DNA of 64,000 bases from an uncultured delta proteobacterium. GTDB lineage: Bacteria; Desulfobacterota; WTBG01; CAIYCZ01. Every line of letters starts with the position of its first letter. Position 1 is the first letter of the stretch. Shown here piece after piece: positions 1 to 64,000 of this stretch. The stretch covers positions 32,001 to 96,000 of the forward strand of contig CAWDOY010000025.1 in assembly GCA_963803975.1 (NCBI GenBank), read 5' to 3'. A program made the position numbers and the translations under genes. The notes below the pieces were generated by a model. That model did not search any database and was not told where the DNA came from. It worked only from the letters and a program-made list of their open reading frames with translations.

Positions 1-1646
1 CGGGTTGGGAGCTGTTTTACCCAGACCGCACAGGGCCGACTCCTTGATATCTACAGCCATGCTTTCCAGAAGCGCCAGGTCTTCCTTCGTGCCCTTGCCC
101 CGCGGTGATGTCTTCCAGCACGTCCTTCATCCTTTTCACGCCCACGCGGCACGGTGTGCACTTGCCGCAGGATTCGTCCGCGAGAAAGGAAAGAAAATAT
201 TTTGCTACGTCAACCATGCAGGTGCGGTCATCCATCACGATGAGACCGCCGGAGCCCATGATGGATCCTGCCTCAGCGAGCGCTTCGTAGTCAACCGGAA
301 GATTAATTAATTCTTTCGGTATGCAGCCGCCTGACGGGCCGCCGGTTTGCACTGCCTTGAAGGCCCTGTCCGTTCGGTATGCCGCCGCCCATATCATAAA
401 TAATCTGTTTCAGCTTCGTGCCCATGGGCACTTCCACCAGCCCGATGCGGTTTACTTTGCCGACCAGGGAAAATACCTTGGTGCCCTTGCTCTTTTTCGT
501 GCCGATGGATGAAAACCAGTCAGCGCCGCGTGCCATGATCGGGGCTACATTGGCCAGTGTTTCCACGTTGTTGATCACCGTGGGTTTTCCCCAGAGGCCG
601 CTCTGTGCCGGAAACGGCGGTCGCTGCCGCGGCTCGCCCCACTCACCCTCAATTGATTTGATGAGGGCGGTTTCTTCGCCGCACACAAAAGCACCAGCTC
701 CCTGGCTGATGGAGATGGTAAAAGTAAAGCCCGAGTTCAGGATCTTTTTGCCCAGCAGGCCGTGCGCAGTTGCCTCGGCCAGAGCTTTCTTCACCCGCTC
801 TATTGCCAGGGGATATTCCGCCCTGATGTACAGGTATCCCTGGCGCGCGCCGATCGCGTAGCCGGCAATCATCATGCCTTCAATCACCGCGTGGGGGTCG
901 CCCTCAAGGAGGCTCCGGTCCATGTACGCGCCGGGATCGCCCTCATCGGCGTTGCATATAATATATTTTTCTTTTCCGTCAGCCGTGCTGCATATTTTCC
1001 ATTTCACGCCGGTCAGAAATCCCGCGCCGCCCCTGCCGCGAAGCCCTGAGCGCTCAACCTCGGCGATAACGTCCTGCGGCGGTTTCTTCGCGAGCACTTC
1101 CGCCAGGGTAAAGTAACCGCCCTTGGCTATATATTCACTGATGTCCTCCGGGTCAATGACGCCGCAGTTGCGCAGCGCTATCTTGTCCTGCTTCTTGTAA
1201 AAAGAGAGGTTCGCGTACTCAGGGACTTTAAGCAGCTCTTTTTTTACCCGGCCTTTTTTGTAGGAGCGCACGGTGTCGTCAAGCAGGAACCGGTCTTCAT
1301 CCATCCTGCCGAGAGCGCCCTTCATGACGCTGCCCTGCCGCAGTTCTTCCAGAAGTTCGACGGCCTTTTCTCCGGTCATGCGGCTGTAGGTCAGACGCGG
1401 GCTTCCCGGCAGCAGAACATCAACCAGGGGCTCCTCGTGGCAGATCCCGATGCATCCGGTCTTTGTCACCACCGCGTTCAGCCTTTTCTTCTTTACCCCG
1501 GCCGCTATTTCATTGAAAACAGTCCCGGCGCCGGTTGACAGGCCGCAGGTCGCCATGCCGACCATGATTTTAATCCTGTCAGGACTAAGCGTGGCCATTC
1601 CCCGCGCTTTTAACTTTTGCAGATCCTTTATACCTGATACCTTCAT
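1..1646 (-). CDS. nuoF: NuoF/HydB-like NADH-binding flavoprotein subunit with N-terminal thioredoxin-like [2Fe-2S] domain; frameshifted near 380, runs off window edge
   Basis: Motifs [38 protein letters not shown], and [10 protein letters not shown] in the 17..397 fragment. Confidence 0.9.
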
Positions 1647-2121
1647 CTCTTCTCAGCTTTCCTGTATGGTGCAAGCATTTTAGGAACAGTGCTTTGGTGC
1701 ACATTGCCATAGGTATCTTCATTTACCCGCACGACCGGGGCCATGCTGCAGCACCCCAGGCAGCGCACTTTTTCCAGCGTGAACGTCCGGTCAGGCGTGG
1801 TGCCTTCATTTGACTCAAGCCCGAGTTCCCTGCCCAGCTTGTTCTGGATATTCTCACCGTCCTTGACATGACAGGCAGTGCCCAGACAGACGCTGACAAT
1901 ATTTTTGCCCCTGGGCTCCAGGCTGAAGGAGCGGTAAAACGTGGCGATGCAGTAGATTTTGCTCAGGGGCACGCCGCTGGCACTGCTGAAATAGGTTATG
2001 GCGTCCTGGGAGAGATACCCGCACGCTGTCTGTATGTCCTGCAGGGCCGCGATAAGCGAGCTTTTACCGCCCTGTATTTCTTTATGAACCCGTCAATGGT
2101 TGAGCGATTGAATGATTCCAT
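1643..2121 (-). CDS. nuoE: NuoE/HydC-like [2Fe-2S] subunit (frameshift near 2070)
   Basis: VCLGTACHVK and CLGCCSMAP motifs; ATG at 2121 after AGGAAGG; N-terminus LIAALQDIQTACGYLS read by hand. Confidence 0.88.
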
Positions 2122-3015
2122 AGCCTTCCTTTACATCTCGTGCCTTTTGCAGAAGCTCTTCATAGGCTTCGTTGACCGCCTCCTGTACCACGGGAATCAG
2201 CTCCGGGGGAAAGGGGAAGAACCGTTTCTGCATTTTCAGAAAATCCTGCACTGGTTTGCGATTCTTTACCGGCTGGGTAATTTTTATTTTATTGTTCTCA
2301 ATCTCATAGAGCGGGAAATAGCCGGTCCGCACTGCCATCAGGCCTGCCTTGATGGTCAGTTTCGGATTAAACACCCACCCGGTGGGGCACGGAGCGAGAA
2401 CCAGGATAAAAGCGTTCCCGTCAGCAGCCAGGCCCTTCTTGACTTTTTCTATCAGGTCAAAGGGATAGCTCGGGCATGCGGTGGCAATATAAGAGAAGCT
2501 GCCTTCAGCAACTGCTTCGGGTATATTTTTTCTCTTTGATTATGCGCTTGATTTCACCGGCCGGCATAGGGTGCGAGACTTCAGCGAGCTTGAATGCGGG
2601 GGGATTTACCGCGCTGATGAGCCGGTCTATGTGCGGCTCATTGTCAAAGCAGAGATAGAGAGTATTCTCGTCCCTGGTAAACATCCGTGCCGCCACCATC
2701 TGCCCTGACAAAAAGAGCCGCCGGTCAATGCCGACGATTGCCTTGCGGCAGGATGCGCCGGCCATTGCGCTCGCGCGTACCAGTTCCGCCTGCAATGGTC
2801 TCCAGCATCGGGTCAAAGGTGAGGTCATCGTATGCGTAGCTTTGTGCGGTAACAGAAGCCTGGGGCGGCAGCTGGTCGGGAAATACCGCTCCCGCGGCCT
2901 TTGCAACGATACGCGCGGCGAGGGCTTTGCCGCAGCCCTGACAGGACCTTCGTCCGGACAGGTAATTTTCTTCCGCGGGCAGGAGCTTCGGGACATAAAC
3001 AGGGAACTGGTTCAT
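2093..3015 (-). CDS. Divergent 2-oxoacid:ferredoxin oxidoreductase beta-subunit-like protein (several frameshifts)
   Basis: SGRRSCQGCG at N-terminus, YLCFDNE, IATACPSYPFDL, APCPTGW, TGYFPLYEI; canonical GDG motif not seen. Confidence 0.7.
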
Positions 3016-3038
3016 ACACTAACCTTTACGCTGCTTTT

Positions 3039-3346
3039 TTATCTGGTTTGCCAGGGAAAGCGTTTGAATACTTCCTGCATGGTGATGCAGCCGGTCCAGC
3101 ACTGGGCGCTGCACAGCGCGCAGCCCTTGCAGTATTTGAGGTCCGCCTCGTAGTATCCCTCTTCATTCTGATATATGGCCCCGTCAGGACAGGAGAGATA
3201 GCAGACCCCGCATTTGATGCACTTCTCAGTGTCCCACATGGGCACCTCAAAACGCCAGTCCTCATTGGAGAGGAAATCTTCTACAATGGGGATTGCCTGG
3301 TTAAGGCGGGGCTCGAAGCTTTTATCATGTTTCAGTTTTTTTCATA
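3039..3346 (-). CDS. PorD-like 2x[4Fe-4S] delta subunit (5' frameshift)
   Basis: DWRFEVPMWDTEKCIKCGVCYLSCPD ... YCKGCALCSAQC. Confidence 0.8.
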
Positions 3347-3422
3347 CTGTTTCACGTCTCAGTTGCAACCGGATGATGCAGCTGGTTGCTAGATAATTTA
3401 TGATTAAGAATAGTTACATTTA

Positions 3423-3440
3423 AGAACTATTTTCTAAATA
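3423..3440. promoter_or_regulatory. Putative TetR operator variant upstream of porD-like operon
   Basis: Minus strand reads TATTTAGAAAATAGTTCT versus TATTTAGAACATGTTCT at 14693; one extra base in an A run. Confidence 0.5.
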
Positions 3441-3562
3441 GTATAGCTCTCCTAACAATGTCAAGATAAAACTTGAAAAGCAGACAACAGAAGATAGAAT
3501 CAATGCATTCATTTCAAACTCTATCCTTAACGCCTGTACCTCTAGCCCCTGGTCCAGCCATC

Positions 3563-4318
3563 CTAAAACATCACCGACGGCGGCAGCATGTGCAGCATAA
3601 AGCTTTCATGCGGTACGCCGAGCATCACCCCGCCCTTGAAGAAGCGGTTGTCCATGAAGGTGTAGCGCACCCACTCACGGCGCTGCTCCTGCATCCGGGC
3701 GATGTCATCCGCAGTAGGCTTTCAGGTCTTTTCTTTTGTCCACCAGCTGAAAGTAGGCTGCATATATTTCCCGTGCGGTATCCTCGAAGCATGCCGCGTT
3801 CTCCTCTTCCGGGCCGAATGCTATGCCCACGCCATAGCCGACGCCGGATCGTGCTTCCTTGAGCTCAAACATCTTCAGATAACCCTGCTGCAGGTCGCTG
3901 TAGATCCTGCCGTGCTTCTTCGTCACTGCTTCCATCTTCTGTTTGATAAAATTCGCGGTCTTCATCATAGGCAATGGTCGGGTAGACGTCAAAAAATCCC
4001 GGGCAGTGCTCCAGCCCCTGCTCCGACACATGCTCAAACACCCCCATGAAAATGGGCACATGGGGATTGCGGGGGAAGGTCTGGATGCCCACCCACTGGA
4101 TGGTGCTCTGGTAGTCTCTGCCGGGGATGGTCACGGTCGCGCGGATAGTTGAAACGCAGGCCTTTTCGAAAAAATCCCCCCTGCTGACATTTACTTCAAC
4201 CGCCCCGGCCCCGTTCAGGAAATTCCACTGCTGTTTCTCAAACCCGCCGGCATTATATCCGGCTAATGGTATCAAGATACTTCTGTTTTAGCTCTGCCAG
4301 AAACTGATCAGTAAGCAT
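3563..4318 (-). CDS. Coproporphyrinogen III oxidase (HemF)-like protein, divergent; three or more frameshifts
   Basis: RBS AGGAGG then ATG at 4318; GDFFEKACVS, FPRNPHVP, AYFQLVDKRK, RREWVRYTF and ESFMLHMLPPSVMF* follow the order of HemF motifs. Confidence 0.65.
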
Positions 4319-4359
4319 ACGGGCCTCCTTTTTTTAGTTTTTATATCACATCTCAAGTA

Positions 4360-4428
4360 TAAGTTCAAGAGAATAAGTTCCTTGCCCTTGTACTTTTCCT
4401 TGACATCAATAGTATGTTATAATATATC
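4360..4428 (+). promoter_or_regulatory. Operator-like box AGAATAAGTTCC followed by a sigma70-like promoter
   Basis: AGAATAAGTTCC at 4370-4381; TTGACA at 4400-4405; TATATC 17 bp downstream. Confidence 0.45.
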
Positions 4429-4616
4429 ACGACCAATAACCAGCACACAACAAAGTCCTCATTTTATTTCTGAATACGAACATGCACGGTTACAGGCATA
4501 TCAGCGATGGTTATGAACCGGTCTATTAGAGCCTTTTGAAATTAAAACATCAGGTTAACGGGCGGGGAAAATGGTTTCCACCCGTTTTATTTTAATTCCT
4601 TTCAAAGGAGGCTTCC

Positions 4617-6365
4617 ATGCAACGGGGTAATATCAAGCAACAACAGCTATCATACGAACATTTCCTGCTGCTCATCCTCGTCATACCTGTCCTGCTCCTG
4701 ACTGCATCCTGCGTAAAACAAGCAAACAATCGGCGTCATTTTTGCCCTGCACGGCGGGTTTGATACCTACAAGCCCCAGTATCTCTGGGATTCGTCAGTA
4801 CAGATGTTCTCCTATGACCCGAACCACCCGGTCTATAAGCATGGTCATCTGGAATCCGGATAACTGGACCATGGTCCTCCAGTCGGCCAATGCGCCTAAA
4901 GAGATACAAAAATATTCCTTTGAGTACCAGCGCCTGGGCGGCACTGACCCGTTTACCGGAATTACCGCCCAGCAGTTTGAAAATCTCAAGGCCGAGCTTG
5001 AAAGCCAGGGCAAATTCCGGGGATTTAACTTTGTGTTTGACTATGTGCAGTGGATGTCAGGTGATGATATCCCCCATTATGCCTATCCCCGGTTCGTCTA
5101 TAACGGCCCGGCGAACGCTGCCTCGAAATGCACCTACTGCGGTGAAAAGGAGTCTGACGGGCCATGGCCCGGCTGCGACCCGGAGCGCTACAATGTTGAC
5201 GGGCCGGTCGACCGGCTGATTAAAGAAAAAGTTTCCCGGATTATTATCGTGGACATGACCGTGGGCGGCGTGCGTTTCTCCAAAACCTTTGACTGTGTCC
5301 AGATGATAAAGCGCGCCCTGAAAGACAGCGGCAATGAATCAATACCGGTCACCTGGGTTAATGATTACAAAAGCCTCATGGAACGCTCTTACCCGACGGA
5401 ACCCGCCGGGTGGACCGCGACTCAGGGTGCGCCGACAAAAGATGCCAGCGTCCCCCTTGACGGGAGCCCGAATCCCGTGGCGGCAGACCCGGACCTTGCC
5501 GCACTGCATGTTGAAGGAATTGAGGCCGGCATGTCAGACAAGGTCCCGGATGCCGAGACCGGCGTCATTATCCTGAACCACGCAATAAATGACAACAAGG
5601 AATATTTTGACCCGAAGATAGATGATACGGTGACTGATAAACAAAAATATCAAATCCCAGCTTATCTCCCGCCACCCCGACATGAACCCGGCAAATATCG
5701 TCGGCGCCTACATGGGTATATACGAGAATGACCCGGACTGCAACGGCGCAAGGGGGCGCACGCGCAACATGCGCGGCGAGAACCTCGGCTATGCCTGGCT
5801 CTACGAGAGCGCGAAACAGCTGCCCGCTGATGAGTGGGGCTACCGCTACTGGGACGCACTTGAGTATCTTAAAAACCGCGGGGTGAAGCACATCGTGATC
5901 GGCTTTGCCCAGATTGTGACTGATTCGGTGTTAAACCTCGTTGAAATCCAGAACCAGATCGCAAAAGAGATCGGCACCAAAACCTGGCTGCTTGCCGCGA
6001 CCGGCGACATTGCCACCTATCCCGGCGTCGGGCACCCCTTTGCCGATTACTGGGGGAACTGGGTCAGGACCGACTGCGGCGGCACGCCGTGCTGCTTCAA
6101 GATGGGCGGCTGCGATGACGGCGTCTATCCGCCAATTGCCCAGAAATGCCCGCGCGACGACCTGGACCCGTCCCTTGCCTATGATGTAAGCGAGTACGGC
6201 CACCTGGGGTATGACCCGGCGCTCAGCCCCCCGGACCCCACTAAGCCCGTGCAGCAGCAGTATACCGGCACCTGGGCGATGTGGACGCCGCCCAATGCCG
6301 ACCCGCGCTTGAGCAAGCTGCTGGCGAAATATGTTCTTCAGGCAGCAAATGATGAGCTGAAGTGA
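4617..6365 (+). CDS. Ferrochelatase/class II chelatase-like probable lipoprotein (frameshifted)
   Basis: RBS AAGGAGG; hydrophobic leader ending LTASC; TIGVIFALHGG, GVIILNHA and GVKHIVIGFAQIVTDSVLNLVEI resemble ferrochelatase motifs. Confidence 0.5.
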
Positions 6366-6415
6366 CAGTACGATATAGTTCTTCTTTTCACTATAATGCA
6401 TAAGGAGAATACCGT

Positions 6416-7055
6416 ATGGAAAAGTTAAACAGAAGAGATTTTGCGAAAAAGGCCCTCGGCGGCGGCGGTCTGCTGACGCTCATCACCGCTTTCAATCTCC
6501 CGGGAGTCGCGTCTGCGTTCAGCGGCCCTGAAGTAGTCGTGCCGACGAATAAGTTCCTGAACCGCCCGGACCTGGGCGACGCGCTCAAGTCCATGTACAT
6601 GACCTATGACTCGACCACGCCCTACCCGCACAAATTCAACGAGACCATCAGCAAGCACCAGCTGCGGGCTCTGGAATTTTTTGTCTCAAAGAACATGGAC
6701 AAGGAATACGCCGAGCACTATGTGACAACCATGAAGCCGGTGCTGCTGAAGATTAAAGAGGCAATTGAAAAGGAAAAGAACCCGGAGAAGGCCCTCGTTG
6801 CCCTGTTTGATGACAACCCCTGCTCGTTCCAGCTCTTTGACCATATCAATGTCAAGCCCGGCGAGCGCAGCTTCCCCTGCCCCTACAAGGGAAAGCTCCA
6901 GGACTGCAAGTACTGGCTCGGAACATTCAACGCACATCGAGTGGAAGGATGTCTGCAACCGCTGGTGCATCCCCACCTGGAACGGTTTTGCCGAGACCCT
7001 CGGCATAAAAATAAAAATCCAGCCAAGCGATGAGTGCAAAGTTAAACTGGCGTAA
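6416..7055 (+). CDS. Tat-exported Cys-containing protein, paralog 1 (frameshift near 6930)
   Basis: NRRDFAK twin-arginine signal with ASA cleavage site; CSFQL, FPCPYK, VCNRWC, WNGFA. Confidence 0.7.
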
Positions 7056-7079
7056 CCCCCTGCAAGAGGAGGAACAGAT

Positions 7080-7750
7080 ATGGATATCAAAAACAGACCT
7101 GATTCTCTTTTCCTTACAGAATCATCAAACAACCAACCAGTCATGCATGTCCCGCCGGGACTTTGCGAAAAAGGCTGCCGGCATCAGTGCTGTATCAGCG
7201 TTTGCCCTGATGAGCCTGCCCCAGCTTGCGTCTGCCTGGATGAACAACGAGATCATGTCGCCGCGATGACATGGGTGACGGGCTGAAGTCAATTATTAAA
7301 ACCTACAGCACCACCGACCCCTATCCGCTGAAGTTTAACGAAGGCCTGGTGCGGCAGCATTTGCGCAGCCTTGACTTTGCCGTGCGCAAGGGAGTGGCGA
7401 AGGAGCATGCCGAGCACTTTGTGTACGTGCTGGGCCCGGTGCTCGAGCGTCACATAAAACCGGCAGTCGCGAAGCTGGGAAAAAATATTTTCCTCTGGGG
7501 CATCTTTGAGCGGACCGGCTGCTCCTACCAGCTCTACGAGCATATAAATATCAAGGAAGGCGAGCGGACGTTTTCGTGCCCGTACAAGCGGGCCCTGGAA
7601 TATCACAATAAAGAGGTCGGCACCTATAACTTGAAGTGGGAAGATGTGTGCGCCAACTGGTGCAGCCTCACCTGGAACGGCTTTGCTCAGATTGCGGGAG
7701 TGCAGATAAAAATTGAAACAGGGGAGACCTGCAAGGTATCGGTTGTCTGA
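7080..7750 (+). CDS. Tat-exported Cys-containing protein, paralog 2 (frameshifts)
   Basis: SRRDFAK signal with ASA; CSYQL, FSCPYK, VCANWC, WNGFA; collinear with paralog 1. Confidence 0.7.
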
Positions 7751-7774
7751 AATTATCAGCTTAAAAACAGAAAC

Positions 7775-7815
7775 GCCCGGCTGTGAGTTTCACCTCATGT
7801 GCCGGGCTTTTTTTA
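7775..7815 (+). terminator. Intrinsic terminator
   Basis: GCCCGGC ... GCCGGGC stem followed by a T run. Confidence 0.7.
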
Positions 7816-7885
7816 TGAAATAATTCGGGGGTGGATTATCGAGCGCTTACTGATAAACAACCTCAAACTGCTTCCGTATGTATGT

Positions 7886-7985
7886 GAAGCTCCCTGCCTA
7901 CAAGGCGGGGCTTCCCGGAGTTTAATTATTCTTTTCAAATACATGCCTCTTGACCCCGCTTACAAAGTGGGGCTTGCGAGGCATG
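7886..7985. repeat. Paired palindromic element (REP/PATE-like)
   Basis: Two related hairpins: GAAGCTCCCTGCC-TACAA-GGCGGGGCTTC and CATGCCTC..CCCCGCTT-ACA-AAGTGGGG..GAGGCATG. Confidence 0.5.
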
Positions 7986-8045
7986 AAAACGGTCATGCGC
8001 TCCTGTGAAAAGGAGACCCGAATAATTTAGCGGGCAATGTTTTCT

Positions 8046-9041
8046 TTACCCAGGCAGAAGCTCCTTTAGCTTATCTCTGAACGCAGGCAGTACCTTTTTC
8101 CAGTCGCCAACAACACCAAAATCGGCTTGTTTGAAGATAAATGCCTCAGGGTCTGTATTTATGGCGACGATACTCCTGGACTGGGCGCAGCCGCTCAAAT
8201 GCTGGATGGAACCGGAAAGAGCTATGGCAATATACAGATCGGGGCTGACAATTTTCCCGGTAATCCCTACCTGCCGGTTGGGGGCTATCCAGCGATTATC
8301 GCAGGCGGGCCGTGAAGCGCCAACCGCCCCTTTCAACAAAGCCGCCAGCTCCTGCAGCTGATTAAATCCTTCAGCACTGCCAATGCCTCTGCCTCCGCTG
8401 ACTATTACCGGAGCATCTTCAAGCCGCACCCCGCCCTCATCTTCCTTTACCCTTTTCAACAAGTCTGGCCCGTATGGCTGAGGGGTCCAGGCCGGCATCA
8501 ATGGTAATGACCTCTCCTGGTTTTGAGACAGGCTCTGGAGAAGACATTACCTTGTCTCTGACCGTGGCTATCTGCGGATAGGAGTCGCAGGTGAAGGTAG
8601 CCAGGCCATTCCCTCCGTAGACAGGTTTAGTTCGCAGCAACAGCTTTGTGTCAGGGTCAATAGCAAGGCCAACACAATCCAGAGTGGCTGTTGTGTCCAG
8701 CCGGAAGGCCAGCATGGGAGCAAGGTCACGACCGACAGATGTCTGTCCCAGGATGAGGATCCGGGGCATCACCTGTCTAACTACTTTTTCCATCACTGAC
8801 ACGTATGCATCTGTCTGGTACTCTTTAAGCAGCGGATCATCAACAACATATACTTTATCAGCACCAAGGCGATAGCTTCCTGAGCCAGACTTCCCACATC
8901 ACTTCCGACCAGCACCGTGCACAACTGCTGCCCCAGGTCATCAGCCAGCTTTCTGCCGCAGCCCAGTACCTCCTTGGAGATCGAAGGCAGTTTGCCGTCA
9001 ATGATCTCACAATACGTCATAATGCCGTTATATTCAGCCAT
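8046..9041 (-). CDS. etfA: Electron transfer flavoprotein alpha subunit (two frameshifts)
   Basis: IVSGGRG, VGASRPA, QVGITGKIVSPDLYIA, SGSIQH. Confidence 0.92.
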
Positions 9042-9189
9042 GAGATTTACCCTTTTTAGATTAGCTCATACAGTTTTTTTAGACTTTTTTTTCACTGATC
9101 AACAACCTGATTCAGGCACTCACGTCAATCCTCTCCCGCAGTGGCGAAGGAGGCGTGATTCAGAAACGTGTTATTTCAATCGGCCTGAT

Positions 9190-9982
9190 TTAGAGGAGCT
9201 GTGCTTCCCTTAGTTTCAGGGCCAGATTAGTTCCTGCCTCCTCCGGGGTTTCACCTGCCTATGAACTGGCACTCGGATTTCCGGCCCTGGGGAGCAGCCA
9301 GCCTGACCAGGTTCAATCTCTGCAGTTTGGATACATCAACCCCCAGCGCCTGCGCATTGCGAGTCGTGACCGGCATCTTCTGCGCTGCCTGCAGGTCCTT
9401 CAGCTTGGGGTATCGCAGCTCGCCGACCTCGCTGCTGGCGGTAACGACTGCCGGCATTGGGGCCTCAACTATTTCAGAGCCGTCTGATACCACCCGCTCC
9501 ACCCGTACCTTCCCATCGCTCACTTCTATTTTGCAGGCAGCAGTAATGCAGGGAATCTTCAAAATCTCGGCAAGACCGGAACCCACCTGGCCGGCATCCG
9601 TATCTGCCGCCTGTCTTCCGCAGAGAATAAGATCGTATTCACCGGTCTCCCGAATGGCTGTGGCCAGCAGGTGAGCTGTTGCATAACTGTCAAGCTGTTC
9701 AAACGCATTGTCTTCCAGCAGGATCAGCTCATCAGCACCCGAGGCCAAAGATTTCCTCAGTACCGGCTTGGCCAGGTTTCGCCCTGCGCTTATCACCGTT
9801 ACCCGTGCAGCGTGAGCATCCTTTATCTTAAGCGCAGCTTCGAGTGCATTCTCATCGTAGGGATTCATCACCGGCGGGGTGCCCTGGGGCATTATCACCC
9901 GCTTTGCTTCCACGTCAACTTTCGTGCCCGAGGAGGAAGCCTGCGGGTCAGGCACCTGCTTAACGCAGACAATTATTCTCAT
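9190..9982 (-). CDS. etfB: Electron transfer flavoprotein beta subunit (3' frameshift)
   Basis: IIVCVKQVPD, NPYDENALEAA, GRQAADTDAGQVG, LRYP; C-terminus GETPEEAG..LREAQLL*. Confidence 0.92.
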
Positions 9983-9983
9983 G

Positions 9984-11683
9984 TTACTTAACTCCCTTGG
10001 TTCGTCTTAAACAGCGGGAATATCTGCAGCTTCGGAACCTCTTCCTCTTGGACGGTTCAGCTCCCCAGAAGTAGTTGCCGCTTCCGACTCCGTTGGGATC
10101 CAGCAGTTCTTTGAGCTTGCGCTGCCAGCGGTATTCCGGTGATTTTGACAGCTTCTTTGCCCGCACCTCCACATCGGCATGGGTGGCTCTTGCCAGCCCC
10201 AACAGCATCCCTCCGGGAGGCCGGCCGAGCTGTGCTTTCAACCGGTCCCCTTCGTCAGAAACTTCCGCTGCCGCCTTTGCTGAGTCAGGATCATAGGGGT
10301 CATAGAAGACAAAGTCCTCCCATCCGGTGACACCGCCGCCGCCCTGGCCGCCTATTGGTCCCATTGCCTGATCACCGGCATCCGCGATTCTGCCGGCATA
10401 TTTCTTCAACAGCGCCTTGCCTGCTTCGATTTCCCCGGATGCCCAGACATCCGGTGTTGCTACCGAGTTATACGTATCAACAAAGCCTCCGGTGGCGGTA
10501 AAGTTGAGATTCTTGAAGCAGAGCCTGATCATAAACAAAAGTACGTACTCTGCATGGCCGGCTCATCCACAAATGCTATGTTCCATCCGCCGGTCTCACG
10601 CAGTATCTGGTCCAAAACTTTCTGCTGATACGCAAGGTCTCTCGGCGTCATGCCAACCAGGATAAACTGGAAGCATGCGCCGCATCTCTTCAGTGAGCTT
10701 TTGTATTTCAGGCTTTTCCAGCAGTTCCTCCAGGTCGCAGAGCTGCCTGGCGGGGTCGGTTACGATTTTCAGGAAAGCCGCCTGCAGCTCATCCCCCCAC
10801 ATGACAAACTGCCGGTGAGCGATATATCCGATTTCCGAGTCATAGATTCTGTAGATCGCATCAGCAAAGTCCTGCCAGCTGGGGAAGGCCGGGAACGCAG
10901 CTCTGAAAAGATCCTCCGGAAGCTGCGCCTGGTAGGACGGCACAGTACCTTCAATGGGCAGTATCGCCGGGCCGGGCCAATGAACGAGCCGTATTGCAAT
11001 CTTGGTCACAACGCCCCAGCCCCCGGAGCCTCCCAGGGCGCCTCTGATTACCCCCTGTGTGCTCGGTCCTGGCCCTTCAGCACAGAACCAGCCCAGGCCG
11101 GACCCCAGAGAGCCTGTCCGCAGTATCTCCCCCGTAGGCATCACCCACTCGATTGACAGGATGCTGTCCTGAGGAGAAGAAAAGTACATACAATCCGGTC
11201 CCCCGCCCTGAAAACAGCAGGCATTGGCAAGCACCGAGGTACCAGCGCCGGCACCACTTATATGATTGTTCAAGCCCTTCTTCATGGCTTCGGCTTGAAG
11301 CTGCGCGGCCACCACATAGGGCTCAACCACAGCAAACATATTTTGTTCGTCTATTTCCAGTATTCGATTCATCCTCCTCAAATCCAGGAGTATTTGCCCC
11401 TCGGACGGGCGGTGCAGCCCATGGCCCCCAGCCCGTACTGAAGACATGAAACTTTAATTTGTACTGGTTACAGGCTTTGACTATAGCCTGAACCTCCTCC
11501 GCGCTTCCCGGCATAAGCACAGCCTCAGGCCTGTCAAAGAACTTGCTTCCGCCGGTTACGTCTGGTTACCAGCTCAGCCATCCATTGATAAGCATATGAA
11601 TCCAGCGTCGCCGGCTCCTCCGTGATATTGTCCGGCCCCACAATGTCTTCCAATGATTCATATACTTCTCTCAATAGTGCCAT
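9984..11683 (-). CDS. FAD-binding oxidoreductase (GlcD/VAO family), frameshifted; true stop uncertain
   Basis: PEAVLMPGSAEEVQAIVKAC, LDLRRMNRILEID, VVEPYV, GVVTKI, LKELLDPNG. Confidence 0.82.
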
Positions 11684-11699
11684 ATTTATTTACCTCCTG

Positions 11700-12980
11700 T
11701 TAGATTGCTTTCCGAACAAGGTCTACAATGTCATACACTTTCATGTTTTCGCCTTGATCAGTAACGACGTCCGTGAAATTCCTCTCACAATGGGGGCACG
11801 CGCTCACGATCGCCTCAGCTCCGGTGGCCTTTGCCTCTTCAATCCGCTCTCCGGCGGTCCATGAGGAGAAATTCCGGATACCGTTCCCGCACCCCGGCAC
11901 CGGCACCGCAGCACCAGGCATATTCCCTGTTTCTTTCCATCTCAACCAGCTGTATGCCCGGAATGCTTCTCAGCACATTCCTCGGCGGTGTCATAAACAC
12001 CCAGGGCTCCGTTATACCTGGGTTTTCGCGGCTCGTATACCAGGACCTGACCGCGAATTTTCTTCTGTTCGCCCTTCCACGGCACATGCGGTTCCCCTCG
12101 TCTTCCCAGATGGCAGGGGTCATGATAGGTGACGGTCAGGGGAACGGTTTTGGTGAATTTTATCTTTCCTTCCCTGATGAGCCGGTCAAGATATTCCGTG
12201 ATGTGAAGGACCTCGAACTTGAAATTCCAGCTCAGCAGGATAGAGGCGCTTGAACGCATGGTAACAATCGGAGCAGCCGGTAACCACCGTCTTCACGCCT
12301 GCAGTCGTCCAGGCATCCTTATTATTCTCGGCATACTTGAGAAATTCCCCCCGGTACCCCATATCACAAAGCCGGCCGCCGCAGCAGTTCTCGTCACGCC
12401 CCATGATGCCGAAATCAACGCCGGCATTCTTGAGCAGAGTCCACCACGTCTCGGGGCATTTTCCACAGGTCCTCATCAAACTGAACCGGCAGCCGACGTG
12501 GAAGACAACTTCAGCCTTCTCCCGGGTCAGGTCTTTCACATCCAGCCCCTCAGCCCATTTGGCGCGATCAGCCTTGGGCTTCATCATCATGTTGTCCTCT
12601 TTGCGGAGATTATCGATGAGGGGAATATCCTGGAACGGGAAGCAGCCGTTGTCTATCAATTTAAATCGCAGTTGTCGCATCACCTCTACGGGTTCAAGAT
12701 CATACCGGTAAACCTTGCAGGCAACGTCACAGCACCCGTCCATCATGCATTTAAAAACGATATCCACCAGACCTTCATCAAAGTAACTGCTTCTTTCCTC
12801 GAGAAGAGACAGCGAGGCGCATAATCTCCCGCTTGCCGAATAACTTTGGAACTTATTATACTCTATGCTGGGGCAGCCTTTTGCAAAGCGCCAGCTCTTC
12901 ACATGAGCAAATGGAATCCATTTGCAATATGAGCATCTGCTGCATCTTGTCGCAGTAGCCCTTAAGTCTTCCAGTGCCAC
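11700..12980 (-). CDS. Fe-S oxidoreductase with CCG domains (GlcF/HdrD-like), frameshifted
   Basis: [36 protein letters not shown]. Confidence 0.88.
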
Positions 12981-13010
12981 TTTATTCCTCCTGCTTTGTA
13001 TGTTTTCTGC

Positions 13011-14528
13011 CTAGAAGCAAAGCTTGCCGGGTTCAATACATTATTGGGATCGAACAACCCTTTCAGCTTCCTTGACAGGCTCGTATGCTCGGCATTTCTG
13101 CTATATGCCATGTCTGCCCAAATCCCGTAGGGCCGGGAAAAGAACGCTCCCTGCTTTGACAGTTCTTCACTGGCCCTGGTAAAGAGCCCTTGAACTGTGG
13201 CCGTCTCGCTCTCGCTGCCTGGATCGAACGGTAAACTGAATTCCACATGGCAGCTTGTCCCCAGGTGCGTCGGCTGAAGGTAAATTCCTACATCTGATGG
13301 CGGGTACTTAAACGCTTCTGCCAATGAGTTCATCGTCATTACGAATTCCGGCACTCTGTTAAGCGTGGTTAGAAAGAAAATATCCTGGCATCCGCCCTTG
13401 TTGCGAAGTTTCCAATACGGTTCCTTTGAGGGATTGAGCACTGCTTCCGCTACCTGCTCACCTGTTGCCCCGGGGACAGCCGACTCCAGGCGAACGCCAA
13501 ATTGCTGAGCGATATCGCGTATGTCATTTTCCAGAAATTCAACTCTTTCCTGCGCCAGCACATCGCGCCCGGTCAGCCCCAGGACAAGAATCCACGGAGG
13601 AAGCTCTTTTCTCAAACCCATGATCTGCTCAGTGCCTTCTCCCAGAATGGCTGCCAAAGCGGGACCGCTAAACAGCATTAATTCGTCATGAAATCGTAAT
13701 TCTTAAGAGCTTATAGGCAAAGCCGATGATGCTATCGAGCCCTTCAGCCGGCAGCAGAAAAAACTTTTGAACTTTCGGCAACACTTCACATCTCAGCGAC
13801 GCCCAGGTGACAATACCCATAGTTCCCTGCGCTGCTGACAGCAGCTTATGGAAATTAAATTGCCCCGGGCCATATTGATAGAGCGCCGTATCTTGTGTTT
13901 TCCGTCGTTTTTCCAGTAGTTCTTCTATCGGAATGAGTTTCGCCACTCCCGCTGGTGGATGTGCTGACGCCGGCACCCGCCAGCTCACCGGTCCTGAATA
14001 TATCCCCGTTCCCCATGACCGTTTCAAGGCATCGCAGGGGCTCGCTCAGCGACCAGGCATACCGGGGGTTCATGATAGGCTCCCTTTCCAGGACGCTGCC
14101 CAGCACAGATTTAGAGGTTCGCGGCAGAAGTGGCATGGAAAGTCTCAATCCTTCCTTTGCCAGCTCCGGCTGGAGTTTGCTGAAGGTTACCCCGGGCTCA
14201 ACTACAGCCACCCGATTTCTCCGGTCCGTCATGATGATCCGGTTCATCCCGCTAAGGTCCACAATAACCGCCCCTTCTGAACCGGGAACACTGTCACCAC
14301 GGAAGTGCGGCAGGCCTGAGCTTACGGGCACGAGTGGCGTTCTCGTTTGGTTGGCCCACTTAACTATACCCTGCACTTCATCCGCATTCGCAGGCTTTAC
14401 CACCATCAGGGGCTTTCTTGGCGGAGTGAAACTGTGGTCCCTGGAGTAACCATCCAAGTGTAATCTGGATCATTAATTACATTCTCCGCACCAACTATCT
14501 TTATTAGCTCATCTTTTTTTTCGGCCAT
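13011..14528 (-). CDS. FAD-binding oxidoreductase (GlcD family), frameshifted
   Basis: VVKPANADEVQGIV, VDLSGMNRI, VEPGVT, AQGTMGIVT, LKGLFDPNNVLNP(G)KLCF*. Confidence 0.85.
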
Positions 14529-14692
14529 CTATACCTCACTTTTTCCTCTGAAATTTTCTTATCTTTAGCAAAGAGTTAAAGAGATGTCAAAATTCATCTG
14601 GTCGTTCTTTTAAAACAAGGTTTCCCCGGATTCAGAATCCTCTGCGGATCAAGTGCCTGTTTAATCTCTTTCATAAAGTAAAAGACCTGCAC

Positions 14693-14714
14693 TATTTAGA
14701 ACATGTTCTAAATA
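14693..14714. promoter_or_regulatory. Putative TetR operator, perfect 22-bp palindrome
   Basis: TATTTAGAACATGTTCTAAATA in the divergent intergenic region. Confidence 0.8.
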
Positions 14715-14751
14715 TAAATAGCACACTCTTTTTTTCCTTGTCAAGGATAAA

Positions 14752-14763
14752 AGAACATGTTCT
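14752..14763. promoter_or_regulatory. Second putative TetR operator
   Basis: AGAACATGTTCT, identical core to the first site. Confidence 0.75.
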
Positions 14764-14813
14764 AATTAAAACTTATTTGCAGTGCTGCCCAATCAATTTG
14801 CAACAAAGGTACT

Positions 14814-15482
14814 ATGAAGATGAAGATCCGGAAAGCCAACAGCGAAGCAGTGAGAAACAACATAATAAAGATTTCCCGAAGACTCTTTCTTGAACAGGGA
14901 TATGAAAATACAACGGTCCGACAGGTACTGAAAAAGGCACGTCTGTCGACAGGAAGTCTTTATCACTTTTTTAAAAATAAGGAAGAAATCCTTCTTTTCA
15001 GCTTGAAAGATGCTCTCCTTGAAATTAGCAGTCTCACAGATAGTATCGCAGTAAAATACAATGAACCGATTCTACGATATGCCTTAGGTATTGCGTTAGG
15101 AATAAGTGAGATTTTTAACTATAAACACTTGTTCAATTTTTACAATGCTATCTATAAAAATGAATCTGCCGAAAATTTTATGATTAGCCTCAAAGTTACC
15201 AGAATGAAAAACTTATTAAACGATCTGAATCTTCATTTTACTGATAACGAGATCCATTCTCGTATTCTGGCAATTCATGGAGCAACAAGGGCTTTAATGC
15301 TGGCTACAATCAATAAACAGTTATCGGCAAATCTTAATGATATTTACTCCTTGATTATCAAGATTGCACTGTCTGAATTTAATATTCCCGAGAAGAAAAT
15401 TAATAAAATTATCAAGCTCACAACCAAAATAATTCAAACTAAAACCTTCTCAAGGAATCTCGCGGAGAAATTAAAACCCTGA
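14814..15482 (+). CDS. TetR/AcrR family transcriptional regulator (AT-rich gene)
   Basis: LFLEQGYENTTVRQV...STGSLYHFFKNKEEI helix-turn-helix. Confidence 0.92.
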   Translation: MKMKIRKANSEAVRNNIIKISRRLFLEQGYENTTVRQVLKKARLSTGSLYHFFKNKEEILLFSLKDALLEISSLTDSIAVKYNEPILRYALGIALGISEIFNYKHLFNFYNAIYKNESAENFMISLKVTRMKNLLNDLNLHFTDNEIHSRILAIHGATRALMLATINKQLSANLNDIYSLIIKIALSEFNIPEKKINKIIKLTTKIIQTKTFSRNLAEKLKP

Positions 15483-15832
15483 TCATTTCATCCCATGAAT
15501 GATTGTTTCATCCACGGTAAGCGCCTCATTAACCCCATCTTCACAGGATAGCCTCGCCAGGCCATAGTGAGCCTCAACAATAACAAGAGATATCTTCGCC
15601 TGGGACTACCGGCACCAGAAGACACGCAGGACATGGTGCGAATCGCTACAGAAATAAAGAAGGTGCCTGATGCCATGGGCGCCGGCCCGCTGGTGCTCGG
15701 CCGTGACGGATCGCTCCCGAAAATCATGGGGACGAATTGCGATGAGGCGCGCAAACTCAAATCACTTTTTGGTCCGGTGAACATCACGTCCCCCGGCATC
15801 GCCTTTTGCTATAGAAGATAGATACTGTTTAA

Positions 15833-15870
15833 TAAAAAAACCCGCCGTTCTTATGGCGGGTTCTTTTATT
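15833..15870. terminator. Bidirectional intrinsic terminator
   Basis: A run, CCCGCC..GGCGGG stem and T-rich tail between convergent genes. Confidence 0.7.
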
Positions 15871-15900
15871 AAACACTCAGTCTGATTTACATCCTCAGCT

Positions 15901-18067
15901 TCACTCTATATAACCTAATGAGCGAAGTTTTTCGGTAATAGCTTGATCCGGCTTAGGCAATTCTTTATTACCCTCTATCGGGTTAAAAGAACGGTTCCAG
16001 CGTTCCAACTGCGCATTCAGCTCCTGTGCTTTCCGGGGCAGTTTATCAGCCAGATTGGCGGACTCAAGAGGATCATCGGTGATGTTATACAGCTCGCATC
16101 TCCCATCAGAAGCCCAGAGATACTTGAAATCGCCCGAGTAAATTGCTTTAAGATCTCGTGCCAGGTGTTTTAAGTCCTGGCGTCTTTTCCATGTCGGGTC
16201 CTGATAATTCTCGGCAATTATAGTTCTGGGTTTTTCAGGGAATTGAAAAACAATGCCCTGGATGTTTTCAGGAACAGGGAGCGAAACAGTGTTAAGAATT
16301 TCCGGGAAAATATCAACCAGGGATACCGGATCATCTACCACGCCTGTTTTCTTGCGCCATGAGGGATATTTAATAATCAAGGGTACTCTTAAGTTGTCCT
16401 CATAAAGCGCTATGCCGTGGGTCATTAAGTGGTGCTCTCCAAATGATTCTCCATGATCAGAGGTTACGATAATCATGCTCTGTGTAAATAATTTCAGCTC
16501 CTGTAACTTTTTCATGAGCTTTCCCACGGCATCATCCACAAATGATAATTCTCCATCATACAGCGCCAGGAGATGATTCTTTTCTTTGAGCGACAACACA
16601 TGCTTGCGTTTTATAACATCTGTTAACAGCTCCAGCTCTTTTTCTTTATAAGAAGCTGCGGAGGTGCTTGTCATATAGCATATATCACCGTATCATCTCT
16701 GCCTGGATAGCGCGTATCAAACGGTGCAGGGGGCATATAGGATTGATGGGGGTCAAAATAATGAACAAAGAGAAATACCGGCAGCGTAACATTAAAGAGT
16801 AAAAACTTCTGTTGTGCTAATTGCGTTTCACGATTATTGAGCCATGCAAAGACCAGCTCATTTATTTCGTGTGCTCTTCGTTCTCCCCCCCAGGGGTCTA
16901 AGTTATCATCATAAAATTTAAATCCCTGCCCCAGGCCAAAGACTGCCTTGCAAAATGTACCCGCTATTATTCCCGCTGTGTCATATCCGTGTTCTGATAA
17001 AATTTCAGCTATCGTAACATTATTATCACTGAGCTTTGTGCAGAAATAGGGAGGCTTTGCATGCTCTGACCGGTGCGCGTTATGCATCGAAGGGTAACAG
17101 CCGGTCATGAGTGATGCATGTGAGGGAAGTGTCCAGGAAGACGGTGCATACGCTCTTTTAAACATACTATTCTCACGCGCGAACCGGTCTATGTTCGGGG
17201 TTGTGTTTCGTTCGTAACCATAGCAGGAGACATGGTCTGCGCGCACGGTATCAATGCTTATGATAATGACGGAAGGCCGCTGCGTTAGTATAGTAATAAA
17301 TTCTTTGCTAAAGTTATCAGTATTCGTCTTGAGCACTATCTCTGAGATTCCCCACGCGACAACACCAGATAGAAGTAATAAATATGCAGCAGCACCCGGT
17401 AATGGCAGGAAGCTTAATATTTTTTTTAAAACGTTAAGAAGTCCGAATAACAATAAAAAACAGAGCACAGCAACCACCGATAATCGCCCCATTCACCATG
17501 AGTCGTTTGGGAGTTAAATCAAGGAATTTTCCGGGAAGAAAAGATTCATTAATAAAGGTGCCTGCCAGAAGAAATGCACACAGGCTGATATAGAGGGCAA
17601 ACAAGACCCGGCGCTGTGTTTCCTTGTTTGCGATACCTGATGAAAGCCGTAAAAGAAGCAGATATATCCCGCCACAAAATGCGCAAAATAATAGACCCAG
17701 ACTTATGGCTGCCGGCAGCTGAGCTTTAAAGAATAATTTATTGTTAATGATGGCGAGACCGGCGCAGAGCAGGATAGAAATAATACATCCAGTGTAACAA
17801 ACTATATCTGCGTCGAAAATATTTTGTGTATTTCGTCTGCTGCGTCTTAAGAAACTGCTGCAAACAGGCTGCAATCATCCCTCCGACAGCCCCGGCTATG
17901 GTATACGCGCTGATTGTCATCAGTACGGTCGAGAGATGCAGAATCGGACCGCGTGTTAGATTCAGCAGAGCTTCCATGATCGCAAATACAAGCCAGCCTA
18001 TCCCCCAGATGCAAAAGCCGTGCACGATATTTCTGGTAAATGAAGGCTGTAGATTTAATGTATTCAT
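15901..18067 (-). CDS. Membrane-anchored sulfatase-like hydrolase/transferase (frameshifted)
   Basis: Several N-terminal TM segments; SIDTVRADH, WTLPSHASLMTG, HYFDPH, YDGE, TSDHGE, LRSLGYI. Confidence 0.8.
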
Positions 18068-18510
18068 AGTATCATTCGTTTTTATTTGCAGCGTTTGCAG
18101 CAAGTGCAAAGCTTTTAAACCAATTAAATTACATTAACGATAAAAGTCAATTATATAGTTTGGGGGCGCAAAAAGAATGCTGAGGTTGAGGCAGAGAATA
18201 AGTGACCTGCCCGTGTCCCGTCTGCGGAGCTACGGCGCGGTGGCAGGCAAAAAGGCAATGATGCACCCCTCGACTGCGCTCGGGGCAAATAGAAGAATAG
18301 CGATGAGTGCTGAGTAACGAGCGATGAGTAAAAGCTGGTGAATGGGTAAAAAAACATAAGACAGAAGACAGATTTGAAATAGGCAATAGAAAAATCTCGG
18401 CGAACTCTGTCCACCGTCCGTAGCAGGCTACTGCGGAGGGCGGGTGATCTCTGCGGTTAAACATTCACTAATCACGAACCCCGAGTCACGAGCCCCTGCT
18501 TTATAGTGTA

Positions 18511-19857
18511 TCAGCTGAGTGACAGCGTGGGAAATCCTGCGCGCATGCAGCTGCCGAATACCACTTCAAGCGGCGTGGTGCGCATCGTGCCAAGCTTCTG
18601 AAAAATATCCGGCCGATCCTTCTGCACCATGGGCATGATCTCGGCGAGCGCCCCGCCCACGAGCTTGGGCGTCTCATACGGGTCAAGCATGCCCGGCAGG
18701 GTCTTCTTGATCGACCCGAGCAGGTAGTCAATGTCATCAGGTGATAAAACATACGGCATCACGGCGTTGCCGATCATGTCCTTGTAATCATAGAGCTTGA
18801 TTACTTCATCTCGCCACCAGTCAAGATATACCGCGACGCCTTCCCGCGATATCTTTCCTTCAACAAGGGCAAACGTTACCGCGTTGGCAGCTTTCCAGCC
18901 GCTTACCACCGCGCCGGTCATCTCCGCTTCCTGGCACCACACCGCGTCTGAAACCAGAAGCACCTGGTCCTGGTACGGGTCAATGATATGGGAAAGCATG
19001 TTCCCCACGGCAGGCAGCGTCCGTTTTACTTCAGCCTTGGCAAACCAAGGCGCAAAGTACCCTTCGCTGGTGACGCGCTTGAAAATCGCCTCGTGGTCGC
19101 GGCCGGGATGGAGCGAGGTGACCATGGCAAAATGCTGATCGCTGCCGGCGCGCGGGGTCATCCAGATGCGCATGGCCGGACTTTCATTGAGGAATATCTG
19201 GAACAGCCCGTATTTTTCCGGCGGCTGGACTCCTGACATTTCAAATCCCAGCGTGGTGGCAGTGCCGAAATATTTACGGTCCCGGTTCTTGCCCAGCGTC
19301 CGCGCGATTTTAGAAGACCGGCCGTCCGCGGCGATTACAAAAGTGCCCTTGAAGCTCCGGCCTTCGGCTGTCTTTACCGTGACCCGATTTCCTTCCGTGT
19401 GCGTCCCAATGACATTATAGCCGGGAAAAACATCCACATGATAGCCGCGCGCCTCATCCAGCAGTCCCTGCAGCAGAGCACCCTTGTTATAGACCGCGCT
19501 GATTCGTCCCGCTGAGCCTTTTTTTATGTTTTCATCATAATTCCCCAGCGTTACCTTATTGCCCCGATGGGTATAAATGGCCCAGGTGTAGAAGTCCTGG
19601 TGAGGTCCCTGGTAGTTTATCGAAAAGCCGTAACGCGGGAAACAGATGCGTTTTTCCCGCTCATTTAAAAGCACGCGCTCACCGAGGTATTTTCCGGTCA
19701 GCGTCACCACCATCATGCTGCAGGCGCGGTTGATGTCCGCGATGTTGTCCTTGCGTTCAATAAGTGCCACGCTCAGCCCGTTCTCACCTGCTGTTTTTGC
19801 CGCCATGAGACCTGCGGGACCGGCACCAACGACGATAACATCATATTCTTTTGCCAT
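18511..19857 (-). CDS. Geranylgeranyl reductase/FixC-like FAD-dependent oxidoreductase
   Basis: YDVIVVGAGPAG, IERK, VIAADG; intact 448-aa ORF. Confidence 0.8.
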   Translation of the reverse strand: MAKEYDVIVVGAGPAGLMAAKTAGENGLSVALIERKDNIADINRACSMMVVTLTGKYLGERVLLNEREKRICFPRYGFSINYQGPHQDFYTWAIYTHRGNKVTLGNYDENIKKGSAGRISAVYNKGALLQGLLDEARGYHVDVFPGYNVIGTHTEGNRVTVKTAEGRSFKGTFVIAADGRSSKIARTLGKNRDRKYFGTATTLGFEMSGVQPPEKYGLFQIFLNESPAMRIWMTPRAGSDQHFAMVTSLHPGRDHEAIFKRVTSEGYFAPWFAKAEVKRTLPAVGNMLSHIIDPYQDQVLLVSDAVWCQEAEMTGAVVSGWKAANAVTFALVEGKISREGVAVYLDWWRDEVIKLYDYKDMIGNAVMPYVLSPDDIDYLLGSIKKTLPGMLDPYETPKLVGGALAEIMPMVQKDRPDIFQKLGTMRTTPLEVVFGSCMRAGFPTLSLS

Positions 19858-20139
19858 CTTTTCTCCTTTTCAAGAACCTCGTATAGTCAAAACAAACCAC
19901 AGAGAACTCTATAAATAAATTATTATAAACTATCAACGGTCTGCCGTCAGCTGTAAGCTTTTTCCGTGCGTCGAAGATCTCCGGTGCCTGGTTATATGCT
20001 GTCACTATGTAACACGTTGCTGTTTTCTGAGTCAATATCTTTTTGCCAAAACATCCTCCCAACCGCGCTGTGCGGGCTTCTCCAACTTTCTTCAACAAAG
20101 GAGCCGATGGTTATAGGTTTAATAGTTAATATACTTAAT

Positions 20140-20204
20140 TAAGTTCCATCAGAATAAGTTTCTTAGAATAATTGTATGACGATGTTTTTTTGCCTTGACA
20201 TCAA
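20140..20204 (+). promoter_or_regulatory. Operator-like box and -35 element upstream of the bilin-reductase-like genes
   Basis: TAAGTTCcatcAGAATAAGTTTCT then CCTTGACATCAA; same elements as 4360-4409. Confidence 0.45.
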
Positions 20205-20240
20205 ATTTCAAATAATATAAAAAATGTGCTAACTACCAAA

Positions 20241-20585
20241 ATGAAGGTAACCTATCATGACCCCTGCTACCTCGGCAGGTACAGCCGCCTCGATGACGCG
20301 CCCCGCGAAATTCTCGCTGCCGTCCCCGGGCTCAAGCTGGTGGAAATGGAGCTCAACCGCATGCATGCCTGATGCTGCGGAGCCGGCGGCGTCAAGCTCG
20401 GCAAGCATGATTATGCGGTAGCCGCCGGCAAAAAGAGAGTTGAAGAAGCCATAGCAAGCACTGCAGATGTTCTGGTAACAGCCTGTCCGGTCTGCGTTGA
20501 AAATTTCAATAAGGCAAAGGAAGCCTGTAAATTCAAGGTTACCGTACTGGATATAGCAGAGCTGCTCTGCAAGGAACTTGCATAA
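20241..20585 (+). pseudogene. Single CCG-domain Fe-S protein (fragment) with in-frame TGA
   Basis: Hand translation [13 protein letters not shown]...MHA*CCGAGG...VTACPVC...KELA*; TGA at 20370-20372. Confidence 0.7.
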
Positions 20586-20661
20586 CAGAACTGCAGCGGC
20601 CGCGGGGACGCAGTAATGATCTCCCCCGGATTCGCTGTGGTACAAACGGAAAGGAGAGTGT

Positions 20662-21429
20662 ATGGCACGTGTTGACTACAAGGACATGATCAACTACGCC
20701 GATGACCTTCTGAGTAAGTACAAAATTTTCGAAGGCCTTGATCTGGTACCTCTTGAAACCTATGAGGGTATGGATACCAGGTCGGCCTGGGAATTCAAGA
20801 CCCCCATGGCAACCGGCTACTACAAGCCGTACCTCATCAAGGGAAGCACTGCCATTGAAAAGATCACCATCGGTGAGCTCCACTACATGCGCCGGGCAAA
20901 ATATTGCGCCCTCAACATGACGGCCAGTGATGATTATGACCTGCCCATCTATGCCTGCGAATTTGACGAGTCAGCGCCGCGCCTCGGCATCACCGTTGAC
21001 CTTATGCCGATCGCGGACATAGCTGTCCATCCCGAATACCGGGAAAAATATCTTGACCCCCTTGCCGCTGACTGGAGAAAATACCGCACCATCCCCGGCT
21101 TCACCGAAGAGGGCCGCTGCCTGGTGCAGCGCAGATATGCTCCCTGGAACTGGGCGCGGGAAAGCCTGTCCCCCTACTCTCTTGACGGCCGCGTTGTAGA
21201 GCCCGAAGACCGCTACAAGGTCATGGATGCGATTGCGGCCTACGCGCGGATATGGTTTGACCTGCTGAAAAAGGCCGAGCCCATGAAAGACCCGCAGTAC
21301 AAGCAGGAAGTGCTCACGCGGAAAAAGTTCCTGCAGAAAATTTACCGCGACCGCGACCCCGGCGGAGAGGTTATCAAGAAGATTTTCGGCGACGATAAAC
21401 ACCACCTTTTTGTAAGCTTAATCTTTTAG
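20662..21429 (+). CDS. Ferredoxin-dependent bilin reductase (PcyA/PebA/PebB/RCCR)-like protein 1
   Basis: YDLPIYACE, VDLMP, YREKYLDPL, SLSPY, AYARIWFDLL, YRDRDPG..IKKIFG..LIF terminal pattern; 255 aa. Confidence 0.7.
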   Translation: MARVDYKDMINYADDLLSKYKIFEGLDLVPLETYEGMDTRSAWEFKTPMATGYYKPYLIKGSTAIEKITIGELHYMRRAKYCALNMTASDDYDLPIYACEFDESAPRLGITVDLMPIADIAVHPEYREKYLDPLAADWRKYRTIPGFTEEGRCLVQRRYAPWNWARESLSPYSLDGRVVEPEDRYKVMDAIAAYARIWFDLLKKAEPMKDPQYKQEVLTRKKFLQKIYRDRDPGGEVIKKIFGDDKHHLFVSLIF

Positions 21430-21442
21430 GAGGATGCGTACC

Positions 21443-22106
21443 ATGGCAGACGGCAGCAAATGGGCACCGTATATTGATAAAATGCAGGAGCAGCTCTCCC
21501 GGCTTCGCTCCCGTGGAAATCCTGCAGGATCTGACAGCCGGAAAAACATTGAAAGCATACGCTGCAGACAAATTAGCTAAAATCGCGATTGGCGATTGCA
21601 CTACCGGTGACGGCAGGCATATCGGCATGTGCACGATAGTTCCCCTTGAGCAGTACTGGCTGCCCCTGTTTTTTTCCTTCTGGGAAGAGCGGGAAAAAGA
21701 GATTACGTTCCTGGTTGATATAATACCAACGGTGGACTCGCTCGTTGACGAGCCCTATCGCATCAGGTATTTTGATTCCATCCAGCCGATGTGGGTAAAA
21801 TTCGCCAGCCTTCCCGGCATCACACCATTTGAAGATGACGCGGTCAGGGCGCTCTGCTCCATCGTGTATACCGCCGCGGTAGTGCCCGTAGACAGGGAAG
21901 GCATGCGTCTGGCAGCGCTTGCCCCGCATACGGAATACCTGAAGAGCTACATCGACTTTGTTAAGGATGCACCGCTGGCTGATGGTGAAGCAAAGCTCAA
22001 GGAAATAAAACGCAAGATCGAAGCTGTCAAAACAGCTCTTCGCAGCTATGTGCAGCGGCAATATGCCGGGGCCATACATGAGGACATGATTAAAGTCTTT
22101 TTTTAA
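21443..22106 (+). CDS. Bilin-reductase-like protein 2, paralog (5' frameshift)
   Basis: RBS AGGAGG; YWLPLF, VDIIP, YRIRYFDSI, EYLKSYIDFVKDA align with protein 1. Confidence 0.6.
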
Positions 22107-22191
22107 TGCATTTTAACCGCAGAGCACACAGAGGGCGCAGAGAATTTAATATTCTATTGAACCGCGTCATTACACAGAAAGGGGTTCAACA

Positions 22192-22602
22192 ATGACCATA
22201 CTCGATATTTTACACAGAGGCGTTGCATTCGCTAACGCAGACGACATAGCTAAAGAAATGCTTGCTGACTTTAAAGATCACCGGGTGGGAATGAAGCTTG
22301 ACAAGGATGAGCTCACCATGGTGGTGAAAGACGGGGTGGTTTCTATTGAGAGCGGCATGCAGCTGGACAACTGTCACGCTGCCATGAACATGAAGACCAT
22401 TGATGTGTGCGGCGCCATTGACAACAGCTTTGACCTGATGGAAATACGGGAAAAGGGGAAGCTGCTGAAAGGTGACCCGATGGATATGAACATCGCCGTC
22501 CACTTCATGGCAACATTCCCTTACTTTGACGCCATGGTGCGCCTGTACCAGGAAGATGCTGAGTTTAAAAAGATGGTGGATGATTATAAAGCTACTCTTT
22601 GA
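22192..22602 (+). CDS. SCP2 (sterol carrier)-like lipid-binding protein
   Basis: MVVKDGVVSIESG ... FDLMEIREKGKLLKGD pattern; 136 aa. Confidence 0.5.
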   Translation: MTILDILHRGVAFANADDIAKEMLADFKDHRVGMKLDKDELTMVVKDGVVSIESGMQLDNCHAAMNMKTIDVCGAIDNSFDLMEIREKGKLLKGDPMDMNIAVHFMATFPYFDAMVRLYQEDAEFKKMVDDYKATL

Positions 22603-22712
22603 TTGTGCACCGCTGAGTACGCCCCTCGGCCATGAGCAACTCGGCCTTGAGCTCGGGGCCGAATGGCAGAGATCGCAGAGAATAAACTCTTCAAACGATA
22701 GGGATTAAACGT

Positions 22713-22925
22713 ATGGTCAAGCATATTGTTGATATAGAAAAGTGCGTCGGTTGCGGCAAGTGCGTTGAAAACTGCTCTCTGGAACTCTGGGTGATGGTGG
22801 ACCGGGAAGGCAGCAAAAAAAAACTTGCACAAGTTACCGAGGAGGCTGCCCTGATTTGTCATACCTGCGGCATGTGCTCTGAAGGATGCCCGGAAAAAGC
22901 AATTGTTATAATTAACGAGGCATAA
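22713..22925 (+). CDS. 2x[4Fe-4S] ferredoxin
   Basis: CVGCGKCVENC and CHTCGMCSEGCP. Confidence 0.9.
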   Translation: MVKHIVDIEKCVGCGKCVENCSLELWVMVDREGSKKKLAQVTEEAALICHTCGMCSEGCPEKAIVIINEA

Positions 22926-23274
22926 ATCCATGCCCTTATATCCCGGATGCCAGCACCTGAATGCCTTTTCGTCATGGCCTCCCGTAACAATATTACCGCA
23001 GCACTGGATGTCTTTATAATAACTCAGAGGGAAGTATTCCCTCACCTCGAGAATAGAAAACGCAAACATCTCATTCTGGTTCATTTCTTATACCTTATAC
23101 CGCTCAGTAGTTACCCGGCAAAAACGCATCACCTCCTGTCTGCACTCATCTCTGATACACCGGTGTGATAGGTGCGTTTTGTAAATCACAAATAATCAAT
23201 CCCCCCATCTATTACATGGGTGGAGCCTGTTCCAAATGGCTTGTTAGAAGTTACTTGAAGAAAGGAGTACCGGG

Positions 23275-23919
23275 ATGTCTGATACATTAGAAAAACTAAG
23301 ACAGTGCATAGTTGACGGTGATGATGACATGGCGACAGCGCTGGCTGAGGAGGCATTGCAAAGCGGTGTTGACGTTCTGGAAATTGTTAAAACAGCAATC
23401 ACCCCCGGCATTGAGCAGGCAGGCAAACTGTGGCATGAAAATATATATTTTATGCCGGATGTGGTATTAAGTGCAGAGGCTTTCAAGGCAGCCATGCAGG
23501 TGGTTAAGCCCCACGTCCAGGGGCGGGAAACAAGCAGCAGAGGGAAAATCATTATCGGAGTGGTCGCCGGAGACATGCATGATCTGGGCAAGAGTATTGT
23601 TATTGCCATGCTTATGGGAGCAGGTTTTGACGTGATAGATTTAGGTGTTGACGTTCCCGCAGAGACATTCATTGAAAAAGCAAAGGAGCTGAAGCCGGAT
23701 ATTCTGGGGATCGGCTGTTACATGACCACAACTATGCTGGAGTTAAAAGAAGTGGTGCGGTCTCTGAACGAACATGGCTTGCGGGACAGGATAAAAATCA
23801 TGATCGGCGGAGTACCCACCACACAGCAGTTTGCTGACGAAATTGGTGCAGATGCGTGGGGCAGAGATGCCCTTGATACCGTAGTAATAGCTAAACAGCT
23901 TATGGAGAAGGTACATTAA
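23275..23919 (+). CDS. Corrinoid (B12-binding) protein
   Basis: GDMHDLGKSIV (DxHxxG), DLGVDVP, IGG..TQQFADEIGAD. Confidence 0.93.
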   Translation: MSDTLEKLRQCIVDGDDDMATALAEEALQSGVDVLEIVKTAITPGIEQAGKLWHENIYFMPDVVLSAEAFKAAMQVVKPHVQGRETSSRGKIIIGVVAGDMHDLGKSIVIAMLMGAGFDVIDLGVDVPAETFIEKAKELKPDILGIGCYMTTTMLELKEVVRSLNEHGLRDRIKIMIGGVPTTQQFADEIGADAWGRDALDTVVIAKQLMEKVH

Positions 23920-23920
23920 G

Positions 23921-25193
23921 ATGGATGATACTAAGAGCAGTTCTAAAAACTCAGCATTGGTCAACCATGGGGCAAACAATGGCATTAAACCCGATCCACG
24001 TGATCCCAAGAGCTGGTGGACGGCGTACGCTGCGCAGAGACCGAAGTGGATACCGATCATGGCCCCTCTGGCTGAACATGCTCAGTTTTTAACGGGCATA
24101 CCGGCCAGGCGATTTTATGCAGATGCGCAAATTAATGTATACACGCTGGCGGCGCTGGCAGCATATTACGGTTTCGATAATGCAATGGGCGTAGGCGATA
24201 CCTACAATTATGAGGCGGAAGCGATGGGTCAGAAACTGATTTACAGCGAAAACGCCATGCCTACTGTTGATTCCCGCGACCCGCTCATTAAACAGCCGGA
24301 TGATTTGAAAAAAATAAAGGTTCCTGACTGGCTTCATGCCGGCCGTATTCGTTTCGTTCTTGATCTCATCAGGCTCAATTCTGAAATGGGCATGATGGGC
24401 GGTAAATTTTGCGCTCCCTTCAGCCTTGCGGTCAATATTCGCACCTATCCGCTTTTGATAAAAGACCTGCGGAAAAATCCTGAATTTGCCCATGACCTTT
24501 TTACCTTCCTGGTAGATGAGATTCTGACGTCATACCTGAAATGTCAGAAGGAGCACTGCGGTATTGCCGCTGCAACAGCACCCGATGCCTGGTCTGCATT
24601 CCCCAACCTTTCGCCGGACCTTGCAGAGAAATGGGTATTACCCTATGCTGAGCGACTCTTTAAGAATTGCCTCAATTTTGACGTGAAAGCGGTTGTTGCC
24701 GGAAGCTGTGATTATTGTGAAGAGCGGATAGAGAAATTCGACAAGGCTATCCTTTTCAGATGTTTTGACGTGCAGAAAAAGCTTGCGTTTGGTATGCCCA
24801 TGGTTTTTTTAGGGATGGGAAGATGGCATGAATACCCGCTGGAGCCTGTTGTTGAGTATTTAGCGCAATATAAGAACAAATAATGTTCGCGCTACGGTGA
24901 TGGCCCAGATAAATGCCCGCCTGCTCCGTGATGGCCCGGCAGACAAGATCGTTGATCTTGTTAAACGCCTGATTGACACTTTCGGCCGTGATCACAACTT
25001 GACCATTATTATGTCAAATGTTCCAGCTGACACGCCTCCACGCCACATTCACGCGGCTGTGACAGCGGCGCACACCTATGGCCGTCTGCCGCTGGCTGAA
25101 AATCTCGATACAGTGGCATTCCATATCCCGGAGCGGGAGTCCTTTCAGGAATATGTCCATAAGATGTCAGGAGGAATTGGTCTGGGTTTTTAG
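23921..25193 (+). CDS. Uroporphyrinogen-decarboxylase-family methyltransferase (MT1/MtaA-like), frameshift near 24880
   Basis: EAEAMG, GRI, APFSLA..R, C-terminal VPADTPPRHIHA; operon context. Confidence 0.78.
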
Positions 25194-25251
25194 CTCGTAC
25201 CAGCATAACAGATACAACAGGTTACGTAAGACAGGGAGCAGGGTGCGTTTA

Positions 25252-26158
<907 letters not shown>

Positions 26159-26169
26159 AGGGACTGCAT

Positions 26170-27969
26170 GTGACAACCTGCCGGATCGAATTTCTTCCCG
26201 TTGGCACGCAGGTGCGTTGCCCGCATGGAACGTTACTCAATTATGCAGCGCGTGATGCCGGCATCGCTCTCGTCTCAGTGTGTGGAGGGGCCGGCAGCTG
26301 CGGGAGATGCAAAGTAATAATTGAACGAGGAGCGGTTTCAACGCCAACCCCTGTTAGAGCAGCAAAAACTGAGTGCGGCTGAAATCGCATCAGGGTATCG
26401 TCTGGCCTGTCAGACCCGCGTGCAGAACGATCTAACCGTTTATATTCCTCCCTTGTCAATCCCTGGTGAACTGCAGGCAAATCTGGCGTGTGAGGGTCCC
26501 GGTGAGCCTGTCGACCCGGTAGTACAGGATGTGCTCATTACGCTGCGGCCGCCAGGGTCCCTGAATCACAGCTCCTGCTGGGAGCGATTCGTCACAGCAG
26601 TTAAAAACTCCTCCGGCATCGACGTAACAAAAGCTGACCTGCCAGCCCTGCGGCAGGTTTTCTCAATCCTTGATACGTGCGGCGCTACTGCGCAGGCACG
26701 TATTCGCGCCGGGGAGTTGATCGATGCAGGGCCGCCCGGACAGCATCCCCTGGGGGTTGCAATCGACCTTGGCACGACAAAGATCGCCGCATACCTGATA
26801 GATATGTTGACCGGGAAGCTCTATAGCGCTGTGGGTATGGTAAATCCACAGTGCAGCTTTGGTGGTGATGTGATGAGCCGCATTGCCTGCGCTATGGAAC
26901 ATGGCAGCGCACAGCTTCGGCAGACCATCATTGATGGACTTAATCAGCTTATCAAAGAGCTTTGTCAGGACCCGCATAAAATTATCGAAATGGTGATCGT
27001 GGGTAACACTGCCATGCATCACCTGGTACTGGAACTGCCGGTGCACCAGTTAGGAAGTGCACCATATATTCCTGCAATAGTACACCCCGCTTGACGTCAA
27101 GGCACGCGATCTCGGCCTGGATATAGCACCGGGTGCGTACGTTCATATGGCTCCCAATGTAGCCGGCTTCATCGGCGGAGATCATGTGGCGATGGTCCTT
27201 GCAACCGGCATATATAACACACCCAAAACAGTACTGGGCATTGACATCGGCACTAACACGGAGATTGTCCTTGCCTGTAACGGTACGCTGCGCAGCACTT
27301 CCTGCGCTTCAGGGCCGGCATTCGAGGGGGGCCATATCACCTGCGGCATCCGGGCGATAAGCGGTGCCATTGAAAAAATAAAAATCAAGGATGGCGTTGT
27401 GGAGTTTCAAACCATCAGGGGTATGCCGCCGATTGGGTTATGCGGGTCCGGGATACTTGATGCTGTTGCTGAACTCACCAGGTGCGGCATCATCACGCAC
27501 CAGGGCCGGTTAGTCGCTGGCCCGGCTGTTCTCACGCGCGGCAATGCAGCAGAATTTGTGCTCGTAGCCCCGGGAAAAAAGCGGCACGGGCAAAGACATA
27601 ACCATTACGCAGCAAGATATCCTCGAAGTCCAGCTGGCAAAGGCGGCCATCCGCACCGGCATTGAGGTGCTCCTTGTGGAGGCCAATGCCGGCATTGAGG
27701 TAGTAGAGGAAATTATCTTGACGGGAGAATTCGGAACACAAATAAATCCCGCAAGCTGTATTGCAATCGGCATGTTTCCATTGTTTCCGAAAGAGCAGTT
27801 CAGGATGGTAGCAAATGCTGCCGGCCTGGGGGCAATGCGCATCCTCATTTCCAAAGCACAGAGAACACTGGCTCACGAAATAGCACAAAGGATACAGTAT
27901 CTTGAACTGATGACCTATCCCGGATTCCACAAGCAATTTGCCTCCGCGCTGTATATCCCGACAAAGTGA
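26170..27969 (+). CDS. Corrinoid reductive activator (RACE/ASKHA family, N-terminal 2Fe-2S), frameshifted
   Basis: CGGAGSCGRC, RLACQT, IDLGTTKI, DIGTNTEI, GPAFEGG, GLCGSG. Confidence 0.9.
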
Positions 27970-28328
27970 CGCCCCCCCCCGCCCATCCCGAACGCATTCG
28001 GAAAAGCGATTGACCATTTCCGGGGCTTTCACGATAATATGCCGGTAATTTCTACCTATCGCATTGCGCATTGATTCATAAACAATGTGCTGTGCTGATA
28101 TGTGGCAGAGCAAAAGGGTGTTCTTTAAACAGCCTTCTGATAAAAGGAAATTACGAAAACCAAAACAAAAATAATAAGGCGCCCCCTTTTATATGGAACA
28201 GACAAGTCCGGGTATCTTGGAAATTAACGTAAAATGACTCTCCCCTGCCCTGGTAATAAATTGTACCTGAGTCCTGTTGCCGTTACTGGTATCAGGACTT
28301 TTTTTGCACCATACGCCTGATTCCCGGC

Positions 28329-29537
28329 TCACGGCAGCATTTTGCCCGGGCTCTGCAGTTTCTCCGGCAGATAGGTTTCAAGCACGTAGTTCAAGCCGCG
28401 CGCGGCGAATGCCTGCTGCTCCACACGCACCCCCATCTTGATCATCTCTTCCAGGGCGTGCTGCCACGGCTTGTTGTTTTTAAAGAACGGGTCGTTTTTC
28501 ATGGCATCCTGGGCGCGCTTTTTGTCTTTTTCCTCAAGGGGATGGGTGGGCAGGTTGTAGTCCCGGATGTCCTGGGGTGTCACGCCGATAAGCCGCGCCT
28601 GGGGCACACAGAAAAATTCGCTGATGTGGGCCGCGTTGCCTGAGCCGACTTTCATGGTGCGGTAGATGTTGCAGTAGCCGTAGGGGTCACCGTCAGTAAA
28701 AACATAAACGGGGAGCTTGCAGGCATCGGCCAGAAGGCGCACAAAGCGGCGGTTGGCGCGGGTGGGCACGCCGCCCATGGCAACTATGATGCACTTGCCG
28801 TCCTTCCAGTAGGCATGGCCGTTCAGCCGCTCAAACAGGGCAGCGGTCTCAACCGCGAGGATGAATTTTGCCTTGGTGCGGAATTCAAGACCTTCAACCC
28901 GCGAGGGAATTGAGTAGCTTCCCCGGCCGAACGCGGTACAGTCGATGTCAATCTTTCTGCCGGTCGCGGGATCAATGTCAATCACAATGAGCTCACCCGC
29001 GACCGAGCCGTTCTGCTCGGCAGGGATGAATCCGAGCTGCTCGCGGTTCACGCCGACCATTGCCTCGATGTCATCCATGATGGTATCCGACTCGTCCTGT
29101 TCCTTGAACGAAGCAGGGCCCCAGCCTGCTTTGCCTGCTTCAGCGCCGCGCTTTGCGGAACCCTTGGAAGTGTAGTAGACTTCACGTTTTGAGGCAAAGT
29201 CATCGGTCTCGATCAGGTGCTTGGCAAACGCCATCATGCGCACGGACTGGGCAAAGGGCTTGACGGTCTGGTACGAGAGCGTTCGCTTGCTCACTTTGTC
29301 GCCGATGGTGAAAAAACCCTTTGCGCGGCGAAAACGAAACATTGGTCAGGCTGCGGATGGGTATCCGAAGTGACGGCCGGCGGCCCCCTTTGATTTCCCC
29401 GTAGATCCCTCTGCCTGCGTGACCAGCCCTTTCATCGCCGGTGAGCGCGATGGGACGGTCTGTGAACGTTTCTTATCTGATCCAGCGGCTGCTCCCTTTT
29501 GTGCTGTTTTTTTTGGCGCGTCTTTCTTAGCCATCAT
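28329..29537 (-). CDS. top6A: DNA topoisomerase VI subunit A (frameshifts near 5' end)
   Basis: KREVYY catalytic Tyr, QDESD, TOPRIM VET and FTDGDPYG, GGVP. Confidence 0.9.
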
Positions 29538-29598
29538 TGCTCCTTTTTATATTTTTAATCAGCGTGCTGCTGTTCACGCTTTTTCCTGTACATTAGCG

Positions 29599-31236
29599 TT
29601 ATTCCCGGTGCCGCTCCAGCAGCCCGGTCAGAGTCTGCACAACGTTCTGCTCCTCCTTTTCAGAAAAGCCCAGCAGCTCCCGCAGGCCGATGCCGATGTG
29701 GGGAATATAGGTTGTGATATAGTCATGCTTGCGCTGCTCGTCGGTCTCGCGCCTTCTGTGCGAGAGATATATTTTCAGCTTCCTGCCGCAGTCCTGCAGT
29801 GCTTTAATAATCTGCTCCTCGATCTCCGGATAGCTCGCGATGGCCTCCTTTGATTCACTGGTGAACGGCACCCAGACCGAGGCCATGTGTACGACAATGG
29901 TGAGCGGGCCCAGTGGCAAAGAGCCGCGCGGCTGGCTCAGGCTGTAGTTGCGCCAGTTGGTCTGCACTACCGACTGGTAGGCGCAGCACCCGCCCTGCTG
30001 ATAGAGAAGCGGCACGCGGTTGGCCATGCGCAGCACCCGGGCCGGCGCATCTCCCTCCTGCTCGCTTCCGCCATAGGCAAGCGCGGCTTCAATGATAAAC
30101 GGGTTGCCCCGGTACACCGCGGGCGGTCGGGTCGTTGATGCATAAAAATCCGCCGGCACTACGGACTGGAGCCCCCGGATAAGCTGTTCCTCGCCGATGG
30201 GTGCAACACAGCTGGTGGGCGGGTTCATGATCTTTGTCTTTGCGATCCCCTCAAGCAGCTTTTCAATGTCCGCGTGGCTGACGCGCGATACCAGCGCGTT
30301 CGGCGACAGGCCCGCGTTAGCGCAGATTTCTTCGGCAACGCGTTGTGAAACACGGGAGAATTCATGCTGCAGAAACCCTGCAAGGTTGCGCGCCCTGGTG
30401 TCCTTCAGCAGCGCCTGCATGACACCGAGTTCGACCCCAAGCGGGTGGGGCTTTATTTCCTGGGTGTGCGCGGGAAGCTCATGGCTTGTACGCTCATAGG
30501 TAATGGTCTCGCCCCCCGGCTCCTTGTAAATTATCCGCACATGGGGATTGGCAATCGCGGTCTGGCGCAGGTATTCATCTATTGACTGCTTGCCGTGTGT
30601 GTGCTTGCCCTCAAGCTCAATCGCCACCTGCGTTCCGTGTTCAACGTCCCACTCTGTTTCCCGGTCGCTGATGATCTCCGGTTTGTTTTTCTTAGTGTCG
30701 ATCTGCAGCCGGAAGTGATGGGCGGGTTTAGTCTTATGCGTGCGGCTGGTGATTTCAACCGGCTTTCCGGTGGTGAGCATGCCGTACATGCCGGCAGCGC
30801 TGATGCCGATGCCCTGCTGTCCGCGGCTCATTTTCAGGCGGTGAAACTTCGAGCCGTACAAGAGCTTGCCGAAGATATTGGGGATCTGCTTTTTTACAAT
30901 CCCCGGGCCATTGTCCTGAACAATTATCAGAAATCGGTCCCGGCCCAGGTCCTCAACCTCGACCAGCACTTCAGGCAGAATCCCCGCCTCCTCGCAGGCA
31001 TCAAGGGAGTTGTCTACCGCCTCTTTTATCGCCGTCAGCAGAGATTTTCTGGGGTTGTCGAACCCCAGCAGATGCCGGTTCTTGGCGAAGAATTCCGATA
31101 CCGAGATATCGCGCTGCCGCGCTGCCATGGTTTCGGCGGTTTCATGAGTGCGATGTTTACCCTTTGCCGGAATCCGGGATGTTTCTTCTTTCTCTATATT
31201 CTGTATTTCTTTTATGGCAATTTCTTTGCGCGCCAT
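29599..31236 (-). CDS. top6B: DNA topoisomerase VI subunit B
   Basis: ISVSEFFAKN, KEAVDNSLDA, DNGPGI, SRGQQGIG, RMANRVPLLYQ, VPFTSESKEA. Confidence 0.95.
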   Translation of the reverse strand: MARKEIAIKEIQNIEKEETSRIPAKGKHRTHETAETMAARQRDISVSEFFAKNRHLLGFDNPRKSLLTAIKEAVDNSLDACEEAGILPEVLVEVEDLGRDRFLIIVQDNGPGIVKKQIPNIFGKLLYGSKFHRLKMSRGQQGIGISAAGMYGMLTTGKPVEITSRTHKTKPAHHFRLQIDTKKNKPEIISDRETEWDVEHGTQVAIELEGKHTHGKQSIDEYLRQTAIANPHVRIIYKEPGGETITYERTSHELPAHTQEIKPHPLGVELGVMQALLKDTRARNLAGFLQHEFSRVSQRVAEEICANAGLSPNALVSRVSHADIEKLLEGIAKTKIMNPPTSCVAPIGEEQLIRGLQSVVPADFYASTTRPPAVYRGNPFIIEAALAYGGSEQEGDAPARVLRMANRVPLLYQQGGCCAYQSVVQTNWRNYSLSQPRGSLPLGPLTIVVHMASVWVPFTSESKEAIASYPEIEEQIIKALQDCGRKLKIYLSHRRRETDEQRKHDYITTYIPHIGIGLRELLGFSEKEEQNVVQTLTGLLERHRE

Positions 31237-31523
31237 GTTCTGCTCCATATTATTATGTCCGCTGGATATTCTGAGCTATAGGCAGGTTTTGTAACAGTAT
31301 AGGGTAATATATATAGTGTGTCAATAGGGTATGCTGCCCAAGATATAGTGTTTGGAAGGCAGTCATGATGGATAGCGCCGGGATACCAGAAAGACGAACA
31401 GCGTTGCAGCTTTTTTAACATTTATCAAATCCTCTGGTAAATTTGCAGCTTAAAAACATTTTCTTCTCTGCGCTCGCTGTGGTACTTATTAACACAACAT
31501 TTAATTTTTCACAGGAGGTAATT

Positions 31524-32157
31524 ATGAGCACCGTGCTGATATATTCAGGCTTCACCGCGCATCGAGCGGTCCTACTCAATAGCTGTGGCTAATGCGTTTA
31601 TTGAGTCATACCGGAAGCTGCATCCAACAGATGAAATCATTACCATGAATCTTTTTCAGAAAGACCTGCCGCCTTTTGACGGGCTTACCGTGCAGGCGAA
31701 ATACACCATCATGCACGGATTGAAGCACACGGAGGAAGAGCGCGCAGCCTGGCGCACGGTGGAGGCGCTTATTGCCGAGTTTAAGTCCGCAGACAAGTAC
31801 GTGCTGGCTGTGCCCATGTGGAACTTCTCCATCCCCTACCGTCTCAAGCAGTATATTGACATTCTGGTGCAGCCCACCTACACGTTTAACGTTACTGAGG
31901 AAGGCGGCTATGACGGGCTGGTTAAATCGAAACCGATATTCTTAGCCTGCTCGAGCGGCGGCGAATATCCTGCCGGCACACCCTATGAAGCCTATGACTT
32001 CCAGACTAAGTATCTGAAACTGATTCTTGGTTTTATCGGGTTCACTGATATCCGCCTGCTGACCATCGGGCCCACCCTTAACCAGGGGCCTGACGTCGCA
32101 AAAGAGAAGCGGGCCCAAGCCATTGCCAAAGCACAGGAAATGGCACAATCATTTTAA
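31524..32157 (+). CDS. azoR: FMN-dependent NADH-azoreductase (5' frameshift)
   Basis: QASPR..SYS, PMWNFSIP, SSGG. Confidence 0.88.
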
Positions 32158-32418
32158 ACACCGCAGCTTGAAAAGGCACATCCGCAGTATGTCAGCTTAT
32201 TTGATACTTGATATTGAGGTTGCAGTCGCCGCAGTCCCTGGAAATCGCCTCGCTCAGAGAGCAGTCTGCCGTATCCCGGGCAATAATAGTTGAGGGTTAC
32301 GGGCAGCAATGATATAATAATATGTTTATGACTGACAGCACACCTTCTTTTTGCAGAATAAACCATGTAGGAGGAGAGTGTTCTGTTTATCGCGAACTTG
32401 CAGACAGGGAGGGACAAA

Positions 32419-33896
32419 ATGGTTTCTTACAGGGTTACTAATAACTTCTACCGGAGCATTTTATGTCTTCGTTTTTTTCTGTTTACTGCTGCAACTGGTG
32501 CTGCAGCAGGCGCACGCACAATCCATCAATCCCCGGAACTGGTCGCCCACGTGGATAAGCCCGGCCTGGCAGCGGCCGGATAACATGACCACGGATGGAG
32601 ATATCAGCGTGCCGGGTGACGTGAGCCTTGCCCAGTATATTGACCCGGCAACCTGCAAAGGCTGCCACCCTGACATCTTCGCGCAATGGAATGGCGGCAT
32701 GCACTCATCGGCTTTGCAGGACCCGGTGTTCCAGGCTGCAACCAAGCTGTTTCTGGACGCCGCAAATAAAACCGGTAATCAGGGCTACATTGAGGAGGCA
32801 AAAAGCTGCACGCGGTGTCACACTCCCGGCGGGGCATCTTTCAAAAACGGTTGAAACCACGGCAGACGATTACAGCAGATTGCCTGCAGAGGATGGCCGG
32901 TCAGGTATTTTCTGCGATTTCTGCCACAGCGTAAAATCATCTGCAGGCATCGGCAATGCTCCGTTTAAAGTCTGAACCGGGGGAAAGCGCCACCAGCCCG
33001 GGAACGAAATGGGGGCCGCGTAGCGACTCACCGGATACCGGTTACCATAAGACCGCTGTTTCCCAGCTCCACAGCCGCTCTGAGATGTGCGGCATGTGCC
33101 ATGATGTTTCCCACACGCTCAACGGCATGCCCATAGAGCGGACCTACACTGAATGGAGGGAAAGCCCCTATAATACCGGCGATCCTCATACAACGGTGCA
33201 CTGTCAGGATTGCCATATGCGGCAGAAACCCGGCGTGCCGGCAACCGGTTCAACGGACGGCCGGACAACCCCGGCAAATCCTGTGTTTTCGGCCCCCAGC
33301 GCAGCCACATATTTACCCACTACATCGTCGGCGCGAACGCAGTGCTGCCGTCAAATGAAACCACCAGACAGCTTGCCGTTGAGCGTCTGCAAAACTGCGC
33401 TGAACTTGAGATAATCGTGCCACAGCGTATTCAGCTGCTAAAAGAAAACCATTTCCAGGTGGTGGTGAAAAATGTCGGCGCCGGGCACTATCTGCCAACC
33501 GGGCTGAGCGAAGTTCGGGAGATGTGGCTGCATGTGAAAGTTACCAGCGCCCTGGGCGCAACGCTGTTTGAATCAGGTGCCGTTGCTGCCGACGGCACGG
33601 TTGACACAAATGCCCGGATGTTTAATATTGTACTGGCGGACAAGGACGGAAATCATACCATCAATGTTGCGCTTGCAGACCATATCGTTTCCGACACCCG
33701 CATACCGCCTAAGGGCAGGGCCGCTGAGACATACACTATCCGCGGATCATTACCGGCCCTTGCCGGGGCCACCATTACGGCGACACTCCGGTATCGCAGC
33801 GCGCCGCAGGCGACTATAAACGAGCTTCTTGGCAAGTCAGCACCAATTCTGCCGATTATTGATATGGCCTCCGCGACAAATAAAATAGCGGGCTGA
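32419..33896 (+). CDS. Multiheme c-type cytochrome (5 CxxCH), frameshifted
   Basis: CKGCH, CTRCH, CDFCH, CGMCH, CQDCH; signal peptide; GAGHYLPTG. Confidence 0.85.
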
Positions 33897-33945
33897 TACG
33901 TTTATAACGTTTTGCTGGTCCATTAAAAATGCCTGGGAGGACGGA

Positions 33946-34299
33946 ATGAAGAAACCTGTAGTGCTGGCTGCCGTGGTATGTTTCTTTCTTGTCTGCAGCG
34001 ATCCGTCACAGGCAAAAGAGAAAAAGAAGGAAAAAGAGCAGCAGGATAAACCCGCTGCCGCAAAGATCATTGATGTAGCACAATGCACCTGTACCGATGT
34101 GCTTAAAGAAAAAGACAAGAGGGTCATTGCAGTCGGTGCAATCTGGGTTGACGGATACCTGAGCGGGAAAACCGGCGAAACCAGGATTGATTTGAACGAC
34201 CTCGATTCGCTCGCAGACCGGGTCAAAGCATATTGCGAAAAGAACCCGACCGCACCGATTCTTGATGCGGTAAAAATTTCATCGGAGCAAAAGTACTAA
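33946..34299 (+). CDS. HdeA/HdeB-like secreted protein
   Basis: Signal peptide; TCTDV, IWVDGYLSG, YCEKNP. Confidence 0.7.
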   Translation: MKKPVVLAAVVCFFLVCSDPSQAKEKKKEKEQQDKPAAAKIIDVAQCTCTDVLKEKDKRVIAVGAIWVDGYLSGKTGETRIDLNDLDSLADRVKAYCEKNPTAPILDAVKISSEQKY

Positions 34300-34329
34300 A
34301 ATCAGTGATGCATACCGGACTGATTGCTT

Positions 34330-34368
34330 CAGGGACGGCGGCCGCTGCGTTGACGCCGTCCCTTTCTA
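34330..34368 (+). terminator. Intrinsic terminator
   Basis: AGGGACGGCG ... CGCCGTCCCT TTCT. Confidence 0.6.
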
Positions 34369-34394
34369 ACTATCTATATATCTATACCGCGCTT

Positions 34395-35096
34395 TCCTCC
34401 CACACCAAAAGAGCAGGAGAGGTTAGTGGATCTCGGGAAAAGCAGTCCGGCTATTGATACTGCGTATTTCCCCAATACAAGCAACGGATTGTATTGGACA
34501 GGAACCACCTGCAGCGGATGCCACAAGCACAAAGCCTTTGCCATGGATTTTAACTGATGGCAGAGTATATTTTGGCAAAAAACAGGTTAATTATAAGGAT
34601 ACGGTGAATCCGCCGATTTATGAGTACTGGTATGTGCGTGCGGTAAGAAACGCTACCGACCCTGATAATGATGGAATCTTTGATCCGGCTGATAACTGTC
34701 CTACTGTATACAACCCTGACCAGAAAGATAGGGATAGCGATGGAATTGGTGATGCCTGTGACGAAACACCGACGCTCATCAATCTCTCTTCCTTTACTGC
34801 CTTCGCCGAAGGCAGGAAAGATTATCCTTGCCTGGACAACCGAGTCAGAGATTAGCAATGCCGGCTTCAACCTGTACCGGTCACACACCAGGGATGGCGG
34901 ATATATCAAAATTAACGACACCCTTATTCCAGCCGCCGGCTCGCCGCTGCAGGGCGCCGCGTATGAATTTGTCGATAACAGCATAACGGCCTGGAAACCG
35001 TATTTTTACAAACTGGAAGATATTGACATGAATGGCACGGCAACAGTGCACGGCCCGGTCTTTGTGTGGCCGCGCATGATGCTCGGTTTCAGATAA
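34395..35096 (+). pseudogene. 5'-truncated secreted-protein remnant (DUF1566-like + thrombospondin type-3 repeat + C-terminal beta domain)
   Basis: [67 protein letters not shown]; no start codon or signal peptide found. Confidence 0.6.
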
Positions 35097-35129
35097 CAGC
35101 TTGACGACACGCGCCATTGCATAAACATA

Positions 35130-35170
35130 AAAGCCGGCTCGATGCAATCCGCCGGGCCGGCTTTTTATTT
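35130..35170. terminator. Bidirectional terminator
   Basis: AAAAGCCGGC ... GCCGGCTTTT between convergent genes. Confidence 0.7.
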
Positions 35171-36135
35171 TCAGCGCATCCTGAATTGCAGCGCATCTGC
35201 AGGACATGCTGCAATGCACGCACCGCAGGCATAGCAGTCCGGGCGGAGGCGTTTGCCTGCAAGAATTGCTTCCATTGCTGAGCACGGCGATTTGCTGACA
35301 CACACCCTGCAGTTGTTACACGTTTCTTTGCGCAGACGGATTCTTGCTATCGAGATGTGCTCCAGGAACCACGTTAACGCTCCTATGGGGCAGATGATGT
35401 GACAAAAAGGGCGGTACAGGAAGAGAGATACAACCACGACTATCATTATTACTGCCCAGGCATACAGCGTCCAGAAATCCGTCCCCACGGGCCAGTGCAG
35501 TATCTCGAAGGGATTGAAATAGCCATAGATATACATACCGTAAGCCCAGCAGTAGTGGCACAAACAGAACAAGCAGCCCGATGCGCACGCTGTTGGCGGC
35601 GGCAAAAGGGATCCGGAGTTTTTTGAGCCGCGGGAAGCAGAGATACACTATTTCCTGGAGCGCACCGATCGGGCATACCCAGCCGCAGAACAGCTTGTTC
35701 CCCGCGATGCTTAACAGCGCTATCATGGCAAGCACCCCGGCAAAGACCGGGGGAAATATGAGCCGTCCCTCCTGCAGGCTGAACAGGATGGGTTTGGCGA
35801 ATGCGCACAGCGGGCTTGGATGGGGCGAGAGCCCGGCAAAAAACTCCACGCCATGAAACACCGGCAGCACCGCAAACAGGATGAACACTGCTGTCAGCAG
35901 AATTATTCTTGCCGTGCTTTTTACTCTTACCATCCATGAGCAACAAGCCGCCGCCGATACCCGCCAGCACGCTGAGCCAGATCCTCGGGAACAGCAGATA
36001 CTCGGTAAAGCTGATCATGCGCCTGCCGCCGCCACCATCTTCTGCCCCGACATCCAGGCAGGCTATCAGCAGGAGGATGACGGCACAAAGCAATTGCTGA
36101 ACAGTTTTATCGACACGACGATGCCGGCTTTTCAT
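35171..36135 (-). CDS. Membrane 4Fe-4S protein (NapH/MauN-like), frameshifted
   Basis: FCGWVCPIGALQE, RPFCHIICPIGA, CNNCRVC, CYACGACIAACP. Confidence 0.8.
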
Positions 36136-36319
36136 ATACCCTCGTTTTTTCGTTGCCTCACCAGGCTTTCAGTTCTAACGCTTCATTCCTGTGGTATACT
36201 ATACATAGCACTTTTACTTGACAGCGACAAACAAGTGTTGTTGCATGTATCCGTTGCGACTCCCGGTATTCCCGCTCGCCGGGAAGAACTCCAGCACCAC
36301 ACATAAACAGGTTACCGGC

Positions 36320-37057
36320 ATGAAAAACAAGAAAACAAACACCTGGCTGTCACAGGACAGCACAGATTTAATTGACTACTATCTGAGCTCTGCTGACATC
36401 ATAGTCATCGAGAGAAAAAGGTTCATAAAGCTGCTGACTGACATCATCGGCTATCATTTCACCGGCAATCAAAAGCTTGCGGTCATGGATGCGGGATGCG
36501 GGGACGGCTCCGTTGCCGCGCATGTTATGGAAAAATATCCCGGGCATAGCTTTGTCCTGATGGACGGATCTCTGGAAATGCTCACGCGGGCGCGGGAAAA
36601 ACTGCGCGGCGCAGAAAACGTTTCTTTTCTCTGCCGGAGCTTTGAAGACTTTTGCGATGACAGCGGGGACGGCGCTGCGTATGACGTTATATTTTCGTCA
36701 AATGCCATACATCACCTGGACTTCACCGGCAAGTCCCGGCTTTACAATAAATTTTACAGCGTTCTGAACAGCGGCGGGCTGTTCATCAATTATGACGTGG
36801 TGCAGCCGTCATCCGAAAGAAGCGAGCAGTGGCAGTTCAATATGTGGCGCGACTGGATGAACGAACAGCTTGCCGCCAAAGATCGCGCTGCAGAGCTCGG
36901 CAAACATGACGGGCTGCCTGACCTGTATAAATCAAAAAAGGATAATCATCCGGATTCTCTCTTTGATCAGTTGCAGGTTCTTGAGAAGACCGGGTTCAGG
37001 GATGTTGACTGCTTCTTTAAATACGGCATTTTTGCCCTGTTCGGGGGCACTAAATAA
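36320..37057 (+). CDS. Class I SAM-dependent methyltransferase
   Basis: VMDAGCGDG, YDVIFSSNAIHH, LNSGG. Confidence 0.88.
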   Translation: MKNKKTNTWLSQDSTDLIDYYLSSADIIVIERKRFIKLLTDIIGYHFTGNQKLAVMDAGCGDGSVAAHVMEKYPGHSFVLMDGSLEMLTRAREKLRGAENVSFLCRSFEDFCDDSGDGAAYDVIFSSNAIHHLDFTGKSRLYNKFYSVLNSGGLFINYDVVQPSSERSEQWQFNMWRDWMNEQLAAKDRAAELGKHDGLPDLYKSKKDNHPDSLFDQLQVLEKTGFRDVDCFFKYGIFALFGGTK

Positions 37058-37123
37058 TTCACTGCATCTATCAAGCGGGATAACGACCCAACGCCTGCAA
37101 GGCAGAAGAAACGCCACTATCTG

Positions 37124-37841
37124 CTATTCGATGTCCTCACCGGTGATCCGCTGGAGGGTCTTTTTTGCTGCCTCCTGCTCGGCAGCTTTCTTGTTCCTGC
37201 CCAGGCCGGTCTCATACCGGGTGCTGTTTATGGTAACGTGAACTTCAAACAGCTTGTCATGATCAGGCCCTTCTGTCCTGACAACCTCATACGCAGGGAC
37301 TCCACCCAGTGTTGACTGGCTGTATTCCTGGAGCCGCGACTTATAGTCCTTCAACACACCCTTTTCATGTGCTTCGACAATCAGCTGTTGAAAATGTTTC
37401 TCAATCAGCACAAACGCTTTGTGGTAACCCGCCATCATAATAAACAGCGGCCACAATTGCTTCATAGACATTGGCCAGAATTGATTTCTTTGTTCTTCCC
37501 TGGCTTGCCTCCTCACCGCGTCCCAGCAGCACATAGCTGCCCAGGTCAAACCGGCCGGCAATTGATGCAATGCCCTCTTTATTAACAATAGCCGCCCTGA
37601 GCCGGGAAAGCCCGCCCTCTGAATAGTCCGGGAAACGGTCCATGAGTATGTGCGTAATGACCAGCTCCAGCACGGCATCTCCTAAAAACTCCAGCCGTTC
37701 ATTGCCCATGCTGTCTTCCCCGTCTATTTCATTGGCATAGGACTTATGGGTAAGAGCCTGTTTGAGAAGCGAGCTATTTTGAAAAACATACTCAATCTTT
37801 TCCTGAAGCTCACCAATAGTACTATCGCTGTCGGTTGTCAT
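37124..37841 (-). CDS. rnc: Ribonuclease III (frameshift near 37430)
   Basis: ALTHKS, NERLEFLGDAVL, DYKSRLQE, GPDHDK, KKAAEQEAA. Confidence 0.95.
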
Positions 37842-37860
37842 GTGGTTTCTCCCTGCACCG

Positions 37861-38598
37861 CTACCATATTGCCAGAGCGCTGAAAAACGCAGCCTGCGCT
37901 TCCACCGGCACACTCAGGCCGGCTTTCTGAAACAGCAGGTGCTCAGCACGGGCATTATGAAAGATGATATGCTGCTGCATCGGTATATAATCGAATGGTT
38001 CCTGAGACCGGGTGCTTTTTACCATGTGCTGATACGCATCCCCTGCACAGTCGCGTACGGTCCGTATCATATCGGGCCTGAATTCATCTCGTTCTGCAAG
38101 CCAGATATGCCCCCAGAATGCCGGCATGGCATCTATCCTGAGATCCCGGCAGGCAAGACAGTCCCGGTCAGCAGCCAGCTTCAGCTGCCGGAACAGCAGT
38201 TCCCGCTGCTCATCCGTTCCCTGCGGAAGGTGCACGGCAAGCCGTGTTTTGAGGTTGTCTCTCCGTCCGGTTTGGAGACTGACATTGGTTATTGCTGCAT
38301 CCAAAAACATAACCGGGTAGCCTCTTTTCACCAGGCTCAGCGTTCCTGCCAGACGGATGAAAGAACCGGTGGCTCTCCGTTCCGTATTTTTGTATACTTC
38401 AACCAGTCTCAGGCCCTGGTCTGGAGTGGCATACTTTGAGATTATATTGGTGGAAAATGTTTCATCAAGTTCACTCTGAATAATAAAATCACCATATTTC
38501 TTGAGCCCGGGGATATCGGGAAGAGGGATCAGAAAACTTCTGTCAAGCTGTGACGTCGATGGTGACATAAAACCATCCATAAAATCATTTTTTATCAT
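37861..38598 (-). CDS. Hypothetical protein, possibly remote HemF/bilin-reductase fold
   Basis: Intact ~245-aa ORF with GGAG RBS; weak C-terminal resemblance to the 3563..4318 product. Confidence 0.45.
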   Translation of the reverse strand: MIKNDFMDGFMSPSTSQLDRSFLIPLPDIPGLKKYGDFIIQSELDETFSTNIISKYATPDQGLRLVEVYKNTERRATGSFIRLAGTLSLVKRGYPVMFLDAAITNVSLQTGRRDNLKTRLAVHLPQGTDEQRELLFRQLKLAADRDCLACRDLRIDAMPAFWGHIWLAERDEFRPDMIRTVRDCAGDAYQHMVKSTRSQEPFDYIPMQQHIIFHNARAEHLLFQKAGLSVPVEAQAAFFSALAIW

Positions 38599-38794
38599 GC
38601 ACTCCTCCAAACTTTTTAAATAAGGTTAAATTATATCATGCAAATAATTCTTTAAATAGAAACTTTTTAGTGATATATCTTCTTTTATATAGTACAGCGT
38701 GCGGCATGTAACGGCAGACTTCCAAACTTGGGCGGCGCCTGCACGGTTCAATACAATCACAGAATATAATCTATCAGCTTAAGGGGCACACAGT

Positions 38795-39838
38795 ATGGCA
38801 GCAATGGATATATCTGAACTGCTTTTATTTTCAATCAACCAGGGGGCATCTGACCTGCATCTCAGCGCTGGCGAGCCGCCGATACTGCGCATTCATGGAG
38901 ATATGCGAAAGCTGGAGATGGACTTTCTCACCCAGGACCAGGTCCATAAAATGATCTATGATATTCTCAATGACACCCAGCGCAAGATGCTGGAAGAGCA
39001 TAAGGAACTTGATTTCTCCATAGCCCTCGGAGACTACGGCCGCTTCCGCGTTAATGTTTTCTACCAGAACAGGGGGGAGGCTGCAGTTTTAAGAACAATT
39101 CCCAGCAAGATAATGACCCTGGAGCAGCTGGGACTGCCGCCGGTTGTCCGCCAAATTTGCCGGTATGAACGGGGCCTGGTCCTGGTCACCGGGCCTACCG
39201 GCAGCGGGAAATCAACCACCCTGGCCGCGATGATTGACCTCCTCAATAATGAATATAAAGGCCATATTATTACCATCGAGGATCCTATCGAATTTGTGCA
39301 TGCTTCAAAAAGCTGCCTGATCAGCCAGAGAGAGCTTGGTGCCCACACCAACAGCTTTGCCAATGCCCTGCGCAGTGCTCTCCGGGAAGACCCGGATGTC
39401 ATTCTGGTGGGGGAAATGCGCGATCTTGAAACCATCGCTCTGGCCCTCACCGCTGCTGAGACCGGGCACCTGGTCTTTGCAACCCTGCACACCAATAATG
39501 CGCCCAAAACCATCGACCGTATTATTGATGTGTTCCCGGCAGGACAGCAGGCGCAGATACGCACGCAGTTTTCCGAGACCCTCATGGCCGTCCTCTCGCA
39601 AACCCTGTTTAAGCGCAGGGATGGCACTGGCCGTGTTGCCGCGCTCGAGGTTATGATTGGCACATCTGCCGTCAGGAATCTTATCCGGGAGAACAAAATA
39701 TCGCAGATTCCATCGGCAATGCAGACCGGACAGAAATTCGGCATGCAGACTATGGAGGCCGCTATTAAGGAACTTATCAGCCGTCACCTTATTAATGCAG
39801 AGGACGCTGAAGGCTTTCTCAACACCTCCGGTGTATAG
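38795..39838 (+). CDS. pilT: Type IV pilus retraction ATPase
   Basis: ASDLHL, GPTGSGKST, LREDPD, AVRNLIRE. Confidence 0.95.
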   Translation: MAAMDISELLLFSINQGASDLHLSAGEPPILRIHGDMRKLEMDFLTQDQVHKMIYDILNDTQRKMLEEHKELDFSIALGDYGRFRVNVFYQNRGEAAVLRTIPSKIMTLEQLGLPPVVRQICRYERGLVLVTGPTGSGKSTTLAAMIDLLNNEYKGHIITIEDPIEFVHASKSCLISQRELGAHTNSFANALRSALREDPDVILVGEMRDLETIALALTAAETGHLVFATLHTNNAPKTIDRIIDVFPAGQQAQIRTQFSETLMAVLSQTLFKRRDGTGRVAALEVMIGTSAVRNLIRENKISQIPSAMQTGQKFGMQTMEAAIKELISRHLINAEDAEGFLNTSGV

Positions 39839-39904
39839 GCGCCTGCAGTGAGGCGCTGCCTTTCATAAAGTAAACCCGTTAACCATACGCAGGGAGACAG
39901 TCAT

Positions 39905-41032
39905 ATGATCGTAAGGGACCTCTTAGCTACCATGATGCAGATAAAGGCCTCAGATTTATACCTGACTGCAGACAGCCCCCCCATGTTCAGGGTCGAGGGC
40001 ATCACCCGGCCTGCCAGTGACGCTATGCTGAGTGCTCAGAATGTTGAGGAGATCGCCAATTCAATCATGAGTGAAAAGCAGAAAGCCGCCTTTGCCGAAC
40101 AGCTGGAAATGAACCTTGCCCTTTACTACCCTGATATAGGGCGCTTCCGCGTCAACATTTATCAGCAGCGGAACTGCGTCGGTATTGTTATCCGCGAGAT
40201 CCGTATGGACATACCAAGCATTGATGACTGGAAGCTGCCGCCGATACTGAAAGACATCAGCATGACCAAGCGCGGGCTGGTAATAGTGGTTGGCGGGACC
40301 GGGACCGGTAAATCTACCTCCCTTGCCGCCATGATAGAGTACCGGAATACACATGCTCCAGGGCACATTATCACCATCGAGGACCCTATTGAGTTCATTC
40401 ATCCCCACAAAAAATCAATTGTCTCGCAGCGGGAAATCGGCATGGATACGCATGGCTATGCTGCGGCACTGAAGAATACCATGCGCCAGGCTCCCGATGT
40501 GATCCTCATCGGTGAGATTCGTGACAGCGAGACCATGGAGGCGGCAATTGTATTTTCCGAAACAGGGCACCTGTGTCTCACTACCCTGCACGCAAATAAT
40601 GCCAACCAGGCAATTGAACGAATAATGAATTTCTTTCCCCCGGAGCGGCATGACCAGATCTATTTCCAGCTCTCCCTCAATCTGAGAGCAATCATATCCC
40701 AGCGGCTCATTCCCTCTGTTGATGGCAAACGGGTAGCGGCTATTGAAATTTTACTCGACAGCCCCCGGGCCAAGGATCTCATCATGAAAAAACGGATTGA
40801 TACCCTTAAAGAAGTTATGGCTCAGGGGACCCGTGAAGGCATGCAAACATTCGATCAGGCTATTTTCGACCTGTACAAGACCGGGCGGATAATATACGAG
40901 AATGCTATCGTTTATGCTGACAGTGTCAACGACCTGCGCCTGCGCATTAAATTGGAAGGACTGGCTGATGGAACTGTTTCTTCCGAATCTGCTGATGCGC
41001 TGCGTCTTAAGCCTGATTTCAAGGGGTTGTGA
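39905..41032 (+). CDS. pilU: PilT/PilU family ATPase
   Basis: ASDLY, GGTGTGKST, RQAPD, LHANNANQA, GMQTFDQ. Confidence 0.9.
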   Translation: MIVRDLLATMMQIKASDLYLTADSPPMFRVEGITRPASDAMLSAQNVEEIANSIMSEKQKAAFAEQLEMNLALYYPDIGRFRVNIYQQRNCVGIVIREIRMDIPSIDDWKLPPILKDISMTKRGLVIVVGGTGTGKSTSLAAMIEYRNTHAPGHIITIEDPIEFIHPHKKSIVSQREIGMDTHGYAAALKNTMRQAPDVILIGEIRDSETMEAAIVFSETGHLCLTTLHANNANQAIERIMNFFPPERHDQIYFQLSLNLRAIISQRLIPSVDGKRVAAIEILLDSPRAKDLIMKKRIDTLKEVMAQGTREGMQTFDQAIFDLYKTGRIIYENAIVYADSVNDLRLRIKLEGLADGTVSSESADALRLKPDFKGL

Positions 41033-41102
41033 TAACCTGCCCTCTTTTCCCTTCTCTCCGGCGGAAACCATCTGCTAAAGCTTTTGATATTGAGCGCGCT
41101 AG

Positions 41103-41254
41103 CAGGTTGCTGAAAAAGTAGTTTTCTCCCAGGCTGGTCAAAAACATCCGGATGCAAGGCGCGCGAAAGCGTGAGGAATGAGGCGTACGTTACAGTACGT
41201 CGCAATGACCAAGGATGAGCGCAACAAAGCAGATGGGTGTTTTTCAACAGCCTG
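41103..41254. mobile_element. MITE-like element with 15-bp terminal inverted repeats
   Basis: CAGGTTGCTGAAAAA (41103) and CAGGCTGGTCAAAAA (41130) versus TTTTTCAACAGCCTG (41240-41254); flanked by CTAG and ATAG. Confidence 0.65.
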
Positions 41255-41268
41255 ATAGTAGCTTGCCT

Positions 41269-42606
41269 ATGGCTGCATGTAATCTCTTCCTTGGAATACT
41301 GTCGTTTCTGTTCGCCGTGGTGATGCTGATACTCGATGTAGAACCATTCTCCAGCTGGTTCTACTGCTTTGCCTGGTGGTCATATATACTGGTCATTGAC
41401 AGCATTGTGTTTAAACGGACCGGCTCGTCGCTGCTGCTGCGCAGAACCGGTGAATTTCTTTTTTTGCTGCCGCTATCTGTCGTTATCTGGACGGTATTTG
41501 AAGCCTTCAACCTGCTGCTTAAAAACTGGTACTATGTCAATGTTATTGAAATAACTGCTCTGCGCTGGGCCGGCTACAGCATCTCTTTTGCCACCGTGCT
41601 TCCCGGTATATTCGAGACCGCCGAGTTTCTGGAAAGCACCCGGTGGCTGAAAGCCTGGAAGGTAAAGCCCGTGAGCTTTTCCGCGGCTGTCCGCACTATT
41701 ATCATGCTCGCCGGGGCTGCAAGTCTTGCGCTGTGCATCATCTTTCCGCGCACCTGCTTTCCCCTGGTCTGGTGCGGCTTTTTTCTTTTGTTTGAGCCAA
41801 TTAATTACCGCTGTGGGGCTCCATCACTGTTCAAAGACTGGGAACAGGGCAGCTTGAGAAAACCAATGCTCCTTATGGCCGCAGGCCTGGTCTGCGGCAT
41901 GCTTTGGGAGTTCTGGAACTACTGGGCAGCCACCAAATGGATATATACCGTACCTTTTTTTGATCGCTTTAAAATCTTTGAAATGACTGCTCCGGGCTTT
42001 CTCGGATTTATACCGTTTGCCCTTGAATGCTATGCCATGACCAGCTTTGTGTATCTTTGCCGGAGCAGGCGCGGCTGGGAACATGCTGCCTGCAGCCAAT
42101 ACCGGGAGAGAAGAATACGCCCGCTGGCAGCAGCAGGTATGTCCGTATCCGTCTTTTTGTGGTGCCTGGCAGTATTTAGCGCAATGGATAAAACTACCGT
42201 TGATTCCTATCGGTCCTTTATCCGGGATCTGCCGGCAATAGGGACAGAGAATAAACAGCAGCTTGAGGCCTGCGGCATTATACTGGTCAAGGACCTTCTG
42301 CGGCTGAAGTCCTCCCGGGAAGGGCAGGAAAAGATGGTGCGCTGCGTGTCTGCTGCTCCGAAAGATTTGTCTGCATGGATAGATACCGCAGACATGGTCA
42401 TGCTCAAGGGCATGGGAATTGTTAATTTCCAGCTCCTGTCTAAGGCCGGCATCGCAGATATCCGGGCGCTTGCGTCACAGGAGGCCCCTGCGCTTCACCG
42501 GGAACTTGAAAAGGCGGCAGCACCAGGCCCGGGCCCGGCGCGTATTCCTGATGAGGCGAAACTACGGATCTGGATTGCCGCAGCACAAAATTCAGTTGCT
42601 TTATAA
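41269..42606 (+). CDS. Integral membrane protein with C-terminal DUF4332-like helix-hairpin-helix domain
   Basis: Multiple TM helices, WEFWNYWA, KIFEM; LKGMG..LL..AGI..I..LA. Confidence 0.7.
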   Translation: MAACNLFLGILSFLFAVVMLILDVEPFSSWFYCFAWWSYILVIDSIVFKRTGSSLLLRRTGEFLFLLPLSVVIWTVFEAFNLLLKNWYYVNVIEITALRWAGYSISFATVLPGIFETAEFLESTRWLKAWKVKPVSFSAAVRTIIMLAGAASLALCIIFPRTCFPLVWCGFFLLFEPINYRCGAPSLFKDWEQGSLRKPMLLMAAGLVCGMLWEFWNYWAATKWIYTVPFFDRFKIFEMTAPGFLGFIPFALECYAMTSFVYLCRSRRGWEHAACSQYRERRIRPLAAAGMSVSVFLWCLAVFSAMDKTTVDSYRSFIRDLPAIGTENKQQLEACGIILVKDLLRLKSSREGQEKMVRCVSAAPKDLSAWIDTADMVMLKGMGIVNFQLLSKAGIADIRALASQEAPALHRELEKAAAPGPGPARIPDEAKLRIWIAAAQNSVAL

Positions 42607-42617
42607 AAGGTCTTTGC

Positions 42618-43946
42618 ATGGGTTTGAAACAGCAGACAGGGGTTTTTCGCGCAATCAGTGTTGCCCTGCGGAAGGCAATGATTGAGGTGCCGCAGAAACT
42701 TCTCCATATTATGTTTTTGTCAATAAAACGCTTTTATCACGACAAGCGTTTACTCTGGGCAGCATCCCTTACCTACACCACCATTTTTTCACTGCTGCCG
42801 CTGCTGAGCGTTGTGTTTTTTCTGTTTAAAGTCTTCGGCGGCCTCTCTGACCTTCAGGCGCTGGTACGGCCCTACGTCTATCAAACCATTGCTCCCGGGG
42901 CGCAGGAGAAAGTGATCACCACCCTGAACAATCTGGTGGAGAGCATCAATTTCTCTACCATTGGTGCGCTCGGCACCGGGGTGCTGATTATATCGGTGAT
43001 TCTGCTCCTGAGCGAAATGGAGTATGCGCTCAATGAAATCTGGGTGACGCGTAACCGGCGGCCATTATTTTACCGCATAGCCATGTACTGGACATCGCTC
43101 ACCGTGGGGCCGCTGCTGCTGGCAGTATCACTGGTGATGATGGCCACGCTGCAAAGCAGCAATGCGCTGAAAATTATTGAAGCCTACATTAATATTGACC
43201 TCTTTTCCTGGCTTCCCTATTTTCTGGTGTGGATCGCCTTCACCGGTCTCTATGTATTCATGCCGGGCACCCGGGTGAAATTCAGAGCCGCGCTCACCGG
43301 CGGCTTTATTGCGGGAACGCTGTGGCACCTTGCCGGAAAGGCTTTTACCATATATACGACCCGGTTTGTGTTTTACTATCCCCTGATTTACGGCCCCCTC
43401 TCGGCAATACCCCTGTTCCTGCTCTGGGTCTTCATCAGCTGGATACTCTTCCTGCTGGGGGCCGAGATCGCCTACCACTATGACCATTATGCGTTCTATC
43501 AGGCGGTGTCGCATCCCGTGCGGCTGAACCATGAGGACCGTGAGCACCTGACGCTGCGCATGCTGCTTTTTATTGCCGGGCGCTACCTGCGCTCGCTGCC
43601 GCCGCCATCCCTGCAGATGATTGCGGAAGAGCTGCGCATACCGGTCCATCTGACAGAAGCGCTCACCCTGCCCCTGCGCGCCGGCGGCATTCTCGTTGAG
43701 TCATCACACCAGCAGCGAACCCTGGTTTTCGGCCGTGACCTGCGCACCATTACGGTTGCAGAAATACTCAATATGGTGCGCTGCGACTCATCCCTGCCGC
43801 CCTCGTATCACGCTGACACGGTCGGGCGGTTCCTGCAGCAGAACATCCACACCCCCTATCCTCAGGAGGCCGGTGGCATCGGTGAGAAAAACCTTAAAGA
43901 ACTGCTGCTTGAAGTGGAGCCGAAGCTTCTTCATGAAAGCCGGTGA
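42618..43946 (+). CDS. YihY/BrkB family membrane protein with C-terminal winged-helix
   Basis: AASLTYTTIFSLLP, ALNEIW, YGPLSAIPLFLLW..SW..L.GAE. Confidence 0.9.
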   Translation: MGLKQQTGVFRAISVALRKAMIEVPQKLLHIMFLSIKRFYHDKRLLWAASLTYTTIFSLLPLLSVVFFLFKVFGGLSDLQALVRPYVYQTIAPGAQEKVITTLNNLVESINFSTIGALGTGVLIISVILLLSEMEYALNEIWVTRNRRPLFYRIAMYWTSLTVGPLLLAVSLVMMATLQSSNALKIIEAYINIDLFSWLPYFLVWIAFTGLYVFMPGTRVKFRAALTGGFIAGTLWHLAGKAFTIYTTRFVFYYPLIYGPLSAIPLFLLWVFISWILFLLGAEIAYHYDHYAFYQAVSHPVRLNHEDREHLTLRMLLFIAGRYLRSLPPPSLQMIAEELRIPVHLTEALTLPLRAGGILVESSHQQRTLVFGRDLRTITVAEILNMVRCDSSLPPSYHADTVGRFLQQNIHTPYPQEAGGIGEKNLKELLLEVEPKLLHESR

Positions 43947-44679
43947 GAGCATTTCTGCCGGGCTGGTGCTGGTGGGCACCGTGCATCATGACCCGCATGG
44001 CTATGATAAATTGCAGCGGGTGCTTGCTGTTGTGCAGCCTGATATTATTACTCTGGAACTGAGTCCGTATGGCCGCGGATTTCGCACCAAGCATTCCCGT
44101 AGAGCTGTCTCAGCGCATACTATCTCGAATACCAGTGGTAGCTGGGCCGGGATCAACTCTCCGGCGGCACTGGAGCATCTGCTTGCTACCATTACGTTTC
44201 CCTTTGAATACCGGGCAGTGCGGGATTATGCCGCCTCCCGCAGCGTGCCGTTCTATTGCATTGACCTTTCTCACGTTTCGCGCCACAAAGTGCGTATGCT
44301 TAAAGCAGAAGCCCTCACCGGTCGCAACATAAAAATGCTGCTCGCGCTTTCTGATAAAGAACTCCCGGATTCAGTAACTATGTGTTATAAGAGGGCCGCT
44401 GCAGTGTGGTGTGAGCATCAGGTCTGCCAGCGGCTTCCGTACCTGGCCGGCGACCCGTCGGCTGTGGAACGGGACGAGCATATGAGCAGACGGCTGCGAA
44501 ACCTTTGCAAACAATTGCCGAAGAAAACCATTGTCCACATAGCCGGCTGGGAGCACTGTGCGAACAGCGCCGGTCCGTCAAATCTGTACGGACTGCTGAG
44601 AGATCTCTGCCCGCAGCGGATCCTGCTCGATGAGGCATGGTCAGACAACCGATTGGTCCCTGACGCGCACGGGTCGTAG
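43933..44679 (+). CDS. Hypothetical protein (TraB/GumN-like motifs)
   Basis: LVGTVH, PDIITLE, ERDEHM, HIAGWEH; overlaps the yihY stop. Confidence 0.55.
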   Translation: MKAGESISAGLVLVGTVHHDPHGYDKLQRVLAVVQPDIITLELSPYGRGFRTKHSRRAVSAHTISNTSGSWAGINSPAALEHLLATITFPFEYRAVRDYAASRSVPFYCIDLSHVSRHKVRMLKAEALTGRNIKMLLALSDKELPDSVTMCYKRAAAVWCEHQVCQRLPYLAGDPSAVERDEHMSRRLRNLCKQLPKKTIVHIAGWEHCANSAGPSNLYGLLRDLCPQRILLDEAWSDNRLVPDAHGS

Positions 44680-44761
44680 CGCTTTTATTTTCCGTAACGC
44701 TTAAAAGCTGATTGCTGAGAGCTGACAGCTGATAGCTACATACTACGAAAGGATTGATTAC

Positions 44762-45761
44762 ATGGAGCACAAACCCGTTTACATAAAAGACATCAAGGAG
44801 AAGACCCCGGTGGAAGGCACCTTCCTGGTGAGAGATAAAAATCAGGGCATGAAAAAAAGCGGCAGCCCGTATATCGGCCTGATACTTTCCGACAGGACCG
44901 GTGAGGTGAAGGCGCGCATCTGGGATGATGCGGAAAAATGGGGAAACCTGTTCAGCGAGGGGGACATAATAAAAGTGTCGGCCTGGGCAATACTCTATCA
45001 GGGGTCACTGCAGCTCAATATTACGCGCATTGAGCCGTGTGCAGGGGGCAATCTGGAGGTGTACGATTTTCTGCCGGCCTCACGCATTGACCGGGAGGCG
45101 GCCTTTCAGGAACTGCTCTCATGCATTGACCGGATAGACACTGCCCCGGTCCGGGAGCTTCTGCACAGCGTGTTTGATGACCCGGCGCTGGCGCCCCTGT
45201 TTAAAACGGCTCCGGCGGCAAAAACCCTGCACCACGCCTGTGTCGGCGGCCTGCTGGAGCACACCCTGCAGGTCACGCGGCTCGCCTGGGATGTCTCAGC
45301 GCATTATCCGCACGTGAACCGCGACCTGCTCCTTGCCGGCGCCATGCTCCATGACATTGGCAAAATTTATGAGCTCTCCTGCCGCAACACCTTTGACTAT
45401 ACTGATCAGGGCCGGCTGATAGGCCATATTACCATCGGCGTTGAGATTATCGGCGGCAAAATCGCGCTCATTCCTGAATTCCCTGACGTCGCTCGCGCTC
45501 ATCCTGAAGCACCTGATTCTGAGCCACCACGGGGAGTACATCTTTGCCTCACCGCGTCGCCCGAAAACCCTTGAGGCCCTCCTGCTCAACTATCTGGATG
45601 ACCTTGATTCTAAAATGGAGGGGGTGCGCCAGTTTATTCAGAAAGAAAAAAAGCCGGACACAAAGTGGACCGGCTATAATAAACTTTTTGACCGCTATAT
45701 CTACACGGAAACATTTGTTGCGGATGAGAGCGAGAGCGAAGTGCGTGATGACCAGGAGTAA
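44762..45761 (+). CDS. yhaM: YhaM/Cbf1-like 3'-5' exoribonuclease (OB + HD), frameshift near 45490
   Basis: DRTGEV, APAAK..HH..GGLLEHT, LHDIGK, ILSHHG. Confidence 0.85.
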
Positions 45762-46239
45762 AACAATACGGCTTATTTTTAAAATTGCTGATTTAAACTG
45801 ACCGTTTCGATCACAACATCTCTACTACATCTGTCAATGGTACACTTCATGATGAAGTCATCAATGAATTTAAACTGCTAAACTTCTATCGCTGTTGATA
45901 CATAAGCTGCACTTTTTTCTTTTTCTGCTCATACAATATCTTGATGATCTACTATTTTCGCTATCTACCCTACCTGTTTTTGTTGCACCATTTATAAATT
46001 GTTTAAATTAGAAATGTTTAAAAACCCCGCTGTAATAGTTCTTGAGTTTTATGAATAATTAGATTAATTTTTGCAAAAATAAATAAGCCAAAACCCTCAG
46101 AGCATTTACTAATTAAACTTTCCCAGGGAGGGGCATAGTGATTTTTGGTGTTAAGGGTTGAATGAGTCAATAACCGCCTTCAGGTTGGTCAATACCTGCT
46201 GGCGGTTTTTTATTACTAAACACAAAAGAGGAGAAATCT

Positions 46240-47040
46240 ATGAAGTCTTGTAAAAAGATGTTTTTATTGATGTGCTGTGTCCTGCCTCTATATTTTGCGG
46301 GATGCAAACCTGTTGTCACAATAATTGAGCCCGTCAATGGAGACAAGTTTAAAGTTGGTGAAACAATAATCTTCGAGGGAAAGGCTACTGATCGGGAGCA
46401 TCCGAACCTCGCCGACAACGCATTTGTGTGGACATCTGACAAAGATGGAGAGATTGGAACCGGACCCTCGATTGAGTCATCTGGTCTTTCAGAAGGAAGA
46501 CATACCATTACCCTGACCGTTACGGACCCCGCCGGCCAGTCAGGACAAAGTGGCGTTACAATCACTATTGGCAATGGCAATGGTGTCCTACAACGACCAC
46601 TACCATTTGTAATATCGTTCCTCCAGCAGGGCCGGTAACGCCAAGCCCCGGTAAATTCTCCAACCCAAACTTATGTGCTTTGCCCCAGCTATAATTCCGA
46701 ATGTTTAGGTGCCGATTGCTGCGATGATAGTTGCCAATTCAATCAGATACTACCGTGTAAACAGTATGTTGGTACTACTTGTACCTTAGGGTGTGAGGAT
46801 AGTGCTGGGTATCATTCAGCAATTTTCGGAGACGATGAAACGGCGTGGATAACTTATCCAGGCGAATGGGAGTTCAAAATAATAAAACAACTACAAACAT
46901 GAGTTTGTGATTGTACAGACCCAGGCCTATGTCCCAATCCAAGTGCTTGCTGGTGTAATCAGTATTGTGCAGAGGGAGCAGTGTGCGGAGATGAAGAAAT
47001 TAGTATAAAGTTTACCATTATAGACTGCGGTGGCTTTTAA
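46240..47040 (+). CDS. Lipoprotein with Ig/PKD-like domain, Thr-rich linker and Cys-rich C-terminus; frameshifts and in-frame TGA at 46900
   Basis: FAGC lipobox; WTSDKDG.IGTG, LSEGRHTITLTVTD; Cys-rich frame continues past the TGA to TAA at 47040. Confidence 0.55.
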
Positions 47041-47078
47041 AATCTGATTGCGCGGATTACAGAAGCGCAGCAATCAAT

Positions 47079-47714
47079 ATGAATATTTCCGCAAAGATTT
47101 CCTGGTCCGGACGGTTGATAGCTGTTCAGCCGCGTATTCGACTGCTGCGTTCATTTGATCAGCGAAACCATAACTACCTTGGATTTGTGTTACTTGTTTC
47201 AGGAGTTGTTGATAGTCAGGAACGGGAGTTTTTAGTGGGAATTGGAAAAGCAGCTCAGGCAAAATATCAATTTAAAGCTGGTGATATAGTCAGGGCAGAT
47301 GCGTATCCTGTCGCTGATAGTCGCACAGAAGTGGTAGAGTTCTATAAGACCAGCAAACTGGAAATCATTAAGCAATTCGGTCCTGCCGTTATTACCCCTC
47401 CTCCATGGATTGGTATCCCGCCTGACCTAGAAAGCTATCGCCAGCGAGGCCATCGGCGCCTTGATCCCCGGACGTATGCCTCCCATTGCAGGCAATGTAT
47501 CTGGGGCTGTCTCATGCCGGTTGAGATGATTATCGACCAGTGGAAGCCTGATACAAAACAATACCGGACTGAAACCTTCTGTTATGGCCCTAAATCCTGT
47601 GAGTTATATAAAGCCGGGACAACACGGAAAGTTCCCGGCCGTAAAGGGATGACATGGGAAGAGGAGGACTGGGTTGATGAGGATGCGGTTGCGCATCGCG
47701 GGGTGGATGATTAA
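47079..47714 (+). CDS. Hypothetical protein with Cys cluster
   Basis: Intact 211-aa ORF; CRQCIWGC and CYGPKSC. Confidence 0.7.
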   Translation: MNISAKISWSGRLIAVQPRIRLLRSFDQRNHNYLGFVLLVSGVVDSQEREFLVGIGKAAQAKYQFKAGDIVRADAYPVADSRTEVVEFYKTSKLEIIKQFGPAVITPPPWIGIPPDLESYRQRGHRRLDPRTYASHCRQCIWGCLMPVEMIIDQWKPDTKQYRTETFCYGPKSCELYKAGTTRKVPGRKGMTWEEEDWVDEDAVAHRGVDD

Positions 47715-47849
47715 TTGAGCATAGCGCCAAGGGCTTTCAGGGAGGTTTTTCAAGGAGGGATATTCTTTGAGCGAGCATAGAGGAGGAGGGAAATTTGGGA
47801 AAGTGCAAAATTCCTGGCCGTTCGTGAAATTGACGATAAAAAGAGGGGT

Positions 47850-47885
47850 AAAGGCAGAAACTAAACTGGTTTCTGCCTTTTTTTA
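47850..47885 (+). terminator. Intrinsic terminator
   Basis: AAAGGCAGAAAC..GTTTCTGCCTTT followed by a T run. Confidence 0.75.
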
Positions 47886-47977
47886 GCTCCCCGACAGAAT
47901 TGATTAGGATACTGTTAAACTCCCAGTGTAGTTTAAACGAACAGTTGATTATTGATATGCTGTAGGATTACGCAAGT

Positions 47978-48253
47978 ATGACTGCATTGGATGAAAAACC
48001 AAAAAAAAGACATGATATTGTATCGCATGAACTTGGGGATGAAGTGATGTTATATGATGCTGTGCACGAAAAAGTTCATGTATTGAATCATACAGGTTAT
48101 TTTATTTGGAAACTCTGTGATGTCACCCGTACCTTAACAGACATGATGGAAAAAATGCGTAGCCTATTTCCACAAACTTCTGAATCAACTATTCAGAATG
48201 ATATTGAATTAGCAATGAAAGATTTTAGACAAAATAATTTATTAGGAACATAG
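47978..48253 (+). CDS. PqqD-family (RiPP recognition element) protein
   Basis: ELGDEVMLYD..VHVLNHTG..IWKLCD..T. Confidence 0.8.
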   Translation: MTALDEKPKKRHDIVSHELGDEVMLYDAVHEKVHVLNHTGYFIWKLCDVTRTLTDMMEKMRSLFPQTSESTIQNDIELAMKDFRQNNLLGT

Positions 48254-48270
48254 TGGCTAATATAACTTAC

Positions 48271-48306
48271 AGGGCAGAATCAGCAATGGTTTTGCCCTTT
48301 GTTTTA
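48271..48306 (+). terminator. Intrinsic terminator
   Basis: AGGGCAGAATC..GGTTTTGCCCT followed by a T-rich tail. Confidence 0.6.
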
Positions 48307-48481
48307 AGCCCACATATTGTGGTTACTGGTTAAGCACAATATGTGAATACTTCTGTTATTAGCGCAACAATTCTCACTGCTTAAACAATTCACCACTTCA
48401 TTAAGAAGTTATCTCTAATATGTCAGATCGAGTTCAAATTACTGCTAAACTGCTGTCATCTTCAATCTAAGGTATTACAGC

Positions 48482-51195
48482 TTATTTCTTCATCTTCTTA
48501 AGCGTCAGCGCTTCCCGCACCAGCCGCAGAATATCATCCACCGTGAACGGCTTGTTAAGGATATGGTCGACGCTGCTCTTCTCCATGTCATCCTTATCCA
48601 GGTTAATGCCCCAGCCCGTTATGAGGGCAACTGCTACATCCGGGGCTATCTTCTTTACTGCTGTTGCCACCTCCCACCCTGACATGCCCGGCATGCCGAG
48701 ATCGGTAAAGACCATGTCAAATGCACTGCTCGCGAAGATCTCCAGCCCTTGCCTGCCATCCCTGGCTGCAGCCACCTCGTGGCCGTGTATGGTCAAAATG
48801 TCGCACAGCAGTTCCCGCACATCTTCTTCATCATCTATAACGAGAATTGATGCTTTGTCTGCGTCACGTACTGCCTGCGCCGGCTCCACCCGTGATGCTT
48901 TCTCAATCTCCTTCAAGGGAAATTTTATGGTAAAAACCGTACCGCTTCCCTCCCTGCTCTCAACGGCAATAGTCCCCTGATGCCTGGTGATAATACCGTA
49001 TGATACGCTCATGCCCAGGCCGGTGGACTGAGGTCCCTTGGTGGTGAAAAACGGGTCAAAAATGCGCTCCACAACATGGGGCGGCATGCCGCCGCCGGTA
49101 TCGGTCAGCCGCAGGCACACATGCGTATGTTCCTTAAACGTCTCGACCCTGATGGTTCCTCCCCCGGGCATGGCATCAAGAGAATTGTTGATGAGATTGG
49201 TGAGCACCTCGCGAAGCTCTGCCGGGCTGCCCAGAATTGGCGGCACATCTGACAGCTGTTTAACAATGGTGAAATGTATGCCCTTGAGCTCCGCATTATC
49301 CTTCCACCGGACGCGGGTAAAATCAAGCGCATGCGCAACAACTTCATTGATATCAACCGCAACAGCGTCCTTATCATCAGGCCTGATGCGGGCGAATTCC
49401 TGAATGCGTCTCACGGTTTCAGCGCCGTCAGCTGCTGCCCGCTCAATCACTTCAAGACCCTGCTGTAATTCATGGTACGCTTTGCGGCGCTCTGAGCCGG
49501 CGAACTCATCCAAATGCATCCGCAGCAGCTGCGCCCGTCCCAGTATGGCGGCAAGGACATTGTTAAAATCATGGGCAACGCCACCGGCCAGTTCCCCCAG
49601 GTCCCGCAGTTTTTCCGCCTGCAGCAGTTTTGTTTCCATGGAGCGCTGCTCGGTAACATCCACGCCGGTTTCAAGCACGCCAATAACCCTGCCCTCGGTA
49701 TCTTTAAGCTGCGTGCCCCGGGTAAATAGTATTTTTTCTTCGCCGCTTTTGGTGGTAATGAACTGGTGGTAGGGACTCACCGCAGCGCCGCCGCTTATCT
49801 CCTGGGTCATTTTCGCAAATGCCTCGCTGTCCATGCGCATGGGAATGGTTTTGAGCAGCTCTTTCCCCAGCACTTCGTCCCTGCTGTAGCCGGTCACTTC
49901 CTCGGCCTTGCGGTTAAAAAGAATCACCTGGTCTTCAAGATCAAGGGCAATGATGATCACATCGGCGGTCTCGATGATGGTCCGGGTAAACTCTTTTTCC
50001 CGCTGCAGCGCTTCATCAGCTCGCCTGCGCTCCGATATGTCCCGCACGATACAGGAAAAGAAGACGTCGCTTTGAGCCTTCCAGGTGGCAAAGGACATCT
50101 CGGCGGGGAACTCCTCGCCGCTCTTTCTGAGCCCGGTAAACTCAAAAGAGATGCCGCCGATATCAAACTCTCCCGTCGTTACGACCCGCTCTAATCCGCC
50201 CTGCATATATTCGTGGTAGCGCTCAGGAATGATCAGCGTAAGCGGCTTTCCCAGCATCTCAGCCGGCGCATAGCCAAAAACTGTTTCAGCAGCATTATTC
50301 CAGAATAGTACGATCCCCTTGCTGTCAATGCAGATAATCGGGTCGCTGGCGCTCGTGGCAAGCGCGCTGAAGCGCTCTTCGCTTTCCTGCCGGGCGTCCT
50401 CGGATTGCTTCTGTTCGGAAATATCGCGGGCATTAATGACTATCAACAGCTGTCCCGCTTCATCTGCAACCGCCCTGCCGACACCATGAAGCGTTCGCCA
50501 TGAACCGTCCTTATGCATGCACCGGCAGCTGGCGTTATGGATGGACCCCGGGTTTTGCAAGGCGCTGCCGAGGGCGGTGAGTACCGCGTTATGATCATCG
50601 GGATGGATAAACCCGAGAACATTCTGACCGAGCACTTCCTCAGAGGTTCGTCCGAGCATCTGTTCTGAGGCGGGGCTTACGTACTGCAGCGTTCCGCTGC
50701 TGTCGACGGTGATAATCAGGTCTGTTGAATTCTCCAATAGCAGACGCAGGCGCTGTGTGCTTTGTGCCGCAACTGACTCAAGCCGCATGCGCTCTGAGAC
50801 GTCGCGCACAACGCCGATATAATAATTTTGATTATCAACCGTGTGGATGGACTGGGAAACTTCAGCAGGAAATTCCTCACCGTTTTTTCTCACGCCGATA
50901 GACGTAAATTGTTTTACCAAACTTCGTTGCGTCGCCAGCCTGAAGGCGATCATCAAATTGTCCCTCTACCCTTTTCCGGTTTCGTTCCGGCAGGAGAATG
51001 TTTGCATCAGCTCCGGCTAATTTCATCTTCACTATACCCGTAAATAGCCTCTGCCCCCTTGTTCCAGAAGATAATATGCATGCTGTCATCGACAATAATA
51101 ATTGCTTCCGGTGCTGCGTCAACCAGCGATAGAAACAGTTCCTCCCGGCCGCGCATTAATTTCCTGATAAAATAGTTTCCCTTATGAACTGCCAT
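48482..51195 (-). CDS. Hybrid histidine kinase with four PAS domains and a receiver (5' frameshifts)
   Basis: Repeated PAS/PAC units; AHDFNN, N/G1/F/G2 boxes; VIDDE..TDLGMP receiver. Confidence 0.93.
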
Positions 51196-51276
51196 GCTCT
51201 CCCTCTGGACGAGAGTATTATAATAATTGCGTTCCGGTGCAGTTTTGCCGTCACGTTATCGAACGGCTGCATATCT

Positions 51277-51954
51277 TTAAACAATCACCGTGCGTTTAAT
51301 GGTCTTCACCACATCATCGGGATTATCAAGGATGGTGACCAGTTCCAGATCATCGGGTGAAATAAGCGTGCGCGCCAGCAGCGTATCTTCAATCCACTTC
51401 CAGAGCGGCTGCCAGTAGTCAGAGCCAAACAGGATGACCGGAAATGGTTTGATGCGCTTGGTTTGAATCAGGGTGATTGCTTCAAATATTTCATCAAGGG
51501 TCCCGAACCCGCCCGGCATACCCACATAGGCCTGGGCATATTTAACGAACATCACCTTGCGCACAAAAAAATATTTAAAGCTGAGGCGTATATCCGCGTA
51601 GGCATTCGGCTCCTGCTCCATGGGCAAATGGATATTGAGGCCCACAGACTTGCCGCCGCCTTCCCGGGCACCTTTATTCCCCGCTTCCATTACGCCGGGA
51701 CCGCCGCCGGTTATTATATGATACCCGTTTTCCGCCAGTTTGCGCGCGATCTCTACGGTCTTTTCATAGGTATCGTCACCGGGCCGGACCCGGGCTGAGC
51801 CAAAGATGGAAACACACGGATAGATATCAGACAATGTTTCAAAACCTTCAACAAACTCGGCCATGATCTTGAACAGGCGCCAGGTGTCCATCACCGTAAT
51901 CGCATCAACGACGTATTGTTTCTCAACCATTCTTTTATCCTTCATCTCGTTCAT
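51277..51954 (-). CDS. LOG family nucleotide phosphoribohydrolase
   Basis: SIFGSAR, TGGGPGVMEA, PGGFGTLDE. Confidence 0.92.
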   Translation of the reverse strand: MNEMKDKRMVEKQYVVDAITVMDTWRLFKIMAEFVEGFETLSDIYPCVSIFGSARVRPGDDTYEKTVEIARKLAENGYHIITGGGPGVMEAGNKGAREGGGKSVGLNIHLPMEQEPNAYADIRLSFKYFFVRKVMFVKYAQAYVGMPGGFGTLDEIFEAITLIQTKRIKPFPVILFGSDYWQPLWKWIEDTLLARTLISPDDLELVTILDNPDDVVKTIKRTVIV

Positions 51955-51962
51955 ATGCCTTG

Positions 51963-53355
51963 TTACTCCAGATCAAAGCTTTCATTAAATTTTGGAATCA
52001 CTACCTTCCACCCCAGCCGGGCTTTTATTTTTTCTGCAAGTGCCGTTGAAGCATCAGCCTCACCGTGCACAATGAATGTTTTCAGCGGCGGACGGTTGAA
52101 TCCCATGAGCCAGGCAAGGGTCTCGTTGTAATCCGCATGCGCTGAAAATCCCGAGATGTTTTCAATCTGAGCCCGCACCGGTATTTCCAAGCCATGAATC
52201 TTGACCAGCGGTTTTCCCTCCAGCAGCGCCCTGCCGCGGGTTCCTTCTGCCTGGTAGCCGATAAACAGCACGGTATTGTTTTGATTGGGCAGCCGGTGCT
52301 CCAGATGGTGGAGGATGCGGCCGCCATCCGCCATCCCGCTCGCGGAAATGATGATGGCCCTGCCCGGTATTTTATGCAGGGCTTTTGACTGCTCCGCATC
52401 CTTTAAAAACTGTACCCGGCTGGTCTCAAAAATATGCTTTCCATTCAAAGCAAGAATCCGGGCCTTAAGGTCAAAGTCTCCGATATATTTTTTGAATATC
52501 TCGGTAGCATTAACCGCCATGGGAGAATCAACATACACCGGGACTGAGGGTATTTTCTTTTGCTCTTCCAGCTCCCGGATAAAAAAGAGCAGCTCCTGGG
52601 TGCGGCCCACGGCAAAAGAGGGAACCACAAGGACCCCGCCCCGCTGCATGCTTTCATTAATGACCCGCGCCAGTTCCTCCTCTGGCGGCACCTCGCCGTG
52701 CAGCCGGTTGCCGTAGGTTGATTCCAGCACCAGGTAGTCAACCTCATGCACCTGGACCGGGTCCCACAATATGGGCTGGGACGGCCTGCCCAGGTCGCCG
52801 CTGAATAATGATCCGTCTGATCTTGTCACGGTAGGTGGTCTTGACGTCTATAAACGACGAGCCGAGGATATGTCCGGCATCTTTAAATTTTATGCGCAGG
52901 CTCTCGGTCAGGAATATATCTTCACCGTAATAATGCGGGGTAAAGTGGGCGAGCGCCTTTTCCGCATCCTGCTGCCGTATACAGGGGAAGTGCGGGAGAG
53001 TGCTTTGAAAAGCCCTTCTTGTTTGCCCAGCGGGCATCTTCCTCCTGGAGATGGGCGCTGTCCCGCAGCATGATATCGCACAGGTCCTGGGTGGCATAGG
53101 TGCAGTGTATGCGGCCGTTAAAGCCCTGCTGGCACAGCCGGGGAATATATCCCGAGTGGTCGATATGGGCATGGGTGAGCAGCACCGCATCAATAGTTGC
53201 CGGCGCAATGGGAAAGGCCTCCCAGTTCCTGAGCCGGTTCTCTTTCAGGCCCTGGAATAAACCGCAATCAATGAGCAGCTGTTTTTCAGGTGTTTTTAAA
53301 TGAAACCGCGAGCCGGTAACGTGCCGGTGGAGCCGAGAAAAGTGAGTGTTGACAT
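51963..53355 (-). CDS. Metallo-beta-lactamase/beta-CASP nuclease, frameshifted
   Basis: [41 protein letters not shown]. Confidence 0.9.
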
Positions 53356-53530
53356 GTGAATCACCTCTGCAGGGTTTATGTATGAAGGACGTGAATGAGA
53401 GCTATACGTGTTCTGTTTTTTTGTGGATAATACTGGAAAGATGCTTACTAATCAAGCGGGAAATAGATGCCCGGGATAGATGCAACGCGAGGCATCTTCA
53501 GTGAGGGTAGAACGTGAGGTTGTCAGGCAG

Positions 53531-53836
53531 CTATGATTTTTTTAACTTTTTCTGGACGGATTGTACCTTGTCGCCCATCTGCACCTTCCGGTCGCGGCGG
53601 TCATCAAGCTTGATGGTGGTGTAGACACGCTGAGCACCCTGGTTAAAGGGTGTTTCATGCATTTTCCTGATAACCGCCAATACGTCTTCAAGGCTGCCCT
53701 CGATGATGGTGCCCATCGGGGTGAGCTGAAATGAGAGCCCTGATTTCTGCAGCTCTGCAATGGCGCCGGCCACATATTCACTGACGCTCACGCTGCCGGT
53801 CCCCAGCGGGACAACGCTCACTTCTGCAATGGCCAT
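53531..53836 (-). CDS. MTH1187/YkoF thiamine-binding family protein
   Basis: SVVPLG, SVSEYV, LTPMGTIIEG, DDRRD. Confidence 0.9.
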   Translation of the reverse strand: MAIAEVSVVPLGTGSVSVSEYVAGAIAELQKSGLSFQLTPMGTIIEGSLEDVLAVIRKMHETPFNQGAQRVYTTIKLDDRRDRKVQMGDKVQSVQKKLKKS

Positions 53837-53842
53837 ACTAAA

Positions 53843-53955
53843 CTCGTGGTTCGTGTCTCGGGGTTCGGGACTCGTGAAAAGGCCAAAAGGCTAAAAGACT
53901 AAGAGGTCAAAAGACCTATTCACCTATTCCTATTACCTATTTACCTGCTTTACCT
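53843..53955. repeat. Intergenic modular short tandem repeats
   Basis: (GGGTTCG-like)n, then (AAAAGGCT-like)n, then (ACCTATTC-like)n. Confidence 0.7.
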
Positions 53956-54852
53956 CTATCGCTCTCTATACTGCGTACTGAGCACATAGCCGAACTTAAA
54001 CTGCTCATCTTCAAACAGCGCTTTAAGCCTGGCAGCGGACTCATCAATGAAAAACTCCCAGAGCGACGGCCGGCGCTTCTCCGGATACAGTACCCGCGGC
54101 TCTCCCTTGATGCCGCACAGCTGCGCGGCGGTGTCAAGTGCATCCTGAAAATTACCCAGCTGATCAACCAGTCCCAGCGTCTTTGCCTGCTCCCCGGAAA
54201 ATATGCGGCCATCAGCAATCTGAACAACCTTTTCCCTTGGGAGCTTTCTTCCCTTTGCCACTGCATCAATGAACTGATTGTGAACACTATCAATAACGCC
54301 CTGCAGCAGGGCCTGTTCTTCCGGAGACATGGTGCGCGTGGGAGAGAGGATATCCTTGTATTTGCCGCTCTTGATGATCACGCTTTTGAGTCCGATTTTC
54401 CCCAGCAGCTCTTCAATGTTGACAAATTCGATAATCACGCCGATGCTGCCGGTAATGGTTCCCGGATTGGCGACAATTTTATGGGCTGCGCAGGCGATAT
54501 AGTAGCCGCCGGAGGCTGCAACCGATTCCATGGAGGCAATAATCTTCTTTTTGTCGCGCATCTTCATGAGCTCTGAATAGATTTCCTGGGACGGTCCAAC
54601 ACCGCCTCCCGGTGAATTGATGCGCAGCAGCAGCGCCTTGATGCTGTCATCTTTTTTATAGCGGAGCAGCTTATCGACAACGGGTTTTGACTTTGTGATT
54701 ACCCCCTCAATCTCTATAACCGCTATATCATTCTGCCCTGTCAGCAGACGCTCGGTAAGCCCGAAACGCCCCAGAGCCCACAGGACGCAGAGAAACACAA
54801 CGCCAATACAGCACAGTGAGATGAAACCAATTAAGAATGGATGTCTTCGCAT
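53956..54852 (-). CDS. sppA: Signal peptide peptidase SppA
   Basis: RINSPGG, AASGGYY, TGSIGV, SGKYKD. Confidence 0.93.
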   Translation of the reverse strand: MRRHPFLIGFISLCCIGVVFLCVLWALGRFGLTERLLTGQNDIAVIEIEGVITKSKPVVDKLLRYKKDDSIKALLLRINSPGGGVGPSQEIYSELMKMRDKKKIIASMESVAASGGYYIACAAHKIVANPGTITGSIGVIIEFVNIEELLGKIGLKSVIIKSGKYKDILSPTRTMSPEEQALLQGVIDSVHNQFIDAVAKGRKLPREKVVQIADGRIFSGEQAKTLGLVDQLGNFQDALDTAAQLCGIKGEPRVLYPEKRRPSLWEFFIDESAARLKALFEDEQFKFGYVLSTQYRER

Positions 54853-54950
54853 AGAATAATCGGGGAAAGAGTCTGTGGAAAAAAGGTCAGGATACCGGCG
54901 GCACGCTGCCAGCGTTTTTCCCGCCGACAGCATGCCGCTGCTATATCTAG

Positions 54951-57001
54951 CTATTCCTGTTTGTCATCCTTTGCCGCGGCGTCATCCGCTACCGATGAGT
55001 CATCACCGGCAGACAGGGGTACGCTGTCAGCATCGGGGGCTGCTGTTTCCTTTATTTCACCGCTTGCCTCTTCTGCAGGCAGCTCATCTTTTTCCGCTAC
55101 CGATGAGTCATCACCGGCAGACAGTGGTACGCTGTCAGCATCGGGGGCTGCTGTTTCCTCTATTTCACCGCTTGCGTCCTCAGCAGGCAGTTCCTCTTTG
55201 TCCGCTTTCTGCTGCAGTCCTCCCTTCAGCACATCCCCGAGTGTCGTCGTTGCCGCCTGTTCCTCGCGCGCCATATATTCCTGGAGATCACGCTGATCTT
55301 CAACTTCTTTCAGATCCCGGATACTCAGGCCGATCTTGCGCCCGCGTTTATCAATGCTGATGATGAGAACTTCAAGCTCATCATTCACCTTGGCAAAATC
55401 TTTAAGGCTTTCGACCTTGTCCTTGCTGATTTCTGATACGTGGATCAGGCCCTCCACGCCTTTCTCGATCTCAAGGAAAATGCCGAAATCAGTCACATTG
55501 GTCACCACACCCTTGACTACCTGGCCGCGCCGGTATTTTTTGGGGACGCTCTCCCAGGGGTCAGGCTCAAGCTGTTTAATGCCCAGCGAGAAGCGCTCGT
55601 TTTCCTTGTCGATGCTGAGCACCACGGCTTTTACCATCTGCCCCTTTTTATATACCTCGACCGGATGCTTTATCTTCTGCGTCCATGATATGTCTGATAT
55701 ATGAACCAGGCCGTCAATGCCCTCATCAATGCCGATGAAGATACCAAAGTCAGTGACATTCTTAATTTTCCCTTCGATGACCGTCCCCTTGGGATACTTC
55801 TCCTCAATAAGAGACCAGGGGTTTGGCTCGGTCTGCTTCAGACCGAGAGAAATTCTCTTGCGCGCTACATCCAGGTCAAGCACCACCGCATCCACCATAT
55901 CTCCGATGGTAAGTATCTGGGAAGGATGTTTCACCTTTTTGGTCCAGGACATCTCCGAGATATGAATGAGCCCTTCTATCCCTTCTTCCAGTTCCACAAA
56001 AGCGCCGTAGTTGGTGATGTTTACCACCTTGCCGCTCACGCGCGTGTTCACAACATATTTTTTCTCAGCAACTCCCCACGGATCTTCCCTGATCTGCTTG
56101 TAGCCCAGTGAAACCCGCTGGTTCTGCTGATCATAGCTCAGCACCTTTACTTTTATTTTATCGCCGGTTGCGAACAGCTCACCGGGTGAATTGACACGGC
56201 CCCATGAAATATCGGTTATATGGAGCAGGCCGTCAATCCCTCCCAGGTCTATGAACACGCCGTAATCAGTGATATTCTTGATAACGCCATCAACGATCGC
56301 CCCCTCCTGCAGGTTTTTAATGGTTTCCGACCGCATGGCTTTCGCGCTCTTTCTCAAGTATCGCCCGGCGTGACAGCACCACATTTCCCCGCTTGCGATT
56401 ATATTTGAGAATTTTAAATTTTTGCGTCTCGACCGATGAATTTATCCAGGTTGCGCACCGGATGCAGATCCACCTGGGAGCCCGGCAGAAATGCCTTCAG
56501 GCCGATATCAACGGTCAGTCCGCCCTTGATGCGGGACAGTATCTTACCTTCTATCACGCTGTCCTGATCGCAGATTTCGCTGATGGTATCCCATACTCTC
56601 CTCTGGTCAGCCTTCTGCTTGGAAAGCACCATCATGCCGTTTTCATTTTCCCATTCCTCGACAAGAACGTCTATAACGTCGCCGGCCTTGACCGTCAAGC
56701 TGCCATCGATGTCATTGAATTCATAGATGGGGATTTGCCCTTCTGATTTATACCCCACATCAATCACGACATAGTCAGGAGTTATTTGCAGAACCTTTCC
56801 TGTGACCACCTCTCCATCCTGGATCGGCTTCAAGCTCTCTTCAAAGATCTTTTCAAAATTCTCCTCATCCAGCAGCTCCTCATCCAGCAGTAGTTCATCA
56901 TGCATCTCGTTCACTCCTTCGACCACGTTGGCACCTTCTGTTGTTGGTTGTTTTGGTTGTTTGGGTTGTTTTAGTTTTGTTGGTTTTGTTGGTTTGTCCA
57001 T
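54951..57001 (-). CDS. rpsA: 30S ribosomal protein S1 (frameshift near 56400), with low-complexity extensions
   Basis: VIDVGYKSEG, AFLPGSQ, repeated S1 domains (GLLHITD, GLIHISE). Confidence 0.97.
54986..55197. repeat. 108-bp tandem duplication in the rpsA 3' end
   Basis: Same sequence starts at 54986 and 55094; 36-aa acidic unit. Confidence 0.9.
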
Positions 57002-57023
57002 GAATTTTTATACCTCTTTCTGT

Positions 57024-57710
57024 TTATTTATGGCACTGAAGAGCGCGTGCATCGATGCTGGAAAGCATTTCCTGCACAACCTCTTCAATTGTCATCGCGG
57101 TAGTATCTATTATGATTGCATCAGCTGCCGGCTTCAGCGGCGCCAGGGCTCTTGAACAATCATCCCGGTCGCGTTGAACCAGTTCTTCGTGTACTTTACT
57201 ATATGCCACTTTCAGTTTTTTTTCAATAAGTTCTTTATAGCGCCGCTGGCTGCGCACTTCTGCCTCCGCATCAAGATAGAATTTGAACCGGGCATAAGGA
57301 AAAATGACGGTACCGGCATCCCGGCCATCAACCACAATACGACCCTGCCTGCCGCAGTCACGCTGCATGCGCACCAGTTCACTGCGCACGCATTTCTCCG
57401 CTGATACGCGGGACGCAAGCATGCTTATCTCCGGTGTTCTTATCGCATCGGTAACATCACCGTCGCCGGAGTACACGCGCATGCCGCCGTTATGCTTGAA
57501 CGCAATGGTGATGGTTGCACACAGGCTGCTGAGTGCTGCGCTGTCATCAGGGTTAATGCCGCGGCGGATGGTCTCAAGGGCAACAACCCGGTACATGGCA
57601 CCGGTATCAAGATAGGTGAAGCCGATGCGCCCGGCAAGCAGCTTTCCAACCGTGCTTTTCCCGGACCCGGTGGGGCCGTCAATTGTTACGATATTGTCCT
57701 GGTCCATCAT
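57024..57710 (-). CDS. cmk: Cytidylate kinase
   Basis: IDGPTGSGKST, LDTGAMYR, DGRDAGT. Confidence 0.96.
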   Translation of the reverse strand: MMDQDNIVTIDGPTGSGKSTVGKLLAGRIGFTYLDTGAMYRVVALETIRRGINPDDSAALSSLCATITIAFKHNGGMRVYSGDGDVTDAIRTPEISMLASRVSAEKCVRSELVRMQRDCGRQGRIVVDGRDAGTVIFPYARFKFYLDAEAEVRSQRRYKELIEKKLKVAYSKVHEELVQRDRDDCSRALAPLKPAADAIIIDTTAMTIEEVVQEMLSSIDARALQCHK

Positions 57711-57819
57711 AATAAGTGAAAAGTGGAAGGTGAAAAGTGAAATTCTTCTGATTTACCTCAGTTCACCTTTTCACGCTTTTTATCTCTTTACCTTTGTGCC
57801 TCTGTGCCTGGTCTGCCTG

Positions 57820-59120
57820 TTACCGCATAAGCGACTGCAGGCAATTCATGAAACCGGGGAATGACGTTTTGATGCAGGCACAGTCTTCAACGCGTGTTTC
57901 CCCCTGCGCAGCCAGTCCCGCGACTGCCATGGACATGGCCACCCGGTGATCGCCGTAGCTGGTGCAGACAGCAGCGCTCAAGCTCTCTTTGCCCCTGATG
58001 ATCATGCCGTCATCCTGCGCTTCTATATCAGCGCCCATTTTCTTCAGCTCCGTGCACATGGCTGCGATCCGGTCAGTTTCCTTAACCCGCAGCTCCCGTG
58101 CATCCCGTATTATGGTCGTTCCTTCAGCATAGGCAGCAGCAACAGCCAGTATCGGAAGCTCATCAATAGTCCGGGGAATAATCGCACCATTGATAGTGAC
58201 CCCCGTAAGCCTGCCGGCCCTGACTCGAATATCTGCGACCGGCTCCCCGCTCATCTCCCGCTTATTGAGCAGTTCAATGCGTGCTCCCATGTTCTGCAGT
58301 ATTTCCAGAAAACCGGTCCTGGTCGGGTTCACCCCGACGCTGCGCACCAGCACCTCTGCATCATGCGACCAGAAGCCCGGCCACAATAAGAAATGCCGCT
58401 GATGACGGGTCACCGGGAACCTCGATATAGATCGCCGTTCAGTTCGCTGCCGCCGGTAACGGCAATCCCCGTGCCGCTGACCTGCGAGCGGAGCGCCCAG
58501 ATACCGGAGCATGCGCTCCGTGTGATCCCGGGACGGTACCGGCTCCTGCACCATCGTTGTGCCGTCAGCATAAAAACCGGCGAGCAGTATCGCGGTCTTT
58601 ACCTGGGCGCTTGCAACCGGCAGATGCAAAGCGCGCTGCCTGCAGCTTCCCGCCCTGTATGGCAAGGGGCGCGTAATTGCCGTCATCCCTGCCGCTGATC
58701 CGGGCGCCCATTTCCCGGAGAGGCGTCACCACCCGCTTCATGGGCCGGGCATTGAGGGACGCATCGCCTGAGAGCACTGAAAAAAACGGCTGGCCGGAGA
58801 GTACCCCTGTCATGAGCCTCATGGTGGTGCCGGAATTGCCCGCGTACAAAATGGAGCCGGGCTCCTGCAGTCCATGCAGACCTTTGCCGTGAAGCAGATA
58901 CTCAGCAGGGCCTCTTTTTTTTATACTGACACCAAGCTGCTGGAATATTTTTACGGTGCGCCGGTTGTCCTCTCCTGAAGACAGGCCCTTAACCATGACC
59001 TTTCCCTGCGCCAGCGAGCCCAGGATTATGGCCCGGTGGGAAATTGACTTATCCCCGGGAACCGTCACCTCGCCGTGGAGCTGTTCTGGTTTCGTGAACA
59101 ACAATGCTATCTGAGGACAT
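57820..59120 (-). CDS. aroA: EPSP synthase (frameshifted)
   Basis: PGDKSISHRA, GNSGTT, ASAQVK, ELRVKETDRI, GDHR. Confidence 0.95.
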
Positions 59121-59185
59121 ATATTAAAAATCTGGAACTCAGAAAATCAGGTTTATGTTTTTCGTAACCCATTACGCGGATTTAG

Positions 59186-59348
59186 TGGCTCGGGGTTCGG
59201 GGTTAGTGAAACGTGACTATCTGAAAGGTCAAAAGGCTAAAAGGCCAAAAGGTTAATAGGCTAAAAGACTTAATACCTCTTTACCTATTTACCTATTCAC
59301 CTATTCACCCATTCACCGTCCCCTTGGACCCTCGAATCCTTGAACCCT
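59186..59348. repeat. Intergenic modular short tandem repeats
   Basis: Same block order as 53843-53955, plus (CCTTGAAC-like)n. Confidence 0.7.
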
Positions 59349-59353
59349 GCATC

Positions 59354-60215
59354 TTAAATGCCCCTTCTCGTGTCCCGCGACTGCCTGAACAGGCCCTCAA
59401 GCCTGCTGCCATTGCTTTCCTGTATGGCATCTTTCAGCTCTCCGAGCGAGCGCAGGAAAAAATCTATGGTTGTGAGCAGGTTATCCCTGTTCATCAGGGC
59501 AATGTCCCGCCACATGACCGGATCACTTGCTGCTATGCGGGTAAAATCCCTGAAGCCGCCTGCTGAGTACTGGAGGATGTTCTGCTCAAAGTCCTTCATC
59601 TCGACCAGAGCATTGACCAGGGAAAAGGCAACCATGTGCGGCAGATGGCTGATGGCGGCGATAATTTTGTCATGCGTCTGCCACATCCATTACTACCACC
59701 CGGCTGCCGGCCGCGGTCCACAGGTTCTGAACAAGTTCCAGGGCGCGGGCATCGGTATTCCGGGTGGGCGTCAGTATGCAGACCCGGTTTTCAAACAGCC
59801 CGGCGCATGAGGCTTCATAGCCTGAATTTTCCGTACCCGCTATCGGGTGCCCGCCGATGAAAAGCAGCCCGTCCGGCATGCGCGACTCAAGCGCGGAAAC
59901 AATCGGCCCCTTCACGCTGCCCACATCAGTTATGACCGTTCCCTTGCGCAGATATGGCGCCAGCGCCAGGGCCTGCTCCGCAATCATGCCAACCGGCGTT
60001 GCGATGACCACGGCATCGACATCTGCAGTGCCGTCTTCAAAGCGCTCGTAACATGCATCTATCAGCCCGAGGTTCCGGGCCGCCGTAAGCCGCTCGATAT
60101 TGCGGCCATAGGCGCTGATTCTATGCGCGAGCTTTTTTTCTTTAACGTCGCGTGCCAAAGAGCCGCCGATGAGGCCGAGGCCGACAATTGCTATATGGTT
60201 AAAAATAACATTCAC
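59354..60215 (-). CDS. tyrA: Prephenate dehydrogenase (frameshift near 59685)
   Basis: GLGLIGGS, DVGSVK, GHPIAG, SHLPH, FRDFTRIA. Confidence 0.93.
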
Positions 60216-60229
60216 GTGATTGATTTTTT

Positions 60230-61335
60230 CTATGCTTTATTAATGGGTTGCAGAACTTTTTTGAGAGACCTGATAAACCGCTCATTCTCCTCAGGAAGGC
60301 CAATGGTAACCCGCACGTAGTTATCCAGCCCGTAGCTTGCCATGGAGCGGATGATGACGCCTTCCCGGAGCAGTTTCTGATAGACATTTTCCGCCTTCGT
60401 CCCCAGGTTCACCAGCAGGAAATTGGTGTGCGTCGGGATATAGGCCAAGACCCATGCTCTTCAGCTCAGCGTATATATAGCTAAGGCCCGCCTGGTTATT
60501 GTCCTGTGAGCGCTCGACGTGCTGCTCTATCATCAAGCGCTGCCAGGGCTGCCACCTGCGCCAGATAATTCACATTAAACGGCACCCGCACCCGCTCCAG
60601 GTAATTGACCAGCTGGGCCGGACAGAGCGCATAGCCGATCCGTAAACCGGCCAGCCCGTATATTTTGGAGAAGGTGCGCAAAATAATAATGTTTCTTCCC
60701 TGCCGCAGGTATTCAAGTGAATCAGGATACGCCGGGCTCGCGACATATTCACCGTACGCCTCGTCCAGAACCACCAGCACGTCCCCGGGAACCCGCTGCA
60801 TAAATGTTCTCAAGGCATCCGCGTCCACCATGGTGCCGGTGGGGTTATTCGGATTGCTGATAAAAATTATTTTTGTTTTACCGGTAATCTGACCGGCCAT
60901 GGCCTCCAGGTCATAGGTAAAGTCTTTGAGCGGGACCTCTATCACCCGCGCGCCCCGGGCATTGCTCATGATGGGATAGAGGATGAACGTCTGCTCGGAG
61001 GTTATCACCTCTTCTGCCGGCGTGAGAAAGGCAAGCGCTATGAGCTGGATAATTTCATTGGAACCATGACCGAACAGCACCTGGGACTGCTCTATGCCGC
61101 AGTGCTGTGCCAGCTTTTCTCTGAGATAGTAACAGCCGTTGTCCGGATAGCGGTGTATGTCTGCCAGCGCTGCCTGCAGCGCCTGCAGCGCTTTGGGAGA
61201 CGGCCCCAGGGAGTTTTCATTTGAGGCAAGCTTAATGATTTCGTCTATGCCGAATTCGCGCTTCACTTCGTCAACAGGCTTGCCGGGCGGGTAGAGCGGC
61301 AGTTGTTCTATGTAATCCGGTACCAGCTTTTTCAT
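60230..61335 (-). CDS. hisC: Histidinol-phosphate aminotransferase (frameshifted)
   Basis: KLASNEN, NPNNPTG, DEAY, RTFSKIYGLAGLRIG. Confidence 0.95.
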
Positions 61336-62460
61336 CGCGTGCAATTTTTTTCCGGGGATTCGTCGTCCGTGCCGATGGTCTTTTTCTTTCCTTTCGGATA
61401 GGACCCCAGCACCTTCATAAACTGGGAGTTCCGGGTAACCATCTCCAGCGCCTTTTTTATATTCGCGTCTTCAATGTGTCCTTCAATATCGATAAAGAAA
61501 ATGTATTCCCAGGGCTTTTTTCTGAACGGCCGTGATTCTATCTTGGTCAGGTTGATACTGTTTTTAGCAAACGGATCAAGCATCTCAGAGAGGGCGCCAA
61601 TCCCGTCCCGGATTGAAAACATGAGTGATGTTTTATCATCACCGGTCCGGCCCGGCGATTGCTTGCCGATCACCCAGAACCTGGTGACATTCTGCGGGTT
61701 GTCTTCGATCTTTTTCTTCAGCACCGGTATCCCGTATATTTTGGCGGCAAACTCGCTGGCAATGGCGGCCGTTTGCTTCTCTTCCAACGCCAGCTTGGCA
61801 GCCATGGCCGTGCTGAATACTTCCTTCACCTCCGCATGGGCAAGATTTTTACTGAGCCAGCTGTAGCACTGGGCAAGTGCCTGGGGGTGTGAATAAACCG
61901 TGCGGACATCTTCCAAGACGGTCATGCTGGGACAGCAATGAGTGTGATATCTCAAGCATCACCTCAGCGCATATCTGCAGGGGTGACTCGATAAACATAT
62001 CAAGGGTCAGATTGACTACCCCTTCGGTTGAATTCTCAATCGGTACCACACCGTAGTCCGCACGCTCCCGCTCAACCTCGTCAAAAATATCAGCGACACT
62101 TTTTGTGTGTATGAATTGGGCGGCCTGCCCGAACTGCTGGATGGAGGCGATATGGGAAAACGTAGCATCCGGCCCGAGGCAGGCGACGTTCAGGCCCTTT
62201 TCCAGGGAGAGGCATGCTGACATGATCTCCCGAAAAATAGGGCGGATTGACAGCGAGGGGAACGGCCCCCTGTTTTTGCGCACCAGGCGCTGATATATCT
62301 CCTCCTCGCGCTCCAGCACATGAAACCTGCTCTTTTTTTCCTTCTTTATAGCGCCTACATCCATGACCAGCGCTGCCCGCTCGTTGAGGAGATCAAGAAG
62401 CCGGTTGTCCACTTCATCAATTTTTTCTCTTAATGCCTGGAGCTTTTCTTTTTTTTCCAC
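61332..62460 (-). CDS. pheA: Chorismate mutase/prephenate dehydratase (frameshift near 61940)
   Basis: LREKIDEVD, VPIENSTEG, SHPQALAQC, NVTRF, LTKIESRP. Confidence 0.95.
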
Positions 62461-62845
62461 CAGTAGTCCTTTAGCAGAGTGTTACTGATTTGCATTATAC
62501 TCTGACTGCAGGGGATCAATGCACCTGCAACCCGTTGTTCGCTGCTGGTATCCGGATGTGATTAGAATCTTCTACTCACTGTTATAGGGATGTACGTGAC
62601 GTGTGGATAGGAAATCGTATCAGGAAGAGGGTTAGTGGTTACTAGTAAGAAACAAAGTACCCCTTGTTTATCCCTGTTGTTATTCTCCGTTAGTTTCGCT
62701 TAAGGCCAGTCCCCCTTTGCCAGAGAAAGTTTTGTTATCGTATATATAGTAAATTTCCAGCTCTAAAGCAACCCTTTTTTATGCCCGAATCCTGCGGATA
62801 AACGTTTTGTTTTTTTGCGGATTCAATGGTACTGTTCCGGTATCT

Positions 62846-63575
62846 ATGAAAGTAGCACTGCTATCTGATATCCACAGCAATCTGGAGGCATTCCAGGCTG
62901 TTCAGGCATCGCTTGCTGCGTACCAGGCAGAAGAGATTATCTTTCCTGGGTGACATTGTCGGCTACGGGGCTGACCCGAACGAGTGCATTGCATTGCTGC
63001 GCAACCTGGCCGACTGCAGTATCGCCGGCAATCACGATTTTGCCGCTGTCGGAAAAACCGATATCCAATATTTTAATCCCCTTGCCAGGGAAGCCATTGT
63101 CTGGACACAAAAGAAACTGGGCACGGAGAATGCCCGGTTTCTCTCTTCCCTGCCGCTCCATGCAGTACGGCACGGTTTTTTCTGTGTCCATTCCACACCG
63201 ATGCATCCGCAGCTTTGGGATTATATTGTAACGCTTAAAGATGCTGGCGTCAGTTTTGACAATTTTACCGGGCCGCTATGCTTTGTCGGCCACTCCCACC
63301 ATCCGGCCATCTTCATTGAGGACAGCAGCGGGGAACGTTCAGCAGCAGGGAACTCTGCCATTACCCTGGAAAATGATAACCGCTATATTATAAACATCGG
63401 CAGTGTCGGCCAGCCGCGGGACGGCAATCCCCTCGCCTCCTATGGTCTGTATGACACGGAAACAAAAAAGTATCGCCTCATCCGCGTCGCGTACGATATA
63501 GCTGCTGCCCAGCAGAAGATAGTTGATGCCGGACTGCCGTCGTTTCTGGCCGCACGTCTAGCGCTGGGCAGATGA
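62846..63575 (+). CDS. Metallophosphoesterase (5' frameshift)
   Basis: SDIHSN, LGDIVGYG, GNHD, GHSH, GSVGQPRD. Confidence 0.9.
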
Positions 63576-63657
63576 TCAGGGATTCGTGGTTGGGGATTCG
63601 GGATCAGGGACACTACTTTCGTTTCACTTTTCACCTTTCACGTCTGCGTTCTCGCGG

Positions 63658-64000
63658 TTAATATTTTACTTTTTTCAAAAACAGCCCCTGGGGCGGGGCG
63701 GTTATCCCGGCACGCGTCCGGTCTTTCTGATTTAAAATATTTCTGAAATCATCTGCGCTTATTTTTCCTTTCCCCACGTCCACCAGTGTCCCCACGATAT
63801 TTCTCACCATGTGCTTCACAAAAGCACTGCCCGTAATTGAAAATAGTATAAGATGCTTTCTAATCTTTTTAAAATGAACGCTGTTCACTTCCCGCACCGC
63901 ATGCCCGTTTTCCCGGTCCGCTCCCTGGAATGACGCGAAATCCTGCATGCCCACCAGGCACCCGGCAGCCTGCCTCATTGCCGCAATATCAAGTGGTGAC
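63658..64000 (-). CDS. truA: tRNA pseudouridine synthase A, 3' part
   Basis: DFASF, AFVKHMVRNIVGTL, TAPPQGLFL. Confidence 0.93.
   Translation of the reverse strand, partial: SPLDIAAMRQAAGCLVGMQDFASFQGADRENGHAVREVNSVHFKKIRKHLILFSITGSAFVKHMVRNIVGTLVDVGKGKISADDFRNILNQKDRTRAGITAPPQGLFLKKVKY

Follow-up and report, generated by a model that had tools for sequence, protein, structure and literature searches.

Tetrapyrrole-enzyme folds clustered in an uncultured Desulfobacterota lineage: a candidate system for anaerobic tetrapyrrole uptake and reduction

What might an anaerobe without a detectable haem oxygenase do with clustered genes whose products resemble tetrapyrrole enzymes? The question is raised by a 64,000-nucleotide stretch of DNA (contig CAWDOY010000025.1, positions 32,001 to 96,000; hereafter "the window") from an uncultured delta proteobacterium whose lineage is known from sediment and freshwater metagenomes (15 studies). 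A preliminary description of positions 3423 to 22925 proposed a tetrapyrrole/bilin conversion regulon built from tetrapyrrole-enzyme folds. The tetrapyrrole-fold part of that proposal is supported, as most fold assignments hold. With moderate confidence, we view the cluster as belonging to an oxygen-independent system, present across the lineage, that takes up environmental tetrapyrroles (the proposed substrate class) and transforms them reductively.

Results

HemF-like protein, chelatase-fold lipoprotein and Tat-exported pair

3563..4318, minus strand: HemF/CPOX-fold protein, about 250 aa when intact; at least three frameshifts here; Asn-Arg where HemF has Asp-Arg
4617..6365, plus strand: ferrochelatase-fold lipoprotein, about 580 aa when intact; frameshifted here; invariant His kept, Leu at the position of the catalytic Glu
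6416..7055, plus strand: Tat-exported paralog 1; conserved Cys; one frameshift; fold predicted from paralog 2
7080..7750, plus strand: Tat-exported paralog 2, 222 aa when intact; V4R/H-NOX/Bet3-type fold by a weak match (Z about 7)

Judged from its sequence, the HemF-like protein is genuinely related to HemF, the oxygen-dependent coproporphyrinogen oxidase, though not in canonical form. The C-terminal R-x-E/Y-F...G..ES...PP pattern of HemF aligns, and the intact ortholog in the related genome G030 passes PF01218 (37.9 bits; cut-off, 31.8); the window fragment (16.6 bits) and the ortholog in genome G003 (29.2 bits) fall below. Hence, the kinship with HemF claimed at the outset stands, but not as a canonical enzyme: the protein is short (about 250 aa), has around 20% identity to HemF and six paralogs, the best of which reaches 99.7 bits against an equivalog cut-off of 297, and it resides in an anaerobic host. 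Furthermore, the Asp of the Asp-Arg motif of HemF, which we take to be catalytic, is Asn in 5/5 aligned orthologs.

The exported ferrochelatase-like lipoprotein is borne out by its lipoprotein signal and by an AF2 model of ortholog P0289 (pLDDT 92), according to which the protein has a class II chelatase fold. A Foldseek search with this model gave E 2.6e-9, and VIA-align superposed it on CpfC with Z 25.9 and rmsd 2.6 over 303 residues. The model also matches two exported chelatase-fold proteins, FetB of P. gingivalis and periplasmic CbiK of D. vulgaris (Z 15-16). As in HemH/CpfC ferrochelatases, a His is invariant (His316 in the family alignment), and its motif suggests equivalence to B. subtilis His183. 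Unlike them, the lipoprotein is about 580 aa long with large insertions, carries a lipoprotein signal, and has Leu432 at the position of E. coli Glu275, although in a weak alignment (probability 8.9, 42 columns). It also scores below the Pfam ferrochelatase cut-off. Because the catalytic Glu is missing, the lipoprotein may only bind its ligand.

Both Tat-exported paralogs carry an RRxF motif, in agreement with the export initially assigned to them. Fold search suggests that the pair is V4R/H-NOX-like, on a weak match: the best Z of paralog 2 was 7.2-7.3, under the tool's mark of 8, and the top natural matches (Bet3/TRAPP, BcsD, VirS, H-NOX, PoxR and DmpR) are all of one fold type. The order chelatase-Tat-Tat is found in seven relatives. 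Prediction of a complex between the chelatase and the Tat pair scored 0.00, a value that carries no weight either way.

Gene decay is an unlikely source of the frameshifts, since other runs carry compensating indels (12/88 among those listed) and relatives carry intact orthologs. The HemF-like gene of the same-genus genome G001, though, also reads broken. In two metatranscriptome runs, both from a single study, 27 and 29 of 30 bins are covered; these are contigs with no silent-stretch control, so the coverage does not demonstrate transcription.

FDBR-like pair and adjoining genes

20238..20585, plus strand: C-terminal remnant of a CCG Fe-S gene; in-frame stop
20662..21429, plus strand: FDBR-like protein 1 (FDBR-1), intact; E100 and D232 at the positions of PebS D105 and D206
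21443..22106, plus strand: FDBR-like protein 2 (FDBR-2); one frameshift near 21514; both acidic positions missing
22192..22602, plus strand: conserved 136-aa protein, SCP2-like as a weak lead only
22713..22925, plus strand: dicluster-type ferredoxin, 2x[4Fe-4S]-type

Two genes had been read as bilin-reductase-like, and both are: FDBR-1 passes PF05996 (43.3 bits; cut-off, 31), and its family profile matches HY2, PebB, PcyA and PebA and also retrieves FDBR-2 (E 8e-15). In the alignment, E100 of FDBR-1 falls at the position of PcyA/PebS D105, and D232 at that of PebS D206, presumably a catalytic acid. D113 was discarded as the equivalent of PcyA D105, as the alignment gives E100. Neither acidic position is present in FDBR-2 or its orthologs, and by sequence FDBR-2 is a degenerate paralog of FDBR-1. 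The window proteins may have FDBR function, that is, ferredoxin-dependent bilin reduction. They share with known FDBRs (HY2/PebB, PebA/PebS, PcyA and pre-PcyA) and RCCR the fold family, the acids of FDBR-1 at both PebS-equivalent positions and an adjacent ferredoxin, whose identification as a 2x[4Fe-4S] type also held. In contrast, there are 6-22 matches per genome here versus a few, and no NCBIfam cut-off for PcyA, PebA or PebB is even approached: FDBR-1 and FDBR-2 had no match at E 1e-5, and the best genome paralog reached 89.9 bits against 263.

FDBR-1, FDBR-2 and the 136-aa gene are adjacent in 8/9 loci. The SCP2 lead for the 136-aa protein comes from a Pfam match of E 0.093 and an Atlas lead of 0.91, with the family on 12% of members; a PDB search returned no match. 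At another locus (L009), an intact 399-aa CCG Fe-S homolog precedes FDBR-1. A phage search with a paralog from the genome found no match.

Redox, demethylase and other genes

1..3341, minus strand: 2-oxoacid:ferredoxin oxidoreductase-like subunits and NuoE/NuoF-like flavoprotein (Pfam Complex1_51K/NADH_4Fe-4S)
8046..14528, minus strand: two FAD-linked (GlcD/VAO-type) oxidoreductase subunits, CCG Fe-S subunit and ETF beta/alpha; frameshifted; family expanded in the lineage
15901..18109, minus strand: sulfatase-domain protein; hydrophobic N-terminal region; frameshifted
18511..19857, minus strand: geranylgeranyl-reductase-like (GGR-like) flavoprotein, intact
23275..27969, plus strand: four-component corrinoid demethylase, beyond the region first described; several frameshifts

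Pfam confirmed the ETF, FAD-oxidase and CCG genes of the dehydrogenase module. For the GGR-like flavoprotein, the best PDB match of the family profile is the archaeal DGGGPL reductase 3oz2 (E 4e-25); the protein scores below the TIGR02032 cut-off (72.8 versus 158.8 bits), and a single-sequence PDB search gave no match. A sulfatase-domain gene also lies between Tat2 and GGR in G001. None of the GGR-like, FAD-oxidase, SCP2-like and V4R-like proteins is specific to tetrapyrroles.

Beyond the left edge of the window, the oxidoreductase block goes on with genes for a NuoG-like Fe-S protein and for GGR-like paralogs, and its orthologs give NCBIfam PorB/NuoF/NuoG-like matches. Similar blocks adjoin GGR-like, chelatase or HemF-like genes in relatives, and the block likely supplies reduced ferredoxin. 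The demethylase comprises a corrinoid protein, a URO-D-fold methyltransferase I, an MtgA/MtrH-like methyltransferase II and a RamA/AcsV-like activator; in G030 and G036 its genes form one gene run with a HemF-like ortholog, importer genes, an FDBR-like gene and GGR. Altogether, the window holds one part of a toolkit that spans the lineage. This toolkit exceeds the region first described: it also includes the demethylase, the 2-oxoacid oxidoreductase/NuoEF-like genes to the left of position 3341 and, at other places in the genome, many paralogous clusters.

Promoter motifs

4370..4405, plus strand: motif B half-site AGAATAAGTT; TTGACA -35 box at 4400-4405; conserved in a same-genus genome
14693..14763, no strand: TetR operator candidates; perfect 22-bp palindrome at 14693-14714 and a second AGAACATGTTCT at 14752-14763
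14814..15482, plus strand: TetR-family regulator (Pfam)
20151..20200, plus strand: motif B direct repeat AGAATAAGTT-N4-AGAATAATTGT, upstream of TTGACA (20195-20200); conserved in orthologous promoters

The preliminary description placed a single TetR motif at four promoters. Pfam confirms the TetR gene, but the palindrome stands beside the TetR/FAD-oxidase block only, and other promoters carry a different motif. AGAACATGTTCT occurs exactly twice in the genome, both times in the TetR promoter, and the operator candidates are conserved in G003 between the TetR ortholog and the FAD-oxidase gene. Site 4370 matches the palindrome with three mismatches, as one of 37 such matches in the window (chance mean, 21.9); sites 3423 and 20151 are not within three mismatches. 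Sites 4370 and 20151 have in common the conserved motif B, which is different from the palindrome.

Control of the whole 20 kb as one regulon under TetR would fit the match of site 4370 to the palindrome at 9/12 bases and an 11-mer common to site 3423 and the TetR promoter. This reading was rejected as very unlikely: the exact palindrome is restricted to the TetR promoter; in G001 the ETF/FAD-oxidase/TetR block is missing from the same locus (L070) and no TetR ortholog was found with this query (best E 1e-8; genome 91% complete), yet motif B is kept; and AGAA-N4/5-TTCT dyads showed no supporting enrichment (p 0.10-0.39) when 128 target intergenic regions were compared with 1519 background ones. 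By sequence, TetR probably regulates the divergent FAD-oxidase/ETF operon only.

Distribution in the genome and the lineage

We surveyed 41 genomes of the class and 301 of the phylum. The source genome has 23 PF05996 matches (17 over cut-off); with fragments and near-copies merged, about 22 FDBR-like loci or 15 distinct types are left. It also has six HemF-like loci, eight PF00762 matches and three nitrogenase-like pairs whose B subunits best match BchB/BchZ. FDBR-like genes are present in 31/41 class genomes, with 6-18 matches each in 30 relatives; at phylum level they appear in nine of 301 genomes, all from families f1 and f2, and in none of the other 292. HemF-like genes (25/41), chelatase-like genes (26/41) and the Tat pair (27/41) are all inside the FDBR-positive set, while genus g10 has FDBR-like genes without chelatase-like or HemF-like ones. 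Two families account for nine of the ten FDBR-negative class genomes, which brings the independent events behind co-absence down to two or three.

Linkage is also seen. By hand count, a listed FDBR match lies no more than 5 kb from at least 11 of the 28 top chelatase loci, and in one relative (L082/L083) both modules and importer genes lie within 30 kb. Elsewhere, importer genes (DUF1302/DUF1329/YCF48/MMPL) adjoin FDBR-like genes. The checks suggested originally, namely fold prediction, co-occurrence and synteny, thus came out mostly in favour.

Such importers, together with VAO/GlcD-type oxidoreductases, are typical of aromatic/steroid catabolism, and one may ask whether these folds have been redeployed on other hydrophobic substrates (N-heteroaromatics, quinones, isoprenoids or steroids), their tetrapyrrole look being ancestry only. 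FDBR-2 and many paralogs without canonical acids fit this idea, as do the HemF-like and chelatase-like proteins, each without a canonical catalytic residue. However, all characterised FDBR/RCCR/CPO-fold enzymes bind tetrapyrroles (PMC13193486), and four independent tetrapyrrole folds would need joint redeployment and lasting linkage. We consider redeployment quite improbable.

Metabolic context

The anaerobic, haem-oxygenase-free setting first described is supported. Haem oxygenase (PF01126) was found in 0/41 class genomes (the control matched in 3/14), a reaction centre in 0/13 genomes searched, and the Rieske proteins found were short, none of them oxygenase-sized. No DsrA was over cut-off, and ACS is present. 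A search for a ring-opening enzyme identified none: HutW did not exceed its cut-off (best, 211.9 versus 400 bits). Two identifications were dropped: BciB/HCAR for FrhB-family genes, which gave only FrhB-type matches in NCBIfam, and the alkane-uptake pair AupAB for DUF1302/DUF1329, as the terms are absent from PMC5989066.

HemB and HemC are present in the genome, and the enzymes could therefore act on home-made tetrapyrroles. The lineage might then convert uroporphyrinogen or sirohydrochlorin into an unusual tetrapyrrole of its own (cofactor, pigment or secondary metabolite), tailor it with these enzymes and export it for periplasmic metal insertion. DPOR-like, BchE-like and chelatase folds are biosynthetic in known cases (the BchE-like gene scores 204.9 bits here, below cut-off), NifH-like subunits score about equally on CfbC and NifH, and one paper proposes export by the DUF1302/DUF1329/MMPL set, yet finds the genes in aromatic-/steroid-catabolism islands (10.1101/072470). 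Against biosynthesis, at least 15 divergent FDBR-like types and many FAD-oxidase/ETF modules look like substrate breadth rather than a pathway to one product; a catabolic role would suit a corrinoid demethylase that feeds THF; the Glu required to insert a metal is missing from the chelatase; and the neighbourhoods of those FDBR-like genes that were scanned hold neither a phytochrome nor a phycobiliprotein client. Altogether, a biosynthetic role seems unlikely.

Discussion

Uptake and reductive transformation of environmental tetrapyrroles is the reading that we favour. The folds, the kept gene order, the co-distribution and the failure to find either haem oxygenase or a reaction centre are its basis, and the joint expansion of several unrelated folds with tetrapyrrole-acting characterised members counts for it. 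A shared fold is not proof of substrate. Candidate substrates, supplied by sedimenting biomass, are bilins and macrocycles derived from chlorophyll, bacteriochlorophyll or haem; substrate identity, flux direction, reactions and ring opening, like dechelation by cluster products, are hypothetical. Five steps can be envisaged:

(1). The periplasmic ferrochelatase-fold lipoprotein and the two Tat-exported V4R/H-NOX-type proteins would trap the pigment, perhaps with removal of its metal.

(2). DUF1302/DUF1329/YCF48/MMPL importers would carry the pigment in.

(3). Alpha/beta-hydrolases and the corrinoid demethylase might take off ester groups (phytyl, methyl), the methyl group entering the Wood-Ljungdahl pathway.

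(4). FDBR-like, HemF-like, GGR-like and DPOR-like enzymes would target different positions, reducing vinyl, methine or ring double bonds there. Their electrons would come from ferredoxin, for which the 2-oxoacid oxidoreductase and the NuoEFG-like proteins next to them are the presumed reductants.

(5). FAD-oxidase/CCG/ETF modules could handle oxidative steps.

A bolder version is that this Desulfobacterota class is a specialist anaerobic consumer of chlorophyll-/haem-derived tetrapyrroles, and that its FDBR/HemF/ferrochelatase/DPOR-fold radiation is an undescribed oxygen-independent catabolic pathway including ring opening; we advance it tentatively, as somewhat short of an even chance.

Oxygen-independent tetrapyrrole catabolism is known from the gut bilirubin reductase BilR, which belongs to a different enzyme family. 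The ChuW/ChuY breakdown of haem (PMC10151467) is also anaerobic but relies on other enzyme families. Pre-PcyA clusters typically carry a haem oxygenase, unlike those described here; PMC10151467 reports two V4R proteins and an Fe-S protein in pre-1/pre-3 clusters. The plant PAO/phyllobilin pathway and its proposed prokaryotic version (10.64898/2026.03.19.712979) comprise the same kinds of steps (dechelation, ester hydrolysis and RCCR-fold reduction), but need an oxygenase (PAO), for which no oxygenase-sized Rieske candidate was found. The terms 'anaerob', 'Desulfo' and 'sediment' are absent from the main text of that paper, which puts chlorophyll turnover at about a billion tonnes per year and describes its prokaryotic breakdown as essentially unknown. 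The literature that we searched for an anaerobic route of chlorophyll breakdown yielded none. The outcome here is a named lineage with cloneable enzymes to test for it.

Relatives of the FDBR-like proteins in Ca. Schekmanbacteria are in print only as an uncharacterised outgroup or 'Unknown' sequences. Rockwell et al. (PMC10151467) argue that the known enzymes of the FDBR fold all depend on oxygen and arose after oxygenic photosynthesis, and a 2026 paper (PMC13446030) asks if earlier 'archae-FDBR' enzymes exist. Whatever the substrate, a haem-oxygenase-free anaerobe with about 15 distinct FDBR-like and six HemF-like proteins bears directly on both. If the class were indeed a specialist consumer, the FDBR/RCCR/CPO fold would work without an oxygen-dependent step and might predate bilin biosynthesis. 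The anaerobe FDBR-like proteins may or may not be ancestral to known FDBRs: in a quick tree of 77 rows, known FDBRs are nested among the anaerobe proteins (SH-aLRT 81), and in a second tree of 37 they lie on one side of a branch with support 49; both trees represent window FDBR-2 by its orthologs and are without RCCR, pre-PcyA, PcyX and cyanobacterial PcyA.

Identity of the FDBR-like, chelatase-like and HemF-like proteins

FDBR-1 scores above the Pfam cut-off for PF05996, and a profile of the family (37 sequences) matches HY2 (E 6e-16), PEBB, PcyA and PebA, with RCCR matched weakly. In an alignment with PebS, residues E100 and D232 of FDBR-1 fall at the positions of D105 and D206, the latter presumably catalytic; in the same alignment, both acidic positions are missing in FDBR-2 and its orthologs. 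Of the two genes previously described as bilin-reductase-like, FDBR-1 retains that description on both counts, while FDBR-2 keeps neither residue. The gut bilirubin reductase BilR is of a different enzyme family. Two FDBR-like proteins, P0307 and P0316, carry a fused N-terminal 4Fe-4S ferredoxin domain and group in a tree with a paralog on contig C31 of the source genome, G000. This fusion supports the existence of a dedicated electron donor of the dicluster type for FDBR-like proteins.

The fold proposed for the exported chelatase-like lipoprotein was borne out by a confident model of its ortholog P0289 (pLDDT 92), which matches ferrochelatases with Z values of 22-26, and SirB, CbiK and FetB with lower ones (14-17). 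The lipoprotein keeps the invariant His; however, it has Leu at the position of Glu275 in E. coli HemH, as far as a weak alignment can tell. The catalytic pair of the B. subtilis enzyme, His183 and Glu264, would be the counterpart of these two positions. The HemF-like protein, about 250 aa long in its intact form, belongs to the family by the evidence of one of the two orthologs scanned, which passes PF01218, but the canonical Asp-Arg of HemF, presumably functional in CPO, is replaced by Asn-Arg in all five aligned orthologs. The Tat pair is modelled with a V4R/H-NOX/Bet3-type fold, with a Z of only ~7. Assignment of the window flavoprotein as GGR-like is fair, and SCP2-like is a weak lead for the 136-aa protein. 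We regard it as quite unlikely that these folds have been redeployed on other hydrophobic substrates.

Distribution and assembly

The gene system is real, conserved and larger than the preliminary description had it. G000 yields 23 PF05996 matches; together with phmmer iteration, these delimit about 22 FDBR-like and 6 HemF-like loci. Seven of the FDBR-like loci closely copy others, perhaps as strain haplotypes, which leaves 15 distinct types. In the assembly, which comprises 4.25 Mb in 57 contigs and is an estimated 98% complete, near-identical duplicated blocks with FDBR-like genes (C24/C36, C4/C31, C39/C40 and C40/C41) reflect either true duplication or strain haplotypes. The window covers C25:32001-96000, and many of its genes are frameshifted. 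Because compensating indels are found in other sequencing runs and the orthologs are intact in relatives, most frameshifts look like assembly errors. The FDBR operon is also present in sediment and freshwater metagenome runs from 15 studies.

FDBR-like genes occur in 31 of 41 genomes of the class and in only 9 of 301 genomes of the phylum sample, all nine of the same order as G000. As the predicted co-occurrence would have it, HemF-like (25/41), chelatase-like (26/41) and Tat-pair (27/41) genes are confined to FDBR-positive genomes. The FAD-oxidase family (32/41) and PCP_red domains (35/41) are spread slightly more widely. Related genomes do not count as independent, as nine of the ten FDBR-negative ones fall in two families. 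Some of the related loci belong to genomes already in the set and do not add to the number of genomes.

There are two natural partial losses. G016, a 95% complete genome of the same order, retains the FAD-oxidase family and PCP_red without FDBR-like, chelatase, Tat or HemF-like matches. Genus g10 (G010, G011 and G015) keeps FDBR-like genes and is missing the chelatase and HemF-like genes. Clusters from Ca. Schekmanbacteria (P0148, P0294, P0342 and P0352) show that this group has members of the Tat protein family as well as relatives of the FDBR-like proteins; therefore, a second phylum may share the system.

Searches of the open-licence PMC and bioRxiv literature gave no description of the whole system. 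Single members of the family have been published as uncharacterised outgroups; one supplementary entry of PMC13193486 gives D6734_12105 (= P0342) as 'Unknown'.

Gene order

Synteny was likewise upheld. FDBR-1, FDBR-2 and the 136-aa gene are contiguous in eight of nine loci, the ninth stopping within FDBR-1; six of the nine include a GGR-like gene and four include FAD-oxidases. The chelatase-Tat-Tat order is intact in seven relatives, and by hand count at least 11 of the best 28 chelatase loci have an FDBR match, among those listed, no more than 5 kb away. G009 holds the FDBR module, the chelatase module and an importer inside 30 kb. A single gene run in each of G030 and G036 contains the HemF ortholog, corrinoid demethylase, importer, an FDBR paralog and GGR.

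Neighbouring genes were scanned for families in two sets (147 and 66). MMPL/YCF48/DUF1302/DUF1329 proteins, PNPOx-type split barrels, alpha/beta-hydrolases, Flavodoxin_5 proteins and more ferrochelatase-like proteins recurred; many neighbours had no family match or were unrelated housekeeping genes. Flavodoxin_5, the HemG family, repeatedly adjoins one FDBR paralog type, mostly with a GGR-like gene:

L076:1885-3012, Flavodoxin_5 protein
L074:2562-3551, Flavodoxin_5 protein
L080:2770-3810, Flavodoxin_5 protein
L019:7507-8346, Flavodoxin_5 protein

A second, distant family of chelatase-like lipoproteins is paired with a 445-aa exported protein that had no Pfam match:

L010:9300-12602, second chelatase-like family
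G000 C3:306567-309858, second chelatase-like family (also on C41 and C53)

Another run in G000 (L035:5981-10522, contig C8) contains two FDBR-like genes, a gene paralogous to that of the 136-aa protein, ferredoxins and a BchE-like B12 radical SAM enzyme that scores 204.9 bits against a cut-off of 481. On contig C1 (L018:10080-13561), an FDBR-like gene sits downstream of an NMT1-type ABC transporter and immediately upstream of an MSMEG_0568-type radical SAM/GNAT/AIR-synthase-like set.

Two candidate regulatory motifs

The sequence AGAACATGTTCT has two copies genome-wide, both within the TetR/FAD-oxidase promoter, and is kept at the same promoter in the related genome G003. A different element, AGAATAAGTT-N4-AGAATAATTGT, is found in the FDBR-1/GGR promoter, its first half ending 31-34 bases before TTGAC; it recurs at orthologous promoters in relatives, and the window has a half-site at 4370. 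The idea of one TetR motif across four promoters is not supported. Location upstream of the -35 suggests that the second element is an activator site. G001 retains this element; its copy of the locus has no ETF/FAD-oxidase/TetR block, and this query detected no TetR ortholog in that genome.

Metabolic background and proposed function

In agreement with the anaerobic context proposed earlier, lacking haem oxygenase and photosynthesis, PF01126 gave no haem oxygenase in the 41 class genomes and no reaction centre was found in 13 genomes. No DsrA exceeds the cut-off in G000, and no ring-opening enzyme was identified. Three nitrogenase-like pairs in G000 are closest to BchB/BchZ, all under the cut-off. 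G000 also encodes HemB, HemC and acetyl-CoA synthase. That this lineage makes an unknown tetrapyrrole of its own is an unlikely reading.

Several tetrapyrrole-specific folds have expanded together, beside genes for importers and for proteins that would bind pigment in the periplasm, and no oxygenase was found in this anaerobe. The simplest reading of this, and a reasonably probable one, is that the organism takes up environmental pigments and transforms them reductively, step by step. Among possible substrates, chlorophyll derivatives are favoured by the DPOR-like, GGR-like, hydrolase and demethylase components, and haem or porphyrins by the ferrochelatase, HemF and HemG-like ones. Both classes may be used.

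Other genes in the window

28329-31248, minus strand, two genes recognised from sequence as topoisomerase VI subunit A/B-like
32351-33896, plus strand, ORFs broken by frameshifts that contain several CxxCH motifs and probably encode a multihaem cytochrome c
54951-56384, minus strand, ribosomal protein S1-like ORF with a C-terminal duplicated acidic low-complexity tail
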